A stretch of 56,684 bases of DNA. It comes from a virus. The position numbers were made by a program, and so were the translations under genes. The DNA lies in IMG/VR virus record IMGVR_UViG_3300033148_001052, positions 1-56,684 of that record, one strand, 5' to 3'. The notes below the pieces were generated by a model, which saw only the letters and a program-made list of their open reading frames with translations, made no database searches and was not told where the DNA came from. This document shows positions 1 through 56,684 of this stretch, in pieces. Positions within the stretch are counted from its first letter, which is position 1. The number at the start of each line of letters is the position of its first letter.

Positions 1-114
1 AGCTGTAATGATTTTAAGATCACCACCAGTACCAATATAGACAGCCCTAGTAGTAAATGTTAGGTCTACATCTGCGGGTGTTACTTCTACACACCATCCA
101 GCAGGAGCAGTGAT
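1..114. repeat. Terminal assembly overlap: 1-114 is identical to 56571-56684 (circular or permuted genome, unit length 56570 bp)
   Basis: Direct comparison of the first and last 114 bases (agctgtaatgattttaagatcacc...gcaggagcagtgat). Confidence 0.95.
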
Positions 115-147
115 GCCATTAGTTGTCTTTTCAAATTTATCAGCCAT
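1..147 (-). CDS. 5' part of an 85-aa hypothetical late protein whose ORF crosses the window junction (rest at 56460-56684)
   Basis: ATG at 147-145 (MADKFEKTTNG...). The frame stays open through the 114-bp overlap and stops at TAA 56462-56460, sharing one base with the next ATG (TAATG). Confidence 0.6.
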   Translation of the reverse strand, partial: MADKFEKTTNGITAPAGWCVEVTPADVDLTFTTRAVYIGTGGDLKIITA

Positions 148-169
148 ACTTATATTCCTGTTTGTTTAA

Positions 170-370
170 TTAAACTGCTCGTGGTGTGCCTGAGAACTCT
201 TCGGTTCCCGGTTGTTCAGGTGGAGGAACTTCTTGTGGTGCAGCTCCGGGTAGTTGTTCTGGTGCATTCCCTTGTTGCATTTGATTCTGCTTACCAATGA
301 TGGCAGCATATATCATAGCCTCTTCTTCTGTAGATACAAACTCCTCAGCAGGCAAGTCCATTGTCTTCAC
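170..370 (-). CDS. Hypothetical small protein (66 aa, Pro/Gln/Glu-rich C-terminus)
   Basis: ORF track. Lies directly after the portal gene in the same operon. GTG start at 370, alternative ATG at 361. Confidence 0.5.
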   Translation of the reverse strand: MKTMDLPAEEFVSTEEEAMIYAAIIGKQNQMQQGNAPEQLPGAAPQEVPPPEQPGTEEFSGTPRAV

Positions 371-386
371 AATCTCTTTAACAATA

Positions 387-2267
387 TTAGGTAGCAGGGT
401 TAGCTGCTGTCTGTAGAAGCTGTGTTAGACGTTGTGCCTTAACTTCCTTCTGCATCAGAGAGGATGTACCCTCAGCCTTAACCTCTAGGTCTCCGTGAAT
501 AGGAAGCTCTCCGTCATAGAACTGGTAGTTCCAATAGAAGTAGTTCTCTCCAAGAGGACGGAATAGCATATCATCCATTCCTCTAATAACAGTTTTAATA
601 TTAAGAGAGGCAGCACCCATGAGCATTGACATACCAGCAGCAGTACGAGTGGTGGATTGAATACCAGTCTGCCCATGAGAATAACTAGGCAAGCCTGTGG
701 TCTCATCAGCAAGCTGTCGGAACTTATCGAACATCTGCATGTTCTCATTAGTTGTATTAGGAAGTTTGATTCCATGTACAGCTTGTCCGGGCATTCCACT
801 CTGGCGTTTGAATATCTTGCCAGCATACATCTCCATGTTCTGTCCTGCTACCAAAGCACTCTCATCAATATCGAAGATTAAACTACCTGATAAAGCTAGG
901 TTATCAATAGCCATTCGAGCATGACCATTCATAATAGATTGACTGTCGCTCATATTCTCTGGGATACCTACACCAAAGATGGAATAAGGATTACGCTCAT
1001 AGTAGAATAGGTTGTATGGAATACGATAGGGCTGGAAGGGATTGAGTACAACCCTTAGCACTTCTCCATTACAAATCCAAGCATTGATTTGAACATCCTT
1101 ACTATCTCCTTCCACTTCTTCCTTGAGTCCTGCTTCAATAGCAAACTCTTTATCCACCACTCCCCAATACTCTAGCACTTGATAGCGATCAGTGGTGGAA
1201 GTTTGGTCTGAGTTCTCTGCTCGGATTTCTAGTTCGTAGTCTTCATCTACATAATTAGTACCAAGTGTTACAGCAGATTCAATAGCATCCTCATTAAAGA
1301 AGGGACGATTCTTTAGGTTACGAAGCTGCATCTTACTTAGCTTATGCTTCTCCACCACCCATGCAGCATCAGACATAACAGAAGCACTTGGGTCTACAAA
1401 CAAATTCCAGATAGAGGTTTGTTCTATTCTAGGTACTGTAGTTGTTTCTGGTTTGTATTCTCTCTTAGTAGCTCCTGATTCATCAGGCTCACCTTCCACC
1501 CAACGGTTCAGTGTCTTGTTATAATTGAATGGGCCTTTGATACAACCACTGCCTAATAGCACAGCTTCAAAGATGGCTTCACGAACATGAACACTACCAT
1601 CACTCTCTTCTAGTTGGTCTAGAATAAGCTTCTGCATCTTCTCCGCAGCTAAGGCTGCTGGCTTAATGGTGGGAGCAGCAGGGTCTTCATACCCCTCAGC
1701 AAATATCATCTCTCCTTGTGGGCCTGAGAGGTCTTCTTCCAAGTCTCCTAGGAAAGAAACCTTCTCTCCTGTAGAACCCGGAGCTAAGGTGCGTCCATCC
1801 CCTGCATATCCAATGTCATTACCATTAATCTCTGGGGCAGCTTCTTGTTCTGCTTCCTGAGGTTTGAGTTGGGCATACTCAGCAATCCCTTCAGGAACTT
1901 CTGTACTGTTTATGGAGATGGGGAACTTACCTGAGCCGAATAGAACATCTACTATCTGCCCATAGGCAGCAGTGACTTTAGCTTTAGTAATCTTTACAAA
2001 GACTTTACTCTTCTCATTATCCCTAAACCTCACTTGCTTCCCATACACACCTCGGAAGTTGTGATAGGCATCAAGCCATCTACGTTCATCCTTGTCTCTA
2101 GCTCTCTTAGCTAGATTGAATTTGTTTTCAATATCTCCCACCAGCTCACTCTTAACCTTCACTGGTACTACTTCTGCTCCCTCTTCCATAAGAGGAGGAG
2201 CAAGCATAGCATCATCTGCATTGAGAGGAGCGTCTGGGGAAATATTAATATCTAGTTCGTTTGCCAT
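387..2267 (-). CDS. Portal protein (putative)
   Basis: 626-aa ORF 8 nt downstream of terL on the same strand. Size and position fit a podovirus portal. No motif-level proof. Confidence 0.75.
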   Translation of the reverse strand: MANELDINISPDAPLNADDAMLAPPLMEEGAEVVPVKVKSELVGDIENKFNLAKRARDKDERRWLDAYHNFRGVYGKQVRFRDNEKSKVFVKITKAKVTAAYGQIVDVLFGSGKFPISINSTEVPEGIAEYAQLKPQEAEQEAAPEINGNDIGYAGDGRTLAPGSTGEKVSFLGDLEEDLSGPQGEMIFAEGYEDPAAPTIKPAALAAEKMQKLILDQLEESDGSVHVREAIFEAVLLGSGCIKGPFNYNKTLNRWVEGEPDESGATKREYKPETTTVPRIEQTSIWNLFVDPSASVMSDAAWVVEKHKLSKMQLRNLKNRPFFNEDAIESAVTLGTNYVDEDYELEIRAENSDQTSTTDRYQVLEYWGVVDKEFAIEAGLKEEVEGDSKDVQINAWICNGEVLRVVLNPFQPYRIPYNLFYYERNPYSIFGVGIPENMSDSQSIMNGHARMAIDNLALSGSLIFDIDESALVAGQNMEMYAGKIFKRQSGMPGQAVHGIKLPNTTNENMQMFDKFRQLADETTGLPSYSHGQTGIQSTTRTAAGMSMLMGAASLNIKTVIRGMDDMLFRPLGENYFYWNYQFYDGELPIHGDLEVKAEGTSSLMQKEVKAQRLTQLLQTAANPAT

Positions 2268-2275
2268 TTATACTC

Positions 2276-3826
2276 TCAATACCCGAAGAAATTATCAAAT
2301 TGTTCTTGGTGTACTTCTTGTTTAATAAAGACACCTCTCTCTGCTGCTGTAGTCATTCGTGGTCTACTCATCAATGCATAACGTAGCGCGTCATACGCAT
2401 GGTCTGAAGCTGTAGTATCTACATCCTCACTGTTAGTAGTAGAGATTGGTAGTGTCTCCAATTCCCTAACTATATTCCTACAGGTTTTAAATATCTGTAG
2501 CTTAGGTCTTCCACTAGCAGCAAGCTTTAGTCTTTCGTGGATTTGTATCTTACCGGCGATTCTATTCTTATCGGACGGTCTGAAGGAACACCCTGCTTGG
2601 TTAAGGGCTTGTCCAATAGTAGGGCCAGTGTATCCTGTTCTGTTCCATGCAGCCGTGTCAAGTACACCTGTGACATTAGACACCTCTCCAAGTTCCAGTT
2701 CCATAATAGCATCACCTAATGCTTCTCCTGTCAGCCCTTTAGAATATAGTTCACGATATACAACAATCGTGTTGTCATCAGGATCTACTGCCATCCATAG
2801 CACAGCAGAAGGAGATGTATATCCATAGTCAGCTCCCTTAAACCTAAACCAAGAGTTAGGGATTTCAAAAGGATCTACTGTATGCATCTCCCTAATAAAC
2901 TCAGGGAATGCAACACCCTCATTAATATTCCAATCACCATTCAGAAGTCTTCTCTTACTCACTTCATCTAGCGAGTTAAGCATCTGCTCATATCTACCAT
3001 CAGCATGTAGATGGGGATTGTCTTTAAGGAGAGCAGGAATAAACCTTCTAGTTAGTCCATCCTTTCCTACGAAAGATGTGTTAGGCTTGGCAGGGTCTAT
3101 ATATCTCTTCTTTACCCAAGCATGTCCAGCACCACCGGGGTTAGCTGTACAACGTAAATAAACTTCTATGTCTGGGTCTGTTGTTCTAAGTCGAGAGCCT
3201 AGGTATTGCCAAGGAAACTCTGTAGCCATGTGGGTGATTTCATCAAAGCCTATAAAGCTATATGCTTGTCCCTGATAGCGATATACATCAGCATCTCTAT
3301 CCAGATAGCCAAACTCCATCTTGGCTCCACTAGGGAAATGCCATGTCTTCTCTTGTTCTTTAAACTTAGCTCCGGGGAAAGCCTTTGGATATAGCTCCCG
3401 GCTCTTATCAATAAGTTCTCTCAGCTCCGGCATTGTCTTCCTGAGTATCAGGGCTCGGTGTGCTGCCTTGTGTGCATATCGAAGAGGCTCTACTATGAGA
3501 GCATAACTCTTACCGCCACCAGCAGCACCACCATACAATACATCGTTTTCTGGAGCTGAGAGGAAATCTGTTTGTGGGCCTTCGTTAGGTTGGAACACTA
3601 TGTTCTCGTCCACTATTCTCTTACTAGCAGCAGGAAGCTCTTCCCTTTCTGCGTCTGTCATAACAGTGCTCACAATACTGTCAGACTTTCTAACTGTTTC
3701 TATCTTTCTCTTTAGAGCAGCCTTCTCTACAAGCTTCTTTCTACGTCTTTCCTTAGATGCCTTAGCTCTAATAGCGTCCCTAGCTTGCTTTACTTTAGGG
3801 GATTCTGTTCTGTTATCCCTGCTCAT
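2276..3826 (-). CDS. terL: Terminase large subunit
   Basis: Walker A LYGGAAGGGKS, Walker B-like SFIGFDEITH, 516 aa, upstream of the portal gene. Confidence 0.9.
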   Translation of the reverse strand: MSRDNRTESPKVKQARDAIRAKASKERRRKKLVEKAALKRKIETVRKSDSIVSTVMTDAEREELPAASKRIVDENIVFQPNEGPQTDFLSAPENDVLYGGAAGGGKSYALIVEPLRYAHKAAHRALILRKTMPELRELIDKSRELYPKAFPGAKFKEQEKTWHFPSGAKMEFGYLDRDADVYRYQGQAYSFIGFDEITHMATEFPWQYLGSRLRTTDPDIEVYLRCTANPGGAGHAWVKKRYIDPAKPNTSFVGKDGLTRRFIPALLKDNPHLHADGRYEQMLNSLDEVSKRRLLNGDWNINEGVAFPEFIREMHTVDPFEIPNSWFRFKGADYGYTSPSAVLWMAVDPDDNTIVVYRELYSKGLTGEALGDAIMELELGEVSNVTGVLDTAAWNRTGYTGPTIGQALNQAGCSFRPSDKNRIAGKIQIHERLKLAASGRPKLQIFKTCRNIVRELETLPISTTNSEDVDTTASDHAYDALRYALMSRPRMTTAAERGVFIKQEVHQEQFDNFFGY

Positions 3827-4010
3827 ATTCGTTCTTATATTTCTTTCCTAGCCCAACATGACTAATATATCGCCCTGTTAGGGTGGACAAGTATTCACTG
3901 GCTTGTCTTACAGGCATACCCTGAGAGATGTATTCATACACTTCCTTCAGGCCATCTAGTTGTTCTTGTACTGGAGAGCCATCTGCTTCATATCCATAAG
4001 CTACATGCAT
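3813..4010 (-). CDS. Small HTH-like protein (65 aa)
   Basis: ORF between the terS candidate and terL. Segment MPVRQASEYLSTLTGRYISHVG looks like a helix-turn-helix. Confidence 0.5.
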   Translation of the reverse strand: MHVAYGYEADGSPVQEQLDGLKEVYEYISQGMPVRQASEYLSTLTGRYISHVGLGKKYKNEYEQG

Positions 4011-4444
4011 TAGTCTTCTTCCTCTGTGTAGTCCCCTTCAATAGGTTCCAATACTTTCTTAGTTGGTATAAGAAATACCCCGCCACCACCTTTACTCTCC
4101 ACCTGTAGGGTTTCCTTCTTACCTAAGCCAACCCTGTCTAGCAATGTTGTAGAAGCCATTAGCCTGTCCTTAATTCCCGGCAGAGGCTTAGTAGCTGTGA
4201 TAGCATCTGTTATAACACTGGCAGCAGCAGGAGCATGTGCAATAAGCTTAGCTTCTGTGAGCTTAAGAATTTCTTTACTTAGAGACCTAACAGCACCATA
4301 GATGGATGTATCTGTATACCCAGCTTCCTTAGCTAACTGTAAAGGGGAAGCTGTGCAACCTGAGTTCCAATATAGCTGTAATAGCTTCTCTTGTTTCTCT
4401 GAGAGATTTCTATCACTACTCTGAGCTACTACACTCTTAGGCAT
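4010..4444 (-). CDS. Terminase small subunit (putative)
   Basis: 144 aa, first gene of the terminase operon. HTH-like LQLAKEAGYTDTSIYGAVRSL and an acidic C-terminus. Confidence 0.55.
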   Translation of the reverse strand: MPKSVVAQSSDRNLSEKQEKLLQLYWNSGCTASPLQLAKEAGYTDTSIYGAVRSLSKEILKLTEAKLIAHAPAAASVITDAITATKPLPGIKDRLMASTTLLDRVGLGKKETLQVESKGGGGVFLIPTKKVLEPIEGDYTEEED

Positions 4445-4793
4445 ACTTAGATATCCTTAAATAATTTATTAATATTACTTAGTTTCCTTTAGACAAACTT
4501 AAGCCCACTCTTAGTGATATATAGTTATTAACTAAGTATACTAAGTAGTGGTTATTAACCTAGTAGGACTGTTGTAGCTCCTGTTCTAGGTGACATATAG
4601 CTTTATCAGGTATCAATGTCTAGAGCTTCTGCTCTATATCACTTTAGGAGAACCTGTTTATCTCTGCTTCCTTGCGAGAGTCCGGGCTTTTATGAGAATG
4701 CCTATTAGACTATTCTCTCAGACCACTATATATGCTTATCCTTGGGTATTTGAATTGTGTGTTGCCTTAGAATTCTCCTAAAGCAGTAGAGAC

Positions 4794-4837
4794 TTTTTAC
4801 AATCTCTACTTATAACGTGTAACTAGTTGGACAAAAT
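4794..4837 (-). promoter_or_regulatory. Conserved 44-bp element, copy A, about 350 nt upstream of the terS-terL-portal operon
   Basis: tttttacaatctctacttataacgtgtaactagttggacaaaat matches 51446-51489 at 41/44 positions. The minus-strand reading contains TTATAAGTAG followed by the stem GTAGAGA..TCTCTAC. Confidence 0.5.
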
Positions 4838-5097
4838 AGGATAATAAAGGAAATTAATTGTAATTAATATACTAATTAGCATTTATGTTAAGAATACAAG
4901 GTTAACAAAGGTGATTCTCTGTATTTTATATACGGTATGGTTAACATTGGTAATTAGGGATTCCATTGCGTGTCTGCATATACATATACAGGGGAGGGGG
5001 GTGGCACCTATGCCCCCCACGTTCACCTCGCCACCATAGCCACACTGAATACGGGGAGATTCTAAGGTATCCTTATGATATATGGGGAATATATGGC

Positions 5098-5113
5098 TAT
5101 AACATTGTTATAA
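5098..5113. promoter_or_regulatory. Degenerate copy of the recurrent palindrome (TATAACATTGTTATAA)
   Basis: Perfect 16-bp palindrome with the same AACATTGTT core, 5 bp from the parS match. Confidence 0.4.
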
Positions 5114-5118
5114 CTAGG

Positions 5119-5134
5119 TGTTCCACGTGAAACA
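5119..5134. promoter_or_regulatory. parS: parS-type centromere site, exact match to the consensus TGTTNCACGTGAAACA
   Basis: Sequence reads tgttccacgtgaaaca, in the large non-coding region. Confidence 0.7.
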
Positions 5135-5257
5135 TTGAATACGTGGTTAACACTTGTGAGAGTTAAAGTGATGTCTTAAGTTACAGCTCTAAGCTATTGA
5201 AAGTGCCCTTAAATGAGAATGATTATCGTTACACTATTCAAGACATCCCTTGATTAC

Positions 5258-5275
5258 ATTGACAATATATTGACA
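5258..5275 (+). repeat. Direct repeat ATTGACA x2 with 11-bp period
   Basis: attgacaatatattgaca, about 125 bp upstream of the sigma54-like element. Confidence 0.5.
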
Positions 5276-5385
5276 CTCACTAGGTTAGCATCCACTAACT
5301 AAAAGCGTCAACTATTTGACGGGTTGTGTTAGTATATTAGGACATTCTAATGCGTTATTGGGCTATTCTCTGCATCCTGAAACCT

Positions 5386-5401
5386 TGGCACGATAGTTGC
5401 A
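5386..5401 (+). promoter_or_regulatory. Sigma54 (RpoN)-type promoter match, TGGCACG-N4-TTGCA
   Basis: ttggcacgatagttgcat: GG and GC dinucleotides at the canonical -24/-12 spacing, with full flanking consensus. Confidence 0.45.
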
Positions 5402-5522
5402 TTTAGCAATCCTTATGCCAGCTTTTACCCCCTCGCTACACGAAGCTATATATAAGGAGTAGAATCACCCAAACGAATAGCCCTCACAGCTCCTCAATTG
5501 CTCTGTACGCCCCTCAAATATT

Positions 5523-5542
5523 TTATAAGGGGGTAGCCTAGG
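5523..5542. repeat. 20-bp exact inverted-repeat partner of 12956-12975 (TTATAAGGGGGTAGCCTAGG)
   Basis: The reverse complement of 12956-12975 is identical. Confidence 0.85.
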
Positions 5543-5670
5543 GGGTAGTGACATCGTGGATTCTACGGGCAGCCAGGGGGCAATTCAGGGTTTGCTAATA
5601 TACCCAAGGTTTTAGCTGTTTTGTGGAGTTGGCATGGAATGTGCTATTCCTTAATATAAGGGAAACAATA

Positions 5671-5694
5671 TCCTGTGAAACATCCTGTGAAACA
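5671..5694 (+). repeat. Tandem 12-bp repeat TCCTGTGAAACA x2 (iteron-like; contains the parS right half GTGAAACA)
   Basis: tcctgtgaaacatcctgtgaaaca, flanked by gaaacaatat on both sides. Confidence 0.8.
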
Positions 5695-5826
5695 ATATGG
5701 GTCATAAGCTCAGTTAATGGGGGTATAGAAAGAAACGTGTATACTTGGGGTGGAATTCCTGTATAGTTCGCTCTCCTGATATAATTCAGGACGGGCGGAA
5801 AGCCTGACACTTTCCAAGGTTTTAAG

Positions 5827-5841
5827 GTAACATTGTTACAA
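5827..5841 (+). promoter_or_regulatory. Recurrent near-palindrome GTAACATTGTTACAA (copy 1)
   Basis: Intergenic, 91 nt upstream of ATG 5933. Confidence 0.6.
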
Positions 5842-5854
5842 GGGTAAAAATAAA

Positions 5855-5891
5855 GGTTGCATTGGGAAATTGATTCCTGTAGGATGCAACC
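5855..5891 (+). other. Stem-loop in the leader of the first + strand gene (8-bp stem GGTTGCAT/ATGCAACC, 21-nt loop)
   Basis: Perfect inverted repeat read from the sequence. Confidence 0.4.
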
Positions 5892-5932
5892 TCAATACCA
5901 CTAACGGCCAATAGGCCACTGGAGAATACAAC

Positions 5933-6424
5933 ATGAACTATTTAGAAAACATCGCAGCATGGAAAATCGGTAACGCATCTAAGATTGACGCTGTTAGGGA
6001 TGCACTGTTAAACGGTGACGATGGGGGCGAGGCATTGGCAGAGGCATTAACAGAGGCGGTATCAGAATTTGTTATAAGCGAGGCGGACGTTAAGAGCTGG
6101 AATGCTACGCTCAACAGAGAGATCCACAAGGCGGCTCAATACGCTTGGGAGCAATCCACTGACAAGAAATTTGTTAAGGGCGCAGGGTATCAGGTGTTCG
6201 GATTCAAATGGCATAAGGCCGAAAGCGAGGTTGTATATGGTCTGGTCAATACCCGCAGCCATGCTCCCAAGGTGGACGCTGTTGAGAGTGAGGCCGATGC
6301 TACACCTGAACAGGCTCCCAAGGATAAGTTTCTCACCACTGTTGCCAAGTTTGCCGCAACTGCCAGCGACCAAGAAAAAGCGATGGTGGCGCGACTGATT
6401 GATACCATCATATCTAACCGCTAG
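5933..6424 (+). CDS. Hypothetical early protein (163 aa)
   Basis: ORF track. GGAGA 7 nt upstream of the ATG. Appears GC-richer than its flanks and sits between two non-coding regions. Confidence 0.7.
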   Translation: MNYLENIAAWKIGNASKIDAVRDALLNGDDGGEALAEALTEAVSEFVISEADVKSWNATLNREIHKAAQYAWEQSTDKKFVKGAGYQVFGFKWHKAESEVVYGLVNTRSHAPKVDAVESEADATPEQAPKDKFLTTVAKFAATASDQEKAMVARLIDTIISNR

Positions 6425-6583
6425 CCGCTAGCTAGTTGCTTTATGGTTGCCCTCGCCTTGAGGGTTCCCATAAGACAATTGTCTTAATGCTCTTTAACAG
6501 ATTAAGAACCACTGACATAGTGTAGGCTTTACAGGCCAAGCTATGCCTAGTGAGAAGTGCGACACCACCAAGTAAGCGTGGAT

Positions 6584-6598
6584 GTAACATTGTTACAA
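6584..6598 (+). promoter_or_regulatory. Recurrent near-palindrome GTAACATTGTTACAA (copy 2)
   Basis: In the non-coding region 6425-7028. Confidence 0.6.
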
Positions 6599-6736
6599 CA
6601 GATTCGAGAATTGATAGCCGGAAAAACTATGCTCTGAATGGGACAGGACTATACCCATCAACATAGATTAATAATGCCCTCAAATGGAGATTGGAGAGGG
6701 ACAGAGGACGGCCATATTGGTTCCTAAGAATTAAAT

Positions 6737-6750
6737 GTAACATGTTACAA
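6737..6750 (+). promoter_or_regulatory. Recurrent palindrome GTAACATGTTACAA (copy 3)
   Basis: In the non-coding region 6425-7028. Confidence 0.6.
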
Positions 6751-6986
6751 CATGACGAGATGGGTGGCATACAGCATATGCAAAGTATGAAGGCACTATA
6801 AAAGTATTATGAGATTGTGATTCTCTATGCACCACTGCTATTGTTTGCGGACAATAGAGCTTGGCAGTATAGGGGAGAGTGATGAATTAATACACTTATG
6901 AAAACGTAGTGGGACAGATGCGAGAGTAGGGATTCAATTGAAATACAATTGAGCGAGACTACACTGTCCCTATAGACAAGGGCTTT

Positions 6987-7001
6987 ACAACATTGTTACA
7001 A
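6987..7001 (+). promoter_or_regulatory. Recurrent near-palindrome ACAACATTGTTACAA (copy 4)
   Basis: 27 nt upstream of ATG 7029. Confidence 0.55.
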
Positions 7002-7028
7002 GAGTCTTTGATTATATAGGAGAATAAT

Positions 7029-7214
7029 ATGACTAGAAAAGATTACATTATATTAGCTAAGGCATTGAATAAAACTCTACCTGTAGACCACGACAACGCA
7101 GGTGGGGCAGTATGGCAGTATACAGTGGTGCCAATAGCTGAGGCATTGAAAGCTGACAATTCTAACATGGATTATGACAAGTTCATTGAAGCTTGCGTAG
7201 GAGAAATAGCATGA
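7029..7214 (+). CDS. Hypothetical protein (61 aa)
   Basis: ORF track. AGGAGA Shine-Dalgarno site. Confidence 0.65.
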   Translation: MTRKDYIILAKALNKTLPVDHDNAGGAVWQYTVVPIAEALKADNSNMDYDKFIEACVGEIA

Positions 7215-7483
7215 AACTTAAATGGAAACAGATGAACCGTAACGTGGTGCTGGATGGTGATGGATTCTTCATCTCCTACATACCACCTAATACAGCCCTA
7301 GCCTTAGAAGAATGGGAAGCTGATAATGGAGGTGATGAGACTGCCTTGATTATTGATGGGAAGTATTACATTCTCAATGGTGATGCTAGGGAGGCATATG
7401 AAGAACGTATCCATTCTATCAAGGAATGTATGGAGTTCTTTGAAGCAAATAGAGAGGGGAACATTTCCTCTTGGTCTAACTAG
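7211..7483 (+). CDS. Hypothetical protein (90 aa)
   Basis: ATG 7211 overlaps the previous stop (ATGA). The track ORF starts 18 nt earlier. Confidence 0.65.
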   Translation: MKLKWKQMNRNVVLDGDGFFISYIPPNTALALEEWEADNGGDETALIIDGKYYILNGDAREAYEERIHSIKECMEFFEANREGNISSWSN

Positions 7484-7496
7484 TAACATGTTACAA
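7483..7496 (+). promoter_or_regulatory. Recurrent palindrome GTAACATGTTACAA (copy 5)
   Basis: 16 nt upstream of ATG 7513; overlaps the preceding stop codon. Confidence 0.6.
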
Positions 7497-7512
7497 CAGA
7501 GAGGAGAATGAT

Positions 7513-7713
7513 ATGAAACAATTATTGTTTAGTGTTACTAGGGGGTATAAGCTGGATTTAGATGGGCGTGATACCGATGAGATGATAGCTAAGATGATTG
7601 AGGCTGTTGAAAATAATGATACGCTGATAGATTACTTCGGTGATATGCTAGACCTAGAGGAAATCTCTGAAGTGGTACACTTTGAAGGTAATGCTTGGGT
7701 TGAAGGAGAATGA
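7513..7713 (+). CDS. Hypothetical acidic protein (66 aa)
   Basis: ORF track. GAGGAGA Shine-Dalgarno site. Confidence 0.65.
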   Translation: MKQLLFSVTRGYKLDLDGRDTDEMIAKMIEAVENNDTLIDYFGDMLDLEEISEVVHFEGNAWVEGE

Positions 7714-7714
7714 T

Positions 7715-7978
7715 ATGAGTTATACAGTATCAAGGGATGCTGCTGATGTGTTGTTAGACATAGCTATCACACATAAAGTGAATGCTATTAAACAACTGAG
7801 GCGCATCACTGGCGCAGGATTAAAAGAGAGTAAGGACGCCATTGAAGATAAGTTTATTGGTGGAGGTGTAATTACTATTGCAGCAGGTGGGGGGAAGGAC
7901 AGTATTATTGAGGACTACATCAAGATGCAGATGTATCAGGCTCAGGTGTTTGAGAAACTAATGGAGCTGATGGAATGA
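7715..7978 (+). CDS. Protein resembling the ribosomal L7/L12 C-terminal domain (87 aa)
   Basis: KVNAIKQLRRITGAGLKESKDAIE aligns with E. coli L7/L12 [24 protein letters not shown] (about 14/24 identical). GAAGGAGA Shine-Dalgarno site before ATG 7715. Confidence 0.6.
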   Translation: MSYTVSRDAADVLLDIAITHKVNAIKQLRRITGAGLKESKDAIEDKFIGGGVITIAAGGGKDSIIEDYIKMQMYQAQVFEKLMELME

Positions 7979-8130
7979 AACCTAGAAAAGAATGGGCGAA
8001 AGAATGGATTGATGCTAATGTATGGGACGGTGAGGACAGGTCGGGAGCTAGTGGTGATTGGGTGAAGTTCTCTCCCGATGATTTGCAAGAGTTGATTGAT
8101 GATTTGCTAGATGCTATGGAGGAGGACTAA
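7975..8130 (+). CDS. Hypothetical acidic protein (51 aa; below the ORF-track cutoff)
   Basis: ATG 7975 overlaps the previous TGA (ATGA). 52 codons open to TAA 8128-8130. Confidence 0.5.
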   Translation: MKPRKEWAKEWIDANVWDGEDRSGASGDWVKFSPDDLQELIDDLLDAMEED

Positions 8131-8133
8131 GCT

Positions 8134-8148
8134 ATAACAATGTTACAA
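8134..8148 (+). promoter_or_regulatory. Recurrent near-palindrome ATAACAATGTTACAA (copy 6)
   Basis: 44 nt upstream of ATG 8193, followed by GTTCTTAGGAAC. Confidence 0.6.
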
Positions 8149-8192
8149 CAAGGGTTCTTAGGAACTATTATTAAACTAAAGAGGAAATTAAA

Positions 8193-8471
8193 ATGAACAA
8201 ACCAAATCAATTCCGTGTTGCCTATCGAATGAGTGGTCAAGCTCTAACCCGTACAGTGGAGAACATAGCTGACATCTATGGTATGCAACAAGTACAGTCT
8301 GTCACCCCCTTGTATGTAGAGGAATTCCCCGACCTGACAGAGAAGGAGATTAATGATGCCATCCAAGCTGAGTTTGCTAAGGAAGAACTCAAGAAGAAAC
8401 AAGAGGTGGTGAAGGAATGTGAAGATGCTCTGAATACTGCTAGGGCTGAACTGAATGAGATGGAACGATGA
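8193..8471 (+). CDS. Hypothetical protein (92 aa)
   Basis: ORF track. AGAGGA Shine-Dalgarno site. Confidence 0.65.
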   Translation: MNKPNQFRVAYRMSGQALTRTVENIADIYGMQQVQSVTPLYVEEFPDLTEKEINDAIQAEFAKEELKKKQEVVKECEDALNTARAELNEMER

Positions 8472-8578
8472 ATCTCTCTGACTTCATAGGAGGACTAATA
8501 CTAGCAACCTTTTTCTTAGTATTATTCTTGTGGGGTTGTGGGATTGTTGATGTTAATGAAATCTTACAAACTTTGTAA
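8468..8578 (+). CDS. Small membrane protein (36 aa, one hydrophobic helix)
   Basis: ATGA overlap with the previous stop. MNLSDFIGGLILATFFLVLFLWGCGIV... Confidence 0.45.
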   Translation: MNLSDFIGGLILATFFLVLFLWGCGIVDVNEILQTL

Positions 8579-8588
8579 CATGTTACAA
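8575..8588 (+). promoter_or_regulatory. Recurrent palindrome GTAACATGTTACAA (copy 7)
   Basis: 37 nt upstream of ATG 8626. Confidence 0.6.
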
Positions 8589-8625
8589 CGTGTTGCTAAA
8601 TGTATCTAACGTGGAGACAAATGTA

Positions 8626-8769
8626 ATGAACAATACTAATTGGGAAAAGGCGCTATTCAATATGCACCGAAGAAATCAACGGGTGATGATGGTGTTTGCT
8701 GCTGGTGGTGTGTTTGACAGTAGTTCTGTATGGACTCCAACTAAGGAGGACACAGGTCATGGCTGCTAA
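8626..8769 (+). CDS. Hypothetical small protein (47 aa)
   Basis: GGAGA 8 nt upstream of ATG 8626. Overlaps the next start by 11 nt. Confidence 0.4.
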   Translation: MNNTNWEKALFNMHRRNQRVMMVFAAGGVFDSSSVWTPTKEDTGHGC

Positions 8770-9169
8770 ATTTAAGGTGGGTGATAAGTTCAAACTAGAG
8801 GAATCCTATGCGTCTTTTGTAAAAGGCTCTACGATAACTTTAATTGTAGTGGAGGACGATGGAATCCACAGATATAGAGATGAAAAAGGAGATGAGCATT
8901 TCCTTAACGAGCGCAGATTAAAACCTATAGATTCCCCAAGGGTTGAATACACTCTACCGCAGCACAAGCGAACCGGGAAAATCACATTAGATAATGTACA
9001 CACAATAATCAAGGGTGCTATATGTAGTAATGATTTTATGGGTGGGTGTGTAGGTACAAGGAATGACGCAGGGTGTGAAGGTTGTGTCTTTGGTGGTATT
9101 ACTGGAACCAAGGACTCCTTCTATCAAATGATAATTGACATGGCTGAACAGGAGAATGACAATGGGTAA
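8759..9169 (+). CDS. Hypothetical protein (136 aa): KFKVGD beta-barrel-like N-terminus and a four-Cys C-terminal module
   Basis: AAGGAGGA Shine-Dalgarno site before ATG 8759 (the track ORF starts earlier). C-terminus AICSNDFMGGCVGTRNDAGCEGCVF...FYQMIIDM resembles the small Cys-protein family. Confidence 0.65.
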   Translation: MAAKFKVGDKFKLEESYASFVKGSTITLIVVEDDGIHRYRDEKGDEHFLNERRLKPIDSPRVEYTLPQHKRTGKITLDNVHTIIKGAICSNDFMGGCVGTRNDAGCEGCVFGGITGTKDSFYQMIIDMAEQENDNG

Positions 9170-9344
9170 GCCTATATACATTGTACTTGAGGAACACATA
9201 GCAGCACACCGCTTCCCTGTGCCTAGCCTAAGGGACTATCTATTCAGCGAGCTGTGTGTTAGACTTCCCTACCATGAATACAAAGAGAAGGTGAGTATTC
9301 TAGTGGATACACAAAGGAGACATAGCTATGCTAATGTCAGCTAA
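9162..9344 (+). CDS. Hypothetical protein (60 aa)
   Basis: AGGAGA before ATG 9162. Confidence 0.55.
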   Translation: MGKPIYIVLEEHIAAHRFPVPSLRDYLFSELCVRLPYHEYKEKVSILVDTQRRHSYANVS

Positions 9345-9528
9345 GATGGAACGGATGATAGTGAAGGCCAAGTATTACCGGCGCTCTACCATCATAGAGT
9401 TCCTAAGAACAGAACTACATCAACTTCGTAGAGAGGAGAGGGTGACAGCTAGAATTCTTAGGGAATTGGAATGGGAAGAACAACTTGAGAAATTACAGAC
9501 TGAAGTAGATGAGGAGAATAGAACATGA
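9328..9528 (+). CDS. Hypothetical protein (66 aa, charged helical)
   Basis: ORF track. AAGGAGA Shine-Dalgarno site. Confidence 0.6.
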   Translation: MLMSAKMERMIVKAKYYRRSTIIEFLRTELHQLRREERVTARILRELEWEEQLEKLQTEVDEENRT

Positions 9529-9764
9529 ATACATCAATGCAAGGTAGTACAGTGTGGTATGGAGATATATTCCAATTACCTGAGGGAGTGGAGGACTTCA
9601 TGTTAGCTGATGAGGCTGACCCTATTCTTGATAGTGAAGATTTATTCTTCCCTACATGGGAAGGGAAGGAGGAGAACATTGTAAACTATGAGGAGCTTAT
9701 GAACATACAAGACTTCTATGTAGCCGAGGGATTGGATGTGAAGGAGGTGTGTGATGAAATTTAA
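9525..9764 (+). CDS. Hypothetical acidic protein (79 aa)
   Basis: ATGA overlap. GAGGAGA Shine-Dalgarno site. Confidence 0.6.
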   Translation: MNTSMQGSTVWYGDIFQLPEGVEDFMLADEADPILDSEDLFFPTWEGKEENIVNYEELMNIQDFYVAEGLDVKEVCDEI

Positions 9765-10467
9765 AGTCGGTGATAGGGTACAGATTGTAAAGGGCACTAG
9801 GCATTACGGGGCAGATGATGCTAATCCTGCTGACGTAGAGGGTGTTGTCACTAGTGATGATGAGAGTGATGAGCACAATCTATATGTAGATTGGGACAAT
9901 GGCACTAACAATTCTTATGAGGACAGTGACCTAGAGGCTGCTCCCCCTGTAAGCACAGGTATTGAATCTATCTTAGAACAATACGCTGCCATAAAATCCT
10001 CTGATGATATGATACAGGAGGCAAGAGGGAGTGCTTATGGTGAGATGGTGGCACATGTAAACATGTTGCTAGAGAAAACTCCCGGAGCTGGTCGTGAACA
10101 CATTGAAAACCTATTCTCCGAGCGTGAACAACAGTACATGGAGAAGCATCATGCTGGTGATGAGACATACCAGAAGGGTAATGGCACATGGAATATGAGT
10201 ATGGTGTTTGATGGTGCTTACAAGAGTGCTAAGAGTACAGTGTTGGGTGCTGTAGGTGCTGGTGTAACATTGTTACAAGAGGATGGTACAGCTAAAGGTA
10301 AGAGCAGGTTAGGTAAGGAGACTAAGGAGAGAATGATACAGCCTGTAGATACCTTAGTGAGTGTAGCTATGAGTAAAGCAGCAGAGCTTGTGGTAGCCTA
10401 CGCCCACCTATCTGACCCTGAAGAACGTGAAGTTGTTCGTGAATTTATACACAGCTCTATTATTTAG
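9754..10467 (+). CDS. Hypothetical protein (237 aa) with a KFKVGD beta-barrel-like N-terminus
   Basis: AAGGAGG 6 nt before ATG 9754. N-terminus is paralogous to 8759-9169. Confidence 0.7.
   Translation: MKFKVGDRVQIVKGTRHYGADDANPADVEGVVTSDDESDEHNLYVDWDNGTNNSYEDSDLEAAPPVSTGIESILEQYAAIKSSDDMIQEARGSAYGEMVAHVNMLLEKTPGAGREHIENLFSEREQQYMEKHHAGDETYQKGNGTWNMSMVFDGAYKSAKSTVLGAVGAGVTLLQEDGTAKGKSRLGKETKERMIQPVDTLVSVAMSKAAELVVAYAHLSDPEEREVVREFIHSSII
10264..10278 (+). promoter_or_regulatory. Recurrent near-palindrome GTAACATTGTTACAA (copy 8, intragenic)
   Basis: Full-length copy inside CDS 9754-10467. Confidence 0.5.
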
Positions 10468-10476
10468 GAGGGTGCT

Positions 10477-10725
10477 ATGAGAACAGGTGAGGTATATCAG
10501 ACACGGGATGGAGGGCTTGTCATTAGGGTTGATAAGAATGATTACCCTGTTGATGAGTCTATAAAAAACGACCACCATTTCTGGGTACAACATCCCAAGC
10601 TTGATGGTAGTGGTAGTATTGGTGATGTTATATTTCAGATAGAGTTAGATGGTAATCCTTATGTAACACCATTAAACATTAATATATTTGACATACTTAA
10701 CGAGGTAATTAAAAATGAATCTTGA
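10477..10725 (+). CDS. Hypothetical protein (82 aa)
   Basis: ORF track. AGGAGGG Shine-Dalgarno site. Confidence 0.6.
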   Translation: MRTGEVYQTRDGGLVIRVDKNDYPVDESIKNDHHFWVQHPKLDGSGSIGDVIFQIELDGNPYVTPLNINIFDILNEVIKNES

Positions 10726-12430
10726 TTTCTATACAATACAAGCAAGGGTGAGGGCATTGGCTAATAGCATGGGACTCACTGTGCGAATGGAGGATGAGCA
10801 TCGTCCTCGTACTGATGGACGTACCATTTGGATTGGTAAGCCCTCCCCTACATGGGACAATGACAGGATGATTGATTGGGAATCTACAATCTACCATGAG
10901 ATAGGTCATGTAGTAGAAGAGATGAGGGATTGCTTTGAGATGTCCAAAGACAAAGACCTTAACATGGAATCGTTCCTAGGAATGCTTTGTAATCTATTGG
11001 ACGACCAACGCCAAGAGTATTTCAATCATGGGATGTATGTTGGTAGAGATAATGTTATGTCAGAAGGTAAGTCTATTGGCATGAATAGAATTATTAAGAA
11101 GATGATAGGGAAGAGTGAAGATAAGCACATGAATGCTCTCGAAGCTATGATGTACCTCGATGCTCAATACAGCTCTGACTACTACCCTCACATGTCAGGG
11201 GTGGCAGAGAATCTCTATCGTAATCTAAACACCCAAGGTAGAGAGATGGCTGACATCCTTGAACCACACAAGGAGGAGCTAGACCCTCGTGATGGTACAG
11301 CATGGGATGAATATGAGATTGCTCTTAAAGTAATTCGCCTGTTAGACTTTGATGAAGAGAAGGAGAAGGAGGATAGTAAGAAGGGCGAAGGGGACGGTGA
11401 AGGAGAGGAAGGAGAAGGCAAGGGCAAAGAAGGAGAGGGTGAAGGCAAGGGCAAAGGGAAAGGCAAAGGAAAGAAGGGGGATGGAAAGGATGAGGGTGAC
11501 TACGGAAAGTATATGATTCATAATCATTCCAAGGCTGAGGACTTTACTCCCGGACGACAGCCTGATGGTAGCTCCTATGAATATGTAGAGGAGGACAGTA
11601 CAGGTAGCTACATCCCTAGACCTCCTGATGAAATAGATATTCCTGACCTAGACAGTATGCCTAGTGATAGCTATTTCGAGGAACAAATTAATGATATTAG
11701 TGCAGGGAAGGGCTTGGCTAACCAAGTGAGGAAGCTGTTGCAAGTGAGGAGCCAGAGTTTCTATCAGCATGGCAGGAAGAAGGGTAAGATTGGTAAGAAC
11801 CTGCATCGTGCTACACTACAGAACAGTGGAGGTTATCAACAGAAGATATTTAAGCAGCGCATTGAGAACAACATGACTGATACAGTGGTGCAGTTAGTGA
11901 TTGACTGTAGTGGTAGCATGGGACACACTAAGTTTGCTCATGCAGCTAAGGCAGCACAAGAACTGAGCAATGTATTGGATGCCATTCGTATACCAACTGA
12001 AATCATTGGGTTCACTGAGACAGCTAGACATCTAGTGCATCCAGTGTTCAAAGGGTTCAATGAAAAAGTTCCTGAGAACATTCTTGTTGAGAGGTTTGCT
12101 AAAGCTTCCAACCTACAGGCTAACAATGCTGATGGTGAGAGTATATTGTGGGCTTTCAATCGTATCATCAAGCAACCTAACAAGAGGAAGCTTATGATTG
12201 TATTGTCAGATGGTATGCCCGCATGTTACAATCGGTCAGGCTCTATCTCTGACTTCACTAAGGAGGTGGTGGGTGGTATTGAGAAGAGTCCTGTAGAAAT
12301 CTATGGCATTGGCATCATGGATGATAGTGTTAAGCGTTACTACAAACAGAACGCTGTGATACATGATGCAGGTGATGTTGAATCAACACTTATCAAGCTA
12401 CTTAAAGATAAGATAATTGGGAGAGGGTGA
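10715..12430 (+). CDS. VWA-domain protein, CobT-like, with an N-terminal HExxH motif and a central Gly/Glu/Lys low-complexity linker
   Basis: MIDAS motif DCSGSMG, YHEIGH near the N-terminus, linker GEGDGEGEEGEGKGKEGEGEGKGKGKGKGKK. Paired with an AAA+ ATPase downstream. Confidence 0.75.
   Translation: MNLDFYTIQARVRALANSMGLTVRMEDEHRPRTDGRTIWIGKPSPTWDNDRMIDWESTIYHEIGHVVEEMRDCFEMSKDKDLNMESFLGMLCNLLDDQRQEYFNHGMYVGRDNVMSEGKSIGMNRIIKKMIGKSEDKHMNALEAMMYLDAQYSSDYYPHMSGVAENLYRNLNTQGREMADILEPHKEELDPRDGTAWDEYEIALKVIRLLDFDEEKEKEDSKKGEGDGEGEEGEGKGKEGEGEGKGKGKGKGKKGDGKDEGDYGKYMIHNHSKAEDFTPGRQPDGSSYEYVEEDSTGSYIPRPPDEIDIPDLDSMPSDSYFEEQINDISAGKGLANQVRKLLQVRSQSFYQHGRKKGKIGKNLHRATLQNSGGYQQKIFKQRIENNMTDTVVQLVIDCSGSMGHTKFAHAAKAAQELSNVLDAIRIPTEIIGFTETARHLVHPVFKGFNEKVPENILVERFAKASNLQANNADGESILWAFNRIIKQPNKRKLMIVLSDGMPACYNRSGSISDFTKEVVGGIEKSPVEIYGIGIMDDSVKRYYKQNAVIHDAGDVESTLIKLLKDKIIGRG
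11351..11497 (+). repeat. About 147-nt almost pure polypurine tract with short GGCAAGGGCAAAG-type repeats (encodes the G/E/K linker)
   Basis: Read directly from the sequence; the coding strand is nearly all A/G. Confidence 0.8.
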
Positions 12431-12684
12431 TGGTTTATATACCCAAAGTAAAGCGAGAGGGTTTGGAGGCTAGTGTAAAGCAAACTGGCAGAGATTTATC
12501 TGCTGATGTGTTCCTAGATGCTTTAGTGGTAGCTGCTTGTCATGGTAGATTTGACATACCTCTAGCGACAGTTGATAGGAAATCTGTGTTTGATTGTGGT
12601 GGTATAAACTGTGGCTCTTGTATGTTTAAATCCAAAGAGGCTTTCTTAGAGGGGCTGTTACAACACATGGAGGAAGAGACATGA
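12430..12684 (+). CDS. Small four-Cys protein, family member 1 (84 aa)
   Basis: TGATG overlap with the VWA gene. VVAACHG...FDCGGINCGSCMF...FLEGLLQHMEEE. Confidence 0.65.
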   Translation: MVYIPKVKREGLEASVKQTGRDLSADVFLDALVVAACHGRFDIPLATVDRKSVFDCGGINCGSCMFKSKEAFLEGLLQHMEEET

Positions 12685-12905
12685 AGATTGTATTTCCTAG
12701 GCTAGATAGGGGTGCTGAGTATAAAGATTTCTTACGCTCTATGATGGAGGCTCTCTGTATAGAAGCTGCTGGAGGAGGAGACAAACTTGATTGTAGTGGA
12801 TTGAGTTGTTTTGAGTGTGGCTTATTCCATAACAACGGGGAGAGTGTACCTGAAGAGATGTTCTATGCTGCCTTATTAAACTATATAGAGGAGAAGAGGA
12901 CATAA
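12681..12905 (+). CDS. Small four-Cys protein, family member 2 (74 aa)
   Basis: ATGA overlap. MEALCIEAAGGG..LDCSGLSCFECGLF...FYAALLNYIEE. Confidence 0.65.
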   Translation: MKIVFPRLDRGAEYKDFLRSMMEALCIEAAGGGDKLDCSGLSCFECGLFHNNGESVPEEMFYAALLNYIEEKRT

Positions 12906-12955
12906 ACCCCCTTCAGAGGCTCTGTAAGCCTCACCACTGGACGAACGGAGGGATG

Positions 12956-12975
12956 CCTAGGCTACCCCCTTATAA
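12956..12975. repeat. 20-bp exact inverted-repeat partner of 5523-5542
   Basis: cctaggctacccccttataa is the reverse complement of ttataagggggtagcctagg. Confidence 0.85.
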
Positions 12976-12986
12976 CAATGTTACAA
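12972..12986 (+). promoter_or_regulatory. Recurrent near-palindrome ATAACAATGTTACAA (copy 9)
   Basis: 55 nt upstream of ATG 13042. Confidence 0.6.
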
Positions 12987-13041
12987 CGCTTTAGAACGGC
13001 TTATATTAAGCCAACATATTTAAACAAAGAGGAATAAAACA

Positions 13042-14142
13042 ATGACTACATCTACACTAGAAAGTAAAGTGAAGGAAGTGCTGGCTCGTAAGATGGGTGG
13101 AACTACTGCTCCACCTACACCTAAGACTCCTGCTAAGGAACCAGCAACATTCATCAAGTCTCGTATGGACAAGGTGGGGAAGAAGGCTGCATCGGGATAT
13201 GTTAAATACTCTGAGCTGTTTGGACAAACACCTCCCTCTGGTAATGATTGGGATGTGAAGGTGTTTGCTGACAGTGATTGGGATGAGGATGATAAGGTAT
13301 TTATTCCTAGCAAGGAGAAGTTCGAGGACTACGTTATCAACCATGCTGTCATGGAGCAACTGATTGTTGGATATAATTCTAACATGAAGATGCTTGTGGT
13401 TGGCCCAACAGGGAGTGGTAAGACTAGTTTGCAAGAACTACTGTGTGCCTACATCAACCAACCCTACTACCGTATCAATGGTCGTCAGGATATGGAGACT
13501 GACACCCTGCTCGGTAAGCCTTGGGTGAGTGAGGGGTCTATGCACTATGAGAAGGGTGAGCTGCCTAAGGCTCTTAAGAAGGGATGGTATGTAGCCTTTG
13601 ATGAGCCTTGGAAAACTCCTGCTGGAATTCAAATGGCTCTTCAACGCTTCTATGAGAAGGATGGTATTCTACAGCTTGATGATATGCCCGGAAGCTTGGC
13701 AGATAAGCAGGTGATTAGTGATCCTCGTACCCGTCTGGTGCTGAGTGATAATGTTGTAGGCACAGGGGATGGTGCTGACCAATACGGAGCCACCATGATT
13801 CAGGATGGGTCTACACTCAATCGTATGGACATGGTGATTAAGATGCCTTACATGAATCAAGCAGAGGAAGCCACGCTTATTCGTAAGAAGCACCCTGCCA
13901 TCTCTAAGGATGCAGCTACTAAGATGGTTAAGTTCTTTAACCTTGTACGTACAAGCTACACTCAGCGTATTGTATCTGCTGCTGTATCTCCTCGTAACTA
14001 TGATGCTTGGGCAAACCTAGCTACCAAGCTTAACAACCTTGAGATGGCCTGTAAATGGACTGTGCTTGAGCGTTACGCAGAGGATAGTGAGAAGGCTGTT
14101 GTTCGTGACCATTATAAAACTGTGTTCGGTAAGGTGCTGTAA
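13042..14142 (+). CDS. AAA+ ATPase, CobS/MoxR-like
   Basis: Walker A VVGPTGSGKTS, Walker B YVAFDEPW, 366 aa, next to the VWA protein. Confidence 0.8.
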   Translation: MTTSTLESKVKEVLARKMGGTTAPPTPKTPAKEPATFIKSRMDKVGKKAASGYVKYSELFGQTPPSGNDWDVKVFADSDWDEDDKVFIPSKEKFEDYVINHAVMEQLIVGYNSNMKMLVVGPTGSGKTSLQELLCAYINQPYYRINGRQDMETDTLLGKPWVSEGSMHYEKGELPKALKKGWYVAFDEPWKTPAGIQMALQRFYEKDGILQLDDMPGSLADKQVISDPRTRLVLSDNVVGTGDGADQYGATMIQDGSTLNRMDMVIKMPYMNQAEEATLIRKKHPAISKDAATKMVKFFNLVRTSYTQRIVSAAVSPRNYDAWANLATKLNNLEMACKWTVLERYAEDSEKAVVRDHYKTVFGKVL

Positions 14143-14153
14143 CACTGTTACAA
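14139..14153 (+). promoter_or_regulatory. Recurrent near-palindrome GTAACACTGTTACAA (copy 10)
   Basis: Overlaps the stop codon of the ATPase gene, 44 nt upstream of ATG 14198, followed by GTTCCTAGGAAC. Confidence 0.6.
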
Positions 14154-14162
14154 TAAGTTCCT

Positions 14163-14186
14163 AGGAACATGGACGTTCCTTTTATT
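14163..14186 (+). terminator. Possible intrinsic terminator
   Basis: AGGAAC-atggac-GTTCCT stem-loop followed by TTTATT. The stem is only 6 bp. Confidence 0.35.
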
Positions 14187-14197
14187 CAGGAGGGTTT

Positions 14198-14377
14198 ATG
14201 GACTACAGTAATGAAGTGGAAGTGGAGAGGGTTTGGCGTAAGGGATATGCCATGCGGTATCTAAAGAATCCTCATAGGAAAGAAGTCTCTGCATTATTAA
14301 CTGCTGCCAGATTGGCTGGTTATGATAGGATAGCTGTGATACTAGAAGCTATGAAAGAATTAGAGAAGGAGGAATAG
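14198..14377 (+). CDS. Hypothetical protein (59 aa; below the ORF-track cutoff)
   Basis: CAGGAGGG Shine-Dalgarno site before ATG 14198. 60 codons to TAG 14375-14377. Confidence 0.5.
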   Translation: MDYSNEVEVERVWRKGYAMRYLKNPHRKEVSALLTAARLAGYDRIAVILEAMKELEKEE

Positions 14378-14379
14378 AT

Positions 14380-14574
14380 ATGTATATACCTGAAGACTTA
14401 TCTGATTTAAATTTGAAGGGTGTAATGGACATGATGCATTATGTTGCATGTATTGAAGCCGAAGATAATGGGAATGTGATAAAGTGTGTTGAAGGTTGCA
14501 ATAAAGAATGTGTGTTCTTTAATAGAGAGAATCTATTGCAAGCTTTGTTAGATGAATTATCTGAGGAGAAATAG
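14380..14574 (+). CDS. Small four-Cys protein, family member 3 (64 aa)
   Basis: HYVACIEAEDNG..IKCVEGCNKECVFF..LLQALLDELSEE. Confidence 0.65.
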   Translation: MYIPEDLSDLNLKGVMDMMHYVACIEAEDNGNVIKCVEGCNKECVFFNRENLLQALLDELSEEK

Positions 14575-14576
14575 AT

Positions 14577-14834
14577 ATGCCTGAATATAATACAGAGGTA
14601 GACTTTGGTGCTGCTGGAACACATGATGTTGAAGTGGACGTTGATTATGATTGGATGTGGGAATACATTATAGATGATATTGATAGCAGCACAATGATAC
14701 AATGGATAGATGACCATAGCTTATTACCTGATGTGGTAAGGGACAGTGAGGCTGATGATGTCTTGGATGCCTTGAATAAAGATGACATCCTTAAGTATGT
14801 AGCTAAGATGCTTGACATTGAGGAGGCAACATGA
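14577..14834 (+). CDS. Hypothetical acidic protein (85 aa)
   Basis: ORF track. GAGGAGA Shine-Dalgarno site. Confidence 0.6.
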   Translation: MPEYNTEVDFGAAGTHDVEVDVDYDWMWEYIIDDIDSSTMIQWIDDHSLLPDVVRDSEADDVLDALNKDDILKYVAKMLDIEEAT

Positions 14835-15031
14835 GTGGTGTAAAGCAGGTTAATATAGATTATTGGGAACGACAGGTATCGAATGAGGAGCAGGTGAGGA
14901 TTAGAAGTTTGTTGACGATAACTGATCTAACTGAGGACGAGCGTGAAGATATTATAGAATCTTGTATAGAGGAGATGAGGCATGAAGAGGAGAGAGCGAA
15001 ACACACCAGCTATTATATGCCCCCATTCTAA
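14831..15031 (+). CDS. Hypothetical protein (66 aa)
   Basis: ATGA overlap. GAGGAGG Shine-Dalgarno site. Confidence 0.6.
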   Translation: MSGVKQVNIDYWERQVSNEEQVRIRSLLTITDLTEDEREDIIESCIEEMRHEEERAKHTSYYMPPF

Positions 15032-15299
15032 TCAAGAGGAACATAGACTTTATAAGTCTCTTATCTTAGAAGGGTGTAGTGATAGGGAAGCATGGGATGT
15101 TATTAGGGAAGCTAAGAGGGAGGTGGAGCATCCTTGGATTCCTGAGCCTCCTCGTCCTGATTTACAAGCCTTTATTGATATGGCTAAGGCTATGGATGCT
15201 GCTGATATTAGACGTAGTGCTGTTATACGAATGGATGCAAGGTCTACAGAGGAGTACACTAGAATGATTGGGGAGACTAGATATGGAATACCTACATAA
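14982..15299 (+). CDS. Hypothetical protein (105 aa); 50-nt overlap with the previous ORF, possibly one gene broken at a C5 run
   Basis: ORF track. Removing one C from C5 at 15020-15024 would fuse the two ORFs. Confidence 0.5.
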   Translation: MKRRERNTPAIICPHSNQEEHRLYKSLILEGCSDREAWDVIREAKREVEHPWIPEPPRPDLQAFIDMAKAMDAADIRRSAVIRMDARSTEEYTRMIGETRYGIPT

Positions 15300-16104
15300 A
15301 GATGAGTATATGCACCTAGCTCCTGATGAAGCTGGTAGTGTGAGAGTCAACCATGACAGTGATGATTGTCAAGGCGACAGTAAATCAATGATAATTACGA
15401 GGAAAGAAGATGGAACAATTAATGCTTGCTGTTTTAGGTGCGGCCTCTACGGTTCTTATAGTGAAGTTTACTATAGACCTGCGACATCTACGAAGCCGAC
15501 TGTTTGCCTTGGAGATGGTAGTAGGCCATGTCTTAAGCTCCCCTACGATGCAGAAGGAGATCATGCCAAATGGCCGCCTCAAGCTAGGGTCTGGATTTAC
15601 GGAGGGAGACTCAGCTCAGACCAAACAAGAGAGCTAGGTGCTGTCTATAGCCCTAGCATGGGGAGAGTGTTGCTCCCTGTGTATGATTGGGAAGAGAGGA
15701 GCAGACTAATAGGCTGGGTTAGTAGGAAGATTAAGGCAGATGATAGTAGACCAAAGTATTTAACTGAGACACTTGACAACAGCAAATTTATATGGTATAA
15801 TAATACCTTCGGTGGTTCAGACACCTTAGTCATTACAGAAGATATACTTTCTGCTTTAAGAACATCTAAATATTATCCTTCACTATCTCTCTTAGGAGTT
15901 TACTTAAAACCTGCTGCTCTTAGTATAGTTAAACAATATACTAAGTTTATTATTTGGTTAGATAATGACAACCCTCAAGTTAAGAGACAACAATTAGTTC
16001 TTAAGAATTCTTTAGAGCTTATAGGTGATGTAATAATATTACACACTGCTAAAGACCCTAAGAGTTATTCAGATGATGAGATGAAAGAGGTGTTAGGAAT
16101 ATGA
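15283..16104 (+). CDS. DNA primase (zinc-binding + TOPRIM)
   Basis: Cys cluster CQGD..ACCFRCG, TOPRIM-like LVITEDILSA and IWLDNDNP. GGGAGA before ATG 15283 (the track starts at a TTG 15 nt earlier). Confidence 0.8.
   Translation: MEYLHKDEYMHLAPDEAGSVRVNHDSDDCQGDSKSMIITRKEDGTINACCFRCGLYGSYSEVYYRPATSTKPTVCLGDGSRPCLKLPYDAEGDHAKWPPQARVWIYGGRLSSDQTRELGAVYSPSMGRVLLPVYDWEERSRLIGWVSRKIKADDSRPKYLTETLDNSKFIWYNNTFGGSDTLVITEDILSALRTSKYYPSLSLLGVYLKPAALSIVKQYTKFIIWLDNDNPQVKRQQLVLKNSLELIGDVIILHTAKDPKSYSDDEMKEVLGI
15773..15801 (+). promoter_or_regulatory. Perfect sigma70 promoter TTGACA-N17-TATAAT with extended -10 (TGgTATAAT), inside the primase ORF
   Basis: ttgacaacagcaaatttatatggtataat. Confidence 0.7.
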
Positions 16105-16328
16105 AAGAAGTTAAGGGTAGCCTATGGACTAAAATGGATAGCCTATGTCTAGTCATAGAGGATGGAGAGGGTAGGTATAGGTTGGTGAGTTTAACTAAAG
16201 GATATGAGGGGCAGCTAATGACTCAGGTATATGAAACAGAGAGTGAGGCTGTTGATGATATGACAGGCTATAGGAAACTAGATATTAATATAAGCAAGGT
16301 GTTACGGGAGGTGTTAGATGTCCGCTGA
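16101..16328 (+). CDS. Hypothetical protein (75 aa)
   Basis: ATGA overlap with the primase stop. Confidence 0.6.
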   Translation: MKEVKGSLWTKMDSLCLVIEDGEGRYRLVSLTKGYEGQLMTQVYETESEAVDDMTGYRKLDINISKVLREVLDVR

Positions 16329-17574
16329 ATTAGATTTGTTGTTGTTGTTTGCAGAGAAGGAAACCTTTGATAGGTTCCATAGGTTTATTAAGAAGAGTAC
16401 GGTGACTAAGGAGAGCTGGACTATCATCTCTGATATGTTTGAATGGTATGATAAACATTCTAAGATTGATTGGGATAGTTTCAATACATGGTTCAGAGTT
16501 GTTAGGCATCCTACATTTAAGAAGGAGACATTAGATTTATATAGTATTATATTTGATAGGCTTAGTGGTCAGACACTAGGAGATACGTCTGAGGCTATAC
16601 TAAAGAGATTGATAGAGAGAGACTATGCTACCAAGTTATCCTCTGTTGCTATGTCTATTGCTGAGGGAGAGAACAAACACCTATGGGATGAGGTGATAGA
16701 CCTAACAGATGAATACTACATTGACATTGGTAGGGCTGCTGAGATAGCCAGTAGATTTGTAGCTGATGACATCTCTGCTATGGTAGGTAAGGTGACAGGC
16801 AAGGGACTTGATTGGAGATTGAATGAACTCAACTATTCATGTGGCCCTATAAGACAAGGAGACTTCATTGTTGTAGCTGCCTATGTAGATACAGGTAAGA
16901 CTACATTCATAGCCAGTGAGAGTACATACATGGCTAAACAATTGGAAGAGGGTGAGTGTGTCATTTGGTTTAACAATGAGGAAGATGGGAGCAAGGTTAA
17001 GTATCGTACTGTCCAAGCAACCTTAGCTAAAGACCATACAGCCTTAGCTGCTATGAATCCTGCTGATGTAACGAGGGAATACAATGCAGCCTTGGGTGGT
17101 GAGAGTAGGCTTATGATATATGATGAGAAGTATATTCACATTAAGGATGTTGAGGAGGTGTTGAAACATTACAATCCCGGACTAATCATCTTTGATCAGC
17201 TCTTTAAGATTGCAGGATTCCAGAATGAATTCTCTGAGGTGGAGAGACAACGCAGGTTGTTCGGTTGGGCAAGGAAACTTGCTGCTGACTATTGCCCTGT
17301 GATTGCTGTGACACAAGCAGACTCTACAACTAATGGTGAGATGTACATTGAGGCTAATCAATTGTATGGGTCTAAGGTAGCTATGCAATCTGAGGCTGAT
17401 GCCATCATCACTATTGGTCGCAGTCTTACTGGAGCCTTTAGCCCCACCACTAGATTCATTTATGTTCCTAAGAATAAATTAACAGGAGGCCCATTGAGTG
17501 ATGAGAGGTTTAGGAATGGGAAGTTTGAGGTTCAGATTGAGCCTACCATAGCTCGTTACCGAGGTAGTATGTAA
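16318..17574 (+). CDS. Replicative DNA helicase (DnaB / T7 gp4 helicase-domain type)
   Basis: Walker A AAYVDTGKTTF, Walker B-like LIIFDQL, RecA-like fold features, 418 aa, directly after the primase. Confidence 0.85.
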   Translation: MSAELDLLLLFAEKETFDRFHRFIKKSTVTKESWTIISDMFEWYDKHSKIDWDSFNTWFRVVRHPTFKKETLDLYSIIFDRLSGQTLGDTSEAILKRLIERDYATKLSSVAMSIAEGENKHLWDEVIDLTDEYYIDIGRAAEIASRFVADDISAMVGKVTGKGLDWRLNELNYSCGPIRQGDFIVVAAYVDTGKTTFIASESTYMAKQLEEGECVIWFNNEEDGSKVKYRTVQATLAKDHTALAAMNPADVTREYNAALGGESRLMIYDEKYIHIKDVEEVLKHYNPGLIIFDQLFKIAGFQNEFSEVERQRRLFGWARKLAADYCPVIAVTQADSTTNGEMYIEANQLYGSKVAMQSEADAIITIGRSLTGAFSPTTRFIYVPKNKLTGGPLSDERFRNGKFEVQIEPTIARYRGSM

Positions 17575-17575
17575 T

Positions 17576-17773
17576 ATGAAAAGAAAGATGCCTGTGCCTA
17601 TTAAGCATATCACTACTAGGAGATTCTTATTAGGAGGACTATGTAATGCCAGTGAGTGTGGGCCAGCGGATTGTTCTAATTGCTCTTATGATTATAAGGA
17701 CAAAGGGGACAACACTATAACAAACAAAGAACTATGGGAGGCATTTAATAATGTACTTGATTACAGACCTTGA
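17576..17773 (+). CDS. Small four-Cys protein, family member 4 (65 aa)
   Basis: LLGGLCNASECGPADCSNCSY...LWEAFNNVLDY. Confidence 0.6.
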   Translation: MKRKMPVPIKHITTRRFLLGGLCNASECGPADCSNCSYDYKDKGDNTITNKELWEAFNNVLDYRP

Positions 17774-18926
17774 GACTTCTGTGAAGAATGTTGGGGAGGG
17801 AGCAATAGGAACTAACAAAGCTAATGTCCATCATCCAGATAATAGGATTGTTATGTATGGCTTTAAGATGGAGGGGAAGCCAGAAGTTACAGGACATTAT
17901 AAGGAGTCTCATGTTAAGGGCATGACAATCCCACCTGAGAAATGGAAGAATGTTGACATATTAGTAGGACACAATGTTAAGTTTGACATTCAATACCTAT
18001 GGAAGTTCCATCCTGAACTCAAGCCTTGGTTTAATACAGGGAAGATATGGGACACACAGTTGGCGGAGTACATCCTGTCAGGACAGACACATCTATACCC
18101 TAAGCTAGACGATTGCTCTGTTAAGTATGGAGGTACACTTAAGGACGATAGGATAAAGGACTATTGGAATTCAGGTGTTGACACTGAGGACATCCCTGAG
18201 CATGAGCTTAAGGAATATCTTGAGTGGGACTTGAAGAACACAGAGACAGTGTTCCTACATCAAGTAGCTAAGGCAGAAGAACTAGGGATGATAGATTTGA
18301 TATGGTTCCAGATGGATGCCTTGCTATGTACAACAGAGATGGAATGGAATGGTATGTACTTCAACAGAGAGACAGCCGAGGTGTTGTCTGATAAGGTAGG
18401 GAGGCAGAGGGATGCGTTGCTAGATAAGCTAACTATTGTCATGGAAGCTGCGGGTATTCGTGATGTCAATCCTTTAAGTAATGACCATGTATCCTTGTTC
18501 TTCTTTGGTGGAGAGCAGAAGTATAGAGCTAGGGTTCCTATTATGGATGAGGTTACAGGGATGCAGAAGGTGTATGGCCCTACAGCTATGAAGGCAGGGC
18601 AAGGTAAGTTTAGAATAGAGGACAGGGTAGAGAGCATCAAAGGGTTTTTAGTTCCTAAGAAAGAATATGAAGCTAAGAAGCCGGGGTTCTACAAGGTGAA
18701 TGATGAGGTGATGAATGACATCAAGGGGGACAGTGAGCTGGCGTTAGATTTCCTTAAGCTAAGACAGCTTAATAAAGACATCAATACATATTACAAGGGG
18801 TATAGTGATTTGGTGTGGCCTAATGGTTTGATACATGGTAGCTTGAATCATTGTGCTACTGCGACTGGTCGCCTATCTTCAACAAAGCCCAACATGCAAA
18901 ACATATCTAGCTATGAGGAGGAATAA
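17751..18926 (+). CDS. Family A DNA polymerase, part 1 (3'-5' exonuclease plus N-terminal polymerase region)
   Basis: Exo I ITDLET, Exo II HNVKFDIQYL. Ends right after TGRLSSTKPNMQNI. Confidence 0.85.
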   Translation: MYLITDLETSVKNVGEGAIGTNKANVHHPDNRIVMYGFKMEGKPEVTGHYKESHVKGMTIPPEKWKNVDILVGHNVKFDIQYLWKFHPELKPWFNTGKIWDTQLAEYILSGQTHLYPKLDDCSVKYGGTLKDDRIKDYWNSGVDTEDIPEHELKEYLEWDLKNTETVFLHQVAKAEELGMIDLIWFQMDALLCTTEMEWNGMYFNRETAEVLSDKVGRQRDALLDKLTIVMEAAGIRDVNPLSNDHVSLFFFGGEQKYRARVPIMDEVTGMQKVYGPTAMKAGQGKFRIEDRVESIKGFLVPKKEYEAKKPGFYKVNDEVMNDIKGDSELALDFLKLRQLNKDINTYYKGYSDLVWPNGLIHGSLNHCATATGRLSSTKPNMQNISSYEEE

Positions 18927-18928
18927 CT

Positions 18929-19156
18929 ATGGGCATAGAAGAACTTAAATTATTCTGGGCTAACATTGAGAGTGAGAAGGAGATAGACCAGAGGCTTACC
19001 TATCAACACATGATGAACAAGAGTGTCTCCGATACACCCTTGACACACATTGAGCATACATATCTCTATAGGTATAAGGGGAAGTTTGAGAGTGTAGAGG
19101 CACATGAGATTGACATTAGTTATGCTAAGATATTCTTAGTGGGAGGAGGGAAATGA
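18929..19156 (+). CDS. Hypothetical protein (75 aa) in the gap of the split polymerase
   Basis: GAGGAGGA Shine-Dalgarno site, ORF track. Confidence 0.55.
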   Translation: MGIEELKLFWANIESEKEIDQRLTYQHMMNKSVSDTPLTHIEHTYLYRYKGKFESVEAHEIDISYAKIFLVGGGK

Positions 19157-19323
19157 ATAGTAAGGAGTTACAGATTATCTCAGACTTGGTGGTGAAGTTG
19201 ACAGAGCTAAGGCAAAGCAAATGCCCTCAGTTATGTGTAGAGAACTTCGCTACTAATTGTTTTGGACAACTACTTGGGGAATATACAATGCACAAGCAAG
19301 GAATGATTAGACTAGGAGAATAG
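19153..19323 (+). CDS. Hypothetical protein (56 aa) in the gap of the split polymerase
   Basis: ATGA overlap with the previous stop. 57 codons to TAG 19321-19323. Confidence 0.45.
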   Translation: MNSKELQIISDLVVKLTELRQSKCPQLCVENFATNCFGQLLGEYTMHKQGMIRLGE

Positions 19324-19324
19324 T

Positions 19325-20188
19325 ATGAGCCAGATTAAAGAATGCTTTGAGTCTAGGTATGGGGAGGATGGTGTCATTATGGAGGCTGACTTCTCTCAGC
19401 TAGAAGTAATTGGGCTGGCCTTTATATCAGGAGACAAGCAGCTAAAGAAAGATATTGAGGATGGGTTGGACAGTCATTGTCTTAATGCAAGCCTATTGTA
19501 CAATGAAGACTATTCTTTTATTAAATCTAGGGTGGATGCAGGGGATAAGGAATGGATTAAGAAACGTAAGATGAGTAAGGCTCCGGGATTCCTCATCATC
19601 TATGGTGGTGGGGCTATGGCTATGGCTAAGGCTACAGGGCTACCACAGGCTCAGTGTCAGGAGTTCATAGACAACTACTACTCTAGGTATTGGAGAGTGA
19701 AGGAATGGCAGGACGAGGTGATACAGGACGTTAGAGATAGCAGGGTGATGACTACCAAGCGTACTGCTGCTGGATTCCCTGCTGGTCAGGGGGAATACAT
19801 ATCCATCACAGGTAGAAAATATGTATTTACAGAGTATGATGCACCTGATTGGATGATGGAGAAGACAAGCTTCTCTCCTACACAGATGAAGAACTATGGT
19901 ATCCAAGGGTTTAGTACAGGAGACTTGGTTCCCTTGGCACTAGGTAAGTTATATAGAAAGATTAAGGAGAGGTTTAATGAAGAAGTAAAACTAATCAACA
20001 CCATCCATGATAGTGTGTTGCTTGACTGCCCTGTAACATGTTACAAGGAAGTGGCACAGGTTGTTAAGGAAGTATTAGAAGATACACCAGCATACTTTGA
20101 GGAGATATATGGGATTGAGTTTCCCTTAGAACTCAAGGTTGATGTAGAAGTTGGAGAGACTTGGGCAACTAAGGCTTCAATTAAATAG
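19325..20188 (+). CDS. Family A DNA polymerase, part 2 (motifs A, B and C)
   Basis: Motif A IMEADFSQLEV, motif C-like TIHDSVLLD. AGGAGA Shine-Dalgarno site. Confidence 0.85.
   Translation: MSQIKECFESRYGEDGVIMEADFSQLEVIGLAFISGDKQLKKDIEDGLDSHCLNASLLYNEDYSFIKSRVDAGDKEWIKKRKMSKAPGFLIIYGGGAMAMAKATGLPQAQCQEFIDNYYSRYWRVKEWQDEVIQDVRDSRVMTTKRTAAGFPAGQGEYISITGRKYVFTEYDAPDWMMEKTSFSPTQMKNYGIQGFSTGDLVPLALGKLYRKIKERFNEEVKLINTIHDSVLLDCPVTCYKEVAQVVKEVLEDTPAYFEEIYGIEFPLELKVDVEVGETWATKASIK
20033..20046 (+). promoter_or_regulatory. Recurrent palindrome GTAACATGTTACAA (copy 11, intragenic)
   Basis: Inside the 3' end of polymerase part 2, 150 nt upstream of the -35 at 20197. Confidence 0.5.
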
Positions 20189-20196
20189 AATAAAGC

Positions 20197-20225
20197 TTGA
20201 CAAAACTTAAGCGTTGTGATATAAT
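20197..20225 (+). promoter_or_regulatory. Perfect sigma70 promoter TTGACA-N17-TATAAT with extended -10 (TGaTATAAT)
   Basis: ttgacaaaacttaagcgttgtgatataat, intergenic, 40 nt upstream of ATG 20265. Confidence 0.8.
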
Positions 20226-20264
20226 GTGCAACGTAATTACAATGAAACATAGAGGAAAGAAACA

Positions 20265-20702
20265 ATGAGTCAGAATATTGAAATCACAGGTAAATGTAAG
20301 TGGGCTAAAGTACAATCACCAGACACACAGTACACACCATGCTGGTCTATTGATATGATACTGGAAACTGATGTAGCTCAGGAGCTAGAGAAGCTAGGCA
20401 TCCCTGTTAAGACAGACAAGGATGGTGATATGATTATTAAAGTTAAGCGTAATGTCACCGCTAAGAGTGGTAAGCCTAATGACCCACCTGAGGTGGTAGA
20501 TAGTGCAGGTAATCCATTCTCTAGTATGATTGGTAATGGGTCTACTGTTACAGTGGGTATGGCTGTGTTTGATTGGACACATGCTGGTAAGACAGGGGTT
20601 ACATGCTTCCTGAATAAGGTGACGGTGGTAGACCTAGTGGAGTTTGGTGGTGACACACTAAGCTTCGGTAAGGTTCCAGCCTCAGTAGGATTGTTCGACT
20701 AA
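20265..20702 (+). CDS. Single-stranded DNA-binding protein, T7 gp2.5 / DUF2815-like (putative)
   Basis: 145 aa, OB-fold-like pattern G..VTVGMAVFDW...GVTCFLNKVTVVDLVEFGG. Sits in the replication module behind a strong promoter. Confidence 0.55.
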   Translation: MSQNIEITGKCKWAKVQSPDTQYTPCWSIDMILETDVAQELEKLGIPVKTDKDGDMIIKVKRNVTAKSGKPNDPPEVVDSAGNPFSSMIGNGSTVTVGMAVFDWTHAGKTGVTCFLNKVTVVDLVEFGGDTLSFGKVPASVGLFD

Positions 20703-20798
20703 TTCCTCCTCATCCTGAGCTAGATGTAAAATAGTTCCCTCCCTTGTAGGAGGTTAAATAATAGTCCTGAGCATGACTCGTAACTAAAAGGCTCACTT

Positions 20799-20877
20799 GG
20801 GGGTGATAGGTATCGACAGAAGTAAAAGCCTACATGGAAGCTTCTGGAAGGGAGTTCGATTCTCCCCACCTCCACCA
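20799..20877 (+). ncRNA. tmRNA tRNA-like-domain (TLD)-like RNA, 79 nt, with no anticodon arm and no mRNA-like domain
   Basis: 7-bp acceptor stem GGGGGTG/CACCTCC with a G3-U70 wobble, A73, encoded CCA. T arm GGGAG-TTCGATT-CTCCC. The 5' segment GGGGGTGATAGGTATCGAC parallels the tmRNA 5' consensus. A CAGAAG/CTTCTG helix is capped by an 18-nt loop. Confidence 0.65.
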
Positions 20878-20897
20878 AATTTATAGGAGGAATAGTT

Positions 20898-21116
20898 ATG
20901 GAACTTGAAGACTTTAAGTTCTCTGTTCGTAACGAGAAGGAGAGTAGGGCAGTACAGGAGACCTTGTTCTCCGTTGGTTATAAGTGGCAGAGTGGAGGTA
21001 AAGAAATAAACCACACAGAGGCAAAGCACTTGTTTGCTCATTCGGTTGGTATAATAAGTTATGGTGGTAGTAGAAATTATTTCAGACGGAAGCCTCACAA
21101 GGAGATTAAGCTATGA
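20898..21116 (+). CDS. Hypothetical protein (72 aa)
   Basis: AGGAGG Shine-Dalgarno site, ORF track. Confidence 0.6.
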   Translation: MELEDFKFSVRNEKESRAVQETLFSVGYKWQSGGKEINHTEAKHLFAHSVGIISYGGSRNYFRRKPHKEIKL

Positions 21117-21979
21117 GCAACAGAGAGGACATTACCAAGCTCTTAATTGATTCAGACAGCATAGCTTACAGGGCTGCTGCTAGTGCCCAAGGAGCTGAGT
21201 GGGTGGTGGAGGATACTGGCAGTATGTCTGTCCTCCATCGTACTAAGTATAAGAAGGACGCAGTGGCATGGGTGGAAGCCAATGTACATGACGATGAGCT
21301 GGATAATATTCTTTACACCAAAGAGTTTACACCTGAGGATGTATCACATGCCTTGCATAACATAAAGACTATGGTGAAAGGTATTGAAGACTTCTTCCCT
21401 AATGTCACAGAGCATACACATTATCTAACAGGCTCAGTTAACTATAGGGACGAGGTGGCTACTATAGCTCCATACAAAGGGAACAGAGACAGTAGCAATA
21501 AGCCCTATCACCTCCCTGCATGTAGAGAGTTCTTAGGAACTAAGTATGGGGCTGTCATAGTGGAAGGCTATGAGGCTGATGATGCTTGCTCTATGGCACA
21601 GAGGAATGACACATGTATTGTTTCGATAGACAAGGATTTGAATACAGTACCGGGGTGGCATTTCAATTGGGTGAAGCAAGAGTTGTATTATGTTACTATT
21701 GAGGAAGCTGAATACTTCTTCTGGCAACAGATGATACAAGGAGACACAACAGATAATATCAAAGGGGTTCCTAGGTATGGTGAGAAGAAGGCTAAGAAAG
21801 TATTGGACGAAGCCTTGGCAAATGGTGTTAGTCTTGCCTGTGCAGTTGGGCATTTGTATGCTGACGCTTATGCTAATCCTGAGTCTGCCTTTGAAGAGAA
21901 TGCTAGATTACTTTGGATGAGTTTAGAATTCCCTAATGATTGGAGTTGGGATTTAATAGGAGATGTAGATGAAGACTAG
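21113..21979 (+). CDS. 5'-3' exonuclease / flap endonuclease (FEN, Pol I N-terminal-domain type)
   Basis: DSDSIAYRAA, YKGNRD, GYEADD, VSIDKDL, and H3TH-like GDTTDNIKGVPRYGEKKAKKVL. Confidence 0.9.
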   Translation: MSNREDITKLLIDSDSIAYRAAASAQGAEWVVEDTGSMSVLHRTKYKKDAVAWVEANVHDDELDNILYTKEFTPEDVSHALHNIKTMVKGIEDFFPNVTEHTHYLTGSVNYRDEVATIAPYKGNRDSSNKPYHLPACREFLGTKYGAVIVEGYEADDACSMAQRNDTCIVSIDKDLNTVPGWHFNWVKQELYYVTIEEAEYFFWQQMIQGDTTDNIKGVPRYGEKKAKKVLDEALANGVSLACAVGHLYADAYANPESAFEENARLLWMSLEFPNDWSWDLIGDVDED

Positions 21980-22301
21980 GAAGAACAATCAATTGAAGGA
22001 GGACATTCTTTCCTATCTTAAAGCTGGTATGTCTCCCACTGATGTAGCCTATGCTTTACAGGTGGCATTAGGCACTGTATATAAATATAAGAGAGGAGAC
22101 TTAGGGGAGGAAGCAGGAGCCTTAGCTTGTAGACAGAGCACAGCAGATTACTTTGAATACTTTCAGATGGACAAGGCACTAGAGACAGGGAACTTATGCA
22201 ACGGTATTCCTATTATATCTGAGTGTAACCCTGTATTGGAATCCTTGATAGCTGAGGAAGAATTGTTAGAGAGGCTCAATCGTGGCGAAGAGAGTAGCTA
22301 A
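21969..22301 (+). CDS. HTH DNA-binding protein (110 aa)
   Basis: LKAGMSPTDVAYALQVALGTVYKYKRG looks like a helix-turn-helix. Confidence 0.55.
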   Translation: MKTRKNNQLKEDILSYLKAGMSPTDVAYALQVALGTVYKYKRGDLGEEAGALACRQSTADYFEYFQMDKALETGNLCNGIPIISECNPVLESLIAEEELLERLNRGEESS

Positions 22302-22647
22302 AACTAGGAACGGAGGGACTAAGAGCGAAGCAGCTTATTGGGCAATGGTACGGAGTGCTTTAAGGAGAGCCTTTAGGTACTGGCGACCTGCTACAGATTG
22401 TAAGATGGAAGCACGTAGACCTAATCAAAGTGATAACAAGAGGATGAAGTGGGAATACTTATGTAACCATTGTGACAATTGGTATCCAGATAAGGAAGTT
22501 CAAATCGACCATATAGTTCCTGTAGGAACTTTAAAGTGTGGTGATGACCTCAAGAGTTTCATGGAAAGGCTTACACCAGAGACAGGGTTCCAAGTGTTAT
22601 GTAAGCCTTGTCATCAAGTCAAGACTAACGAAGAGAGGGGAAGATAA
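22282..22647 (+). CDS. HNH endonuclease
   Basis: CNHCDNWY..QIDHIVPVG..CKPCHQVKTNEE. GTG start. Confidence 0.8.
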   Translation: MAKRVAKTRNGGTKSEAAYWAMVRSALRRAFRYWRPATDCKMEARRPNQSDNKRMKWEYLCNHCDNWYPDKEVQIDHIVPVGTLKCGDDLKSFMERLTPETGFQVLCKPCHQVKTNEERGR

Positions 22648-22919
22648 TGGAAGAGGGTATTATATTTATAGCACAATTTATTACTATATACCTTCTAGGT
22701 ATACAACAGAAGAATGTAATAGGGGGGCATTATGTATTTGCCTTCCTAACTTCTTTAGTTCTAGGTGTTAGTGGGTGGTATCTCACTAGTATAATTGCTG
22801 CTGCTAATCTGGATGCGATAGGTAGTACAGTGTGGTGGAGTTTTATAGTTGCTGGGCCATTAGCTATTACTACAGCTATGCGGACACATCCAATTATTAT
22901 TAAGAGGTTTATCAAATGA
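22647..22919 (+). CDS. Membrane protein (90 aa, about 3 hydrophobic helices)
   Basis: TAATG overlap, hydrophobic segments. Confidence 0.6.
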   Translation: MEEGIIFIAQFITIYLLGIQQKNVIGGHYVFAFLTSLVLGVSGWYLTSIIAAANLDAIGSTVWWSFIVAGPLAITTAMRTHPIIIKRFIK

Positions 22920-23299
22920 ATGAGGAGACAGGAGGTACAGTAGTATACACAGAGATACAATGGAGAGAAGAGTATGATGTAGAAAGAATGTGGACTCGTC
23001 TTGAAGGTGTTATGTATTACGGGTATGGTAAGGGAGTTGTATCTATTGATAATTCTAAGCATATTGTTTTCACTTATGCTGGCGAAAGGAACTTAAGGGA
23101 TAGTGAGGCTGGTATATATAATGCAGAGAGTCAAATGGCTCAGGTGGTTGTAGAGTATGTAGAGAAGCTGGGAGCTAAGGATGCTATGTGTAGGAGAGAC
23201 ATTAAGCGAGGGGACAGTGTATTTATTCCTAGCCTTCATGCTTCTGCCTTGTATTATAGTGCTCCTATGATTAACCCTTGTTTGGAGATAGAATTATAA
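22916..23299 (+). CDS. Hypothetical protein (127 aa)
   Basis: ATGA overlap, ORF track. Confidence 0.6.
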   Translation: MNEETGGTVVYTEIQWREEYDVERMWTRLEGVMYYGYGKGVVSIDNSKHIVFTYAGERNLRDSEAGIYNAESQMAQVVVEYVEKLGAKDAMCRRDIKRGDSVFIPSLHASALYYSAPMINPCLEIEL

Positions 23300-23613
23300 T
23301 GAATAAACCAATACATAATGTAAGACGTTGGCTAAATCCTAAAGACCATTCAGACAGTGGGATGCTACATGTTATGGTTGATGTTGATGATGACCCTGAG
23401 TATCCTTATGTAGGGGTTGACTTCACTATATGGGATTGTTCTAGGAAGGTAACACTAGACTTTAGCTTTTGTACTATGAAGGAGGCCAAGCAGAGAGCAG
23501 AGAAGATAGACCTGTTGATTCAAGAGCTAACTAATCTAAAGGCTGTCATGGGTGTAGCCTATAACCATTCATTTCAAGCTATGGAGAATAGGGAGGAGCC
23601 TGAGGATGAGTAA
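23299..23613 (+). CDS. Hypothetical protein (104 aa)
   Basis: ATG 23299 shares a base with the previous TAA (TAATG). The track used an upstream TTG. Confidence 0.6.
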   Translation: MNKPIHNVRRWLNPKDHSDSGMLHVMVDVDDDPEYPYVGVDFTIWDCSRKVTLDFSFCTMKEAKQRAEKIDLLIQELTNLKAVMGVAYNHSFQAMENREEPEDE

Positions 23614-24373
23614 GCATTTCATAGTACCAGATACTCAGGTGAAACCGGGAGTAGATATAGACCACCTAAGGGCAGCCGGTAATTATATCGTGCGTCATAA
23701 GCCTGATGTTATAATTCACCTAGGAGACCACTTTGATATGCACAGCCTCAGCTCCTATGACAAGGGGACTAAGAAGGCAGAGGGGGCAAACTACCTAGAG
23801 GACATTAAAGCCGGTCAGAGGGCAATGGAGGAGCTTCTAGGGCCATTGAATAGGTACAACAAGAAGCGTAAGCATGACAAGAAGAAGCAATACCACCCTC
23901 GCATGGTGTTCCTATTAGGCAACCACGAGAACCGTATAGCTAGACACATCAATGCTAACCCTGAACTCGATGGTGTGTTAGGGTTTCATACATTAGGATT
24001 AGAGGGGTATGGATGGGAGGTGATAGACTTCCTTAAGCCTATTGAGATTGATGGACTAACCTATGCTCATTACTTCTATCAACCTATGAGTGGTCATCCA
24101 TATGGAGGCAAGGCCACTACTAAGCTAAATAACATAGGCTTCTCTTTTGTGATGGGCCACCAGCAAGGGCTTGATATGGCTATGAAGCACTTAGGTAATG
24201 GCAAGACTTTACGAGGGCTTGTAGCAGGTAGCTTCTATCAGCACTTTGAGGACTATAAGGGACATCAAGCTAATGACCATTGGCAAGGGTGTCTGATGTT
24301 ACATGAGGTGAAGGATGGTGAGTATTGTCTGATGGAACTCTCTATGAACTATCTAATGAAGGAGTGGTTGTAA
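23606..24373 (+). CDS. Metallophosphoesterase (calcineurin-like)
   Basis: IHLGDHFD and LLGNHENR motifs, 255 aa. Confidence 0.75.
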   Translation: MSKHFIVPDTQVKPGVDIDHLRAAGNYIVRHKPDVIIHLGDHFDMHSLSSYDKGTKKAEGANYLEDIKAGQRAMEELLGPLNRYNKKRKHDKKKQYHPRMVFLLGNHENRIARHINANPELDGVLGFHTLGLEGYGWEVIDFLKPIEIDGLTYAHYFYQPMSGHPYGGKATTKLNNIGFSFVMGHQQGLDMAMKHLGNGKTLRGLVAGSFYQHFEDYKGHQANDHWQGCLMLHEVKDGEYCLMELSMNYLMKEWL

Positions 24374-24585
24374 TGAAAGTAACTAAAGAGAAGTATGGTA
24401 AGAAAGCTACATTGAAGTTTAAAGATGAGGATGGTGTTGGCCTTGGTATCTCTTGTGATGAGTATTGGGAGATGTGTCTTGCGCTGTATGAGAAACTTAC
24501 CTATGTGAATGATACAGATATTATTGTGCATACCACTGGCAAGATACCTAGTAGGCATTTCCAATACAGGAGTGGTGTGCAATGA
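24373..24585 (+). CDS. Hypothetical protein (70 aa)
   Basis: TAATG overlap at 24371-24375. Confidence 0.55.
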   Translation: MKVTKEKYGKKATLKFKDEDGVGLGISCDEYWEMCLALYEKLTYVNDTDIIVHTTGKIPSRHFQYRSGVQ

Positions 24586-24926
24586 GATACCAACGATGCA
24601 CCTACTTTAAGGAGGGCAATTGTTTTAATATGGGAGAACGTAACGGACTAAACACTCTTCCTTGTGCTGGGTATGACAGGTGTGAGAGTTATGAGGTAGA
24701 GGTTAGTCCTGTGACCAAGGACAAGGGACAGATGCCTAGTAGAATAGACATAGTAGGGTCTAATGGCAACGAAGGCAGTCATTATCTAGTAGAGAAGGTA
24801 GCAAGGGCTATCTGTGGAGAGGCTTATGCTAATCAAGTGATGGCAGGGGATATGGCAGGTAGGAAGAGATGGGAAGTTCATATTGCAGCAGCTCTTAGGG
24901 TGATTGAGGTGATGGAAGATGACTAG
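24582..24926 (+). CDS. Hypothetical protein (114 aa, Cys-rich N-terminus)
   Basis: ATGA overlap, ORF track. Confidence 0.6.
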   Translation: MRYQRCTYFKEGNCFNMGERNGLNTLPCAGYDRCESYEVEVSPVTKDKGQMPSRIDIVGSNGNEGSHYLVEKVARAICGEAYANQVMAGDMAGRKRWEVHIAAALRVIEVMEDD

Positions 24927-25122
24927 TAAGCAAATAGAGTATCTTGAAATACTTGGGTACAAGAAGTCTAAGGAGGATGGAGCTGTACTGGAACATCCTG
25001 ACTTTGTGTGGGAAGATAAATTTGTATGGGGAGGAGAAAGCATTCAGGAGATATTATTTGTCCATAATGACAGGCTTAATAGGAGTATCCGCTCTGCCAT
25101 TATAAGGAGGATAGATGAATAG
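24919..25122 (+). CDS. Hypothetical protein (67 aa)
   Basis: ORF track. Confidence 0.55.
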   Translation: MTSKQIEYLEILGYKKSKEDGAVLEHPDFVWEDKFVWGGESIQEILFVHNDRLNRSIRSAIIRRIDE

Positions 25123-25191
25123 CTGTGTGTGGTATACGGTTAATGAAGTGGCTATGTTGATATGTGTAGTATAGGAAGATGTCTGTTGCTA

Positions 25192-25220
25192 TTGACAGTG
25201 GCAACAGAGGTTGTTATAAT
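25192..25220 (+). promoter_or_regulatory. Perfect sigma70 promoter TTGACA-N17-TATAAT with extended -10 (TGtTATAAT)
   Basis: ttgacagtggcaacagaggttgttataat, 33 nt upstream of ATG 25254. Confidence 0.8.
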
Positions 25221-25253
25221 AGCAGGAGTGATACACCATTGGTAGGAGAAGAT

Positions 25254-25619
25254 ATGAGTAGTCCAATTGAATGTGAAGAGTGTGGGAGCACCTTGTTGTT
25301 TGAAGGGGACAATTGGTTTTGTCCTAATGATGATTGTTTAAGTGCTACAGGAGAGAGAGTGTTATCAGACGAGGTGGAGAGACACATGACCAACCCTATT
25401 GATGTTGTTAATAATCCTAATCATTATAAGTTATTTCCTGACCTAGAGGTGATAGAGGCTATTGAGAAGCTGTTGACACCAGAGGAATTCAGAGGCTATA
25501 AGAAAGGGAACAGCCTTAAGTATAGACTAAGGGCAGGTAAGAAGGATAGTATTGAACAGGACATACTAAAGGCTATGAAATATGAAGCTTGGTTATTGGA
25601 AACAACTACTAGAAGTTAA
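25254..25619 (+). CDS. Zinc-ribbon + DUF3310-like protein (121 aa)
   Basis: CEECG..CPNDDC, then NPNHYK...GNSLKYRLRAGKK...DILKAMKY (DUF3310-like, from memory). AGGAGA before ATG 25254. The earlier track start lies inside the promoter. Confidence 0.65.
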   Translation: MSSPIECEECGSTLLFEGDNWFCPNDDCLSATGERVLSDEVERHMTNPIDVVNNPNHYKLFPDLEVIEAIEKLLTPEEFRGYKKGNSLKYRLRAGKKDSIEQDILKAMKYEAWLLETTTRS

Positions 25620-25833
25620 GAGGCTGCTAGACCTTGATAATGTACCTGAGAATGGTCGTCTAGTATACATGTCACAGGATGTATATGATTCTATACTAAG
25701 TGGGACAGGTTTGCGCCTTGCTCCCCCACAAGTACTGATGATGTTGGGTATGCAAGTGAAGATACTAAATGCCTCTGACTACAAGAAAGGTTATATTCAA
25801 ATGGTATGGGAAGGAGGAAGTACATATGATTAA
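25582..25833 (+). CDS. Hypothetical protein (83 aa)
   Basis: ORF track. 38-nt overlap with the previous gene. Confidence 0.5.
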   Translation: MKLGYWKQLLEVKRLLDLDNVPENGRLVYMSQDVYDSILSGTGLRLAPPQVLMMLGMQVKILNASDYKKGYIQMVWEGGSTYD

Positions 25834-25969
25834 GTATAAGAAGTATGTGGTGTGTGAGTTTATATGTAGCGATTGTCATCTAGTATTTAACATAGAGATT
25901 GATGAGGTTCCTAAGAACTTATATTGTCCAAGGTGTAGTAGGTTACACACAACTAAACGAGAGGGGTGA
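25826..25969 (+). CDS. Zinc-ribbon protein (47 aa)
   Basis: GGAAGGAGGAAG Shine-Dalgarno region before ATG 25826. CSDC...CPRC. Confidence 0.55.
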   Translation: MIKYKKYVVCEFICSDCHLVFNIEIDEVPKNLYCPRCSRLHTTKREG

Positions 25970-25973
25970 TCTT

Positions 25974-26072
25974 ATGTTTGAAACAATTTGGATGACCTTA
26001 GTAGTATTAATACCTGCATTGGCAGGTGTAATGCTTACCGTATCAATTTTGTATTATTTATCAGGAGAATAA
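25974..26072 (+). CDS. Small membrane peptide (32 aa)
   Basis: GAGAGGGG Shine-Dalgarno site. MFETIWMTLVVLIPALAGVMLTVSILYYLSGE. Confidence 0.4.
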   Translation: MFETIWMTLVVLIPALAGVMLTVSILYYLSGE

Positions 26073-26074
26073 TT

Positions 26075-26221
26075 ATGAAAGATTTATTATATTGCACAGC
26101 TAAGTGTAACAACGAAGAGTGTTGGCAGAACCTATCTATGATGGACGAGGACATTGATAGGTCTATCATGGTGGCTGACTTGAGTGAGGGATGTGAGCAG
26201 ATGGAAGAGGAGAACGACTAA
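26075..26221 (+). CDS. Small Cys-rich acidic protein (48 aa), possible divergent member of the four-Cys family
   Basis: LLYCTAKCNNEECW...EEEND. The stop shares a base with the RNR ATG (TAATG). Confidence 0.5.
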   Translation: MKDLLYCTAKCNNEECWQNLSMMDEDIDRSIMVADLSEGCEQMEEEND

Positions 26222-28329
26222 TGGCAGGATTAAAGAGTAGCTATGAGGAGTACATTGCTCTCAGCCGCTATGCTCGTTGGCTTCCTGAAGAGAAGCGAAG
26301 AGAGGGGTGGGATGAAACAACACAACGATGGGGAGACTTTTGGGTAGGTAAATTCCCTAAGCATAAGAAGATTGTACGTGAGTGTCAACAATCTATCTAT
26401 GACACAGATGTTATGGGGTCTATGCGTACCATGATGACAGCAGGTGAGGCACTAGACAGAGACAACGTAGCTGGATTCAATTGTAGCTATGTAGCTGTAG
26501 ACCATCCTCGTGTATTCGATGAGACTATGTACATCCTTATGTGTGGTACAGGACTAGGCTTCTCAGTGGAAGCAAAGTCTGTGTCTAAACTACCTACTAT
26601 TGCAGAGGAATTCTATGACACAGATACCACAATCCTTGTTAGAGATAGTAAGATTGGATGGGCTAAAGCTTTCAAAGAACTCATCGCTTTTCTATACCAA
26701 GGACAAGTCCCTAAGTGGGATGTCAGCAAGGTACGAGCTGAGGGGGAGCCACTCAAGACGTTTGGGGGTCGTGCTAGTGGGCCACAACCATTGGTCGATT
26801 TGTTTCAGTACACAGTAAATACATTTCGTAGGTTTGCTGGTAATAAACTAACACCTATTGCAGCACATGATATTATGTGTAAGATTGCAGAGATTGTAGT
26901 GGTGGGTGGTGTAAGACGCAGTGCTCTTATTAGCTTGTCAGACCTCAGTGACGCTGAGACACGAGTAGCTAAGAGTCAAGTAAAGGTAGTAGAGTATACA
27001 CTCCTTGGTCACACTGAGGACGAGACTAAGCGTAAGTATTCTGTAGTGGTTGACGACAAACCATACGGAGAACGTAGTCTCCTTCTTGAACTAGATGATT
27101 GGGAGAGTGAGCAACTTCAACGAGACCACGAGGTAAATTGGTATCATGTCCATCCAGAACGAGCACTTGCAAACAACTCCGTATGCTACACTGAAAAGCC
27201 TGATATTGGAATCTTCATTGATGAGTGGAAAGCCTTGTATGATAGTAAATCTGGTGAGCGAGGAATATTTAACAGGGAAGCAGCGAACAACCTGTTGCCA
27301 GCTAGACGAGCAGAGCTTGGTTATACTGAATGGGGTTGTAATCCCTGTAGCGAAATTGTACTCAGAAGCAAACAGTTCTGTAACCTCAGTGAAGTAGTTA
27401 TCCGTAAGGATGATACACTTGATACCTTGAAGGAGAAAGTAAGAAAGGCTGCTATCATTGGGACAATGCAAGCTACACTAACAGACTTCCGTTATCTATC
27501 TAGTGCATGGAAGAAGAACACAGAGGAAGAGGCTTTGCTTGGTGTTAGTCTTACAGGTATTATGGATCATCCTGTTATGAGTGGTACGGCTCTGTGGGAA
27601 GACACTAAGGTATTTGTAGGTAAGGAGTATAGTAGTGAACTGACTGATGAAGATATGCTAGATGGTATCCTAAGGCAACTAAAGGAGGTGGCAATTGAAA
27701 CAAACAAAGAGTGGGCTAAGAAACTGGGGATTAATCCCGCTACTGCTATTACTGCTGTCAAGCCTAGCGGCACTGTATCTCAACTTGTGGATAGTAGCTC
27801 TGGTATACATCCTCGCTATTCCGATTATTATATTCGTACGGTCAGGGCAGACAAGAAAGACCCCTTAGCTACTATGATGGTGGCTCAGGGATTCCCTGTA
27901 GAGGATGATGTGATGAAGCCCGATTCAGGCTATGTATTCTCATTCCCTATTAAGAGTCCAGAGGGGTCTGTTATGCGTGATGATATGACTGCCATTGAAC
28001 AGTGTGAGATGTGGAAGACATATCAGCTACATTGGACAGAGCATAAGCCTAGTATCACAGTGTACGTTAAAGAAGATGAGTGGTTACAGGTGGGGAGCTG
28101 GGTGTATGATAACTTTGATATTGTATCAGGTATAAGTTTCCTACCCCATAGTGACCATAGTTATAAGCAAGCACCCTATCAGGAGATTGATAAAGATGAG
28201 TACGAGAGAATGGTTGGAAGTATGCCTACTGCTGATTGGTCTTTACTTGGTGAGTACGAGCTTGTTGATGCTACTACTGGTATGAAGGAGTATAGTTGCA
28301 GTGGGAATGCTTGTGAGCTGACTATCTAA
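26221..28329 (+). CDS. nrdJ: Ribonucleotide reductase, class II (adenosylcobalamin-dependent)
   Basis: 702 aa. Active-site region GCNPCSEIVL....FCNLSEV is typical of class II RNR. Single chain with no adjacent beta subunit. Confidence 0.85.
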   Translation: MAGLKSSYEEYIALSRYARWLPEEKRREGWDETTQRWGDFWVGKFPKHKKIVRECQQSIYDTDVMGSMRTMMTAGEALDRDNVAGFNCSYVAVDHPRVFDETMYILMCGTGLGFSVEAKSVSKLPTIAEEFYDTDTTILVRDSKIGWAKAFKELIAFLYQGQVPKWDVSKVRAEGEPLKTFGGRASGPQPLVDLFQYTVNTFRRFAGNKLTPIAAHDIMCKIAEIVVVGGVRRSALISLSDLSDAETRVAKSQVKVVEYTLLGHTEDETKRKYSVVVDDKPYGERSLLLELDDWESEQLQRDHEVNWYHVHPERALANNSVCYTEKPDIGIFIDEWKALYDSKSGERGIFNREAANNLLPARRAELGYTEWGCNPCSEIVLRSKQFCNLSEVVIRKDDTLDTLKEKVRKAAIIGTMQATLTDFRYLSSAWKKNTEEEALLGVSLTGIMDHPVMSGTALWEDTKVFVGKEYSSELTDEDMLDGILRQLKEVAIETNKEWAKKLGINPATAITAVKPSGTVSQLVDSSSGIHPRYSDYYIRTVRADKKDPLATMMVAQGFPVEDDVMKPDSGYVFSFPIKSPEGSVMRDDMTAIEQCEMWKTYQLHWTEHKPSITVYVKEDEWLQVGSWVYDNFDIVSGISFLPHSDHSYKQAPYQEIDKDEYERMVGSMPTADWSLLGEYELVDATTGMKEYSCSGNACELTI

Positions 28330-28685
28330 TGAAGGAGCCTACAGCAACAGAGGTAAGAATGAAGTGGGCAGAAGCTTCTAAATTATATAAGGAGAGTTTG
28401 ATGATAGGAGGAGCACCTATGGCAATAGGAATGGGTACTAGTGGAGTAGCTATGAAGAAAGATACTAAGGGTGAGATAATGGATGAGGTGGCTGAGGTTA
28501 TAGCCACTATGAAGATGGAATATGAGGGGAGGATAGCTGGATTAGAGGCTACAGTGAAGAAGCAAGGGGATATGATAGATCATTATCTGATTCCTGTAAC
28601 TACAGCTAAGGCTACTAAGCATCCATCTATTTCTGGTATTACCACACTGTCTCCCGGAGCTGTGTGGGCAACAGGAATATTATAA
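28329..28685 (+). CDS. Hypothetical protein (118 aa)
   Basis: TAATG overlap with the RNR stop. Confidence 0.6.
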   Translation: MKEPTATEVRMKWAEASKLYKESLMIGGAPMAIGMGTSGVAMKKDTKGEIMDEVAEVIATMKMEYEGRIAGLEATVKKQGDMIDHYLIPVTTAKATKHPSISGITTLSPGAVWATGIL

Positions 28686-28912
28686 TGGCAGAAGTAATAC
28701 AACTTAGGAAGTCTACAGAAGACCAACTCCTAGACACCATTAAGGACTATGAGTTTGATAGGTTTGCTGTAGTGGGAACCAAGAAAGTCTTTAAGGATGA
28801 GAAGCATGTAGGAGATGATGTGTATACACTCATTCCTCATGGCTTCTCTAAGCTAGAGATTGTTGGGTTGTTCAGTATAGCTAAACGTAAAGCGGAGGAA
28901 TTATCATGGTAG
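28685..28912 (+). CDS. Hypothetical protein (75 aa)
   Basis: TAATG overlap at 28683-28687. Confidence 0.55.
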   Translation: MAEVIQLRKSTEDQLLDTIKDYEFDRFAVVGTKKVFKDEKHVGDDVYTLIPHGFSKLEIVGLFSIAKRKAEELSW

Positions 28913-29127
28913 CATATACAGCACAGTGTCTTGATGAAGACTGTGTGAATGAAGAGGGTGATGTAACAACATTCACTTATGAAGCTAAGATAACAGATAG
29001 CACCACACCACCATGCCCTAGGTGTGAAGGAGAAACTAAGAAGATTATTACAGGGGTGGGGATGGTTAAGCTGTATGGTGTTGGGTTGTACAAGAGAACC
29101 TTGCGTGATAAAGGGGATTGGGCATGA
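28906..29127 (+). CDS. Zinc-ribbon protein, FmdB-like (73 aa)
   Basis: C..C(x27)CPRC. GGAGGA Shine-Dalgarno site. Confidence 0.55.
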   Translation: MVAYTAQCLDEDCVNEEGDVTTFTYEAKITDSTTPPCPRCEGETKKIITGVGMVKLYGVGLYKRTLRDKGDWA

Positions 29128-29504
29128 GCATCGTTCAAACCAATGTTAACATCTATAATATCTATCCTTCAATGGAGGTGTTTAATAAGGACTTCTTTGG
29201 TCAGGTGAAACAGAGCTTGATTGATAAAGGTTTCATTAACCCTTTGATTGTAGTTCCTATGGATGGACATGAGTGGACTACATATAGTGAAGATAATCCT
29301 GACATGTTAAAGTTCCCTCCCTTACAGAATATAGATGATGTAGTATTGCAAATACGATGTGGTAATAACAGGTATTGGGCAGCAAGGCAACTAGGATTTA
29401 GAACAGTTCCTATTATTAAATGTGGAAGTATGAAGGAGGCCAGTAAGATGTGTAAGGCACAACAGAAAGAGATGAAGCAATGGCAGGAGGCTGGTGAGTG
29501 GTAG
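29124..29504 (+). CDS. ParB N-terminal-domain (ParB/Srx)-like protein, paralogue 1 (126 aa)
   Basis: LQIRCGNNRYWAARQLGF matches the GxxRxxAA box. ATGA overlap. No HTH or C-terminal dimerisation region is evident. Confidence 0.65.
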   Translation: MSIVQTNVNIYNIYPSMEVFNKDFFGQVKQSLIDKGFINPLIVVPMDGHEWTTYSEDNPDMLKFPPLQNIDDVVLQIRCGNNRYWAARQLGFRTVPIIKCGSMKEASKMCKAQQKEMKQWQEAGEW

Positions 29505-29854
29505 AAGAGACAGGCATAGCAATACACCTATTACAGCCGATGACCCCTCCTAAGGCAATTGAGGAGCTTTCAGCTATACTTAAGACGGAGGACATTGAAC
29601 ATCCCATCGTAGTATATAAGACAACTAAGGAGGAATGGGCAGAACATAAGAAGGCTTATCCATATATCTATGACTCTCCTGATATTGAGGGGGAGATAAT
29701 GCAGATACGAGCAGGACATAACAGAGTTGAGTGGGCTAGGAGACAAGGAGATACATACATCCGAGCATTGGTTTATAATAATTTAGAGGATGCAACAGAA
29801 GAATGCAAGAGACAGATGAAGTGGCACAAGAGAAAACACGGAGCATTAATTTAG
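29498..29854 (+). CDS. ParB N-terminal-domain-like protein, paralogue 2 (118 aa)
   Basis: MQIRAGHNRVEWARRQG. GTG start 7 nt after CAGGAGG. Confidence 0.6.
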   Translation: MVEETGIAIHLLQPMTPPKAIEELSAILKTEDIEHPIVVYKTTKEEWAEHKKAYPYIYDSPDIEGEIMQIRAGHNRVEWARRQGDTYIRALVYNNLEDATEECKRQMKWHKRKHGALI

Positions 29855-30045
29855 AATGTACTATTCTTGGGGACGATAAAGATGGTGACACAATAGGTAA
29901 TGTTGTTAGGGTAGAGCTACCCCTAGACCACCAAGATGTAGCAGAGACTAAGTTTGAAACATTCATTGGAGAATTAGCGGAGGTGTTAGGTGAATACTTT
30001 GAAAGCGGAGAACAGGAACCAAAGAACACTGTCTATCCCCATTAA
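29803..30045 (+). CDS. Hypothetical acidic protein (80 aa), overlapping both neighbours
   Basis: ORF track. Overlaps of 52 and 56 nt make it uncertain. Confidence 0.4.
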   Translation: MQETDEVAQEKTRSINLECTILGDDKDGDTIGNVVRVELPLDHQDVAETKFETFIGELAEVLGEYFESGEQEPKNTVYPH

Positions 30046-30379
30046 TCAGCTTGATATGCTTGAGGGGATAGAGAGTAACATCTTTCAAGCTAGGGTGTAT
30101 GCAAGCATAGAGAAGGGAGGGATGATAGAACCATTAACAATAGCTTGTCTCACTAATGATGAATGGGGAGAGAGTTGTTCAGGATGCAAGCCTCCCCCAA
30201 CAGAATACAAGCATGTATACCTAAGGATACAAAGAGGAAACAATAGATACAGAGCTGCTAAGGAGATGGGATATACACACATTGATTGTAATCTCTATCT
30301 AAATGTAGCTGAGGCTATTGAGGCAGGTAATCTACAGAGGAAACGAAGTAAGCGTTGGAAAGCTTTGTTACAAAACTAA
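29990..30379 (+). CDS. ParB N-terminal-domain-like protein, paralogue 3 (129 aa)
   Basis: LSIPINQL box and LRIQRGNNRYRAAKEMGY. GTG start 6 nt after GGAGG. Confidence 0.6.
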   Translation: MNTLKAENRNQRTLSIPINQLDMLEGIESNIFQARVYASIEKGGMIEPLTIACLTNDEWGESCSGCKPPPTEYKHVYLRIQRGNNRYRAAKEMGYTHIDCNLYLNVAEAIEAGNLQRKRSKRWKALLQN

Positions 30380-30392
30380 GAGGACAAGAGAT

Positions 30393-30638
30393 ATGGAAAG
30401 CTATGTAGTAGTAAAGAATAAAGATATTTACCTGTTCCAAGAGCAGTGTAATTATCAGATGGGGAATGGTTATGTTCCTCAAGGTGGGCTAGTTAAGGGA
30501 GACTATGAGTTCTTCCAAGCCTTTACTCTAGACGAAAAAAAGGAGGAAGTTCCTAAGAACATTCCCCCAAAGAAGAAAGCAGGTAGACCAAAGAAGCCTG
30601 TAACCAATATGTATAACGATGAGATGGGAGGAGGCTAA
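30393..30638 (+). CDS. DUF1737-like protein with a C-terminal AT-hook (81 aa)
   Basis: GNGYVPQGGL core, then KKKAGRPKKP. ATG 30393 lies inside the track ORF. Confidence 0.5.
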   Translation: MESYVVVKNKDIYLFQEQCNYQMGNGYVPQGGLVKGDYEFFQAFTLDEKKEEVPKNIPPKKKAGRPKKPVTNMYNDEMGGG

Positions 30639-31153
30639 TGCCAAGTAAAGAAGAGAATATCAAAGAGTATTATATCGACCAATACAAACAGATGCATTCT
30701 AAGAAGGTGTATGGTATTAGCTCCAAACATCTAGTGGGAGCTATTGCTCCTCTAGTCAGGGAGTTTAATAGTGTCTTAGATTATGGTTGTGGTCAATCTG
30801 AGTTTCTAGATAAGCTACCTAATGAAGTGAAGTATCGTTATGACCCCGCAATTAGCAAGCACAACAAACAACCCAATCCCGAAGATGTAGATGTGGTCAC
30901 ATGTCTTGATGTTATGGAGCATGTCCCTGAAGAAGCTGTGGATGAAGTGCTTAAAGATATTCATAGGCTGAGTGACAAGGCTGTGTTTGTTATTAGTTTA
31001 GTGGAAGCTGCATGTAAACTCCCTAACGGGGAGCAAGCACATACAACAGTCCGAAGTAAAGCATGGTGGACTGAGCGCATCGAAGCTGTGTTTGGTAAGA
31101 CACAGAGGATGAAGCATAAGCGGAATGGAATTCTGTTCCTAAAAACTTTCTAA
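30638..31153 (+). CDS. Class I SAM-dependent methyltransferase
   Basis: Motif I VLDYGCGQS, then DVVTCLDVMEHVPEE. 171 aa. Confidence 0.75.
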   Translation: MPSKEENIKEYYIDQYKQMHSKKVYGISSKHLVGAIAPLVREFNSVLDYGCGQSEFLDKLPNEVKYRYDPAISKHNKQPNPEDVDVVTCLDVMEHVPEEAVDEVLKDIHRLSDKAVFVISLVEAACKLPNGEQAHTTVRSKAWWTERIEAVFGKTQRMKHKRNGILFLKTF

Positions 31154-31686
31154 AGTCTCTTAATTAAACCATCAGAATGGAGGGAGTCGAATGCGGCTCT
31201 CTCTACATTTAAATCATGGCTCCTAGGATTATGGTTCTCCTCTTTTATAAATCTATTAGGCGTGGAATAACCATCAAAACCAATAATAGTTACATCTTCT
31301 CCTAGATGTAAATAATATAGAATAGCCATTAAACCGGAAGTAGGTTTAGTCTTTTTAGATTCATTTTTATATGAGGCAGCTAAGTCCCAATAAAGTTCTT
31401 TAGAAATTGTAGAGGCTTTATCAAGTGCATTTAGAGGGCATGTTTCCTCAGTGATAGGTCTTCCATCCACCCTCAATAATTTCTTATATTGACTATCTCC
31501 TATAAGTGCTTCTATTGACTTGTAGAGAAAATCTCTTTTAAATATTCTACTACTACCTCCCCACACCCATACATCACAATCACCTTCACAGATTCCTAGG
31601 TTTATTCTAACTACTATATCATAGTCATCTGCATTGAAAGTAGGTAGATTAGAACCCCCTCCAATAATTAATACTTTTTCTTTCAT
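31150..31686 (-). CDS. Small Rossmann-like glycosyltransferase-like protein (GT42/Maf/DUF115-like), paralogue B
   Basis: VLIIGGGSNL..DYDIVVRIN, KPTSGLMAILYYLHLGEDVTIIGFDGY, SHDLNVE. The pattern recalls Cst-II-type sialyltransferases. Confidence 0.4.
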   Translation of the reverse strand: MKEKVLIIGGGSNLPTFNADDYDIVVRINLGICEGDCDVWVWGGSSRIFKRDFLYKSIEALIGDSQYKKLLRVDGRPITEETCPLNALDKASTISKELYWDLAASYKNESKKTKPTSGLMAILYYLHLGEDVTIIGFDGYSTPNRFIKEENHNPRSHDLNVERAAFDSLHSDGLIKRL

Positions 31687-32201
31687 AATCTTTTAATTCT
31701 TCCTTCATCAACCCAAGCCTGTACAATAAAAGCCTCACGATTCCAATCATGTGAAGTGTATGGCATCTCATCGGTATACCTATTCTTGGTTTTACCAAAG
31801 TCAAATCCCACCAAAGTAATATCAGTTTCTTCCATGATATTAATCAACCACCAGATAGTCACAAACCCAATAGACGGTTTCATCTGACTACCGAATTCCT
31901 TCCTCATCAATTGATAATTCCTTTCAGAAATAAACGTAGTGTTAGGATACCATTCACTAGGCATCTGACTCATCCTATGCTTACTCTCTCCGTTCAACCT
32001 CCATATCTCAGGTGTACCAGCGTTGCTGTAGTGATGCCTAAGCTTCTCTCCATGCCTTAGTAAAGCATCCACCCATACATCTGTACGCCCCTTGTCTCTG
32101 AGGGCCCAATTGAATCTGACAATAGTGTCATATACAGATTCGTCAAAGGATGTGGAAGTTTCTCCATTCCCGCACAGGAGTATTCTATTTGAGGAGGCCA
32201 A
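31683..32201 (-). CDS. Small Rossmann-like glycosyltransferase-like protein, paralogue A
   Basis: ILLCGNGETS..YDTIVRFN, KPSIGFVTIWWLINIMEETDITLVGFDFG, SHDWNRE. Ends in RIKRL like its neighbour (LIKRL). Confidence 0.4.
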   Translation of the reverse strand: MASSNRILLCGNGETSTSFDESVYDTIVRFNWALRDKGRTDVWVDALLRHGEKLRHHYSNAGTPEIWRLNGESKHRMSQMPSEWYPNTTFISERNYQLMRKEFGSQMKPSIGFVTIWWLINIMEETDITLVGFDFGKTKNRYTDEMPYTSHDWNREAFIVQAWVDEGRIKRL

Positions 32202-32349
32202 GCGTACTGAGCCTCCCTAATAGGGGAGGAGACATAGCCTCAGACGCTCTGTATTGCTCTGTGTTGGCTTTTCTCTCTTCCTTGAGGGGGTAGGTAGGGG
32301 TAGAGGGTGTAAAGAGCGTAGACAGCTCCTCATTAGAATAGCTATCCAT
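32185..32349 (-). CDS. Hypothetical small protein (54 aa)
   Basis: ATG 32349 shares a base with the stop of the 1242-aa gene (TAATG). The longer track ORF from 32379 is less likely. Confidence 0.35.
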   Translation of the reverse strand: MDSYSNEELSTLFTPSTPTYPLKEERKANTEQYRASEAMSPPLLGRLSTLGLLK

Positions 32350-35300
32350 TAAAAGAATGTGTCCTCTATCACTTCCCAAGCCCGTACACTAGCCCTTCCA
32401 GCAGCAGTGGACTTAGCGGCCTTCTTAGGATCACCTTCAATAGCTCCTTGTATAGTTTTATCATACATGTCAATAGGAATACCTAGGGTTTCACCTACAG
32501 CCTTACCTACACTACCAGCTTTAAGCTGATCTCTAACTCGTTCAGGCATACCAAAGGTCTTGCCCACATTCCTAGCTATACCAAAGCCAACATCAACAGG
32601 TGTCATTTCTTCTAAGGTACTATCCTTCCCCATTACATAAGCTTTTAACTCAGCAATAGCTAAACCACTTGACCCGAGGAGAGAAGTAATGTATAATAGA
32701 TTCTTAGTTCCTTCAGCAACATTACCTTTAGCAATATTATTAATAGCTTCATTTCTAATCATATCAACTTGTTTAAGCATAAATGATTTAAACATCCAAG
32801 CAGGTCTTAGATTAGGGTTCCTTAGATATTCTAAAGGAAGCTCAGATAAAGAGACAGGCTGTACTCTAGTAAGTTCAGAGAATAGATAGGTACGAACATT
32901 AGGAGATAATTTATTATTAGCTAAGTCTTCTACTAAGTCTGTAAACTCATCTCCATAAGCAGCTCCATATTTCTCATGCAACTTAGCAATACCCTTTTTG
33001 GTACGAGCTAATTTACCTCCCTTGTCCAATGCACCTTGGAGCATGACAGTTTTACCTAGATTATCTACTTGAGAGAATCCAAGCTTAAAGAGTTTCTGTG
33101 TAACCTTGTTAGTCCAACCACTAGATACAAATTCCTGAGAAGCATGGTTCATCAGTCCAGCTTGTTTAGCTGTAATGTCAGCTTTACCAGAAGCAATCTT
33201 AACCAAAGACCTGATAGTAGGCATTACACCATTAACATAATTACTAAGAGCTATATCACCTATCTGTGTAAGAGCAGGTTCAGGGCCACCAAGAGCACCT
33301 CCATACATTAGGTTACGAACACCAGAGATATATTCATTAGGAGATTGTTCACCCATACCAAACCTAGTGGTGATTAGTTCTGTCAGAGTACGTCTTTCAA
33401 TATCAGTGAGACTCTCATCTGCTAACAACTTACCAACACTACTGTCGAGATTCATAGCTTTAGTCTTAGGGTCTTTTACATAAGCAACCTTACCAAAGAA
33501 CTTAGCTTTCTCTATTTCAGAGACAGCATGTTCAATGTATGTATGTACTACATTAATAGGATCTTCATAATACTGGTGATGCCTGTCCATGACTTGAGCA
33601 ATCTTACGAGACTGCAAATGTCCGGGTCTACCTGTATAAGTAACACCGGCAGATTTAATAGTTTTGTTTAAGAAAGCATTGACAGCATCAGCTTCTTCCC
33701 AAGGAGTAGGAGTACGACCAAGGTCTTTCTTTAATTGAACTAAGATGGCCTCAAGTTCTGGCAGGTCTTTAGAGCCTAATGCTTTCTGGAACCCTGCCCT
33801 ATCTTTAATCATACGAGGGAAGTAATCTTCAATCAAACTAGCCTTACCAAGAACACCTTCTCTAACTTGGGTTGCTCCTAATTCATTCATAAGCTTCTTA
33901 ACTTCTAGTAAGCCTTGAATACCGTCCTTTCCTAAAGCTTTATTAACAACCTTAGAAGCTTCTACCCAATCAGAATTGATTAGATGTTTATGTATATCAT
34001 CTCTGACACTTTTCTCTAGCTTACCTAGTGAATGTAGGAAAGGGTCAACTCTCTCAATATAACTAGCAGTCTTCCATTTAGTAGAGCTTTCTAGTTCCTG
34101 TAGACGATGACCTACCCTAGGACTAATCTGTCTAATCTTAGTCATAATAGGTTGTGTGATTCTATCAATAGTTCCTTGTGCTGCTACACCATCAACTATA
34201 AGTTTAGCCTCATCAAGATTCTGAGCTAGAGAGATTTTACTAATACGACCAGCTTGTTTTCTAGCCTTATTCAAATCCTCTCCAAGAGTAGGATACTTAC
34301 CTCCCATCTCTTTGACAATATCCTCAGGAGCTTTACCAGCCAATACACCACGAGCATACTCACGCTCAATAGCACCCATAAACTGGTTAGCTTTAACAGT
34401 GGCTCTACCTTCTTTCCATGTAGCTAGTGAGTCATTGACTTTACCTCCCATCTTCCTAACCATCTTAGGAGCAAACATAGCAGCAAAACCTAGAATAGCA
34501 GCACTGTCTTGGTCAGCATCATTAGTGACAGCTAAGGTATAACCTACGCCACCACTAGCAATAGCTTCTAATAGCTCAGGACTAGCCTTACCAGCTTGCT
34601 TACCCATAGCCTTAGTCATAGCATCTTTCATAGCTGGAGAAGGAGTTACAGCAGGAGCATGTTTAGCAATCTGTTCGGCAGAACCTAAGTCATCTACTAT
34701 ACGTTGGTCAAATGCTTCATTGAACATACGTTCTGATTGAGCAGTCTTTCTAACTTCCTCAGATACGTCTTTACCCATCCACATCTTAGCCATCTCAAGA
34801 CGTTGTTGTTCAACACCTTGACGAACTAGAGCTTCCTTCTCTGCCCTAGTCATAGCATCTACATCTGCTTTATTCTTACCCATCCACTGTAAGAAATCAG
34901 CATACTCTTTGTCATCCTTAATAGCAGCCTTCATACTAGCACCAGCTTCCATGTCAGCTTTGGTCTGCATACGCTTAGAAAGTTTCTTAGGAACTAATCT
35001 GTCAATCACATCAACAGCAGTCTCACCGGTCTCTTTAACTATAGGAGACTTAGCCCACCCTGCATACAGATGATGAGCTTCCTTCAAAGCCAACAAATCA
35101 TCTGTTGATACAGCATGTTCAGCATTAATCTTTGCAGCTAATTTCTCAGCAGCCTCAACAACCTTAGGACTAATCTCAGCAGTAGGAGGAAAGCCCTTAG
35201 TCATAACAGAAAGAATATCAGACTCATTAACCTCAGGCATCTTAGAGAGTTCCATAGCTAATTCATCTAACTCTTTCCACTCATCCTTCTTCATCAAACC

Positions 35301-36077
35301 ATTAATAGTAGAAGCTAAGTCATCCACTTCTGTAGTGTCTTTGCCTACAAGTTGAAACTCATCCTTTAGCACTTTACTTAGTTCAGCATCAGAGAGTTTC
35401 TTACCACTAGAGAAATAATCCATTACCCATCCAACAGCCTTACCACTACCCAAGAAAGCAGCAGTAAGAACACCACCACCTACAACACCAGTGATAGCTT
35501 GTACCTGTCTGGTGGATAGCTCTGCTTGCATCCCTTCATTCATCCAGTCTTTGAGGGCACTCTCTTCCGGGGCATAGTCTAATGCACCAATAGCTCCAGA
35601 CGTAGCACCAACACCTAGGATTGTACCTAGCTTACCTAGCTTGGCTATCTTAGCTACAGGGAATGCAAGACCTACAGGCTCAACAAAGGCTCCTGTAATC
35701 TCTCCTCCAATAGCAGAAGCACCAAGCTCAGGATCTCCCCTAAGCTCTCTCATGTATTGCTCTTGCTTTTGTAGCTCCTCAGTGTCTCCACCAAACAGTT
35801 GTTCCATACCCCTAGACAAGCTAGTCATACCACTACCCATGCCTGTAAGGAAAGCGGCTGGTTTCTTACCAAGCTCAATGCCAGTGTCTACTGTGTAATC
35901 ACCAAACCCTACACGCACAGTGGTAGGGAGGCGTTCAGCTATAGCATCAGACTCAGAAGGAGCTGCTTCATAAACAACCTCTTGTGTTGTTGGTGTGCTG
36001 GGACTTACAGATATAGTGTCATCCCAAGAAGGGAGCACTTCTTCTGTTTCATCCCAAGAAGGGAGAATATCTGCCAT
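32349..36077 (-). CDS. Large internal-virion / ejection-type protein (1242 aa)
   Basis: Largest ORF, last large gene of the structural operon, helical and Ala/Lys/Glu-rich. No catalytic motif recognised. Confidence 0.5.
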   Translation of the reverse strand: MADILPSWDETEEVLPSWDDTISVSPSTPTTQEVVYEAAPSESDAIAERLPTTVRVGFGDYTVDTGIELGKKPAAFLTGMGSGMTSLSRGMEQLFGGDTEELQKQEQYMRELRGDPELGASAIGGEITGAFVEPVGLAFPVAKIAKLGKLGTILGVGATSGAIGALDYAPEESALKDWMNEGMQAELSTRQVQAITGVVGGGVLTAAFLGSGKAVGWVMDYFSSGKKLSDAELSKVLKDEFQLVGKDTTEVDDLASTINGLMKKDEWKELDELAMELSKMPEVNESDILSVMTKGFPPTAEISPKVVEAAEKLAAKINAEHAVSTDDLLALKEAHHLYAGWAKSPIVKETGETAVDVIDRLVPKKLSKRMQTKADMEAGASMKAAIKDDKEYADFLQWMGKNKADVDAMTRAEKEALVRQGVEQQRLEMAKMWMGKDVSEEVRKTAQSERMFNEAFDQRIVDDLGSAEQIAKHAPAVTPSPAMKDAMTKAMGKQAGKASPELLEAIASGGVGYTLAVTNDADQDSAAILGFAAMFAPKMVRKMGGKVNDSLATWKEGRATVKANQFMGAIEREYARGVLAGKAPEDIVKEMGGKYPTLGEDLNKARKQAGRISKISLAQNLDEAKLIVDGVAAQGTIDRITQPIMTKIRQISPRVGHRLQELESSTKWKTASYIERVDPFLHSLGKLEKSVRDDIHKHLINSDWVEASKVVNKALGKDGIQGLLEVKKLMNELGATQVREGVLGKASLIEDYFPRMIKDRAGFQKALGSKDLPELEAILVQLKKDLGRTPTPWEEADAVNAFLNKTIKSAGVTYTGRPGHLQSRKIAQVMDRHHQYYEDPINVVHTYIEHAVSEIEKAKFFGKVAYVKDPKTKAMNLDSSVGKLLADESLTDIERRTLTELITTRFGMGEQSPNEYISGVRNLMYGGALGGPEPALTQIGDIALSNYVNGVMPTIRSLVKIASGKADITAKQAGLMNHASQEFVSSGWTNKVTQKLFKLGFSQVDNLGKTVMLQGALDKGGKLARTKKGIAKLHEKYGAAYGDEFTDLVEDLANNKLSPNVRTYLFSELTRVQPVSLSELPLEYLRNPNLRPAWMFKSFMLKQVDMIRNEAINNIAKGNVAEGTKNLLYITSLLGSSGLAIAELKAYVMGKDSTLEEMTPVDVGFGIARNVGKTFGMPERVRDQLKAGSVGKAVGETLGIPIDMYDKTIQGAIEGDPKKAAKSTAAGRASVRAWEVIEDTFF

Positions 36078-37249
36078 TATAGTTTACCTAAGTTCTTCTT
36101 AGTTACAGGATCAAACTTATATTTAATCCCATTAATCTCTCTTACCACAGGCTCTTGAGCTGCACTAGGTTGAGGTGTTGCTCCCTTAGGAGGTTCAATC
36201 AAACCAGAACCTAATCCAAAGAATCCACCTTTATCTAGTTTACGGGCAGCTACAAGTTCTCTCATCTTAGCTTTAACACCTTCAAAGTAGTTTCCTCCCT
36301 TCATACTAAGAGGCTCTGAGATTGCTGTTGTAACAAGGTCTTCACGTTTAATAGCTTCAACAAGTTTAGCTGCATCAGGGTCATCACTATCTTCAAGGGC
36401 ATCTACCCACGCTTTAAGACTAACAGTAGCTTCAGTTCTCTGTGCTTCTGTGATAGGTTGAGTTACAGGAGGACTTACCCCTCTGCTACCAGCTTTACGC
36501 TCATCATCAGAGGCTCTACGAGTACGAGTACCCTCAGGAGTTTTTATCCACCCGTCATCTAAGAAGATGAGTTTATCTCCTGCTTTATTATAACCTACAT
36601 CAACTAGATCATCTTTGTATGGGCCTTCTGTAACAATATATTTATCAGAGAGAGGAAATATTTTATCTTCTTTCTTACCAAGGAAATCTATTGTAGCCTC
36701 AGCAGGTGCTCTACCAGCAAAGCTAACTTCAGCTTTCTTAGCTGCATCAGTCTTCCTAGCTAGTTCCACATGCTTATTAGGATTGTAACCTAAGGCTGCA
36801 AACATAACATGATTTGGCTTTGGGGTTTCTCCTAGGTTTGTGTAATAAGCATCATACTTAGGGTCGTTAGGATCTACTTCCTTACCATCCTCGAAATGTG
36901 TATCAAGCCATTTAGTTATTGCCTCATCAGAATCTAACTCTACTATTTCTTTTTGGTATTTAGCAGCGAACTGAGCGCGTATCTCATCATTCTTAATGCC
37001 TTTTGTAGCATACTGAGCTAGTTCATCGGGCTTACCTCCCATCATATACTTAGTGGCTACAGCTCTAATCTGCTTCTGCTTAGTAGAGGTGTCAATATCA
37101 GATCCAATCTGTTTTAGTTTAGCAGCAGACCTAGATGCTTTAGCTAACTTCTGGTTGTCTCTATAATCTTTCTGCTTCTCTGCATACCGTACATTAGTAC
37201 GCTCAACAAAACCTGTAGCAAACTCAGTCCAAGGATTCATCTTAGCCAT
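36077..37249 (-). CDS. Virion-associated protein (390 aa)
   Basis: ORF track, coupled starts and stops. Confidence 0.55.
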   Translation of the reverse strand: MAKMNPWTEFATGFVERTNVRYAEKQKDYRDNQKLAKASRSAAKLKQIGSDIDTSTKQKQIRAVATKYMMGGKPDELAQYATKGIKNDEIRAQFAAKYQKEIVELDSDEAITKWLDTHFEDGKEVDPNDPKYDAYYTNLGETPKPNHVMFAALGYNPNKHVELARKTDAAKKAEVSFAGRAPAEATIDFLGKKEDKIFPLSDKYIVTEGPYKDDLVDVGYNKAGDKLIFLDDGWIKTPEGTRTRRASDDERKAGSRGVSPPVTQPITEAQRTEATVSLKAWVDALEDSDDPDAAKLVEAIKREDLVTTAISEPLSMKGGNYFEGVKAKMRELVAARKLDKGGFFGLGSGLIEPPKGATPQPSAAQEPVVREINGIKYKFDPVTKKNLGKL

Positions 37250-37737
37250 TACACACCACCTTTCATTGGAGCCATAAGACCTTCAGGCTTCTCTTCAATA
37301 ATGTTCTCAGGAACTTTTTCCTGTGTCTTCTTAATAAAGTCTAACTGCTCTTCTGCTGAACGAGCAAGTTCCTCGTCTATAATCACAGGCTCAAAGTCAA
37401 ACTCTTTAGCAATAGCAATAATCATAAGAGCTGTAGGCTCCATCAATGACAACACTAGGTCAGGAGTCCATAGCCCTTCTCGAAACCCTTGCTTAACCAC
37501 CATACTAGCAATCTTAGATACAGGCATACCATTCTCTACAAGAGTAAGGAGTTCCCCTATAATGCTAGGGTCAATGAGCCTCTCAAAGATGATTTCTCTA
37601 GCCTCAGTAACATCCATAATCTCAGGGGGAGTTTCCCAAGGCTGAGGATTCTCAGGGTCTTGTGTTAGTCCTTGTCCCGGAATAGGTGCATTAAGAGAAT
37701 CTGCTACTACTTGGTCTTTAGTATCTTCTAGTGCCAT
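37249..37737 (-). CDS. Hypothetical structural-module protein (162 aa)
   Basis: ORF track. Confidence 0.55.
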   Translation of the reverse strand: MALEDTKDQVVADSLNAPIPGQGLTQDPENPQPWETPPEIMDVTEAREIIFERLIDPSIIGELLTLVENGMPVSKIASMVVKQGFREGLWTPDLVLSLMEPTALMIIAIAKEFDFEPVIIDEELARSAEEQLDFIKKTQEKVPENIIEEKPEGLMAPMKGGV

Positions 37738-38827
37738 AACTTATATCCTGTTGTTGTCTCTTCAAGAACCCTGTAGGTTCCTCTTCTATTTCTACAGCCT
37801 GTATAGGTGTAGCAGCAGCTTCTTGTAACTCTTTACCTGTCTGTCTTTTGAATGCCTGAGCATACTTGAAATAAGGGTCAGGGTCTTCATCCATCTCATA
37901 CTGCTCTCTATCAGGCCATGCTATATCAATCTTACCCTCTAGACCTTCCCCTGCTTCCTCGTCTTGTTCAGCTACCTGAGTGGTTTCTTTCATAGCCTCT
38001 TCACCCTCAGTACCTAAGTCAAAGGTAGGGAGGTCTAGTCCAAAGTCTACATCACCAAAGTCAGCTAAGGATAAATCAAGGTCTACACCACCCAAGCTAA
38101 ACTCAGGGTCTTGTAATCCTAAGTCTAGTCCATCCATACTAATGTCTATTCCTAAGTCAGGCACTAGTTCCCCTAGAGGAGCTTGCCCTAGTAGGTCTAG
38201 TGCTTGGTCTGTAAGGAACTTATCTGGGTCAGCAGACAATCCTTCTACGAATGTAAAGGATTCATAAGCATCCTTAGCTTCTGCTGCTAATTCGGGAGAC
38301 ACAGAAGGGATGGCCGTGTCAAGAAGGAAGCCTACAGGATTATCTTGTAGCTGCTCTATACCATCCAATATCTCCTCTACTTCTCTGTACGCCTCCGCAG
38401 CTTCTACAGCAGTCATATAGGTTTCAGTTTCCATTATAGCCTTAACTGCTGGGATGGATTCTGCATAGGCAGTAGCACCACTCATCATACTACTAGCAGC
38501 AGTCCCTAATAGAGCTGTGAAATAAGCTTTAATAACTACAGTTACTACAGCAGCAAAAGCATCCGAATGGATAACATCAGCAGCACTGTCTAGTGTATTG
38601 ATTACAGCAGTACCTATAAAGTCAGCAGGTTTCTCTAGAGCTTCTGTTACACTACCAAATGTATCCTCTGCAAATTCTACAGCAGTATCAAACGTAGCTG
38701 TTCCTACATCAGCTATACTACCTATAGTATCTGCTTCAAAGTCAGCTACGCTGCCTGTAGTATCAGCTACAAAGTCAGAGGCACTACCAAGAGTATCATC
38801 AATGAAATCATTTACTGAACCTCCCAT
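37718..38827 (-). CDS. Acidic repeat protein (369 aa)
   Basis: N-terminal repeats DDTLGSASDFVADTTGSVADFEADTIGSIADV. Strongly Asp/Glu-rich. Confidence 0.55.
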   Translation of the reverse strand: MGGSVNDFIDDTLGSASDFVADTTGSVADFEADTIGSIADVGTATFDTAVEFAEDTFGSVTEALEKPADFIGTAVINTLDSAADVIHSDAFAAVVTVVIKAYFTALLGTAASSMMSGATAYAESIPAVKAIMETETYMTAVEAAEAYREVEEILDGIEQLQDNPVGFLLDTAIPSVSPELAAEAKDAYESFTFVEGLSADPDKFLTDQALDLLGQAPLGELVPDLGIDISMDGLDLGLQDPEFSLGGVDLDLSLADFGDVDFGLDLPTFDLGTEGEEAMKETTQVAEQDEEAGEGLEGKIDIAWPDREQYEMDEDPDPYFKYAQAFKRQTGKELQEAAATPIQAVEIEEEPTGFLKRQQQDISYGTRRY

Positions 38828-38994
38828 TAGCTAAAGAATGCCTCAGCTAAAGGCCCACCAAGTTTCTTAGCCAGAGTTCTTTCTATAGCTCTCTCTCCTT
38901 TACGAGTGGGGATGGCCTTATACATCTTAGCAATACGTTCAGAGGTATCTCGTTCTACGTTATTAAATACAGCTTTGTTTGTTTTACGTTTCAT
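38827..38994 (-). CDS. Small basic protein (55 aa; below the ORF-track cutoff)
   Basis: AGGAGAG Shine-Dalgarno site before ATG 38994. The stop shares a base with the next ATG (TAATG). Confidence 0.5.
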   Translation of the reverse strand: MKRKTNKAVFNNVERDTSERIAKMYKAIPTRKGERAIERTLAKKLGGPLAEAFFS

Positions 38995-39003
38995 ACTACT
39001 CTC

Positions 39004-40404
39004 CTAAATATACTCTGTAATAGTCTTAGTTATAGTAGTGACAGGGAATGCACTGGTGGCCCAAGCTTCAAACAAATCACTTCCCATAGTACCAAGAGCT
39101 TTATACAGAGCAGCATCTCTAGCCGCATCAGCTTCTTGGTTTCCTATCATAAGCTGGTGAGCACGATTAAGTTCTGCTTCACTGCTCTCTTGAGACCATA
39201 GAGCTTCATCACGTAGCTCTTGCCATAGGAATGTAAGGGCTTGGTTAGATAGATTGAAAGCATTCTGTACGTTAGCTTGGTTAGCTTGGTTGATGCCAGC
39301 AGTGTCAGCTAGGTTCATATTCCTACGCCAATCTACATTACTCTGTTCTAGCACCAAAGCATTCTGAGCATTGAATTGATTACGTTGAGTCTCTAGACCA
39401 GCATTAAACTTGTCTACATCAATTGTATTAGTTGTGTTGTATTGACTCATAGCATCTGTACGAGAAGCATTCTGCATTTCAATGTTAGCAGCCATACTAG
39501 CAAAGAACTGGTCTGTCTGGTTCTGACTTGTAGCATTGAATTGCCTAGCAGCATTCTCAGCACTCTGGTCTGACATGAGAGCTTGTTGTTTAGCCTGATA
39601 ACTAATCACTGTAGCTGCTTGTTCATTACTAAGATTAACCAAGTCCATCTGCATGAAGCTCTTAGCATTCTCAACAGCAGCCACCTGCCTATTGTTAAGA
39701 TTGGTCATATCCATGTTAGCCATATTAGCAGCATTGAATAAGATTTCTTTGTTCTTGTTATTTAGATTAGTAAGAAACACTTGATGTTCAGCAGCAGCAT
39801 CAGCTGAGGCAATAGGCATAGCACTAGAGATGATGGCATTGTATAGAGAGTCCCTAGCCACTGTGCTATTACTGAATCCTCTAGCAGCCAACATGTTCTC
39901 TACTTCTGTTACAGCAGGTCTAGCCCATGAAGGTGTTTCTCCATTAGGACTATCAGCAAAGAGAATATCAAGCTGTCCTCTTACTGTAGCCTTAGCTGTA
40001 AGCTCACGCTCTACAGCAACAGCCGTAGCACCAGCAGACAACACACCTTGCTCTGCAATAATCTGAGCTTGTGTTGAGAGGGAGCCTGTAGCACCAGCCA
40101 TAGTATCTACAGCATCAGAGACACTAACAGCATCTACTACAGCAGCTTGTGTGGGTGTCTGTACATCAACCTGTACAGCCTCAGGTACTACAGCAGGTTG
40201 AGCTATCTGTGTTTCTTCTACTACTTGTCCTGTACCCTCTGCAATCTCACCGGCAGCTACAGCCTCAGCACCTACAGCTTCTTCTACTGTGGTGTATTCT
40301 TGTGTGGTGGCAGGTGTAAGGGCAGGAGCTACAGCTTGTTCCTGTACTAGAGACTCTGTTGGGTCTGTGGTGATTGTTGGGTCTGCATATGTAGGTGTTG
40401 CCAT
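39004..40404 (-). CDS. Virion protein (466 aa) with an Ala/Thr/Val/Gln-rich N-terminus and an Asn/Gln-rich helical C-terminus
   Basis: ORF track. Confidence 0.55.
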   Translation of the reverse strand: MATPTYADPTITTDPTESLVQEQAVAPALTPATTQEYTTVEEAVGAEAVAAGEIAEGTGQVVEETQIAQPAVVPEAVQVDVQTPTQAAVVDAVSVSDAVDTMAGATGSLSTQAQIIAEQGVLSAGATAVAVERELTAKATVRGQLDILFADSPNGETPSWARPAVTEVENMLAARGFSNSTVARDSLYNAIISSAMPIASADAAAEHQVFLTNLNNKNKEILFNAANMANMDMTNLNNRQVAAVENAKSFMQMDLVNLSNEQAATVISYQAKQQALMSDQSAENAARQFNATSQNQTDQFFASMAANIEMQNASRTDAMSQYNTTNTIDVDKFNAGLETQRNQFNAQNALVLEQSNVDWRRNMNLADTAGINQANQANVQNAFNLSNQALTFLWQELRDEALWSQESSEAELNRAHQLMIGNQEADAARDAALYKALGTMGSDLFEAWATSAFPVTTITKTITEYI

Positions 40405-40408
40405 GTTT

Positions 40409-40702
40409 TTATCCTATATCTCGTTCAATTAAGTATGATACAACCCTACCACCATACTTCTTTAGAATTGTTTCGGGGTTTCTCTTAGTAGCGCATCTCA
40501 TCTTAGAACATCCTAGTTCCTTTGCTTTATTTGTAGTCCATTCATCCCAATACCTTCCATCACCATACACTTGAATTGCAATGAAGACATCATCAACCAC
40601 TCTCCATACAACAAAGCCATGCTCATTCTCTTCTAGCTCCCCGTCTATGATGGTGGTATCTCCTGACCTAGCTAGATAATCTTCTACCCATTCTTCTTTC
40701 AT
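40409..40702 (-). CDS. Hypothetical protein (97 aa)
   Basis: ORF track. Any resemblance to a GNAT C-terminal half is weak. Confidence 0.5.
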   Translation of the reverse strand: MKEEWVEDYLARSGDTTIIDGELEENEHGFVVWRVVDDVFIAIQVYGDGRYWDEWTTNKAKELGCSKMRCATKRNPETILKKYGGRVVSYLIERDIG

Positions 40703-41478
40703 TAGTTATCCTCAACCCAACCAAAGTAAGACATAGAAACAAAACTAGCTCCTGTTGTCTCTGCCTCGCCTTTAACTATAGCAAACTCACCAACAGGGAG
40801 AGGAGGGTCAAAGGAACCATAAACAGAATTATCTTGAGTAACTATAGTACCTTGAGGGAAATGAATATCCCCACCATTAATAATCTCTCCATCAATAGAG
40901 TTTGTAGCTATACGAATGATGGCACGTTTAGATGCACCAGAAGCAGAGCCACCAATAGCAGAGGTGATGTATAAGGTTTTACCAGCAGGAACCATTCGTA
41001 ATGTAGAGGCACATCTATTAGAACCTGCTGGGAGATAGGCATAGGTTATTGTACCTCCAGTATCCATAACACTAATATCCCCCACTGCATCTATTCCAGA
41101 CCATACATGGGTACATTGAACAAATCTAATATCAGTGGCTATAGTGTCTACAGGAGTGGTTCCATCTAGCTGTACCATCTCTTCCTGAGAATCTCCATTT
41201 GCATCTAGGTAATGTATAATTATTTCTTTTGTGCCTGTGCCTAAACTATAACTATCCACAGTAGAGGAAGATACTATCTCCATTTGTATTCCTGTAGCTG
41301 CTGGAACAGGTTGTACTGCTGTTGGCCCCGGCCATATATCTTCTTTAGCAGCTCCAGCTATAGCTCTCTCACCAAACCCTGAGAATAACTGTGCTCCAGC
41401 TATTTGATTCCTAGCTACCTGAGTTTTATAGTCTATCTCTTGAGGGACAGACTCTTGGTTAAACCTACGATTATACAT
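40702..41478 (-). CDS. Hypothetical structural protein (258 aa)
   Basis: ORF track, ATGA-type coupling. Confidence 0.55.
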   Translation of the reverse strand: MYNRRFNQESVPQEIDYKTQVARNQIAGAQLFSGFGERAIAGAAKEDIWPGPTAVQPVPAATGIQMEIVSSSTVDSYSLGTGTKEIIIHYLDANGDSQEEMVQLDGTTPVDTIATDIRFVQCTHVWSGIDAVGDISVMDTGGTITYAYLPAGSNRCASTLRMVPAGKTLYITSAIGGSASGASKRAIIRIATNSIDGEIINGGDIHFPQGTIVTQDNSVYGSFDPPLPVGEFAIVKGEAETTGASFVSMSYFGWVEDN

Positions 41479-41800
41479 CAGACTTAGAATAGAATTGAAG
41501 GGTGACTAGTACACCACCATTAGAAATAATATGAATAATGGTTGTCTCTCCTACATATCTAATTAAAGGATTAAGTTCTCCACCAGCTTCACTGATTGTA
41601 CTAGTGGGTATAGCAGCGGTAGTGTCATAGTTCACAAAGATGTCACCAGTGGCAGCAAAGATACAGAAGTCTGTATTAGCTGGTACTGTAACAGTTTGTT
41701 CTACACCTGCTGATAGATGACCACTGTAGATAGTATCAGAAGGATAGAGAGCTTCTGTATCTCCTAGTCTTCCTGCTGCTATTGTCTCAAAGGGGTTCAT
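41471..41800 (-). CDS. Hypothetical structural protein (109 aa)
   Basis: ORF track. Confidence 0.55.
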   Translation of the reverse strand: MNPFETIAAGRLGDTEALYPSDTIYSGHLSAGVEQTVTVPANTDFCIFAATGDIFVNYDTTAAIPTSTISEAGGELNPLIRYVGETTIIHIISNGGVLVTLQFYSKSDV

Positions 41801-42220
41801 CTATTTCATCTTCCTTATTTTTTCCATACTTCTACCACCAAAGTAGAAAGCAAAGGCTACCAATAGGAGAGTATTAAATAGTTCTATATAACTAACACCT
41901 ACACTAAACTCGCCCACATTACCATCTGTGACAGACAGTACACTAACAACAGCAAGTAAGAAGATAAGAGAAGCAGGACGGATGTTCTTGGAAAGCTTAC
42001 TATCAGACTGCATATCCGCTTGATGCCTACTAGTAATTTCTTTCTCCATCTTAACATCAATCTCATCCTCCTTAGCTTTAGCGTCTGCTTGTATCTTAAC
42101 TAAAGCGTTCCTAAGAACTAATTTCTCTTCTGCATTAGTGACGTTCTTATCAATAGCATTACCAATACTATCTACTACAGCTCCTACGCTACTACTAAAT
42201 AACTCTCCAATCCAACTCAT
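41801..42220 (-). CDS. Holin-like membrane protein (139 aa)
   Basis: Soluble helical N-terminus then hydrophobic helices (ASLIFLLAVVSVLSV, LLLVAFAFYFGG), directly downstream of the peptidase. Resembles GTA-type 3-TM holins from memory. Confidence 0.45.
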   Translation of the reverse strand: MSWIGELFSSSVGAVVDSIGNAIDKNVTNAEEKLVLRNALVKIQADAKAKEDEIDVKMEKEITSRHQADMQSDSKLSKNIRPASLIFLLAVVSVLSVTDGNVGEFSVGVSYIELFNTLLLVAFAFYFGGRSMEKIRKMK

Positions 42221-42229
42221 CTCTTTCTC

Positions 42230-42580
42230 CTATGCTTCCCAACGGGCTTTAGGTGATCGTACGTCAATATGGACACGCCCTTGGTATACACCGATACCGT
42301 ATTCGTTGGGGTGGAGGCTCTCCAAGTAGCTGACAACTTCTTCTTCCGGGATGCCAACGACTCGAAAGTCTGCTGCCTTACCCCGAATGTGTTGAGAATT
42401 TGTACTACCACCAATATCAGCATTGTGACAAGCACACCTATACCCACTATTAATAACAATTGGAGTGTTGAAATACTCTCTAACATCCTCTAATACCTCT
42501 ACTAATGCATAGTCAACAGTGTCTCCACCACACCCACAGCTACACTGAAATTCTTCTCTACTGAAATGCTTAGATAACAT
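42230..42580 (-). CDS. Peptidase M15-type cell-wall hydrolase (endolysin)
   Basis: FSREEFQC, NSGYRCACHN, NSQHIRGKAADF, RVHIDV: the zinc-binding H/D/H pattern of M15A-like peptidases. Confidence 0.8.
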   Translation of the reverse strand: MLSKHFSREEFQCSCGCGGDTVDYALVEVLEDVREYFNTPIVINSGYRCACHNADIGGSTNSQHIRGKAADFRVVGIPEEEVVSYLESLHPNEYGIGVYQGRVHIDVRSPKARWEA

Positions 42581-42590
42581 ATCATCATTC

Positions 42591-42929
42591 CTATTGATTA
42601 ACTATAGCTGTCCACAATAACCCAGCCATACCCACCACTACTAAACTAATTAGCGTACCAATGACAGACCTACGTATTAGAACAGAGTTAGCTTTCTTTT
42701 CCTCTACTATTACGTCATATAGAGGAACCTTTTTCTCCATAGTATCTAACCTACCATCATGGTTATCTATCTTCTGTCCATACCTAGCTAGAGTATCCCT
42801 AGTAGCCTTATGCTCTGTCTCTAACACAACAAGCTTCTCCACAGCGGCAGTTAATTTACCAAATGATGAGGCTATTGTATTCTCTAGTGTGTCTAGTCTA
42901 TGGTGTACTGCGCTATCTTCAGGTGACAT
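42591..42929 (-). CDS. Lysis-associated membrane protein (112 aa: coiled N-terminus, C-terminal TM)
   Basis: C-terminal VIGTLISLVVVGMAGLLWTAIV, adjacent to the endolysin. Confidence 0.4.
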   Translation of the reverse strand: MSPEDSAVHHRLDTLENTIASSFGKLTAAVEKLVVLETEHKATRDTLARYGQKIDNHDGRLDTMEKKVPLYDVIVEEKKANSVLIRRSVIGTLISLVVVGMAGLLWTAIVNQ

Positions 42930-43302
42930 CAGGTTCCTTCCTTTTTACATGTGTGCCCTTAGGGTCAAAGGGGTCTAAGAAATTCTTAGCAAACCAATCA
43001 GCAACTACATCACGCCAATCATTGTGTCTATCTAAGAGGTGTCTGTTTAATCTAGCTGTCATCAACCATTCTTGTGGTATTTCTAGGAACATGATAGTAC
43101 CTATGGTGAAGTTGAATACTAGATCTAGGAGAAGCCCAACACCAAGAGCAGGATAGGCAAACACTTTAACAATAGGTGTGAGAGCTTCTCTATTGCGCTT
43201 CAGGTTCATTACAGCTAAATAGAATACTAGGGTAAGGGTGGTAAGGAGATAAGCCAGCACAGGCCAATACAGAGCGTCTGAGAGGTATTCTAGGTAGGCC
43301 AT
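42919..43302 (-). CDS. Membrane protein (127 aa, about 3 TM), holin candidate
   Basis: WPVLAYLLTTLTLVFYLAV, VFAYPALGVGLLLDLVFNFTIGTIMFL. Confidence 0.4.
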   Translation of the reverse strand: MAYLEYLSDALYWPVLAYLLTTLTLVFYLAVMNLKRNREALTPIVKVFAYPALGVGLLLDLVFNFTIGTIMFLEIPQEWLMTARLNRHLLDRHNDWRDVVADWFAKNFLDPFDPKGTHVKRKEPDVT

Positions 43303-43742
43303 GATACATCCTCCCCCTTCTCTTTCTTATTACTCACCTCTCGGATAGCCCCTACACGTTTCCATGCCTCTACTCTGGCATTGGCTTCCTCAACTACTAC
43401 AGGATTCTGTAGGATGGATGGGTCAACCATAGCGGTATAGAGGACAGCAATCAGTTCAGCTAGGCTGTTACGCTGTTCTTCTTCACTCATACCATTAAGG
43501 ATGAGGGACTTGGCCTCTGCCTTAATCTCTGAGATGCGTTGAGCCTCTAGCTGCTCTTGGGTGAACTCATCCTCTGGCACATTGGGCACCGGATTAGGTG
43601 ATGATGTAACGGTAGGTTCAACAAGGTCAACTGGACGGAATAGAATCTCTGGCTCCGGTTTGGAGAACACCTCCCCATCAATAGACTCAAATGCTACCTC
43701 CTCTGCTTGCCACTCAACATGGATAGCAAGAGAGTCATCCAC
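43290..43742 (-). CDS. Acidic protein (150 aa from GTG 43742); the frame is open upstream to 43874
   Basis: ORF track. No ATG and a poorly spaced Shine-Dalgarno site. See the frame-break finding. Confidence 0.5.
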   Translation of the reverse strand: MDDSLAIHVEWQAEEVAFESIDGEVFSKPEPEILFRPVDLVEPTVTSSPNPVPNVPEDEFTQEQLEAQRISEIKAEAKSLILNGMSEEEQRNSLAELIAVLYTAMVDPSILQNPVVVEEANARVEAWKRVGAIREVSNKKEKGEDVSWPT

Positions 43743-43848
43743 TTCTCCCTGAGTGTAGTAGCCTTGAGGTTTGGTTACATTCTCAGGTAAGGTAGGCTGC
43801 TCACCTTCTCCATCCCAATTATCATAGGCATCAACAGCAGCCTGATAA

Positions 43849-44049
43849 TCAAGTAGGTTTTTCGTAACTCTGAACTAGTAGCCAGTTGTTATGCGCCTCT
43901 GTCTCTTCGATGAATGTAGACTCAAGGGCTTTCCAGTCATCATCCTTACCAATCAGCCAATCCTGAACATCTTGACGAGAATTAGCAAACCACTTGCCAT
44001 CAATAGCAAGGCCATCCCCTGCAATCTTAAAAGGTGTATTCTTAATCAT
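43849..44049 (-). CDS. Hypothetical protein (66 aa), possibly the N-terminal part of the next ORF
   Basis: ATGA overlap with the upstream gene. An A5 run lies just before its stop. Confidence 0.5.
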   Translation of the reverse strand: MIKNTPFKIAGDGLAIDGKWFANSRQDVQDWLIGKDDDWKALESTFIEETEAHNNWLLVQSYEKPT

Positions 44050-45029
44050 AGTTCGTTACCAAATCCGATAGCGGCTGTTGCATCATTATCATTAGTTAAT
44101 GCGTATGCTCCGTTGGCTACCAAGCCGCTTGCTACATCAACCTTTAAGGCGGTGACGGTCTTGGAGCAGCCAGTAGTATTAATCACTATGGCCGTTACTG
44201 CATAATCGCCCGTTCTGCTAGTTAATTTTAGATTCCCTGTGGTGCTTAATGTGTCTGCTATTGCTTGCAATTCACCATGATGGAGTAGTACGTGGCATCT
44301 TGTTGTTGAGCTTGCGATGCCATCAGCATAATTAGCATAGGCTTGGTCTGAATCAGGCTGATACCAATACCCACGACACAAAGCCAACTCTTCCCCATAC
44401 TCCCTATCCCCACTAAGCCTGTGTGAGCCGAGGTCAAGGCGAACACCATCTCCCCCGAACTCTATATAATCCCCACTGGAAATGGTAGCAGTGCCTCCTG
44501 CCGATGAGCTAATCATTATATAAATGATAAGTTGAGTTGCAGCAGAGTCTACTGTGAACGTGAAGGCCATATCATTAACTACATCAGTATTAGTGACACG
44601 CTGAGTATATGTATCAACTCCATCATCAATATATATCCTAGCATTTATGCGACTAGACTTAATTAGAGTTGATATGGTTACAGTCTCCCCAGCGTACTTA
44701 TTGAAATCCTCTATTGTTTGTGAGAAACCTAATGAGCCATCTGCTAGGGTTGCTTCGGCCTTTAACCAACCATCAACTAAGGATAAATTTCCAGCAATAT
44801 TGTTCCTAACAGACTTCCACATATCTATTTGAACACCACCATTAACCATAGCAACAGGACTGGAAATATCAGCCTTCTGGTTTACTGTGAATTTCCCATT
44901 ATAAATCCCATTCCCTGCGCTGTTCTTGGCAATAGGCCATAGGGCTGCAATGTCAGCTAGTACACCTGTGAGCTTAGATTTAACACGCTCATAGGCTTGC
45001 TTTAGGTTTAGCTTTGGTCTAGTTATCAT
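44046..45029 (-). CDS. Tail fibre / receptor-binding-module protein (327 aa)
   Basis: Position within the fibre cluster, beta-rich Ser/Thr/Gly composition. Confidence 0.5.
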   Translation of the reverse strand: MITRPKLNLKQAYERVKSKLTGVLADIAALWPIAKNSAGNGIYNGKFTVNQKADISSPVAMVNGGVQIDMWKSVRNNIAGNLSLVDGWLKAEATLADGSLGFSQTIEDFNKYAGETVTISTLIKSSRINARIYIDDGVDTYTQRVTNTDVVNDMAFTFTVDSAATQLIIYIMISSSAGGTATISSGDYIEFGGDGVRLDLGSHRLSGDREYGEELALCRGYWYQPDSDQAYANYADGIASSTTRCHVLLHHGELQAIADTLSTTGNLKLTSRTGDYAVTAIVINTTGCSKTVTALKVDVASGLVANGAYALTNDNDATAAIGFGNEL

Positions 45030-45439
45030 TCTGCAATTACCTCCCCGTCAGAAGCTACGACAATATCTGCTGTAGATGCCTCTGTATTAATTACCGTTGA
45101 CCCTTGAATAGTTGTCAGAGTATCCCCTGATTGAGCATAGAGCTGCTTCTTGTAGTCATCCCATGCGAGGGAGCTAATAGCATCACTAGCACCCCCAAGG
45201 GTTGCATCAGACCCATTAACGATTAGGGGCTTCTCTTGCTTGTAGATATGCTCGCTGTCCTCTGAGCTTGGTGCTCCTGCGCCTATGCGCCATAGGGCTA
45301 GAGAGCTATTGTCAGCGGGGCCACCAGCTAAATAATCTGCACCAATAGTTAAAACTGCATCCGTACCAGTTACGCTGGCAGCTTGAACGCCAGAATAACT
45401 AAGCTCTCCATCGATAATAACCAGCCCCGCTCTTTCTAG
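45026..45439 (-). pseudogene. Start-less ORF segment (137 codons) that continues the LamG-like domain of 45399-46628 in the +1 frame
   Basis: LVIIDGELSYSG..LTIGADYLAGG..LALWRIGAGAPSSEDSEHIY is the expected C-terminal half of a concanavalin/LamG fold. It has no start codon, and its stop overlaps the next ATG (ATGA). Confidence 0.6.
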
Positions 45440-46628
45440 CTATCATTAGATGATGCCAAACATTGTCCGTAACATCTGTAACACCTGTCACAGTTATTCC
45501 GTTTATAATAGTGGCTAGGTATCCTGTTGTAGTATTTGTTTGTACTCTTAAAAGATTCCCGTCTGCTGCACTACCTCTTCCAACAAATCTATCAGAGGAA
45601 GTTGCTCCATTGGTTTTGAACCACCCCATCATATAGAAATCCCCAGTACCGAAATCTAGGTCTGAGTTATAGGGTTGCTCAAAGAAGTTAGCTGCGCTAA
45701 AGCCTGAATAACCGACAAGACTCCCATCACCACCTAGAGCGGTCTTTGTGATAGTGCCATTTATCTGTAGGCCATTACCGTTTACGCTTCTGTCTATGTC
45801 TGCTAGGCGGACAGACACATTATCGTAATTAGCTGTCCCTGTAGTGCTGCCCGTAACCCCTAAATCAATCTTAGTCGATGTCGATGTGGCAACAAACGAG
45901 ATTGTTCTAACGCCAAGTGTCGGAGTAGAGGATTCATCTATCTGAGTACCACCCGTTACATTTATCCAAATACCATTAGTGGCTGATACGGCCTCCACCG
46001 ATAAAACATAAGGCTTTCCAATAACAGTAGTTACTGTCTGTGTAGCACCAACGCTATTGCCACTATTTCTGTCTACATTAAGTTCGCCACTTGACCAAGT
46101 CAGGATTGCAGTACTCTCACCAGTCCACCCACTCGTATCACTATCAAACGTCCCATTAGTAACCAGCTCACTACCCGTCACATCGGTATCGTCTGAGTCA
46201 GCTAACCATGCCCCTTTAATATCACCAGCTAGCCATCCACTCTGGTAGTCTGAGGTGATGTTATTAATAAGACTTAATGAGGGGTCTGAAATGTTCTCTT
46301 TGATTAATGCTAATAAGTCACCTCCTGCCGCTAAAATATCGCCATAAGCAATCTCATACGGCTTACCTGAATCAGGGTATTCAATATCGGCATTAAGTCC
46401 TGTATAGCCGTACCGAGAATTCCTTAGGAATCCGTCAGCAATAGCGTCAGACGTTTTAAATATATCCACGAGAGCAAACCCAAGGAAACCAGCAGCAAAT
46501 CTTGCACCATCATTAGAGAAATTAATCCGCTCTACCGCCGATGTTCCCGAGCTATCCCAAACACTCCTATCAGTACGTCCTACACTCACACCCCCATCCG
46601 TAGCTACTGCCCAAGTAACAGGAATCAC
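45399..46628 (-). CDS. Tail fibre segment with CBM4/9-like and LamG-like domains (409 codons, no ATG start)
   Basis: ELVTNGTFDSDTSGWTG...YDNVSV (CBM-like), FYMMGWF...NVWHHLMIARKSG (LamG-like). The only start is a GTG without a Shine-Dalgarno site, 59 nt inside the upstream ORF. Confidence 0.6.
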   Translation of the reverse strand: MIPVTWAVATDGGVSVGRTDRSVWDSSGTSAVERINFSNDGARFAAGFLGFALVDIFKTSDAIADGFLRNSRYGYTGLNADIEYPDSGKPYEIAYGDILAAGGDLLALIKENISDPSLSLINNITSDYQSGWLAGDIKGAWLADSDDTDVTGSELVTNGTFDSDTSGWTGESTAILTWSSGELNVDRNSGNSVGATQTVTTVIGKPYVLSVEAVSATNGIWINVTGGTQIDESSTPTLGVRTISFVATSTSTKIDLGVTGSTTGTANYDNVSVRLADIDRSVNGNGLQINGTITKTALGGDGSLVGYSGFSAANFFEQPYNSDLDFGTGDFYMMGWFKTNGATSSDRFVGRGSAADGNLLRVQTNTTTGYLATIINGITVTGVTDVTDNVWHHLMIARKSGAGYYRWRA

Positions 46629-48639
46629 CTGCTAGATGTGCGTCTTGTGGGAGTTGGGTGGTGGCGATGTCGTTGACTACTTCATCTACTATAAATGGCC
46701 CAATAACGGCATCAGTTATTCCTGCACCAGAACCGTCATTCCTTTCACTAATATTTTGGTATATCAGGATATTGCCCATTCCTGATGCACGATAATTCTT
46801 AGCGCTATCTGTAAGTAGGTTTATTACAAATAGGCCATCGTTTGCAGTGTTAGCCCCAACAAATAAATTACCTCCACGCAACTCAACCGAGGACATAGTT
46901 AATGTCCCAGTTAGAATATTTCCCGCAGCATTAACAAACTTCATCCACAGCACGGGTTCAGATTGCGTAAGGTCATAAACAGTTATATCGTTTGCCTGTG
47001 CAACAGCTACAGCCCGTGCAGGGAATTCTCGTTGTGGCCCTCGATAGGTTGTACCCCATGAAGATGATAGATACTTCTGGAATGTGGAAGTTGTCTCATT
47101 CCAGCAAGTATCACCCTCATTAGGGGATAGGGCATCTCGCTCAGTAGTTGTGATAGAGCCATAATCTTCTCTGTCACCACCCACGCCATCCTCATCAAAC
47201 CATGATTTATCTTCCATCATTAGAGGCCAGTTGCTTTCTAAGTAAGGCTCATAGATATTAGATACGGCTACAGCTGTGGTGATGCCGGGGAAGGTTTCTG
47301 ATACAGCAGCTAAGTCTACTCCATTAGCTGTGAGTACATCTAGGTCTGAAATGGTTACGCCTGTATCTGTAGAGGAATTACCATCAGTTCCATCATATCT
47401 TACTACAGCATTATCTGTAGAAGTGATAGGGCCAATGATAGCATTAGTAGGGCCATTAGACATCTCGATAGTAACTTTATCACCAGATGCGCTACCTACT
47501 AGAGTGATGTCATCACCAGCCTCAATGGTTAGCGTGTCTGCATCCAAGTCTGCTTCAATAGTGCTATCACCTGTTACTACACCTGTGCCTGTGGCTGCTA
47601 GAGTGATTGTCTTAAAGGCTGGATCATTAACTTCAGCGAGAGCTTCTACACCATCTAGCTTAGTGCCGTCTGTAGCTACATCTCGTCCATCCACTGTACC
47701 TGTGACAGTAATGTTTCCATTAACTGTAGCAGAGGTTCCAGTGATAGCTGTACCAGTGATAGCAGCAGGAGTAGTTCCACCAATAATAGTAGAGTCAATA
47801 GTACCCCCATCAATATCAGGAGCATTGATGTCTGGAGTATTTACAACAGGAGTTGTTAGGGTTTTATTAGTAAGAGTTTCTGAGCCGGCAATAGTAGCGA
47901 AGTTATCATCACTAAGAGCTGTATTGAATTCAGCAGTGGTTCCTGTTACAGTGGCTTCTGATAGGTCTACGGTGATGGTATTAGTAGCACTATCAACAGT
48001 CTTATTAGTTAGAGTTTGTGTATCACTAGTACCTACAATAGTTCCTGTAGCACCATGTACACCAGAAGTAGCTGCGAGGTGAGTGTCCCCCGCAGTACCA
48101 TCAGCAGCAATATCTCGTCCATCCACTGTACCAGTGACCGTGATATTACCATTGATAGTTGCCCCAGTACCTACGATAGCTGTGAAGCTACCAGCAGCAG
48201 GGGTTGTGTTTCCAATCACTGTACCATCAATACTACCACCATTAACATCTACAGTTGTGAACGTAACTGTTCCTGTAGAAGTAATAGTGTCCACATAAAG
48301 AGTTTTAAATGATTCAGTAGCAGTCCCAAGATCCACATCACTATCAGTAGTGGGAGCAATAGCACCATCAGAAAGAACAAACTGCTGTACAGGATTACCA
48401 GCACCATCATGGTCAATCCAGAATTCAATAGTGTCTCCATTGATTACAATGTAATTGTGCTTATCAGCATCAGAGATGATGGGGACATATGCACCCTCAG
48501 CAGCAGTGCCGTCATGGGTATGTCCTGTTGCTTGTGCGAATGCCTGTACAAGGGCATTGTATTCATTATTTAGATGAGAAGCCTCATTCTGTACATCATT
48601 TGCAATGTTAGCTTCTTCTTGTCTGATATATCCTGCCAT
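46570..48639 (-). CDS. Tail fibre / tailspike protein, N-terminal and repeat region (689 aa)
   Basis: Two copies of GG.ID.T.IG.TTPAA...NGNITVTGTVDGRD. Thr/Gly/Val-rich. Confidence 0.65.
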   Translation of the reverse strand: MAGYIRQEEANIANDVQNEASHLNNEYNALVQAFAQATGHTHDGTAAEGAYVPIISDADKHNYIVINGDTIEFWIDHDGAGNPVQQFVLSDGAIAPTTDSDVDLGTATESFKTLYVDTITSTGTVTFTTVDVNGGSIDGTVIGNTTPAAGSFTAIVGTGATINGNITVTGTVDGRDIAADGTAGDTHLAATSGVHGATGTIVGTSDTQTLTNKTVDSATNTITVDLSEATVTGTTAEFNTALSDDNFATIAGSETLTNKTLTTPVVNTPDINAPDIDGGTIDSTIIGGTTPAAITGTAITGTSATVNGNITVTGTVDGRDVATDGTKLDGVEALAEVNDPAFKTITLAATGTGVVTGDSTIEADLDADTLTIEAGDDITLVGSASGDKVTIEMSNGPTNAIIGPITSTDNAVVRYDGTDGNSSTDTGVTISDLDVLTANGVDLAAVSETFPGITTAVAVSNIYEPYLESNWPLMMEDKSWFDEDGVGGDREDYGSITTTERDALSPNEGDTCWNETTSTFQKYLSSSWGTTYRGPQREFPARAVAVAQANDITVYDLTQSEPVLWMKFVNAAGNILTGTLTMSSVELRGGNLFVGANTANDGLFVINLLTDSAKNYRASGMGNILIYQNISERNDGSGAGITDAVIGPFIVDEVVNDIATTQLPQDAHLAGDSCYLGSSYGWGCECRTY

Positions 48640-48640
48640 A

Positions 48641-50230
48641 TTAGTCTACCCTTCCTGAAGGATGTACATCAACGTAGAATCCGCTGATGGTATATAAAGA
48701 TGTTGTATCATTAGTTTCAAATTGAAATGAATTAGAGCCACCACTACCTTCTACATTAAGTCCAATCAAAGGAGCTACAGGACTTCCATAATAGAAACTG
48801 CCATAAACCATAGTTCCATATAGAGAAGGTGGATTAACTGTATCTAGTGTATAAGGTTGTGGGTGATGAATACTTGCACTACCAAAGTCATACTTAATAG
48901 TAACTGCTAGGTCAGAGGAAGCTTCTGTTGTTAGAGAGAGCTTCAAACTATATAAAGTCTTTCTCATACCAACATCACCATAGTCAATGTCTGGAGTCTT
49001 AAAGATGGCATGTACAGCAGCACCATTAAAGTCTGTGCCTGAGATATGATTATAAACCCAACCATCATAATCACCATGATAGATACGCTCAAGTACATTC
49101 ATATCCATCTCAGAAGAAATTCTATTAACTTCTATACCTAGAGTCTCTGACCATTCCCACTTCATTCCACCATTATCATACTTAAGTACACCAATAATAC
49201 CTCGTTGAACTGCGGTCTCTTGTGTAGACTTAGTATAGAATAGTCTATATTGATTCTTACTTCTAATTACTGTAGAGGAAATATCAAAGTCATTAATATT
49301 ATCTGCTATGTTTTTAATGAGAGGATGAATAGGTTTACTGATAGTAGAGATTTCAATATCATCAATCCTATCTGTACCTGCTAGAGTGCGTAGTCCATCT
49401 TGAGCTAGAAATACTAAGTCACCACCCACCTCTTGAATAGAGCATCCCTCTAAACAACCTACGTTCCTAGTAACTGTTTTCCTAGTGGGGTTCATATCTA
49501 TGTCTGAGATGGCATGGATAGACCTTTTACAGAATACATAAAGAACATCACGATGAACCTTAATCCCTGTAATCTTATCTCCTACATCTACAGCACCAGC
49601 ACTAGCTAGAGTGAAATCATTAGGAGTAAATCTACCACTCCAAAACACTGTACTATCTAGGTGTACTACGCTTCTCTCTTTATAAATAATATTATATTCT
49701 GGAGAAGCAGGAGCACCTACAGCTTCTTCCACTTCTTCGTAGTAATACTTACGACCACCAGAGTCAGTAATTTTAAAGTGAGCAATTAGATTCACACCAT
49801 CAGTTAGAATAAGAGTACCATACTCCTCATCACCTTCATAGATAGAGATGATGTTTCTCTCTTGGTTTGTACGAGCATTCTCTCCTGCTGCCGCAAGAGC
49901 TGTGCTATCTAGTCCTGCCTCAGCTCCAGTTTTATTCACTTGAATCCAAGTGATACCATCAGTAGAGAAATATACACCAGTATCTTGACAGGCTACAACA
50001 CCATCAGCATATCTGAATACACCTAGGTTAGGTGAGGTAGTTCCTGCTGGTGTTGTGGCAGAGCCTCCTCCAAACTTATCAAACCCATCTATCCTACGAT
50101 AACCTCCAGTGATAGAGCTTTCAAAGTTAATGAGTCTTGTAGCTGCTCCGGGAGTTTTGAATAGCTGGATGACATTAGAAGCCTTATCCAAACCACCAGC
50201 ACAGGAGAAACTAGCAGTAGTTTCTGCCAT
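48641..50230 (-). CDS. Tail tube / nozzle-type protein (529 aa, gp12-like by position)
   Basis: Gene order capsid, 253 aa, 529 aa, fibre mirrors T7 gp10-gp11-gp12-gp17. No motif proof. Confidence 0.4.
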   Translation of the reverse strand: MAETTASFSCAGGLDKASNVIQLFKTPGAATRLINFESSITGGYRRIDGFDKFGGGSATTPAGTTSPNLGVFRYADGVVACQDTGVYFSTDGITWIQVNKTGAEAGLDSTALAAAGENARTNQERNIISIYEGDEEYGTLILTDGVNLIAHFKITDSGGRKYYYEEVEEAVGAPASPEYNIIYKERSVVHLDSTVFWSGRFTPNDFTLASAGAVDVGDKITGIKVHRDVLYVFCKRSIHAISDIDMNPTRKTVTRNVGCLEGCSIQEVGGDLVFLAQDGLRTLAGTDRIDDIEISTISKPIHPLIKNIADNINDFDISSTVIRSKNQYRLFYTKSTQETAVQRGIIGVLKYDNGGMKWEWSETLGIEVNRISSEMDMNVLERIYHGDYDGWVYNHISGTDFNGAAVHAIFKTPDIDYGDVGMRKTLYSLKLSLTTEASSDLAVTIKYDFGSASIHHPQPYTLDTVNPPSLYGTMVYGSFYYGSPVAPLIGLNVEGSGGSNSFQFETNDTTSLYTISGFYVDVHPSGRVD

Positions 50231-50991
50231 TACATACGACCTGTACTATTGGAGGTCATATATTCATCCATAGGATTGAGGTCATGGCGCATACGCTTAA
50301 GTCCTCTATTGTATTCAGTGAGGGCTGCTCGGCTTTCTTCTGTGTTAGCTTTGAACTGGTGTACATAGTAACGGATACGAGACATTAGTACAGGGAGATA
50401 TTGAGAGGGCATTACAATACTATCATCGTAAGCATTTAGAATTGTCAGTTGATCCCAAGCAAAATAGTATATACGATATATACCATCAGGGATGGGAGAG
50501 AGACCAAACTGATTATTATTTGGATAGCGCATGACACGCTTAGGTTGTCCATAGGTTTGTTGGTCAGACTTATCACGATTCTCTGTAGAAGCAAAATACC
50601 GTTTCCAATCTGTCATACTCACTTCTGGAACATGCTCCACTACATAGGGAGCTGTCTTACCTGATACACCCTCTTCCGTAAGAGTGAATGAAGCCCAATC
50701 TACATGGGCATATTGCTCATCGGCTTCCGTTGCAGAATCCTTTAAGTCATACCAGCGTTGTCCTGCTACAGTCTCAATGTAAACATTACCTAGGTGTTGC
50801 TCTGAGCTTTCACCTGTAGCCATCCAAGGCCACTTATGTTCCTCATCGTGGATGTCACGATAGGCTCTGTTCACTGCTGAACGTACGAAACGCTGTATGT
50901 TGGTGCTTGTTGAAAAGTTAGCTGAGGTCAATGGAACTTCATTGATCTCATATAACACCTCATTTACAATATCTAGGAAACTGGTACTCAT
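50230..50991 (-). CDS. Tail adaptor / tubular protein A-type (253 aa, by position)
   Basis: Gene order only. Confidence 0.4.
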   Translation of the reverse strand: MSTSFLDIVNEVLYEINEVPLTSANFSTSTNIQRFVRSAVNRAYRDIHDEEHKWPWMATGESSEQHLGNVYIETVAGQRWYDLKDSATEADEQYAHVDWASFTLTEEGVSGKTAPYVVEHVPEVSMTDWKRYFASTENRDKSDQQTYGQPKRVMRYPNNNQFGLSPIPDGIYRIYYFAWDQLTILNAYDDSIVMPSQYLPVLMSRIRYYVHQFKANTEESRAALTEYNRGLKRMRHDLNPMDEYMTSNSTGRM

Positions 50992-51344
50992 AGTTCTTCT
51001 ATACTCCGATTTTCTTCAAGTTTGCCTGTGGCACCATTCCTACTTCTACCTTTACTCTTCATATCCGCCATGTTATCTGTATGGGTTCCTAAGAAGAGAT
51101 GCTCTGGGTTTACACATGATGGATTATCACATGTATGTAATACTTGGTATGGCCCTATATTAGTTTCATTATATAGTTCATACGCTATTCTGTGTGTTCG
51201 TTGTCCTAAGAATTGTCCGTAACCTTGTTTTGTTTTAGTTCCGACCCATTCCCAACAATCTCCATCACACTCTTTATCTACTTTTCCTTCAAACATATCA
51301 ACAAAAGATGTTACTTGTTTGAATTCACATAAAGGAATATACAT
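50988..51344 (-). CDS. HNH homing-type endonuclease (118 aa)
   Basis: GDCWEW.G....GYG, HRIAYEL, HTCDNPSCVNPEHLFLGTHTDNMAD. Confidence 0.85.
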   Translation of the reverse strand: MYIPLCEFKQVTSFVDMFEGKVDKECDGDCWEWVGTKTKQGYGQFLGQRTHRIAYELYNETNIGPYQVLHTCDNPSCVNPEHLFLGTHTDNMADMKSKGRSRNGATGKLEENRSIEEL

Positions 51345-51445
51345 ACTATTAGTCTCCTATAGTTATCTCAAATATAAAAGGAATACTCGCAGGTCATGAG
51401 ACTATGACTTTTCGGGGGCTACCCTAGCGAGTTCCATTAGAGAAG

Positions 51446-51489
51446 TTTTTACAATCCCTACTTATAAGATGTAACTAGTTGGACAAAAT
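51446..51489 (-). promoter_or_regulatory. Conserved 44-bp element, copy B, between the capsid gene and the HNH/tail genes
   Basis: 41/44 identical to 4794-4837. Overlaps the hairpin TAGTTGG-n8-CCAACTA. Confidence 0.5.
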
Positions 51490-51516
51490 GCCAACTAATT
51501 ACAAGTTTATTGCATA

Positions 51517-52455
51517 CTAGTCGATACTGACGTATGCCTTGACGATTGCCTCAGGACGAAGCACCTTACGACCAAACACCAAGAGACCACGAACAATGTC
51601 TCCGAAGGTAGCTGGGTCACGGATGGTCTCGGTCTGCTCAAAGGCAGAAGCACAAGAGGTACTAGACATATGACCTGCCATGACATAGTTGCCAGATAGA
51701 CCACTTGAAGTACCAGTACCAGTCCAAGCAGGAATGTTGTTAGACTTATACAGCTTGAATCCACGAAGCTGACCAGATGCTACTAGGCCATTACGAAGTG
51801 AACCTTCACCGTTGTTATAGTCTACAGACAGAAGCTTAGAGCTAGTATCTGCGAGCTGCTCATAGAACTCAGGAGAAGCTACAACCCAACGATTCTCTTC
51901 AGGTACGTTCTGGTCATCAAGCAGACGAGCTTGACGAGAGAGGACGTTGAGAGGATCTAGCTCACCAGAACCATGACCAACATCAAGAACATCAGTGGCA
52001 CTACCGTAGGTTTGTACACCTGAAGCTGCTGACATAGCCAGAAGCACGTTAGTATCCATATCATCCTTGAGCTGATAACCTGCTTGGTCAGCAGCAAGAG
52101 CTTGGAAGTTGACATTACCAAAGCGTGTTTCAAGGTCATCCACTTTAAACTGGAAAGCCTTAGCTTGGTCGATGATGAGGGTTAATTCTTCATCAGTCAA
52201 TGGTGTGTTAGTGATGGTTGCACCACGAGTGTAGTCATAAGTGGTGATCTGTGGTTCCTTAACGATATTGACGGTATCACCAAAGCTGGAGATTTCGCCC
52301 ATATAGTCTGTATTACAGATTGCATCAATGACTGACGCTTTACGGAAAGCTACTTGAGCTTTAGCCGAGAAGATTTCTGGAGACCAGAATTGATTGCCCT
52401 GTCCTGTTACAGCAGAGCCGAAGTTGACGGTTGAACCGCCTTCAAATGAAGCCAT
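51517..52455 (-). CDS. Major capsid protein (putative)
   Basis: 312 aa, immediately after a scaffold-like gene, strong Shine-Dalgarno site, codon usage looks highly expressed. Confidence 0.7.
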   Translation of the reverse strand: MASFEGGSTVNFGSAVTGQGNQFWSPEIFSAKAQVAFRKASVIDAICNTDYMGEISSFGDTVNIVKEPQITTYDYTRGATITNTPLTDEELTLIIDQAKAFQFKVDDLETRFGNVNFQALAADQAGYQLKDDMDTNVLLAMSAASGVQTYGSATDVLDVGHGSGELDPLNVLSRQARLLDDQNVPEENRWVVASPEFYEQLADTSSKLLSVDYNNGEGSLRNGLVASGQLRGFKLYKSNNIPAWTGTGTSSGLSGNYVMAGHMSSTSCASAFEQTETIRDPATFGDIVRGLLVFGRKVLRPEAIVKAYVSID

Positions 52456-52483
52456 TTTTATTTACCTTTAGTTTAGTTTTAAG

Positions 52484-53395
52484 TTAGCCTTTGACCAACC
52501 GCCCTTCCCGATGAGCAGATTCCCACTCGTCCATAAGCTTCTCAGCTTCTTCAGGGTTGTGTCGAGCAATATAGTCAATTTCTTTTGATGTCCAAATCTT
52601 CCCTTCTTTCTGGGTAGGTTCAGATACTTCAGATACTTTAACAATATCCGCAGCAGATGGTTCCTTCTTAGGGCGACCGGGCTTTCGCTTCTCGGGTTCC
52701 TTAGTTGTCTTCCATCCTACATCTTGTTTGAACAAGTCAATAGCGCGTGAGGCTAGGTCTGCATTGAAACTCTTATATAACCAATCCTGAATGTCTTGAG
52801 GTTGTTTATCTACCCATGTATGAAACTCTTGGGTTGATTTAATCTCTTCAAAGTCAGGTTGTAGTGTTGAGAGTTTAGAGAATGCTTCTGTCTGTGAGAC
52901 TTTAGCTTCCCTACTTTCAATTGCATCTAGTCTAGTTTGTAGTTCTTTTGCTTGTTCATTTGATTTTGAATGAGCAATAGTCTCGATAGTATCATAGACT
53001 TCAGGGAACTCCTCCTTAAAAGTAGCCAGTTCTTCTGGGGTTCTAGGGGGTGTATAGTTTGGTAGTCCTTCCTTAATCTGTTGCGACATCTTAGATTCTT
53101 TAGCTTTGAATTCATTAAGCTTAGAGTCGTAGTGACGCTTAAGGTCATCATACCGTTTCTTATAATCTACTTTCTTAAACTGCTGTGTTGGTTCTTCTGT
53201 TGGTTCATCAGGCACTTCATCTGTGGGTTTAGCTTGTATCACCTCTTCTTTCTTAGGTGCGGGTGCTAACCCATCGTCTGCACTAATGACACCACGAGGA
53301 ATATCTACAGGTGTTTGTTTAGCGTTATAAGGGTTTGACTCAGCCGGGGCTTCGTCAGGTGCAGCCTGAACTGCGGTTGCTTCTTCAGTCATCAT
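52484..53395 (-). CDS. Scaffolding protein (putative)
   Basis: 303 aa, charged and coiled (KKRYDDLKRHYDSKLNEFKAKESK), directly upstream of the capsid gene. Confidence 0.55.
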   Translation of the reverse strand: MMTEEATAVQAAPDEAPAESNPYNAKQTPVDIPRGVISADDGLAPAPKKEEVIQAKPTDEVPDEPTEEPTQQFKKVDYKKRYDDLKRHYDSKLNEFKAKESKMSQQIKEGLPNYTPPRTPEELATFKEEFPEVYDTIETIAHSKSNEQAKELQTRLDAIESREAKVSQTEAFSKLSTLQPDFEEIKSTQEFHTWVDKQPQDIQDWLYKSFNADLASRAIDLFKQDVGWKTTKEPEKRKPGRPKKEPSAADIVKVSEVSEPTQKEGKIWTSKEIDYIARHNPEEAEKLMDEWESAHREGRLVKG

Positions 53396-53486
53396 ATCTC
53401 CTTTCAGGGCTTACTACTAACAGTAAGGTAGCTGTTGGGGGTTGGTGTTATAAGAGGGGCCAGAATGGGTAGTCCTCTCAGTATAC

Positions 53487-53520
53487 TGTCTATCAGGAAT
53501 CAATTAAGGTCTGATAGACA
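53487..53520 (-). other. 10-bp perfect inverted repeat TGTCTATCAG/CTGATAGACA (14-nt loop) between the 311-aa gene and the scaffold gene
   Basis: Read directly. No U-tract follows on the minus strand. Confidence 0.4.
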
Positions 53521-53526
53521 AATTCT

Positions 53527-54462
53527 TTATTTGTAAGGGTGTTGATCCATTAGCATTTGTCGAGTCCAATCTACATTCTCTTGGGCTTCTCTGCTCTCTG
53601 GATATTGTATTGCTCGTTCCTTTACCTCTTGCATTTGAGGCATAGCTTCGATTCGCATTTTATATTCTTCTTGTGGGGAGATTTCCATTGGTGCAGGAGC
53701 TTCTTCTCCTCCTCCCATGAATCCTTCTGTGAGCCTGTCTAGGATGCTACCTCCCGGCTTACCTCGCATGTATTGTTCTTCCTCTACTAGATCCCCATCT
53801 GCATAGTTATTTCCACTATCACGATGGTATTTGGCTTGAGCTTCCTTACCTTCTTCGTACATCTGTTCTACGAAGCCACGTTGTCCTTGTTCATTTACAT
53901 AGCCTCCTTTAGAGAATGCCATCTCTTCTCCTTCAACTGGTTGTCCACCTTGACTCTGAGCAAAAGATTCCTCTGCTTTATTCATCATACCTTGTAGTTT
54001 GTCTACACCAATACTCTTGACAGCATCAGCAGTGAATACAAACTCACCGGGAGCTAGGTTAGCCTTCACTGTATCCTCAGGAGATTCAGCAGGAGGAGCA
54101 GCAGCAGCCATTAGTTTCTCAATGATAGTGCCAACAATAGGGAACTGTTCCATAGCCAGCTCAAGGGAAGCTCGTTCATCCTCTGCTGTCCCTTGCTCAA
54201 CACCTACCTCATCAGGAGCCATAGGCATACCTTCTGGATATTCTTCTAGTCCCATCATGCCTACTGCTCCTCCGTCTGCGTAGTTCTTACCACTGTCTTT
54301 ATGTTGTTCTTTTTTCTTCTTTGGTCTAGGAGTATCAAATATGAAAGAGTACAACTCTGAATCACGTAATCCATGACTCTCTAAAAACTTCTTTCCATAT
54401 TCATCTAGTTCTTTAGCTTCTTTAGCTTTTTTATCTTCTTTAGATTGCTTCTTTTCAGGCAT
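53527..54462 (-). CDS. Acidic virion-module protein (311 aa) with the internal repeat DSG(K/N)NYADG
   Basis: ORF track. Confidence 0.55.
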   Translation of the reverse strand: MPEKKQSKEDKKAKEAKELDEYGKKFLESHGLRDSELYSFIFDTPRPKKKKEQHKDSGKNYADGGAVGMMGLEEYPEGMPMAPDEVGVEQGTAEDERASLELAMEQFPIVGTIIEKLMAAAAPPAESPEDTVKANLAPGEFVFTADAVKSIGVDKLQGMMNKAEESFAQSQGGQPVEGEEMAFSKGGYVNEQGQRGFVEQMYEEGKEAQAKYHRDSGNNYADGDLVEEEQYMRGKPGGSILDRLTEGFMGGGEEAPAPMEISPQEEYKMRIEAMPQMQEVKERAIQYPESREAQENVDWTRQMLMDQHPYK

Positions 54463-54649
54463 TGTCTGTGTTCCTTTTAATCATCTCTGGAAGTGTGAGC
54501 ATCTCTTTATACAACCTATGCTTACCTTGTAATCTAAATATCTCTTGTTCTGTGTCTGCTCTAGCTAGGAGTTCTACATTCTTATTCATACAATATGTAA
54601 TAAACTCTTTCCATGCAGAGCCTAATGGAGCACCTTCCTTCATTAACAC
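54455..54649 (-). CDS. Hypothetical protein (64 aa)
   Basis: ORF track. Confidence 0.5.
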   Translation of the reverse strand: MLMKEGAPLGSAWKEFITYCMNKNVELLARADTEQEIFRLQGKHRLYKEMLTLPEMIKRNTDNA

Positions 54650-54664
54650 TAAGTCTTTCTTCCA

Positions 54665-55051
54665 TTACATTGCCTCCGCTACTGTGATAAATTCAGGTTG
54701 TTTTGTAAGTAGTTGGTACATACTCTCAGGCATCCATAGGGCTACATACAGTCCAGCCCACAGGTCGGTGAAGGCTTGCTGTGTCTCTCCCAATACCCTT
54801 GCCGCATATTCTGTAGATGTCTCATCCTCAAGCAGCTCAGGAGCTACCCATACAGGATTGGCTATGGCTATCAATTCCTCAAGCCCTACGTTACGGATGC
54901 GTCCACCACCCTTGATAGGGAGGGTATTAAGACCACCCTTGATAGGGAGGGTATTAAGAAAAGCTGGATTACCTGTCTTGGATAGTGATAGGTATTCTGT
55001 ACTCTGCTCATCTGTGAGGGAGGCTAGGTGGAAGATTGCTATTGTGTTCAT
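54665..55051 (-). CDS. Hypothetical protein (128 aa) containing a 9-aa tandem duplication
   Basis: ORF track. LNTLPIKGG x2. Confidence 0.55.
   Translation of the reverse strand: MNTIAIFHLASLTDEQSTEYLSLSKTGNPAFLNTLPIKGGLNTLPIKGGGRIRNVGLEELIAIANPVWVAPELLEDETSTEYAARVLGETQQAFTDLWAGLYVALWMPESMYQLLTKQPEFITVAEAM
54906..54959. repeat. Perfect 27-bp tandem duplication (ccacccttgatagggagggtattaaga x2), in frame
   Basis: Read directly. Confidence 0.9.
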
Positions 55052-56460
55052 TATGCTATCTCCAAGAGTTGTTTGACTGAGATATTATCACTGTCAAAAG
55101 TATTTGATGCCTCGCCCTGTGTGGTTAATCTGACCACTTGGTCTGACGCTGTGGATGTAATTAATTGGCTTGTTATTGCATTGGAAGATATTACCGAACC
55201 TATTACCCCTCCGACTCTTAGAGCGACACTGCCAAGAGAATACCCCGTTATACCGAATCCGCTTAGATAGACTCCACTATTAATAGTTAAGGTTGTTACT
55301 TGCTGCAAACCTTGGAAAGTTGATACCCCCGTGAATACAGCCTTACCATCGCTTATCGTAACGCCAGTATTTTTATCCCAATCCGTATCAGCATCAAACC
55401 CACCATTAACTACCAACTCACCCCCAACCCAAGCACTAGCAATACTGCCGCCATCATGGATGATGTTTTGGGTGTATAGGAATGTAGTCCAATCACCTGC
55501 TGAGAAGTTGGTTAGGGTGCAGGCTTTGGGGATTTCTTGAATAGTTAAATCTTTAAAGATTGTATTGAGACCATCCGTTGCATCATTTGGCCCTATGCGA
55601 ACATAGCTAGTGGTATCACCTGCTGTAAATGTAAATGAATTAACACCTACTACGGGGTTGGAGACACTCCCCAATTCAATACCAGCGATTGCCGTCCCAG
55701 CTCCAAAAGTATTATTAGCGCCTGTATAAGACACAATCTCGGCAGTTACCAAGTAAGACTTACCTGCTTCTGTGACTAGGGCGTTAGTATTGTAAGCGTA
55801 GTCAAAACCAGTTGCGCCATTCGTAACAGTAGTCACACCATCAACTGTATTGATAGAGCCTCCTCCACCCGCAGTGAGAAGGTCATCAAATAGTGTAACC
55901 CCCAACGCCTCCCCTCTAGGCATCTGATACAGGGTAGAGCCACTATCAAAGACGTAGTTAGTGACTACATCACTTGCACCTGATTTGTCAGTGAATTTGG
56001 TGGAGAGAAGTTGGCCGTTGAAGTATCTATTAAACCCATCAATCCCGATTAGTGAGCACACAACATCCACAACTGTATAGGTATTACTGTACTCGGTAGC
56101 ACCATCAACAATAATGGATTTAGTTGTACCGGCTCTTTTGTAAATAACCTTATGAATCTTTCCATCTGCAATCACTGTTGTACCAGCTACAGCAGCGTTA
56201 TCGCCAAATCTTGCCTCTGCTTTCCCATCCGCATTTAACCCAAACACCGACACCGCATCTGACGCTTTACCTACTGCTGGGTTAATGGCAAGGGTTGTTG
56301 TAGCAAACTCAACCTCTACCTCAAAATCCCCTGTAAAGGTAATAGCCTCGCTCAGTGTGCCGTATTGGGAGCCTGAGAAGGTGGGGATCTTACGAGTGTA
56401 GGAAGGCTCAAGAGGAGAGTTACCTACCCCTAACCCAGCACTAAGAGAGGTACTAATCAT
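55051..56460 (-). CDS. Second receptor-binding-type protein (469 aa) with LamG-like and CBM-like domains
   Basis: DGKIHKVIYKRAGTTKSIIVDG...FNGQLLSTKF (LamG-like). ELVVNGGFDADTDWDKNTG (CBM4/9-like, paralogous to 45399-46628). Confidence 0.6.
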   Translation of the reverse strand: MISTSLSAGLGVGNSPLEPSYTRKIPTFSGSQYGTLSEAITFTGDFEVEVEFATTTLAINPAVGKASDAVSVFGLNADGKAEARFGDNAAVAGTTVIADGKIHKVIYKRAGTTKSIIVDGATEYSNTYTVVDVVCSLIGIDGFNRYFNGQLLSTKFTDKSGASDVVTNYVFDSGSTLYQMPRGEALGVTLFDDLLTAGGGGSINTVDGVTTVTNGATGFDYAYNTNALVTEAGKSYLVTAEIVSYTGANNTFGAGTAIAGIELGSVSNPVVGVNSFTFTAGDTTSYVRIGPNDATDGLNTIFKDLTIQEIPKACTLTNFSAGDWTTFLYTQNIIHDGGSIASAWVGGELVVNGGFDADTDWDKNTGVTISDGKAVFTGVSTFQGLQQVTTLTINSGVYLSGFGITGYSLGSVALRVGGVIGSVISSNAITSQLITSTASDQVVRLTTQGEASNTFDSDNISVKQLLEIA

Positions 56461-56684
56461 TAATACATTCCAATAATATCAGATGCAGTTGTAGCGGCCA
56501 TAATCTGTGCTGCTCGTACAGGGAGAACACTACCTCCTAATACACCTACAAATGTAACAGTGTCTCCATTAGCTGTAATGATTTTAAGATCACCACCAGT
56601 ACCAATATAGACAGCCCTAGTAGTAAATGTTAGGTCTACATCTGCGGGTGTTACTTCTACACACCATCCAGCAGGAGCAGTGAT
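56460..56684 (-). CDS. 3' part of the 85-aa junction-spanning ORF (see 1-147)
   Basis: Same frame through the 114-bp overlap. Ends ...TTASDIIGMY, stop TAA 56462-56460. Confidence 0.6.
   Translation of the reverse strand: MTAPAGWCVEVTPADVDLTFTTRAVYIGTGGDLKIITANGDTVTFVGVLGGSVLPVRAAQIMAATTASDIIGMY

Follow-up and report, generated by a model that had tools for sequence, protein, structure and literature searches.

The question raised by this locus is why a virus should carry, in its main non-coding region, a site identical to the bacterial chromosomal centromere parS, and which protein would read it there. The window, i.e., the whole stretch of viral DNA that was analyzed, is 56,684 nt long. The exact parS match claimed in the preliminary description was confirmed: the 16-bp palindromic consensus TGTTNCACGTGAAACA was matched by TGTTCCACGTGAAACA at positions 5119–5134 with 0 mismatches (15 of the 15 specified positions), and TGTTCCACGTGAAACA is presumably identical to the parS within B. 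subtilis spo0J. No second parS-like site with up to 3 mismatches was found on either strand of the window, and the opposite-strand match fell at the same position. The chance expectation of about 1e-4 that had been given was also correct (113,368 positions × 4^-15). The hexamer CACGTG is avoided genome-wide in the window, with 1 copy observed vs. about 9.4 expected, and this sole copy is the parS core, which has been kept against that background. The clustering of multiple parS sites near an origin, which is typical but not obligatory for chromosomal parS, was not observed, as the window has a single site; an origin close to it is plausible. A role of the palindrome as an RNA hairpin was rejected, because only a weak AU-rich hairpin without a U-tract was predicted and the site was conserved as sequence, with no compensatory changes. 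No Rfam family matched positions 4400–6000.

An exact overlap of 114 nt joins the two ends of the window, which is therefore a complete assembly, closed into a circle of about 56.6 kb. Judged by its gene content, the phage is an HMO-2011-type podovirus, sharing with this group the hallmark genes (TerL, portal, capsid, and family-A polymerase), the two-arm layout, and a genome size of ~52–57 kb. Its large terminase subunit is 45–61% identical to those of cultured members, with about 60% for the Pelagibacter phages HTVC103P/104P/115P and 45–50% for the roseophage CRP series and the Puniceispirillum phage HMO-2011. The portal, capsid-region, and tail proteins match HTVC115P, and the putative small terminase subunit is 39–45% identical (tblastn) to the putative-TerS gene of HTVC115P and to the equivalent ORF of L001. 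The packaging/structural arm starts in the order of putative TerS, TerL, and portal, while the early arm encodes CobT, a CobS-like AAA protein, a DnaB-type helicase, a 5'-3' exonuclease, an HNH protein, a family-A polymerase, a class II RNR, and a methyltransferase (Table 1). The family-A polymerase (PolA) is represented by two ORFs in the window and by a single gene in published HMO-2011-type genomes. A metagenome contig scan with the window TerL gave only matches of 27–28% identity, and no relatives of the small proteins flanking the control region were found in IMG/VR. The hosts known for the HMO-2011-type group belong to the alphaproteobacteria, in which ParABS is generally present. When a bacterial genome collection was searched with the 3' 28 nt of the phage mini-tmRNA, 44 genomes matched (Patescibacteria, Clostridia, Burkholderiales, and others), so that this sequence was not host-diagnostic.

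Table 1. Positions of the features discussed in the text, numbered from the first nucleotide of the window.
Feature	Position	Strand	Remarks
Large terminase subunit (TerL), family marker	2276–3826	-	PHROG and Pfam matches
Putative small terminase subunit (TerS), first gene of the packaging arm	4010–4444	-	tblastn
Packaging/structural arm	from 4444 leftwards, over the assembly junction, to 31150	-	
Large divergent non-coding control region	4445–5932	.	1.49 kb; ORF map
Second copy of the 23-nt GAATAC/GGTTAACA unit	4892–4914	+	78% identity to 5137–5159
G-rich landmark	4991–5020	.	core GGGCAGG(A/T)G(G)CCA, then G/C runs
TATAACATTGTTATAA palindrome	5098–5113	.	5 bp upstream of parS; first TAACATTGTTA copy
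Consensus chromosomal-type parS TGTTCCACGTGAAACA	5119–5134	.	single copy; exact match
23-nt repeat unit GAATAC-NN-GGTTAACA-..-GTGA	5137–5159	+	starts 2 bp past parS
12-nt tandem repeat with two GTGAAACA half-sites (5675, 5687)	5667–5694	+	
TAACATTGTTA copy overlapping the -10 of a promoter-like site	5828–5838	.	~90 nt upstream of the first early gene
Early/replication arm	5933–31153	+	
First early ORF	5933–6424	+	163 aa; no known family
Three ParB/Srx-fold ORFs	29118–29504, 29498–29854, 29990–30379		118–129 aa

The parS site lies in the control region that separates the packaging/late arm (minus strand) from the early arm (plus strand), which is the sole large non-coding stretch of the genome. 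Both the strand switch and the GC-skew minimum fall inside this region, and the same architecture recurs in the related phages L001, L221, L143, and L164, so that the region probably holds promoters together with an origin and/or a packaging site. At the DNA level, nothing was found when the non-coding region was compared with GenBank phages in near and distant modes. A G-rich landmark is located on the TerS side of parS, about 100 nt away in the window. The spacing is 120–200 nt over the window, L001, L143, L164, and L227, and ~1 kb in L221, whose parS lies ~70 nt upstream of the first early gene. Most of ~70 relatives, those of the low-GC pelagiphage-like clade among them, have the landmark upstream of TerS, and the Logan contig L225 (50.9 kb) terminates within it. 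Its role may be that of a cos/pac site or of an origin element, or it may mark an assembly breakpoint; the idea of a stable hairpin was discarded, since the landmark folds no better than shuffled sequence. Directly on its early-gene side are lineage-specific iteron-like repeats: TTTGGAATAC in L143 and L164, CTTTGGAG in L161 and L137, and the GAATAC..GGTTAACA units in the window. In L143 and L164, GGAATAC-type iterons flank parS. Taken together, the area of the landmark and the iterons looks like an origin or packaging site, with parS as an add-on inside.

The preliminary description had placed parS in a cluster of related AACA/TGTT elements. All of the neighbors listed there, namely TATAACATTGTTATAA, GGTTAACA (4900, 4939, and 5145), and GTGAAACA, were present, but the cluster as such was not ParB-related. 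The sequence TAACATTGTTA, a motif dispersed over the early arm, occurs in 6 exact copies (5100, 5828, 6585, 8135, 10265, and 12973) vs. ~0.1 expected, mostly in gaps between early genes from 5.1 to 13 kb, and parS is 8 bp from the first of them. Five copies were found in the early arm of L001, where the equivalent of the copy at 5828 adjoins the first early gene. The motif is probably an early promoter or operator; a promoter scan of the control region gave predictions no better than those for shuffled sequence. All three genomic copies of GGTTAACA are in the control region, and the element is part of a 23-nt repeat of the phage. The two extra GTGAAACA half-sites represent one tandem duplication confined to the window phage, and the absence of a counterpart in the other six parS carriers makes their link with ParB weak.

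These six carriers are related uncultured phages (TerL 48–70% identical) with an exact (L001, L221, L143, and L015) or one-mismatch (L164 and L227, with the inner 14-bp palindrome kept) parS in the equivalent region. In L001, the nearest IMG/VR relative (TerL 61–66%), an exact TGTTCCACGTGAAACA lies between the first early gene and TerS. A TerL-profile scan gave 80 further relatives among the matches listed, with a total of 864 kb, and this family sample contained 2 exact parS sites vs. ~0.0016 expected; the exact site of L143 and the one-mismatch site of L164 are each 1.2 kb upstream of TerL. Two further carriers were obtained from a large protein collection: L221 (TerL 70%), the closest relative with a usable contig among the listed matches, has its exact parS in a 1.44-kb control region, and L227 (TerL 65%) has the one-mismatch site AGTTTCACGTGAAACA. 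The roseophage-type L015 (TerL 48% identical to that of the window and 77% to those of CRP-603/CRP-2) carries the perfect palindrome TGTTTCACGTGAAACA in a gene-poor stretch at the start of a long TerS-side operon. When the seven 16-mers were aligned on the site, the mean core identity was 93%, whereas the ±60-nt flanks were 31% identical even in the better of two orientations, i.e., random. The parS core is the only CACGTG in the locus for six of the seven carriers (the window and five of the six others), and every carrier has exactly one parS; most carrier contigs are partial. The recurrence in six relatives with random flanks, together with the retention despite CACGTG avoidance, indicates at the sequence level that purifying selection maintains the 16-mer as a true consensus parS and that the match is not due to chance. 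More distant relatives, L071 and L084, have parS at other intergenic positions.

The distribution of the site is patchy. Nothing within 2 mismatches of parS was found in the whole genomes of the cultured phages HMO-2011, CRP-1, CRP-235, and HTVC115P, and nothing within 3 mismatches in the TerS-upstream regions of CRP-603, CRP-2, and CRP-207. The hosts of several of the cultured phages without parS almost certainly have ParABS. Of 27 uncultured relatives in which the landmark was covered, 3 had a parS-like site within 400 nt, and the others had nothing closer than 4 mismatches. On the TerL tree, four of the six covered members of the deep-branching clade of the window and the adjacent basal lineage carry parS (the window, L221, L227, and L001); parS is missing from L229, and in L228 the place where it would be expected falls in an assembly gap. 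The carriers in the crown group (L143 and L164) and in the roseophage-type outgroup (L015) are sporadic. Loss of the 16-mer in related phages had been proposed beforehand as evidence against a function, and the outcome is divided: the nearest relatives keep it, but it is absent from many others, including all seven cultured isolates checked. It is therefore dispensable for the group. As an accessory element, parS either arose early and was often lost or was acquired more than once.

We next consider which protein could bind the site. Neither ParA, full-length ParB, nor an integrase was found among the ORFs scanned with Pfam and PHROGs, which comprised most early-arm ORFs of at least 100 aa and the packaging genes and left out small ORFs and most of the structural arm. 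A self-encoded partition cassette of the P1/N15 type was not observed, as there was no ParA/CbiA-type match for the ATPase in the scanned ORFs and no full-length ParB (HTH and dimerization domain) beside the centromere. The three ORFs at 29.1–30.4 kb that had been described as ParB-like did prove to be real ParB/sulfiredoxin-fold paralogs. They are 27–30% identical to one another, with E-values down to 5e-11, and share the conserved GxxR-type motif G(N/H)NR. The Pfam ParB_N score on the first paralog was 23.8 bits, under the 26.3-bit cutoff, and an AF2 paralog model (pLDDT 87) had as its top Foldseek matches ParB-CDP 6sdk (E 5e-5), 7bnk, 7bm8, sulfiredoxin, Noc, and PadC.

The further suggestion that these proteins use the parS site is unlikely to hold. 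All three consist of the N-domain only, without an HTH and without the C-terminal dimerization domain, and lie 24 kb from parS; lacking a DNA-binding domain, they could not read parS in the canonical manner. They are located just upstream of a Methyltransf_23 gene, in a methyltransferase cassette, and on a related contig, small ParB_N-like paralogs are again followed by methyltransferases. No homologs were found in any of the loci retrieved from the relatives, and a profile search with the paralogs gave only 9 proteins, all on contigs of at most 5.3 kb. Phage ParB-CTPase folds have been associated with methyltransferases (PMC12704722), and ParB-dependent T-dioxygenases also tie ParB folds to DNA-modifying enzymes (PMC13229309). 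Such systems have the same ParB N-domain fold, the same lack of a DNA-binding domain, and the same methyltransferase neighbors as the paralogs in the window, and they concern DNA modification or anti-defence, unlike centromere binding. The paralogs are probably unrelated to parS.

With no parS-binding protein detected on the phage, host ParB is the most economical ligand of the phage parS, and probably the actual one. We tentatively favor the reading that the phage 16-mer works as a cis-only version of the bacterial chromosomal centromere, maintained on the phage genome by selection and loading host ParB. After injection and circularization or concatemer formation, host ParB dimers would recognize parS via their helix-turn-helix domains and then, with CTP bound, close into clamps that slide out over the adjoining control region, with a ParB partition complex forming on the phage DNA without phage-encoded ParA or ParB. 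From what is established about ParB, its clamps would be expected to load in a CTP-dependent manner and to spread across a few kb of the phage DNA. A point against this reading is that ParB clamps slide off free DNA ends, so that loading would require closed or concatemeric DNA; the patchy distribution of parS and its varying distance from the landmark also weigh against it. As the most likely consequence, the phage genomes would be treated like the host origin region, with ParA positioning or segregating them and SMC perhaps being loaded as well. In this way, unintegrated phage DNA, whether replicating or dormant, would stay on the nucleoid and reach both daughters of slow-growing hosts. We infer each of these steps, i.e., the ParB binding, the clamp loading, and the downstream effect. 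In B. subtilis, Lin & Grossman (1998) reportedly observed that one chromosomal parS stabilizes an unstable plasmid through the host Spo0J/Soj. In infected cells, ParB binds engineered parS on phage genomes (PMC4697819, PMC3573128).

Among the possible benefits of host ParB recruitment, we rank positioning or inheritance (through ParA and possibly SMC) above titration of ParB, and titration above promoter modulation. Positioning or inheritance comes first because partition needs one site per genome, as is found in every carrier, and because the integrase-less members would otherwise be without means to persist (PMC9038755); that it is the main pay-off is nevertheless a possibility that we advance with some reserve. 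The usefulness of partition in a lytic cycle is not obvious, which speaks against such a role, and the integrase-less subgroups of HMO-2011-type phages are thought to be obligately lytic (PMC9038755). A stronger version, which we regard as doubtful, is that in these supposedly obligately lytic marine podoviruses a 16-bp cis-only centromere mimic enrolls the genome in the host ParABS/SMC machinery and gives a heritable unintegrated carrier state. In a bolder variant, it is conceivable that the ParB N-domain paralogs engage, lock, or poison host ParB clamps at parS.

The alternative that survives best, although we consider it rather unlikely, is that the site acts as a decoy: parS on the multiplying phage DNA, in tens or hundreds of copies, would titrate ParB off the host origin, and in alphaproteobacteria the ParB-bound MipZ would be drawn off as well, blocking chromosome segregation and division during infection. 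All of the evidence for selection on a ParB site applies equally to this explanation, which requires no phage protein and agrees with the absence of ParA and ParB. The known hosts of the group are alphaproteobacteria, and in Caulobacter extra parS is said to be harmful and ParB to be coupled to division (Toro et al. 2008; Thanbichler & Shapiro 2006). The other intergenic positions of parS in L071 and L084 would be expected if position is irrelevant, and a decoy suits a lytic lifestyle (PMC9038755). However, each carrier has only a single site, when further 16-bp copies would cost little and titrate more effectively, and parS is absent from phages of Rhodobacteraceae and SAR116, in which a decoy should work.

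It is improbable that the site serves primarily in regulation, with ParB spreading to damp or time early vs. late/packaging transcription or acting as a roadblock at an origin or packaging site. The location of parS between divergent transcription units, its proximity to the first early-arm copy of TAACATTGTTA, its position shortly upstream of the first early gene in L221, and its location in L015 ~25 nt downstream of a promoter-like TTGACT-17-TATCAT are consistent with this use, and P. aeruginosa ParB is known to repress promoters adjoining parS (PMC5521831). On the other hand, the distance to the first early gene varies from 800 nt in the window to 70 nt in L221, and the promoter predictions in the control region do not exceed those of shuffled sequence. 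The effects of chromosomal ParB on transcription are, moreover, usually mild.

There is likewise little chance that a phage protein, such as TerS when packaging starts, an as yet unassigned replication initiator, or a complex involving the ParB/Srx paralogs, reads the site, its identity with parS being convergent or co-opted. This possibility draws on the phage-specific repeats around parS (the GAATAC/GGTTAACA unit and the GGAATAC iterons of L143 and L164), on the nearby family-wide G-rich landmark upstream of TerS, and on the three ParB-fold proteins encoded by the phage. TerS, the iterons, and the landmark are, however, common to most relatives, which yet have nothing closer than 4 mismatches; the 16-mer is common to the window and L001, whereas the early proteins are not; the paralogs are devoid of an HTH and belong to a methyltransferase cassette, a pattern as in PMC12704722; and independent convergence on 15 consensus positions in seven lineages is very unlikely. 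Finally, a site without function, whether a palindrome arisen by chance or host DNA picked up and carried along neutrally, is highly improbable. Tens of the parS-bearing IMG/VR contigs would be expected by chance (a rough estimate), and many relatives are without parS. Against this reading, ~1e-4 sites are expected per genome, and neutrality cannot account for a site that returns in the corresponding region of seven diverged phages amid random flanks; parS is kept despite the avoidance of CACGTG; and only the 16-mer, with no host-like flanking sequence, is shared.

Host ParB recruitment, the reading we prefer, can be set beside known systems. As in the bacterial ParABS-SMC systems (B. subtilis Spo0J/parS and Caulobacter ParB/parS), the phage site has the same palindromic 16-bp sequence, is conserved as sequence and not as structure, and lies in a non-coding control region of its replicon. 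In contrast to chromosomal parS, it is on a virus, in single copy, and outside any origin-proximal cluster, and no parAB operon was detected on the replicon, so that ParB would come in trans from the infected cell. The parABS systems of P1/P7 and the sopAB system of N15, with dispersed centromeres, likewise place a centromere-like site near the replication or maintenance region of a phage genome. Those phages, however, are stable plasmid prophages that encode their own ParA and ParB and use a private, non-chromosomal parS, whereas no ParA, DNA-binding ParB, or plasmid-type initiator was detected in the window phage and its site is the universal consensus of the host. The single-parS test plasmids (Lin & Grossman 1998) and the parS/ParB-GFP-tagged phages P22 and lambda resemble it in that a foreign replicon is served by ParB in trans, but these are artificial constructs, whereas in the window the arrangement occurs naturally and has been maintained in evolution.

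The searchable full-text literature describes parS tags engineered into phages, partition systems of prophage-plasmids, and ParB-fold proteins of phages. An orphan parS of host type occurring natively on a lytic-type phage was not found there, which does not prove that none has been reported. If host ParB loads on the site, this would be a natural co-option of the chromosome-segregation machinery by a virus through a cis element alone. It would offer abundant, integrase-less ocean phages a mechanism for pseudolysogeny or carrier states, in which persistence via a 16-bp centromere mimic costs no genes, or alternatively a gene-free means of derailing host segregation and division. For imaging, phage DNA would in that case come with a natural ParB tag. 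What is new here is the family-level conservation of parS without partition genes; the motif itself is not unheard of on viral contigs. At least 120 IMG/VR viral contigs carry an exact parS, some in clusters resembling plasmid-type systems, and a host-type parS on a viral contig is not automatically evidence of host contamination or of a plasmid-prophage.

The exact 16-bp parS sequence was also found in other places, namely on more distant relatives of the phage or on viral contigs with only the RNR gene in common. As listed in the table below, its position relative to neighboring genes differed among three such contigs. Among the IMG/VR matches listed, several contigs, including L017, L026, L040, L041, L044, and others, carried clustered exact sites (3–5 per contig), and these multi-site contigs probably represent plasmid-type prophages or fragments of origin regions that were binned as viral.

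Coordinates of further features in the window and in other viral contigs (L handles; L001 is the nearest IMG/VR relative)
Feature	Sequence	Position	Strand	Remark
G-rich element	window	4991-5020		upstream of TerS
G-rich element	L001	5618-5650		upstream of TerS
G-rich element	L143	about 640-690		upstream of TerS
G-rich element	most of L131-L210			upstream of TerS
TAACATTGTTA, 11-nt palindrome, exact copies	window	5100, 5828, 6585, 8135, 10265, 12973
TAACATTGTTA, near-copies	window	6988, 14140
TAACATTGTTA, copies	L001	448, 1951, 2902, 3630, 4483
98-aa ORF, ribosomal protein L7/L12 C-terminal domain match	window	7682-7978	+	early; Pfam
Family-A DNA polymerase, two ORFs	window	17751-18926, 19325-20188	+
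Mini-tmRNA, 79 nt	window	20799-20877	+	Rfam tmRNA match
Three tandem ParB/sulfiredoxin-fold paralogs	window	29118-30379		N-domain only
Methyltransf_23 gene	window	30638-31153		after the three paralogs
Same cassette layout	L274	271-2996
tRNA-gene-like cluster	L001	about 6480-6640		by eye
tRNA-gene-like cluster	L225	about 720-900		by eye
tRNA-gene-like cluster	L228	about 2720-3110		by eye
Exact parS match	L071	887-902		between polymerase-side genes and exonuclease gene
Exact parS match	L084	2699-2714		3' of RNR gene, directly ahead of terminator-like hairpin
Exact parS match	L103	12599-12614		within RNR coding sequence

The G-rich element was found family-wide. It has a GGGCAGG(A/T)G(G)CCA core with runs of G or C behind it, and a lineage-specific iteron array stands ahead of the element. 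One end of the 50.9-kb contig L225 falls within the element, and several contigs end 150–400 nt away from it; possible readings of the element are a cos/pac site, an origin element, and a breakpoint in the assemblies. Some relatives carry clusters between the control region and TerS that resemble tRNA genes, as judged by eye; the window has none there, and ARAGORN detected no tRNA genes in the window.

The palindrome TAACATTGTTA was scattered over the early arm of the window, mostly in gaps between early genes, in more exact copies (n = 6) than the approximately 0.1 expected. This pattern was common to the window and L001, and the palindrome probably serves as a promoter or operator motif for the early genes. 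Two other palindromes, both hexamers, were strongly avoided in the whole genome, with a single CACGTG against about 9.4 expected and five GTTAAC against about 17.5 expected, suggesting restriction-site avoidance; three of the five GTTAAC copies lie within the control region.

The match of the early 98-aa ORF to the L7/L12 domain exceeded the Pfam gathering score (E = 8e-7). Approximately 400 nt lie between the two family-A polymerase ORFs; in cultured HMO-2011-type phages, the polymerase is encoded by a single gene. No group I intron was detected by Rfam at the gathering threshold, and possible explanations of the interruption are an intervening element, splitting of the gene, and a frameshift.

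The mini-tmRNA, flanked by an SSB-like gene and an exonuclease gene, scored 66 bits against the Rfam tmRNA model (gathering score, 47) and received no ARAGORN call. It keeps the tRNA-like domain alone, with the acceptor stem, T-arm, and CCA end, while 14 nt stand in for the entire mRNA-like/pseudoknot body. Its last 28 nt at the 3' end are identical to tmRNA ends from many phyla, and the RNA could act as a decoy for SmpB or alanyl-tRNA synthetase or be a tRNA-like element.

The early arm ends in a cassette of the ParB/sulfiredoxin-fold paralogs and the methyltransferase gene. Homologs of the paralogs were rare, amounting to nine proteins in a word-indexed search of a 5.8-billion-protein collection, and the cassette layout recurred in L274, a relative that has additional methyltransferases.

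What the first reader, a model, noticed from the sequence alone, without database searches (positions are those of the whole stretch)
5827..20046. Directional near-palindrome GTAACA(N0-1)TGTTACAA repeated at least 11 times at early-gene cassette boundaries
Full copies start at 5827, 6584, 6737, 6987, 7483, 8134, 8575, 10264, 12972, 14139 and 20033. There is a degenerate copy at 5098. Half-sites (TGTTACAA) lie near 12229, 12655 and 30366, with one on the minus strand near 36331.

The 8-mer TGTTACAA alone is expected only about twice in this genome.

- All full copies face the same way. The right flank is always TGTTACAA(C/G/T), while the left arm varies ((G/A/C)(T/A)AACA).
- Nine copies occupy nearly every intergenic gap in the 5.8-14.2 kb early region, 16-91 nt upstream of a start codon.
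- Two copies are intragenic.
- The arms are too close together (0-1 nt) for an RNA hairpin.
- No consistently spaced -10 element follows, and no phage RNA polymerase gene is visible.

Inference: these are operators for a dimeric phage or host DNA-binding protein that controls the early cassettes. Less likely, they are an unconventional promoter class or recombination boundary sequences.
Basis: seen in the sequence. Interest (0 to 1): 0.65.

Follow-up and report, generated by a model that had tools for sequence, protein, structure and literature searches.

The report
Repeated dyad motif before phage early genes
An uncultured marine phage carries 11 copies of a sharply defined 15-bp near-palindrome in front of its early genes; related phages carry their own versions at matching places, so it is a real gene-control signal, most likely a promoter combined with a protein-binding site, whose reader is unknown.

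Summary
TGTTACAA occurs 16 times against 2.2 expected. Eleven full copies of (T)GTAACA-N0-1-TGTTACAA-S-R all point with the plus-strand genes. Nine of the 11 lie in intergenic DNA, which is 7% of that gene block (P=2e-9). Every gap between 5.7 and 14.2 kb has a copy; no later gap has a full one.

The isolated half-sites are at chance level, and two of them are not conserved in a close relative.

The window is a complete 56.6-kb HMO-2011-type podophage with no recognisable RNA polymerase, sigma factor or repressor.

New here:
- The motif belongs to a clade-wide family, RTAAC-N2-3-GTTAY-AA-S. Relatives L135 and L004 use TATAAC..GTTATAAS.
- More distant relatives, L006 and L012, have different dyads at the same gene junctions.
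- Both arms changed together between lineages. Hairpins are too weak to be the functional form.
- The gene-proximal arm reads as an extended -10 element (TGT-TAYAAS) with no -35.

Best reading (about 0.4): -35-less early promoters overlapped by an operator for a co-evolving dimeric protein, probably phage-encoded. A pure operator, an unknown phage-specific promoter class and an RNA-level signal all remain open.

A second clade-wide palindrome (GTTCYTARGAAC, 7 copies), a canonical parS site and a mini-tmRNA were noticed in passing.

The parts
5827..5841 (+). Motif A copy, GTAACA-T-TGTTACAA. It lies 91 nt before the first early ORF (5933), and its leader 5842-5932 is strongly structured.
   Evidence: leader z=-3.7
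6584..6598 (+). Motif A copy (N1 spacing), in the ORF-poor 605-nt gap 6425-7028.
6737..6750 (+). Motif A copy (N0 spacing), in the same ORF-poor gap.
6987..7001 (+). Motif A copy with a degenerate left arm (ACAACA). It lies 27 nt before ATG 7029 and cannot form a hairpin.
7483..7496 (+). Motif A copy (N0 spacing), 16 nt before ATG 7513. The Shine-Dalgarno (SD) sequence starts 3 nt after the motif.
8134..8148 (+). Motif A copy with a hybrid left arm (ATAACA), 44 nt before ATG 8193. A motif B copy follows 4 nt later.
8153..8166 (+). Motif B copy (GGTTCTTAGGAACT), directly downstream of the motif A copy at 8134.
8575..8588 (+). Motif A copy; with its flanks it is a perfect 16-bp palindrome, TTGTAACATGTTACAA. 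It lies 37 nt before ATG 8626. In L137 the equivalent site is GATAACGCTGCTATAAGC.
10264..10278 (+). Intragenic motif A copy in ORF 9754-10467. It falls close to where the tblastn similarity to relatives' shorter homologs ends (query residues about 188-192 in four of six loci). It is identical in L137.
12972..12986 (+). Motif A copy with a hybrid left arm (ATAACA), 55 nt before the ATPase gene start (ATG 13042). It is conserved in L010, where the left arm is GTAACA and a 66-nt indel lies just upstream.
14139..14153 (+). Motif A copy overlapping the ATPase stop codon, 44 nt before ATG 14198. It is conserved in L010 (spacer C to T), although the downstream ORF is replaced there.
14156..14169 (+). 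Motif B copy (AGTTCCTAGGAACA) just after the motif A copy at 14139. It overlaps a terminator-like hairpin at 14163-14180.
20033..20046 (+). Intragenic motif A copy in the C-terminal DNA polymerase A (PolA) fragment. It sits in a loop that varies between relatives, 155 nt before the gene's stop.
5098..5113 (+). Degenerate motif A copy of the relatives' type (TATAACATTGTTATAA), in the 1.5-kb non-coding region, 5 nt before a canonical parS site.

Best explanation
Motif A is the control signal of the early transcription units.

- **Promoter half.** The invariant, gene-proximal half (TGT-TACAA-S) acts as an extended -10-type promoter core that needs no -35 element. Host RNA polymerase would read it, possibly with the help of a small phage protein.
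- **Operator.** The whole dyad, TGTAACA-(0-1)-TGTTACA, is the operator of a dimeric DNA-binding protein. Because the arm sequence differs between related phages, that protein is most likely phage-encoded. It would switch the early cassettes on or off together, much as lambda Cro does at early promoters.
- **Why the right arm is better conserved.** It carries both constraints, so it is invariant and always faces the genes.

Shown: the enrichment, placement, orientation, conservation, concerted change of both arms, weak hairpins, and the absence of a -35 element and of a phage RNA polymerase gene.

Inferred: that transcription starts there, and that a phage dimer binds there.
For: - **Enrichment and placement:** 16 hits against 2.2 expected; 9 of 11 copies intergenic (P=2.3e-9); a copy in every gap from 5.7 to 14.2 kb.
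- **Sharp definition:** no enrichment of one-mismatch variants.
- **No ordinary promoters:** sigma-70-type promoters are not enriched in the early region, 33 found against 27.7 expected.
- **No other polymerase or regulator found:** Pfam, PHROGs and NCBIfam give no RNA polymerase, sigma factor or repressor.
- **Conservation in the close relative L010:** both full copies are kept while half-sites, a neighbouring indel and the downstream ORF differ.
- **Clade-wide family RTAAC-N2-3-GTTAY-AA-S before early genes:** L135 has copies at 1112, 1185 and 1924. L004 has copies at 481, 1340 and 2755, each 20-100 nt before SD+ATG.
- **Different dyads at the same junction** between the g9754 homolog and CobT (cobalt-chelatase-like vWA protein): L006 at 1091, L012 at 8253, L004 at 2755.
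- **Concerted arm change:** A:T in relatives becomes G:C in both arms in the window. Hybrid copies remain at 8134 and 12972.
- **Hairpins are weak:** 0 to -4.2 kcal/mol, and three copies cannot fold.
- **The right arm resembles a real -10:** in relatives it is TGTTATAAS, one base from the TGATATAA -10 of canonical CTTGAC-N17 promoters in HMO-2011.
- **Precedent:** -35-less extended -10 phage promoters are known in Thermus phage P23-45 (PMC3950348).
Against: - The hexamer TACAAS lacks the T at -7 that sigma-70 normally needs. The host is unknown.
- L004 copies lack the TG of an extended -10.
- At 7483, at L135 1185 and at L006 410 and 1091, the motif abuts the SD. A start about 7 nt after the hexamer would remove most of the leader.
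- The spacing between arms varies by 1 bp, which many dimers tolerate poorly.
- No DNA-binding protein could be linked to the motif.
- Two copies (6584, 6737) precede no convincing ORF.
- A plausible sigma-70-like promoter (TTGGCA-17-TAATAT, 5629-5657) could on its own drive the whole early block.
- There are no transcript data.
Confidence: 0.4

Rival explanations
1. Pure operator or roadblock. The dyads are binding sites for a dimeric regulator that blocks or modulates read-through transcription coming from an upstream promoter such as 5629-5657. They have no promoter activity of their own. This is the first reader's main idea and is functionally like mycobacteriophage stoperators.
For: - The dyad symmetry and the concerted change of both arms.
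- Copies sit in gaps as short as 29 nt, where a separate promoter cannot fit.
- The motif abuts the SD at several sites.
- A candidate sigma-70-like promoter lies upstream of the first copy.
- Orientation-dependent intergenic repressor sites have a precedent in stoperators (PMC9283540, PMC6550527).
Against: - No repressor, integrase or lysogeny module was found.
- A symmetric operator does not explain the strict co-orientation, the invariant right arm or the conserved 3' AA-S-R.
- The arm spacing varies by 1 bp.
Confidence: 0.25
2. Autonomous phage-specific promoter class. An unrecognised phage-encoded sigma-like factor or a cryptic RNA polymerase reads the motif, and transcription starts at or inside the 3' AA-S-R. 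The distribution would then resemble T7 class II/III promoters or T4 late TATAAATA promoters.
For: - The distribution is T7-like: 9 intergenic copies plus 2 intragenic copies near gene 3' ends, all co-oriented, with an invariant core.
- The motif sequence is lineage-specific.
- Almost all early ORFs are orphans with no family match, so a novel factor could be hidden among them.
- A start inside the motif would remove the problem of SD adjacency.
Against: - No RNA polymerase or sigma domain was found in any ORF.
- The only very large protein (1242 aa) is homologous to proteins of HMO-2011 and of pelagiphages. HMO-2011 uses sigma-70 promoters. The protein matches no solved polymerase.
- Known phage RNA polymerase promoters are not palindromic, apart from N4 hairpin promoters. 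Here three copies cannot form a hairpin.
- An early-class promoter would need the factor to be delivered with the DNA.
Confidence: 0.12
3. RNA-level signal. The sequence acts in the early polycistronic mRNA as a processing site or as a translational operator next to the SD. This would be comparable to T7 RNase III sites or to the start-associated sequences of cluster K mycobacteriophages (the latter from memory).
For: - The motif is strictly on the coding strand.
- It lies 0-55 nt before the SD at most copies.
- The 3' part, nearest the SD, is the best conserved.
- The L012 version forms hairpins of -6 to -8 kcal/mol.
Against: - The window's hairpins are weak or absent.
- Arm mismatches are A·C or C·C, not G·U.
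- A single-stranded RNA reader would not need the left arm to change together with the right arm.
- Two copies precede no ORF.
Confidence: 0.1
4. Recombination boundary. The repeats mainly serve as short homology for shuffling early orphan-gene cassettes between phages, as proposed for PeSLs in T4-type phages and seen for the cluster O palindromes.
For: - The copies flank orphan early ORFs, which are replaced between close relatives: the ORF after 14139 in L010, and an inserted ORF in L137.
- A 66-nt indel abuts copy 12972.
- Precedents are PMC2839356 and PMC4122927 and PMC4351075.
Against: - The mosaic breakpoints seen against L010 fall at SD, start-codon and stop-codon junctions, not at the motif. 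Breakpoints also occur where there is no motif, for example at 12430.
- Fifteen bp is short for homologous exchange.
- This does not explain the dyad, the orientation or the conservation across the clade. It is more likely a side effect than the function.
Confidence: 0.08

Closest known systems
Cluster O mycobacteriophage 17-bp palindromic repeat TGTTCGGNNNCCGAACA (PMC4351075)
   Same: - A short dyad with arms that are invariant within one genome.
- Many copies in short intergenic gaps plus some inside genes.
- Absent from unrelated genomes.
- Suspected to be a site for a dimeric regulator; function unknown.
- Recombination between copies produces indels.
   Different: - The sequence and spacing differ: 7-bp arms with a 3-bp spacer.
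- Cluster O has 34 copies spread genome-wide with no clear orientation.
- Motif A has 11 copies, in the early region only, strictly co-oriented, with a conserved asymmetric 3' flank.
- The window's second palindrome, motif B (TGTTC-YTAR-GAACA), is the closer look-alike.
Lambda-type Cro/CI operators overlapping early promoters (from established knowledge)
   Same: These are pseudo-palindromic operators of about 17 bp that overlap the -10/-35 elements of early promoters. A small phage dimer reads them and turns early transcription down. Operator and protein co-evolve between related phages.
   Different: - Lambda has a few operators at two promoters; this phage has a copy at nearly every early gap.
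- No Cro/CI-like HTH gene was identified here.
- No -35 element is present.
- The arms abut each other (0-1 bp).
Extended -10, -35-less phage promoters of Thermus phage P23-45 (PMC3950348)
   Same: A conserved TGn plus -10-like element without a -35, used by host RNA polymerase under the control of small phage proteins.
   Different: - In P23-45 these are middle/late promoters and are not palindromic.
- Here the hexamer is TACAAS, without T at -7.
- No homolog of the P23-45 RNA polymerase-binding proteins (gp39/gp76) was identified in the family scans.
Stoperators of cluster A mycobacteriophages (PMC9283540, PMC6550527)
   Same: Many copies in short intergenic gaps within operons, oriented with transcription and read by a phage protein.
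   Different: - Stoperators are asymmetric 13-14 bp sites read by a monomeric immunity repressor in temperate phages.
- They are spread over the whole genome.
- Motif A is a dyad, confined to the early region, in a phage with no visible lysogeny genes.
T7-group phage RNA polymerase promoters (from established knowledge)
   Same: The distribution matches: one sharply conserved motif before many gene clusters, all co-oriented, some inside the 3' end of the upstream gene, with no terminators between copies.
   Different: - T7 promoters need a phage single-subunit RNA polymerase; none is encoded here.
- T7 promoters are about 23 bp long and are not palindromic.
PeSL promoter-plus-stem-loop cassettes of T4-type phages (PMC2839356, PMC4122927)
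   Same: Repeated regulatory motifs flanking orphan early genes in variable regions. They are implicated in cassette shuffling.
   Different: PeSLs combine a sigma-70 early promoter with a stem-loop. Here there is no -35/-10 pair, and there is no consistent stem-loop next to the motif.

Membership tests
Bacterial sigma-70 -35/-10 promoter | A TTGACA-like -35 hexamer 16-18 bp upstream of the -10 hexamer | tested here: not met
   The best -35 score upstream of TAYAAS averages 2.61 of 6, against a background of 2.53. The promoter scan of 4300-15300 finds 33 sites against 27.7 expected.
Bacterial sigma-70 -35/-10 promoter | A TATAAT-like -10 hexamer with A at position 2 and T at position 6 | tested here: not met
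   The window hexamer is TACAA(C/G/T). Position 6 is C or G in 10 of 11 copies and T in only one (and reading).
Extended -10 (-35-less) promoter | A TG dinucleotide one base upstream of a -10-like hexamer, with no -35 needed | tested here: inconclusive
   TGT precedes TACAAS in 11 of 11 window copies and in 3 of 4 L135 copies, but in 0 of 3 L004 copies. The hexamer matches the consensus at 4 of 6 positions in the window and 5 of 6 in relatives. Transcription start sites are unknown.
Single-subunit phage RNA polymerase (T7-type) promoter | The phage encodes a T7-like RNA polymerase | tested here: not met
   No RNA polymerase family match in Pfam or PHROGs for the curated + strand ORFs from 5933 to 31153 or for ten minus-strand ORFs, including the 1242-aa protein. 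The other minus-strand ORFs (tail fibre, portal, terminase, capsid and others) were not scanned.
N4-type hairpin promoter | A stable 5-7 bp stem with a 3-nt loop in every promoter, plus a giant RNA polymerase carried in the virion | tested here: not met
   Three of 11 copies cannot fold, and the others reach only -0.4 to -4.2 kcal/mol. The largest ORF is 1242 aa and matches no polymerase by sequence or profile.
Stoperator system (cluster A mycobacteriophages) | An asymmetric 13-14 bp site read by a monomeric immunity repressor, distributed genome-wide in a temperate phage | tested here: not met
   The site here is a dyad. Copies occur only between 5.8 and 20 kb. No repressor or integrase family was found. 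Only the co-orientation with transcription is shared.
Cluster O-type palindromic repeat | The consensus TGTTCGGNNNCCGAACA, in more than 30 copies genome-wide | tested here: not met
   The sequence differs and there are 11 copies. It is the same kind of object but not the same family.
PeSL cassette | A composite of a sigma-70 early promoter and an adjacent stem-loop | tested here: not met
   There is no -35/-10 pair. Only 2 of 8 downstream leaders are more structured than shuffled sequence.
parS / ParB centromere site | The 16-bp palindrome TGTTNCACGTGNAACA | tested here: not met
   In motif A the half-sites are in the opposite arrangement (ACA|TGT at the centre). The only true parS site is at 5119-5134.
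Dimeric-repressor operator (generic) | Dyad symmetry whose two arms co-vary between lineages; protein binding demonstrated | tested here: inconclusive
   The dyad and the concerted arm change are shown. Binding cannot be tested with these tools, and no candidate protein was identified.

The most novel reading that the evidence does not exclude
HMO-2011-like marine phages of this CobS/CobT (AAA+ ATPase / vWA protein)-carrying clade run their early genes with a previously unknown phage-encoded specificity factor. This would be a sigma-like protein, a protein that redirects RNA polymerase, or a cryptic polymerase hidden among the orphan early or virion proteins. It would read lineage-specific dyad promoters (motif A). 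A second clade-wide palindrome (motif B, T-GNNC-YTAR-GNNC-A) would be a second promoter or operator class.
Probability: 0.15. Interest if true: 0.8.

Novelty: new variant of a known kind. Interest (0 to 1): 0.5.

Why it matters
HMO-2011-type phages infect SAR11, SAR116 and Roseobacter hosts (records). They are reported to be among the most abundant marine viruses (from memory). A search of the held library for HMO-2011 plus 'promoter' returned five papers with only passing mentions, judged from titles and abstracts. Exact searches for the motif B strings found nothing, and hits to the motif A 8-mers looked unrelated on their titles.

A sharply defined signal that marks every early cassette gives three things:
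- a handle for annotating early transcription units in uncultured phage genomes;
- a bait sequence for finding the unknown regulator, because the signal changes in step between lineages;
- a natural set of orthogonal pairs of promoter/operator and reader.

It also places this clade beside the still unexplained cluster O mycobacteriophage palindromes. That suggests such dyad arrays are a recurrent solution in phages.

Tried and rejected
**Searches for relatives**
- Megablast of 5-25 kb against GenBank phages found no match.
- IMG/VR protein-anchored scans found only distant relatives, none carrying TGTTACAA.
- A motif scan of IMG/VR gave singletons only. The few loci with several TGTTACAA copies are unrelated coding repeats or iteron-like arrays near terminase genes.
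- Both metagenome scans found nothing.

**Searches that failed technically**
- A concatenated-protein query in the large homolog search returned nothing, probably because the candidate list saturated.

**Looking for equivalent motifs in relatives**
- Exact 8-mer and 9-mer enrichment picked up only coding-sequence repeats. Searches restricted to gaps and to palindromes were needed.

**Cryptic virion RNA polymerase**
- The 1242-aa protein has no Pfam, PHROGs or PDB match, alone or as a profile.
- It is shared with phages that use sigma-70 promoters.

**Candidate DNA-binding proteins**
- AlphaFold models of the HTH ORF 21969 and of ORF 9754-10467 were too poor to use, with pLDDT 48.7 and 44.7.
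- NCBIfam gave nothing relevant to regulation; its only hit was a sub-threshold L7/L12 match for ORF 7715-7978.
- The first early proteins of the window and of L012 are not detectably related.

**Ideas rejected**
- A general 5' stem-loop after the motif, as in PeSLs.
- A -35 element upstream of the motif.
- Host identification from the 3' end of the tmRNA-like RNA: exact matches occur in many phyla.
- The exact conservation of copy 10264 in L137 is not independent evidence, because the flanking coding sequence is equally conserved.
- Literature string searches for the motif A 8-mers returned about 1,700 papers, mostly unrelated on their titles. Searches for the motif B strings found none.

Full report
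**What the window is**

The first and last 114 nt of the window are identical, so this is a circularly assembled, complete genome of about 56,570 bp.
- Plus-strand genes run from about 5.9 to 31.2 kb. First come many small orphan ORFs.
- These are followed by a CobT-like vWA protein, a CobS/MoxR-like ATPase, primase, DnaB helicase, a split DNA polymerase A (PolA), an exonuclease and a ribonucleotide reductase.
- The rest of the genome is minus-strand structural and packaging genes.
- The large terminase is 59-61% identical to those of Pelagibacter phages HTVC115P, 104P and 103P, and about 50% identical to those of Puniceispirillum phage HMO-2011 and the CRP roseophages. The window is therefore an HMO-2011-type podophage.
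- There is no nucleotide-level match in GenBank phages, and ARAGORN calls no tRNA genes.

**Check of the observation**

- TGTTACAA occurs 16 times against 2.23 expected; 0 of 100 shuffles reach that number. Fourteen hits are on the plus strand. It is the most over-represented strand-specific 8-mer in the genome.
The full pattern is expected 0.005 times in shuffled sequence.
- Seven copies have a 1-nt spacer and four have none.
- The 3' flank is also conserved. After TGTTACA comes A in 11/11 copies, C or G in 10/11 and a purine in 11/11, giving the consensus (T)GTAACA-N0-1-TGTTACAA-S-R.
- Intergenic DNA is 7.1% of the plus-strand block, yet it holds 9 of the 11 copies (P=2.3e-9). All seven gaps between 5700 and 14197 carry at least one copy. 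None of the six gaps between 20189 and 30392 carries a full copy.
- One-mismatch variants are at background level and are not intergenic, so the element is sharply defined.

- Copies 6584 and 6737 lie in a 605-nt gap without a convincing ORF.
- The isolated half-sites number 4 against about 2.2 expected by chance.
- 12224 and 12656 are not conserved in a close relative.
- Short hairpins can form in 8 of 11 copies, but they are weak (0 to -4.2 kcal/mol), and copies 6987, 8134 and 12972 cannot fold at all.

**Close relatives**

Only two fragments of close relatives exist in the collections searched.

L010 is a JGI contig of 2.7 kb whose ATPase is 98% identical to the window's.
- It keeps both full copies that flank the ATPase gene.
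- At the equivalent of 12972 its left arm is GTAACA rather than ATAACA, and a 66-nt indel lies just upstream.
- At the equivalent of 14139 the spacer differs (C to T), and the motif and leader are kept although the downstream ORF is replaced.

L137 is an NCBI metagenome contig that is 69-77% identical at the nucleotide level.
- It keeps the 10264 copy exactly. Its coding flanks are equally conserved, so this is not independent evidence.
- At the equivalent of copy 8575 it has GATAACGCTGCTATAAGC.

**Distant relatives: the main new result**

HTVC115P, HTVC104P, HMO-2011 and the IMG/VR relatives are not enriched for TGTTACAA. Gap-restricted and palindrome-restricted searches then showed that phages sharing the CobT-CobS-primase-DnaB-split-PolA synteny carry equivalent dyads.
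- **L135:** TATAACAGTGTTATAAC, TATAACTAAGTTATAAG and TATAACTTGTTATAAG in its early gaps, plus two intragenic copies.
- **L004:** TATAACTAGTTATAAC, TATAACCAGTTATAAC and TATAACTAGTTATATC, each 20-100 nt before an SD and ATG.

The family consensus is RTAAC-N2-3-GTTAY-AA-S.
- The window differs from these relatives by a G:C pair in place of an A:T pair at the same position of both arms.
- Its copy at 5098 and the L137 site are of the A:T type.
- Copies 8134 and 12972 are hybrids, with the old left arm and the new right arm.

More distant lineages have different dyads at the same places.
- **L006:** T[GA]CTAAA-N-TTTAGCAA[GC], 3-7 nt before SD+ATG.
- **L012:** GTTCTAA-N4-TTAGAAC, with eight plus-strand copies, five of them in early intergenic DNA. 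Four copies have a perfect right arm with an imperfect left arm, against one of the reverse kind.
- At the junction between the homolog of ORF 9754-10467 and CobT, L004 (2755), L006 (1091) and L012 (8253) each carry their own dyad.
- In the window, the intragenic copy at 10264 falls close to where the tblastn similarity to the shorter homologs of four of the six relatives ends.

HMO-2011 itself shows canonical promoters, CTTGAC-N17-TGATATAA, and L004 also has CTTGACA-N17-TAnnnT sites.

**What this says about mechanism**

Four points constrain the reading.
1. The element is conserved as an architecture, but its arms are lineage-specific and identical within a genome.
2. Both arms changed together and hairpins are unstable. 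The recognised form is therefore most likely double-stranded DNA bound by a symmetric dimer.
3. The element is nevertheless directional. The gene-proximal arm is invariant, the 3' AA-S(-R) is conserved in the window and in L135, and all copies face the genes. In relatives that arm reads TGTTATAAS, one base from the extended -10 element of genuine HMO-2011 promoters. In the window it reads TGT-TACAAS.
4. There is no -35 element. Ordinary sigma-70 promoters are not enriched in the early region. No phage RNA polymerase, sigma factor or repressor was detected.

The 1242-aa virion protein is homologous to proteins of HMO-2011 and of the pelagiphages, and it matches no solved polymerase.

I therefore favour -35-less, extended -10-type early promoters, each overlapped by the operator of a Cro-like phage dimer, at a confidence of about 0.4. 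Extended -10, -35-less phage promoters have a precedent in Thermus phage P23-45 (PMC3950348).

Weak points:
- There is no T at -7 of the hexamer.
- L004 copies have no TG.
- Several copies abut the SD, which leaves almost no leader.
- The arm spacing varies by 1 bp.
- Two copies precede no ORF.
- The host is unknown.

The rivals, in order, are a pure operator or roadblock (0.25), an unknown phage-specific promoter class (0.12), an RNA-level processing or translational signal (0.10), and recombination boundaries as the primary role (0.08). For the last, the mosaic breakpoints against L010 fall at gene junctions rather than at the motif.

**Comparison with known systems**

- The nearest described object is the unexplained 17-bp palindrome TGTTCGGNNNCCGAACA of cluster O mycobacteriophages. 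It has 34 copies with invariant arms, is both intergenic and intragenic, and was suggested to be a site for a dimeric regulator (PMC4351075).
- Stoperators share the co-orientation and the placement in gaps. They are asymmetric, read by a monomer, genome-wide and belong to temperate phages (PMC9283540).
- PeSLs share the flanking of orphan early genes, but they are composites of a sigma-70 promoter and a stem-loop. No such composite is present here.
- T7-type promoters share the distribution but need a phage RNA polymerase.
- Motif A is a member of none of these families. It is a new variant of the general kind 'phage-specific repeated regulatory motif'.

**Other things seen**

- **Motif B.** A second palindrome, GTTCYTARGAAC, occurs 7 times against about 0 expected.
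  - Relatives carry T-GNNC-YTAR-GNNC-A with arms that differ between lineages: GTTC/GAAC, GTCC/GGAC and GCCC/GGGC.
  - It is often found inside genes at homologous positions.
  - It sometimes lies directly downstream of motif A, in the order A, then B, then SD-ATG. This occurs at 8134/8153 and 14139/14156 in the window and at the CobT junction in L004.
- **parS.** A canonical parS site, TGTTCCACGTGAAACA, lies at 5119-5134.
- **Mini-tmRNA.** A 79-nt tRNA-like domain of tmRNA lies at 20799-20877.

**Limits**

There are no transcript or binding data. Only two short close relatives are available. The host is unidentified. The structure predictions were uninformative. One large search was wasted on a concatenated query.

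Noticed in passing
window 8153-8166, 9398-9411, 14156-14169, 21528-21541, 25906-25919, 30548-30561, 42106-42119; near-matches at 12067, 17463, 31134, 37302, 43078 and 51084: A second palindrome, motif B (GTTCYTARGAAC), has 7 copies against about 0 expected. Relatives carry T-GNNC-YTAR-GNNC-A in 3-8 copies each. Their arms differ between lineages (GTTC/GAAC, GTCC/GGAC, GCCC/GGGC), and copies often lie inside genes at homologous positions. It resembles the cluster O repeat TGTTCGG..CCGAACA. Its function is unknown.
   Followed up: partly
window 5119-5134: An exact canonical chromosomal parS site, TGTTCCACGTGAAACA (0.06 expected), lies in the 1.5-kb ORF-poor region, 5 nt after the degenerate motif A copy. 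L012 has TGTTCCACG half-sites in its equivalent region. Three small tandem ParB-N-like ORFs (QIR.GNNRY) lie at 29124-29504, 29498-29854 and 30122-30379, with only weak Pfam and PHROGs hits.
   Followed up: partly
window 20799-20877 (+): An Rfam tmRNA hit (66.3 bits, E=1e-23) covers only 79 nt: the acceptor stem, the T-arm and an encoded CCA, with no mRNA-like part. This is a tRNA-like-domain-only 'mini-tmRNA', sitting between the SSB-like ORF and ORF 20898. ARAGORN missed it, and a rescan of the sub-range did not recover it. Its 3' end matches tmRNAs of many phyla.
   Followed up: partly
window 4794-4837 and 51446-51489: A 44-nt repeat, 93% identical between the two copies, lies upstream of the packaging genes and just after the capsid gene. 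Read on the minus (late-gene) strand it contains CCAAC-TA-GTTACAC followed by GTTATAAG, which is a motif-A-like element. It may be a late-class regulatory site.
   Followed up: no
window 4445-5932 and 6425-7028: There are two long ORF-poor stretches.
- The first contains the degenerate motif A copy, the parS site, a tandem repeat of 12 nt x2 (ATCCTGTGAAAC, 5670-5693), and a sigma-70-like site TTGGCA-17-TAATAT at 5629-5657.
- The second holds three motif A copies and no convincing ORF, so it may give non-coding transcripts.
   Followed up: partly
window 7715-7978: An 87-aa early ORF matches the C-terminal domain of ribosomal protein L7/L12 (Pfam PF00542, 27.1 bits against a cut-off of 25.9; TIGR00855 E=6e-6).
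   Followed up: no
window 8759-9169 (C-terminal part), 12430-12684, 12681-12905, 14380-14574, 17576-17773: Five small ORFs share a cysteine-rich block (C-x-G-x2-C-x2-C) followed by an acidic helix. They look like paralogs. No family match was found.
   Followed up: no
window 32239-32275 / 43246-43282; 12062-12092 / 37290-37320; 5523-5542 / 12956-12975: Three long-range inverted repeats of 37, 31 and 20 nt. The 31-nt pair contains a motif-B-like sequence, AGTTCCTGAGAACA. The 20-nt perfect pair abuts motif A copy 12972, and related sequence appears in the 66-nt insertion in L010.
   Followed up: no
window 17751-18926 and 19325-20188: The family A DNA polymerase is split into two ORFs separated by two small ORFs. 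The same split is seen in relatives L012 and L133-L136.
   Followed up: no
window 31150-31686 and 31683-32201 (-): Two adjacent ORFs of similar length (178 and 172 aa) both end in KRL; one matches sialyltransferase family GT29 (Pfam E=7e-6).
   Followed up: no
window 54905-54958: A perfect 27-nt tandem duplication (ACCACCCTTGATAGGGAGGGTATTAAG x2).
   Followed up: no
loci L066 (1925-1960), L129 (6050-6270), L091 (980-1170), L061 (1740-1990): Unrelated IMG/VR phages carry dense arrays of TGTTACA/TGTAACA half-sites within 100-250 bp. In L061 and L066 the arrays lie near terminase genes. They look like iterons or packaging-site arrays and are not the same phenomenon as motif A.
   Followed up: partly

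Follow-up and report, generated by a model that had tools for sequence, protein, structure and literature searches.

A tmRNA reduced to its tRNA-like domain (TLD) is already known as such, from mycobacteriophage DS6A, from jakobid mitochondria and from two plastids. The DS6A gene is on record as tmID 11587 of the tmRNA Website. A similar TLD-only molecule is reported to be a strong inhibitor of the endogenous tmRNA of E. coli, with titration of SmpB as a possible cause (Mao et al. 2009, RNA Biol 6:355, as cited in PMC4131195 and PMC11915505); according to PMC4131195, this inhibition is independent of chargeability. In the tmRNA database, the "standard, no CDS" class holds 9 of 97,179 sequences, one of which comes from a phage (PMC11915505). 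Tag-less tmRNAs are also kept, together with SmpB, in jakobid and oomycete mitochondria (RF02544) and in Mallomonadaceae plastids (∼65 bp) (PMC11915505, PMC3985003). Synthetic TLDs from T. thermophilus and A. aeolicus (Gutmann 2003) bind SmpB 1:1 (PMC3985003, PMC3022190), and a 63-nt T. thermophilus construct (5' 25 nt, UUCG, 3' 34 nt) has been co-crystallised with SmpB (2CZJ; PMC3985003).

Here I describe a 79-nt RNA gene of this type in a virus genome, referred to as the window, which is the whole 56,684-nt stretch of DNA that was analysed. The DS6A mini-tmRNA (hereafter, such RNAs are called minis) is located at positions 28478–28560 of its phage and scores 56.9 bits with the family model R1. 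Like the window RNA it is phage-borne, ∼80 nt long, and possesses an acceptor stem beginning with GGGG, a G3·U70 pair and a discriminator A; its D-loop analogue likewise ends in UCGAC, with a G(G/C)AC junction. The DS6A helix 2a carries a GAAAA bulge and an inner CCGCACGCGG hairpin, an architecture also found in the window RNA, and the layout of its T arm (GTTCGATTC) is the same. Outside of the conserved motifs the identity is low, however, and the 3' end is ACTA in DS6A and ACCA in the window; DS6A also falls below the Rfam gathering score, while the window RNA is above it. The carriers differ as well: DS6A, a siphovirus, is temperate and infects Mycobacterium tuberculosis, whereas the window is assigned to a lytic-looking, HMO-2011-type marine podovirus, whose hosts are likely Alphaproteobacteria.

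With E. coli ssrA and RF00023, the window RNA shares the acceptor stem, G3·U70, A73-CCA, the D-loop analogue, helix 2a and the T arm. One-piece tmRNA however possesses PK1–PK4, a resume codon and a tag reading frame, all of which are missing here, and since there is neither resume codon nor tag, the mRNA half of trans-translation is impossible for this molecule. The full-length tmRNAs of phages (Bxz1-type mycobacteriophages, Melnitz, JWDelta, S-CAM3) are phage-encoded homologues, often found beside tRNA genes, but they keep the tag frame, either in one piece or permuted, and are called complete by ARAGORN and Rfam. The organellar TLD tmRNAs are, like the window RNA, naturally devoid of tag and pseudoknots; in contrast to it they are usually permuted or two-piece, and have their own genome's SmpB and a dedicated compartment, whereas a phage RNA must compete for host factors. 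The synthetic TLDs share with the phage minis, and above all with those of a short class, a design consisting of the TLD, the start of helix 2 and a tetraloop. In the window RNA, helix 2 is longer than in these constructs, and includes an internal junction that is conserved as well as an additional small hairpin.

Identity and fold of the 79-nt RNA

The sole Rfam match across the whole 56.7-kb window is tmRNA (RF00023), at 20799–20877. This covariance model gives a score of 66.3 bits (cutoff 47, E 1.1e-23) over model positions 1–374, of which ∼308, representing the pseudoknots and the tag ORF, are replaced by 14 nt. In Rfam clan competition the tmRNA model beats tRNA, and the score with the family model R1 is 82.7 bits. 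A sequence-only reading of this stretch had proposed that it resembles the TLD of tmRNA with nothing else attached and that no anticodon arm can be drawn; the full-length match with the body deleted bears out the first point, and ARAGORN, which reports 0 tRNA or tmRNA genes and no tag peptide in the window, agrees with both. The resemblance to tmRNA is far beyond chance. At the level of sequence and predicted fold, 20799–20877 is confirmed as a CDS-less, TLD-only tmRNA gene, homologous to tmRNA over the entire TLD and helix 2a. It fits the "Standard, no CDS" class, with a full TLD, a hairpin-closed helix 2 and a length of 79 nt (∼60–85 nt in the class). The gene is composed of the following parts:

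20799..20877, + strand: mini-tmRNA gene (TLD-only, CDS-less), encoded CCA included (RF00023, R1, MFE fold)
20799..20805, + strand: acceptor stem 5' strand, GGGGGUG (GGGGGTG in the DNA), with G3 of G3·U70 at 20801
20806..20816, + strand: D-loop analogue AUAGGUAUCGA, without a D stem (alignment to the Rfam consensus)
20813–20815, + strand: U15-C16-G17, equivalents of E. coli U17-C18-G19 (SmpB contacts)
20817..20823, + strand: helix 2a 5' strand, CAGAAGU (fold, covariation)
20824..20839, + strand: helix 2 cap, with 5' bulge AAAA, mini-hairpin GCC-UACAU-GG and 3' bulge AA (MFE fold)
20840..20846, + strand: helix 2a 3' strand, GCUUCUG (fold, covariation)
20847..20849, + strand: junction GAA (GGAA with G48; the consensus in the family and in tmRNA is GGAC)
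20848, + strand: A50, equivalent of E. coli A334 (SmpB Trp122 pocket)
20850..20866, + strand: T arm, GGGAG-UUCGAUU-CUCCC (RF00023 alignment, MFE fold)
20867..20873, + strand: acceptor stem 3' strand, CACCUCC (CACCTCC in the DNA), with the U70 equivalent at 20871
20874, + strand: discriminator A (A73), followed by the encoded CCA at 20875–20877 (RF00023 alignment)

The MFE fold of this RNA has an energy of −28.4 kcal/mol (z = −2.1). The acceptor stem with its G-U third pair, the discriminator A, the CCA and the T arm are all located where the sequence-only reading had placed them, and the 5' segment GGGGGTGATAGGTATCGAC does parallel that of E. coli ssrA, GGGGCTGATTCTGGATTCGAC. The CAGAAG/CTTCTG helix that it had drawn is also present, and is extended in the MFE fold by a U-G pair and a 2-bp inner hairpin. 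Only 16 nt (20824–20839) separate the two strands of helix 2a; the mRNA-like domain is absent, and the RF00023 alignment and the fold leave no sequence from which PK1–PK4 could form. Their place, and that of the tag ORF, is taken by the helix 2 cap, whose consensus in the mini family is (U/G)AAA-CCGCAUGCGG-A, and whose asymmetric junction agrees with that between helices 2a and 2b in the consensus of the Rfam tmRNA model.

In cryo-EM structures of E. coli tmRNA, residues U17, C18, G19 and A334 contact SmpB (PMC8363625). Their equivalents U15, C16, G17 and A50 are invariant in the family and all kept in the window RNA, as part of an elbow motif comprising U15 C16 G17 A18 C19 and G48 G49 A50, but with A51 instead of C. 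At the level of sequence, the proposal of an alanine-chargeable RNA is supported, as its determinants (the AlaRS identity set and the SmpB-contact nucleotides) are all retained.

Two other assignments were considered for this element. The model of two-piece (permuted) tmRNA, RF04321, reaches just 21 bits against a cutoff of 47, on a stretch that overlaps the element, which is itself collinear and self-contained. An ordinary tRNA-Ala was rejected as well, with no gene found by ARAGORN and a fold in which a single hairpin replaces the D, anticodon and variable arms.

Genomic setting

The RNA is surrounded by the following features:

20197..20225, + strand: sigma-70 consensus promoter TTGACA-17 nt-TG-TATAAT (12/12 match)
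20265..20702, + strand: gene for a gp2.5-like ssDNA-binding protein (SSB), directly upstream of the RNA (phrog_112, E 4.8e-12)
20898..21116, + strand: small ORF of 72 aa (phrog_17589), with an AGGAGG ribosome-binding site at 20885–20890

The RNA starts 96 nt past the SSB stop codon, and was therefore rightly placed just after this gene in the sequence-only reading. It had also been placed downstream of a consensus promoter, which holds in part: the promoter is on the + strand and perfect, but it precedes the SSB gene and, rather than being directly adjacent to the RNA, is ∼570 nt away from it. There is no promoter-like site immediately upstream of the mini-tmRNA, and no terminator-like site on the + strand between the 20197–20225 promoter and the mini-tmRNA. 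This promoter probably starts a transcript that carries both the SSB gene and the mini-tmRNA. As the AGGAGG of the 72-aa ORF is located 8 nt past the 3' end of the RNA, the latter is embedded in a polycistronic replication operon.

Elsewhere in the window, the L7/L12 C-terminal-domain-like protein that had been pointed out is supported by a match of ORF 7682–7978 (+ strand) to PF00542 (29.8 bits, cutoff 25.9). No SmpB gene was found in the window. An integrase was not found either, every ORF of at least 170 aa having been scanned against PHROGs, Pfam or both. Searches for relatives of this particular locus were negative: a DNA search with 18–24 kb of the window gave no close relatives, a related-locus search with the phage exonuclease and a sequence-specific pattern for the window mini returned nothing, and the exact SSB protein has no record. 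The nearest cultured relative by TerL, Pelagibacter phage HTVC115P, has no mini.

Related minis in phages and metagenomes

In viral and metagenome contigs, a pattern scan with structural validation identified at least 197 minis of distinct sequence, whose median identity is 55%. Of the 246 pattern matches listed, 228 form the acceptor stem (7/7) and the T stem (5/5) perfectly at positions that the pattern left free, and among these 228 family members only 110 have an encoded CCA. The family includes a short class of 62–67 nt, and some phages carry two copies. A variant of the pattern, with 8 N rather than 7 before CTCCA, revealed a subfamily with a bulged T stem (L024–L027); five matches to this 8-N pattern in bacterial genomes look like chance.

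I then compared the minis position by position. The G3·U70 position is G·U in 14/14 sequences of alignment A1 and 91/98 of alignment A3, and U70 is present in all 16 matches for which the search pattern permitted C or U; in Streptomyces phage LuckySocke, G3·U70 is kept though pair 4 has changed. At the junction, in positions left free by the pattern, conservation across minis is 100% for G48, 88% for G49, 100% for A50 and 88% for C51. Helix cells are paired at 99% in A1 and 97% in A3, compared to 44–59% in slid controls, with 578 compensatory cells and changes in all three helices. Covariation is seen for 6/7 (A1) and 7/7 (A3) pairs of helix 2a, and for 4/5 pairs of the T arm. These pair counts are from A1 and the Infernal alignment A3; a MAFFT alignment (A2), in which the 5' ends are shifted, was left out. 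The alignments indicate that the family is under strong structural (purifying) selection, in many unrelated phages.

The minis occur in several contexts. In ∼23 loci the mini is at most 13 nt from a tRNA gene; minis are often located inside phage tRNA arrays, and some follow terminase genes. Five cultured Streptomyces phages, with Shaeky, LuckySocke and pSt2308 among the cultured carriers, possess unannotated minis, which fill gaps inside their tRNA arrays. The terminase-adjacent subgroup has a relative in Microbacterium phage Biscayne, whose 125-nt terminase-portal gap is devoid of a mini. Unbiased clustering of the genes next to minis revealed no conserved partner. ORF 50988–51344 of the window, with homologues directly after a mini in four loci, was considered as a functional partner and rejected, being an HNH homing endonuclease.

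ARAGORN, which is commonly used to annotate tRNA and tmRNA in phages, overlooks ∼97% of the family minis; the current Rfam model detects 20/20 of those tested. BLAST of the 79 nt against GenBank phages gave no minis; all of its matches were 3'-end ones, with tRNAs and with phage tmRNAs that are either full or permuted. The scale of the family, which is large and mostly unannotated, appears to be new.

Possible functions and their implications

The reading that I favor, with a probability of roughly 55%, is that the TLD-only tmRNA of this lytic HMO-2011-type phage acts as an alanine-charged, SmpB-binding competitor of host tmRNA, and thereby prevents tagging. The mini-tmRNA would be part of the replication-gene transcript that starts at the 20197–20225 promoter, and would be excised in the manner of a tRNA, by RNase P at the 5' end and by 3' trimming to the encoded CCA. 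Host AlaRS would charge it with alanine by virtue of G3·U70 and A73; host SmpB would be bound through U15, C16, G17 and A50, and EF-Tu through the acceptor and T arms. The RNA would then rival host tmRNA both in binding SmpB and in entering stalled ribosomes, whose A site is empty. Because it offers neither a resume codon nor a tag, trans-translation and ssrA tagging in the host would be suppressed during infection, and the RNA would amount to a dominant-negative tmRNA. I infer processing and expression from the tRNA-adjacent minis, the copies in Streptomyces tRNA arrays, and the upstream promoter with no intervening terminator.

Several points weigh against this competitor model. The inhibition experiment with a DS6A-like RNA is heterologous, having been done in E. 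coli. According to PMC4131195, inhibition also occurs without chargeability, which leaves the strictly conserved alanine identity elements unexplained if the RNA is a pure sponge. The likely alphaproteobacterial hosts use a two-piece tmRNA, and competition by a one-piece TLD is assumed. The junction of the window RNA reads GGAA, and not GGAC as in 88% of the family. Finally, stalled ribosomes are costly to the phage too.

The main rival, which is possible but on balance rather unlikely, is a rescue of ribosomes without tagging. Here, the alanine-charged RNA would, with SmpB, take over the nascent chain in a stalled ribosome, and the peptidyl-Ala-TLD would be released with proteins left unmarked, either through an ArfB-type factor or by drop-off and then Pth, as proposed for the tag-less mitochondrial tmRNAs. 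The strict conservation of AlaRS identity and of a tRNA-like acceptor/T arm, needless for a passive SmpB sponge, argues for such a role, as does the spread of minis under purifying selection through unrelated phages, sometimes in two copies, and their co-location with phage tRNA genes that support translation. The tag-less tmRNAs of jakobid mitochondria and of two plastids persist together with SmpB, and presumably assist in dealing with incomplete mRNAs (PMC11915505). However, tag-less tmRNAs have been argued to be incapable of bacterial-type trans-translation (PMC3985003), and the sole experiment on record is reported to have given inhibition and not rescue (PMC4131195). In addition, no release factor or Pth gene recurs beside the minis.

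It is improbable that the RNA acts away from the ribosome, as an anti-defence decoy in which the TLD mimic soaks up RNase R, SmpB-like sensor domains of defence systems, or tRNA-directed nucleases. Some phage tRNAs may stand in for those that host defences eliminate, and minis do sit among phage tRNAs. There are precedents for the targets: AcrIIIA1 yields ∼90-nt tmRNA/tRNA fragments that bind RNase R and Cas10-Csm, as an anti-CRISPR mechanism (PMC11662646), and CoCoNuT defence systems carry SmpB-like domains that are predicted to bind tmRNA (PMC11090510). However, the neighbours of minis show no recurrent linkage to known anti-defence genes, and every ribosome-entry feature is conserved, which goes beyond the needs of a nuclease decoy.

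Less probable still is that the RNA merely serves as a processing signal, an RNase P/RNase Z site that splits the SSB message from the downstream replication genes, and has no role once excised. Punctuation of transcripts by tRNA-like elements is an established principle, and the position inside a polycistronic unit, between the SSB stop codon and the next ribosome-binding site, would suit it. An acceptor/T minihelix would however suffice for this purpose, and UCGAC...GGAC, G3·U70 and the helix 2a/2b junction are nonetheless conserved, in family members found in many different contexts.

Lastly, it is hardly credible that the element is a remnant, be it an attP core copied from the ssrA gene of a host or what is left of a complete phage tmRNA gene in decay. 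Prophages do commonly integrate at ssrA, pieces of which are found in them (PMC9004378), and the known carrier DS6A is temperate with a tyrosine integrase. However, that integrase is 10 kb away from the mini, no integrase was detected in a scan of every window ORF of 170 aa or more and none recurs among 150 immediate neighbours of family members, the window element has both 5' and 3' halves, perfectly paired, and is not the 3' fragment of a host gene that an attP core would contain, and neutral decay is excluded by at least 197 unique minis at 55% median identity whose helices are kept by compensatory changes.

Beyond the competitor model, I also entertain, tentatively, a broader reading, in which TLD-only tmRNAs are a widespread and ancient phage tool for actively reprogramming rescue, serving tag-free release of stalled ribosomes once charged with alanine and bound to host SmpB, or acting as decoys against tmRNA-sensing or RNase R-linked defences. 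If this were true, phage protein output would be shielded when host or phage nucleases shred mRNA, and the helix 2a/2b junction would be a functional contact rather than a leftover. Minis would then have this role in hundreds of phage lineages as different as marine podoviruses and Streptomyces phages, often in tRNA arrays.

For the window itself, the annotation of this intergenic segment is settled, as a CDS-less tmRNA gene. Culturable phage-host pairs make it tractable to ask what role phage tmRNA genes play, and whether a TLD alone rescues or blocks. As trans-translation is an antibiotic target, the minis may also be of use as natural inhibitors or probes of it that evolution has already tested.

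The TLD-only RNA and its match to tmRNA

At 20799–20877 (+), the sequence-only reading had described an acceptor stem of 7 bp whose third pair is G·U, a discriminator A followed by a genomically encoded CCA, a T arm of canonical form, a 5′ segment of tmRNA type, and a hairpin replacing the tmRNA body. All of these are present in the 79-nt sequence, GGGGGUGAUAGGUAUCGACAGAAGUAAAAGCCUACAUGGAAGCUUCUGGAAGGGAGUUCGAUUCUCCCCACCUCCACCA, and the minimum-free-energy fold (−28.4 kcal/mol, z = −2.1) gives the same drawing. ARAGORN reports no tRNA and no tmRNA over the whole window. The Rfam tmRNA model RF00023 matches the element with 66.3 bits (E 1.1e-23; gathering cutoff 47 bits), in an alignment spanning model positions 1 to 374 where 14 nt stand for 308 model positions, and no other segment of the window reaches the Rfam gathering threshold; the permuted-tmRNA model gives only 21 bits. 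The presence of a segment resembling tmRNA's tRNA-like domain (TLD) is confirmed, and its interpretation as a TLD-only tmRNA-like RNA (hereafter mini-tmRNA) was right. At the level of sequence, homology to the TLD and helix 2a of tmRNA, without the mRNA part, is demonstrated.

In E. coli tmRNA, residues U17, C18, G19 and A334 contact SmpB, as seen by cryo-EM, and the G19C mutation abolishes SmpB binding (PMC8363625). Their counterparts in the window RNA, U15, C16, G17 and A50, are all present, and are invariant across the mini-tmRNA family.

A family of mini-tmRNAs

A first pattern, whose fixed elements were just a 5′ end of tmRNA type, TCGAC, the T loop and the 3′ end, retrieved RNAs of 62–83 nt from 16 viral contigs. 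A looser pattern (GGGG, TCGAC, T loop and CTCCA), to which the census is biased, matched at least 119 viral and at least 120 metagenome stretches. At pattern-free positions, 228 of the 246 matches listed possess a complete acceptor stem (7/7) and T stem (5/5), where I estimate a chance expectation of ∼0.1%, from (6/16)^7; at least 197–199 of these perfect-stem sequences are unique. In a verified alignment of 14 sequences, 99.2% of cells are paired, against 50–59% with the partners slid, and 57 are compensatory, against 16.6 in shuffles. An Infernal alignment of 98 distinct sequences gave 97.0% paired (44–56% slid) and 578 compensatory cells against 174 shuffled, a value that none of 500 shuffles reached. 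The median pairwise identity is only 55%.

The tmRNA-specific, pattern-free nucleotides G48 (100%), G49 (88%), A50 (100%) and C51 (88%) are conserved, the window having A at position 51. U70 of the G3·U70 pair is found in all 16 first-pattern matches although the pattern allowed C, and the pair is kept in Streptomyces phage LuckySocke despite a change of the adjoining pair. Of the 228 mini-tmRNAs listed, only 110 have the CCA encoded in their gene.

Among these 228 loci, lengths show a main peak at 80–83 nt and a lesser mode at 62–67 nt. The long class, including the window RNA, has one layout, consisting of helix 2a, a 5′ bulge (U/G)AAA, a small inner hairpin whose consensus reads CCGCAUGCGG, and A as the 3′ bulge. 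Aligned to the Rfam model, E. coli ssrA shows the same arrangement: a 12-bp helix 2a, a 3-nt 5′-strand bulge facing a 1-nt 3′-strand bulge, and then helix 2b, ending CAUGC/GCAUG. This helix 2a/2b junction is kept in the long class and absent from the short one. Because the cap layout matches that of ssrA, the mini-tmRNAs look like tmRNA cut beyond the first helix 2b pairs and then capped, and so appear to have originated by internal deletion of tmRNA rather than from a tRNA.

A pattern variant, outside the main pattern, yielded a subfamily with one bulged T-stem base (GCGGG-TTCAATT-CC-A-CGC), and some viral contigs carry two different mini-tmRNAs a few kb apart (coordinates local to each locus):

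L024 2613–2688, bulged T stem
L025 5108–5183, bulged T stem
L026 1465–1537, bulged T stem
L027 4588–4660, bulged T stem
L025 1562–1638 and 5108–5183, two mini-tmRNAs
L069 6175–6254 and L096 8192–8271, two mini-tmRNAs on contig IMGVR_UViG_3300027749_000047

Genomic setting

The window, about 56.7 kb long with 42% G+C, has the appearance of a complete phage genome. Its T7-like replication module comprises a DnaB-type helicase, a split family-A DNA polymerase, a gp2.5-like single-stranded DNA-binding protein (SSB), a 5′–3′ exonuclease, an HNH endonuclease, a phosphoesterase and a ribonucleotide reductase; the structural module, on the opposite strand, encodes a portal/adaptor, large terminase, P22-like coat, SU10-type adaptor and tail fibre. 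The large terminase shares 59–61% identity with its counterparts in Pelagibacter phages HTVC115P, 104P and 103P and 45–49% with those in Roseobacter CRP phages; all of these are HMO-2011-type podoviruses of marine Alphaproteobacteria. No integrase was detected among ORFs of at least 170 aa, each searched against PHROGs, Pfam or both, and no SmpB among all ORFs with phmmer and E. coli SmpB, or among those of at least 170 aa with PHROGs/Pfam.

Features of the window:

7682–7978 (+), L7/L12 C-terminal-domain-like ORF, 98 aa (PF00542)
10715–12430 and 13042–14142 (+), CobT-like and CobS/AAA-ATPase-like genes (phrog_17276, phrog_249)
17751–18926 and 19325–20188 (+), family-A DNA polymerase, split in two genes
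18929–19156 and 19153–19323 (+), two small ORFs between the polymerase halves
20197–20225, perfect sigma-70 consensus promoter, upstream of the SSB gene
20738–20753 (+), 6-bp GC-rich hairpin CCTCCC-TTGT-AGGAGG
31150–31686 (−), 178-aa ORF, weak match to glycosyltransferase family 29 (sialyltransferase; PF00777, 26 bits, cutoff 23)
50988–51344 (−), HNH homing endonuclease

The SSB stop codon is 96 nt upstream of the RNA, and the following gene has its ribosome-binding site starting 8 nt past the RNA's 3′ end. Given this tight spacing, a promoter upstream of the SSB gene, and no terminator-like site between promoter and RNA on the + strand, the RNA is most probably excised from the polycistronic replication transcript. 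The 20738–20753 hairpin, located past the SSB stop codon and ahead of the mini-tmRNA, is followed by no T run on the + strand, and might stabilise the 3′ end of the SSB message once the RNA is excised.

The L7/L12-like protein proposed from the sequence is borne out by PF00542 (29.8 bits, cutoff 25.9, covering model positions 2–36 of 67) and by phmmer against E. coli L7/L12 (E 7e-6), and is a predicted second translation-related element of the phage. The polymerase split recurs in three distant relatives (L041, L043, L012). CobT/CobS-like auxiliary genes are typical of marine phages. The PF00777 match is weak though above cutoff, and a glycosyltransferase family 29 gene is unusual in a phage.

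Across the family, tRNA genes are present in 58 of the 228 loci listed, with the mini-tmRNA within 13 nt of one in about 23 of the 58; in one locus (L103) it ends a 14-tRNA array. Five cultured Streptomyces phages carry TLD-only tmRNA genes within tRNA arrays:

LuckySocke, L264 1501–1581 (OR725497.1 17977–18057)
pSt2308, L265 1501–1581 (PV588686.1)
Shaeky, L266 1501–1582 (MT701595.1)
GiJojo, PP725410.1 17025–17102
Alone3, OR725492.1 18169–18231

GenBank has no annotation for these RNA genes; in GiJojo, the segment is entered there as gene 44, a hypothetical protein. In the first three (Rfam tmRNA scores of 57–61 bits), the mini-tmRNA occupies an unannotated gap, starting in Shaeky 4 nt past tRNA-Phe. 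The mini-tmRNAs are under structural selection, and their genomic placement is tRNA-like, which points to an RNA that is produced and processed much as tRNAs are.

No conserved protein neighbour was found among the flanking genes examined. These come from phage types that are unrelated to each other and encode capsid, portal, terminase, helicase and homing endonucleases; genes for an integrase, SmpB, Pth or a release factor do not recur among them. Homologues of the window HNH homing endonuclease lie ∼50–60 nt downstream of a mini-tmRNA in four other loci (L069 6308–6586, L079 9032–9286, L096 8324–8593, L118 9952–10230), and such endonucleases seem to move together with mini-tmRNA genes, as happens with phage tRNA genes.

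Known relatives and proposed mechanism

The kind is already on record, though rare, and the window RNA is one more member; the novelty is therefore less than first claimed. Hudson, Lau and Williams list “Mycobacterium phage DS6A (TLD only)” and cite work of 2009 in which a similar molecule reportedly inhibited E. coli tmRNA (PMC4131195). Of the 97,179 sequences covered by a 2025 tmRNA database paper, 9 are classed as “standard, no CDS”, among them DS6A and two genes of about 65 bp from plastids; the paper also reports mitochondrial tmRNAs without a tag frame (PMC11915505). The DS6A element (L022; JN698994.1 28478–28560, flanked by gp33 and the gene for DNA polymerase III) is unannotated in GenBank and RefSeq. 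It shares the window architecture, including a GAAAA bulge and the CCGCACGCGG hairpin, but ends in ACTA instead of ACCA; it scores 56.9 bits with a covariance model built from mini-tmRNAs, and falls below the RF00023 gathering cutoff. The TLD crystallised with SmpB from T. thermophilus, joining the 5′ 25 nt and 3′ 34 nt of tmRNA via UUCG (PMC3985003), has the same design. No description of a wider phage family of TLD-only RNAs was found in the literature searched.

The window RNA would be transcribed from the promoter upstream of the SSB gene, cut at its 5′ end by RNase P and trimmed at its 3′ end, and alanylated through G3·U70 and A73. It would then bind host SmpB and EF-Tu and compete with host tmRNA, so that host trans-translation and tagging would be suppressed, to which I assign a probability of roughly 0.55. 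This outcome is the best supported since, going by the passages on the DS6A-type RNA in two papers (PMC4131195, PMC11915505), it is the only one with experiment behind it.

The main rival, productive tag-free ribosome rescue, would account for the strict conservation of the charging determinants, for which an RNA that only soaked up SmpB would have no use, and tag-less tmRNA persists together with SmpB in organelles (PMC11915505); but tag-less tmRNAs have been argued to be unable to complete trans-translation (PMC3985003), and I consider such rescue rather unlikely. An anti-defence decoy is a lesser candidate, suggested by AcrIIIA1 tmRNA fragments that bind RNase R (PMC11662646) and by the SmpB-like domains of CoCoNuT systems (PMC11090510); so is a role purely as a processing signal. 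The data contradict a reading as an attP remnant or pseudogene.

TLD-only tmRNAs are far commoner than the record suggests. ARAGORN mostly misses them, calling 7 of the 228 listed, as tRNA or tmRNA, though the current Rfam model detects all 20 tested. Since mini-tmRNAs exist in culturable Streptomyces phages, their mechanism is directly testable.
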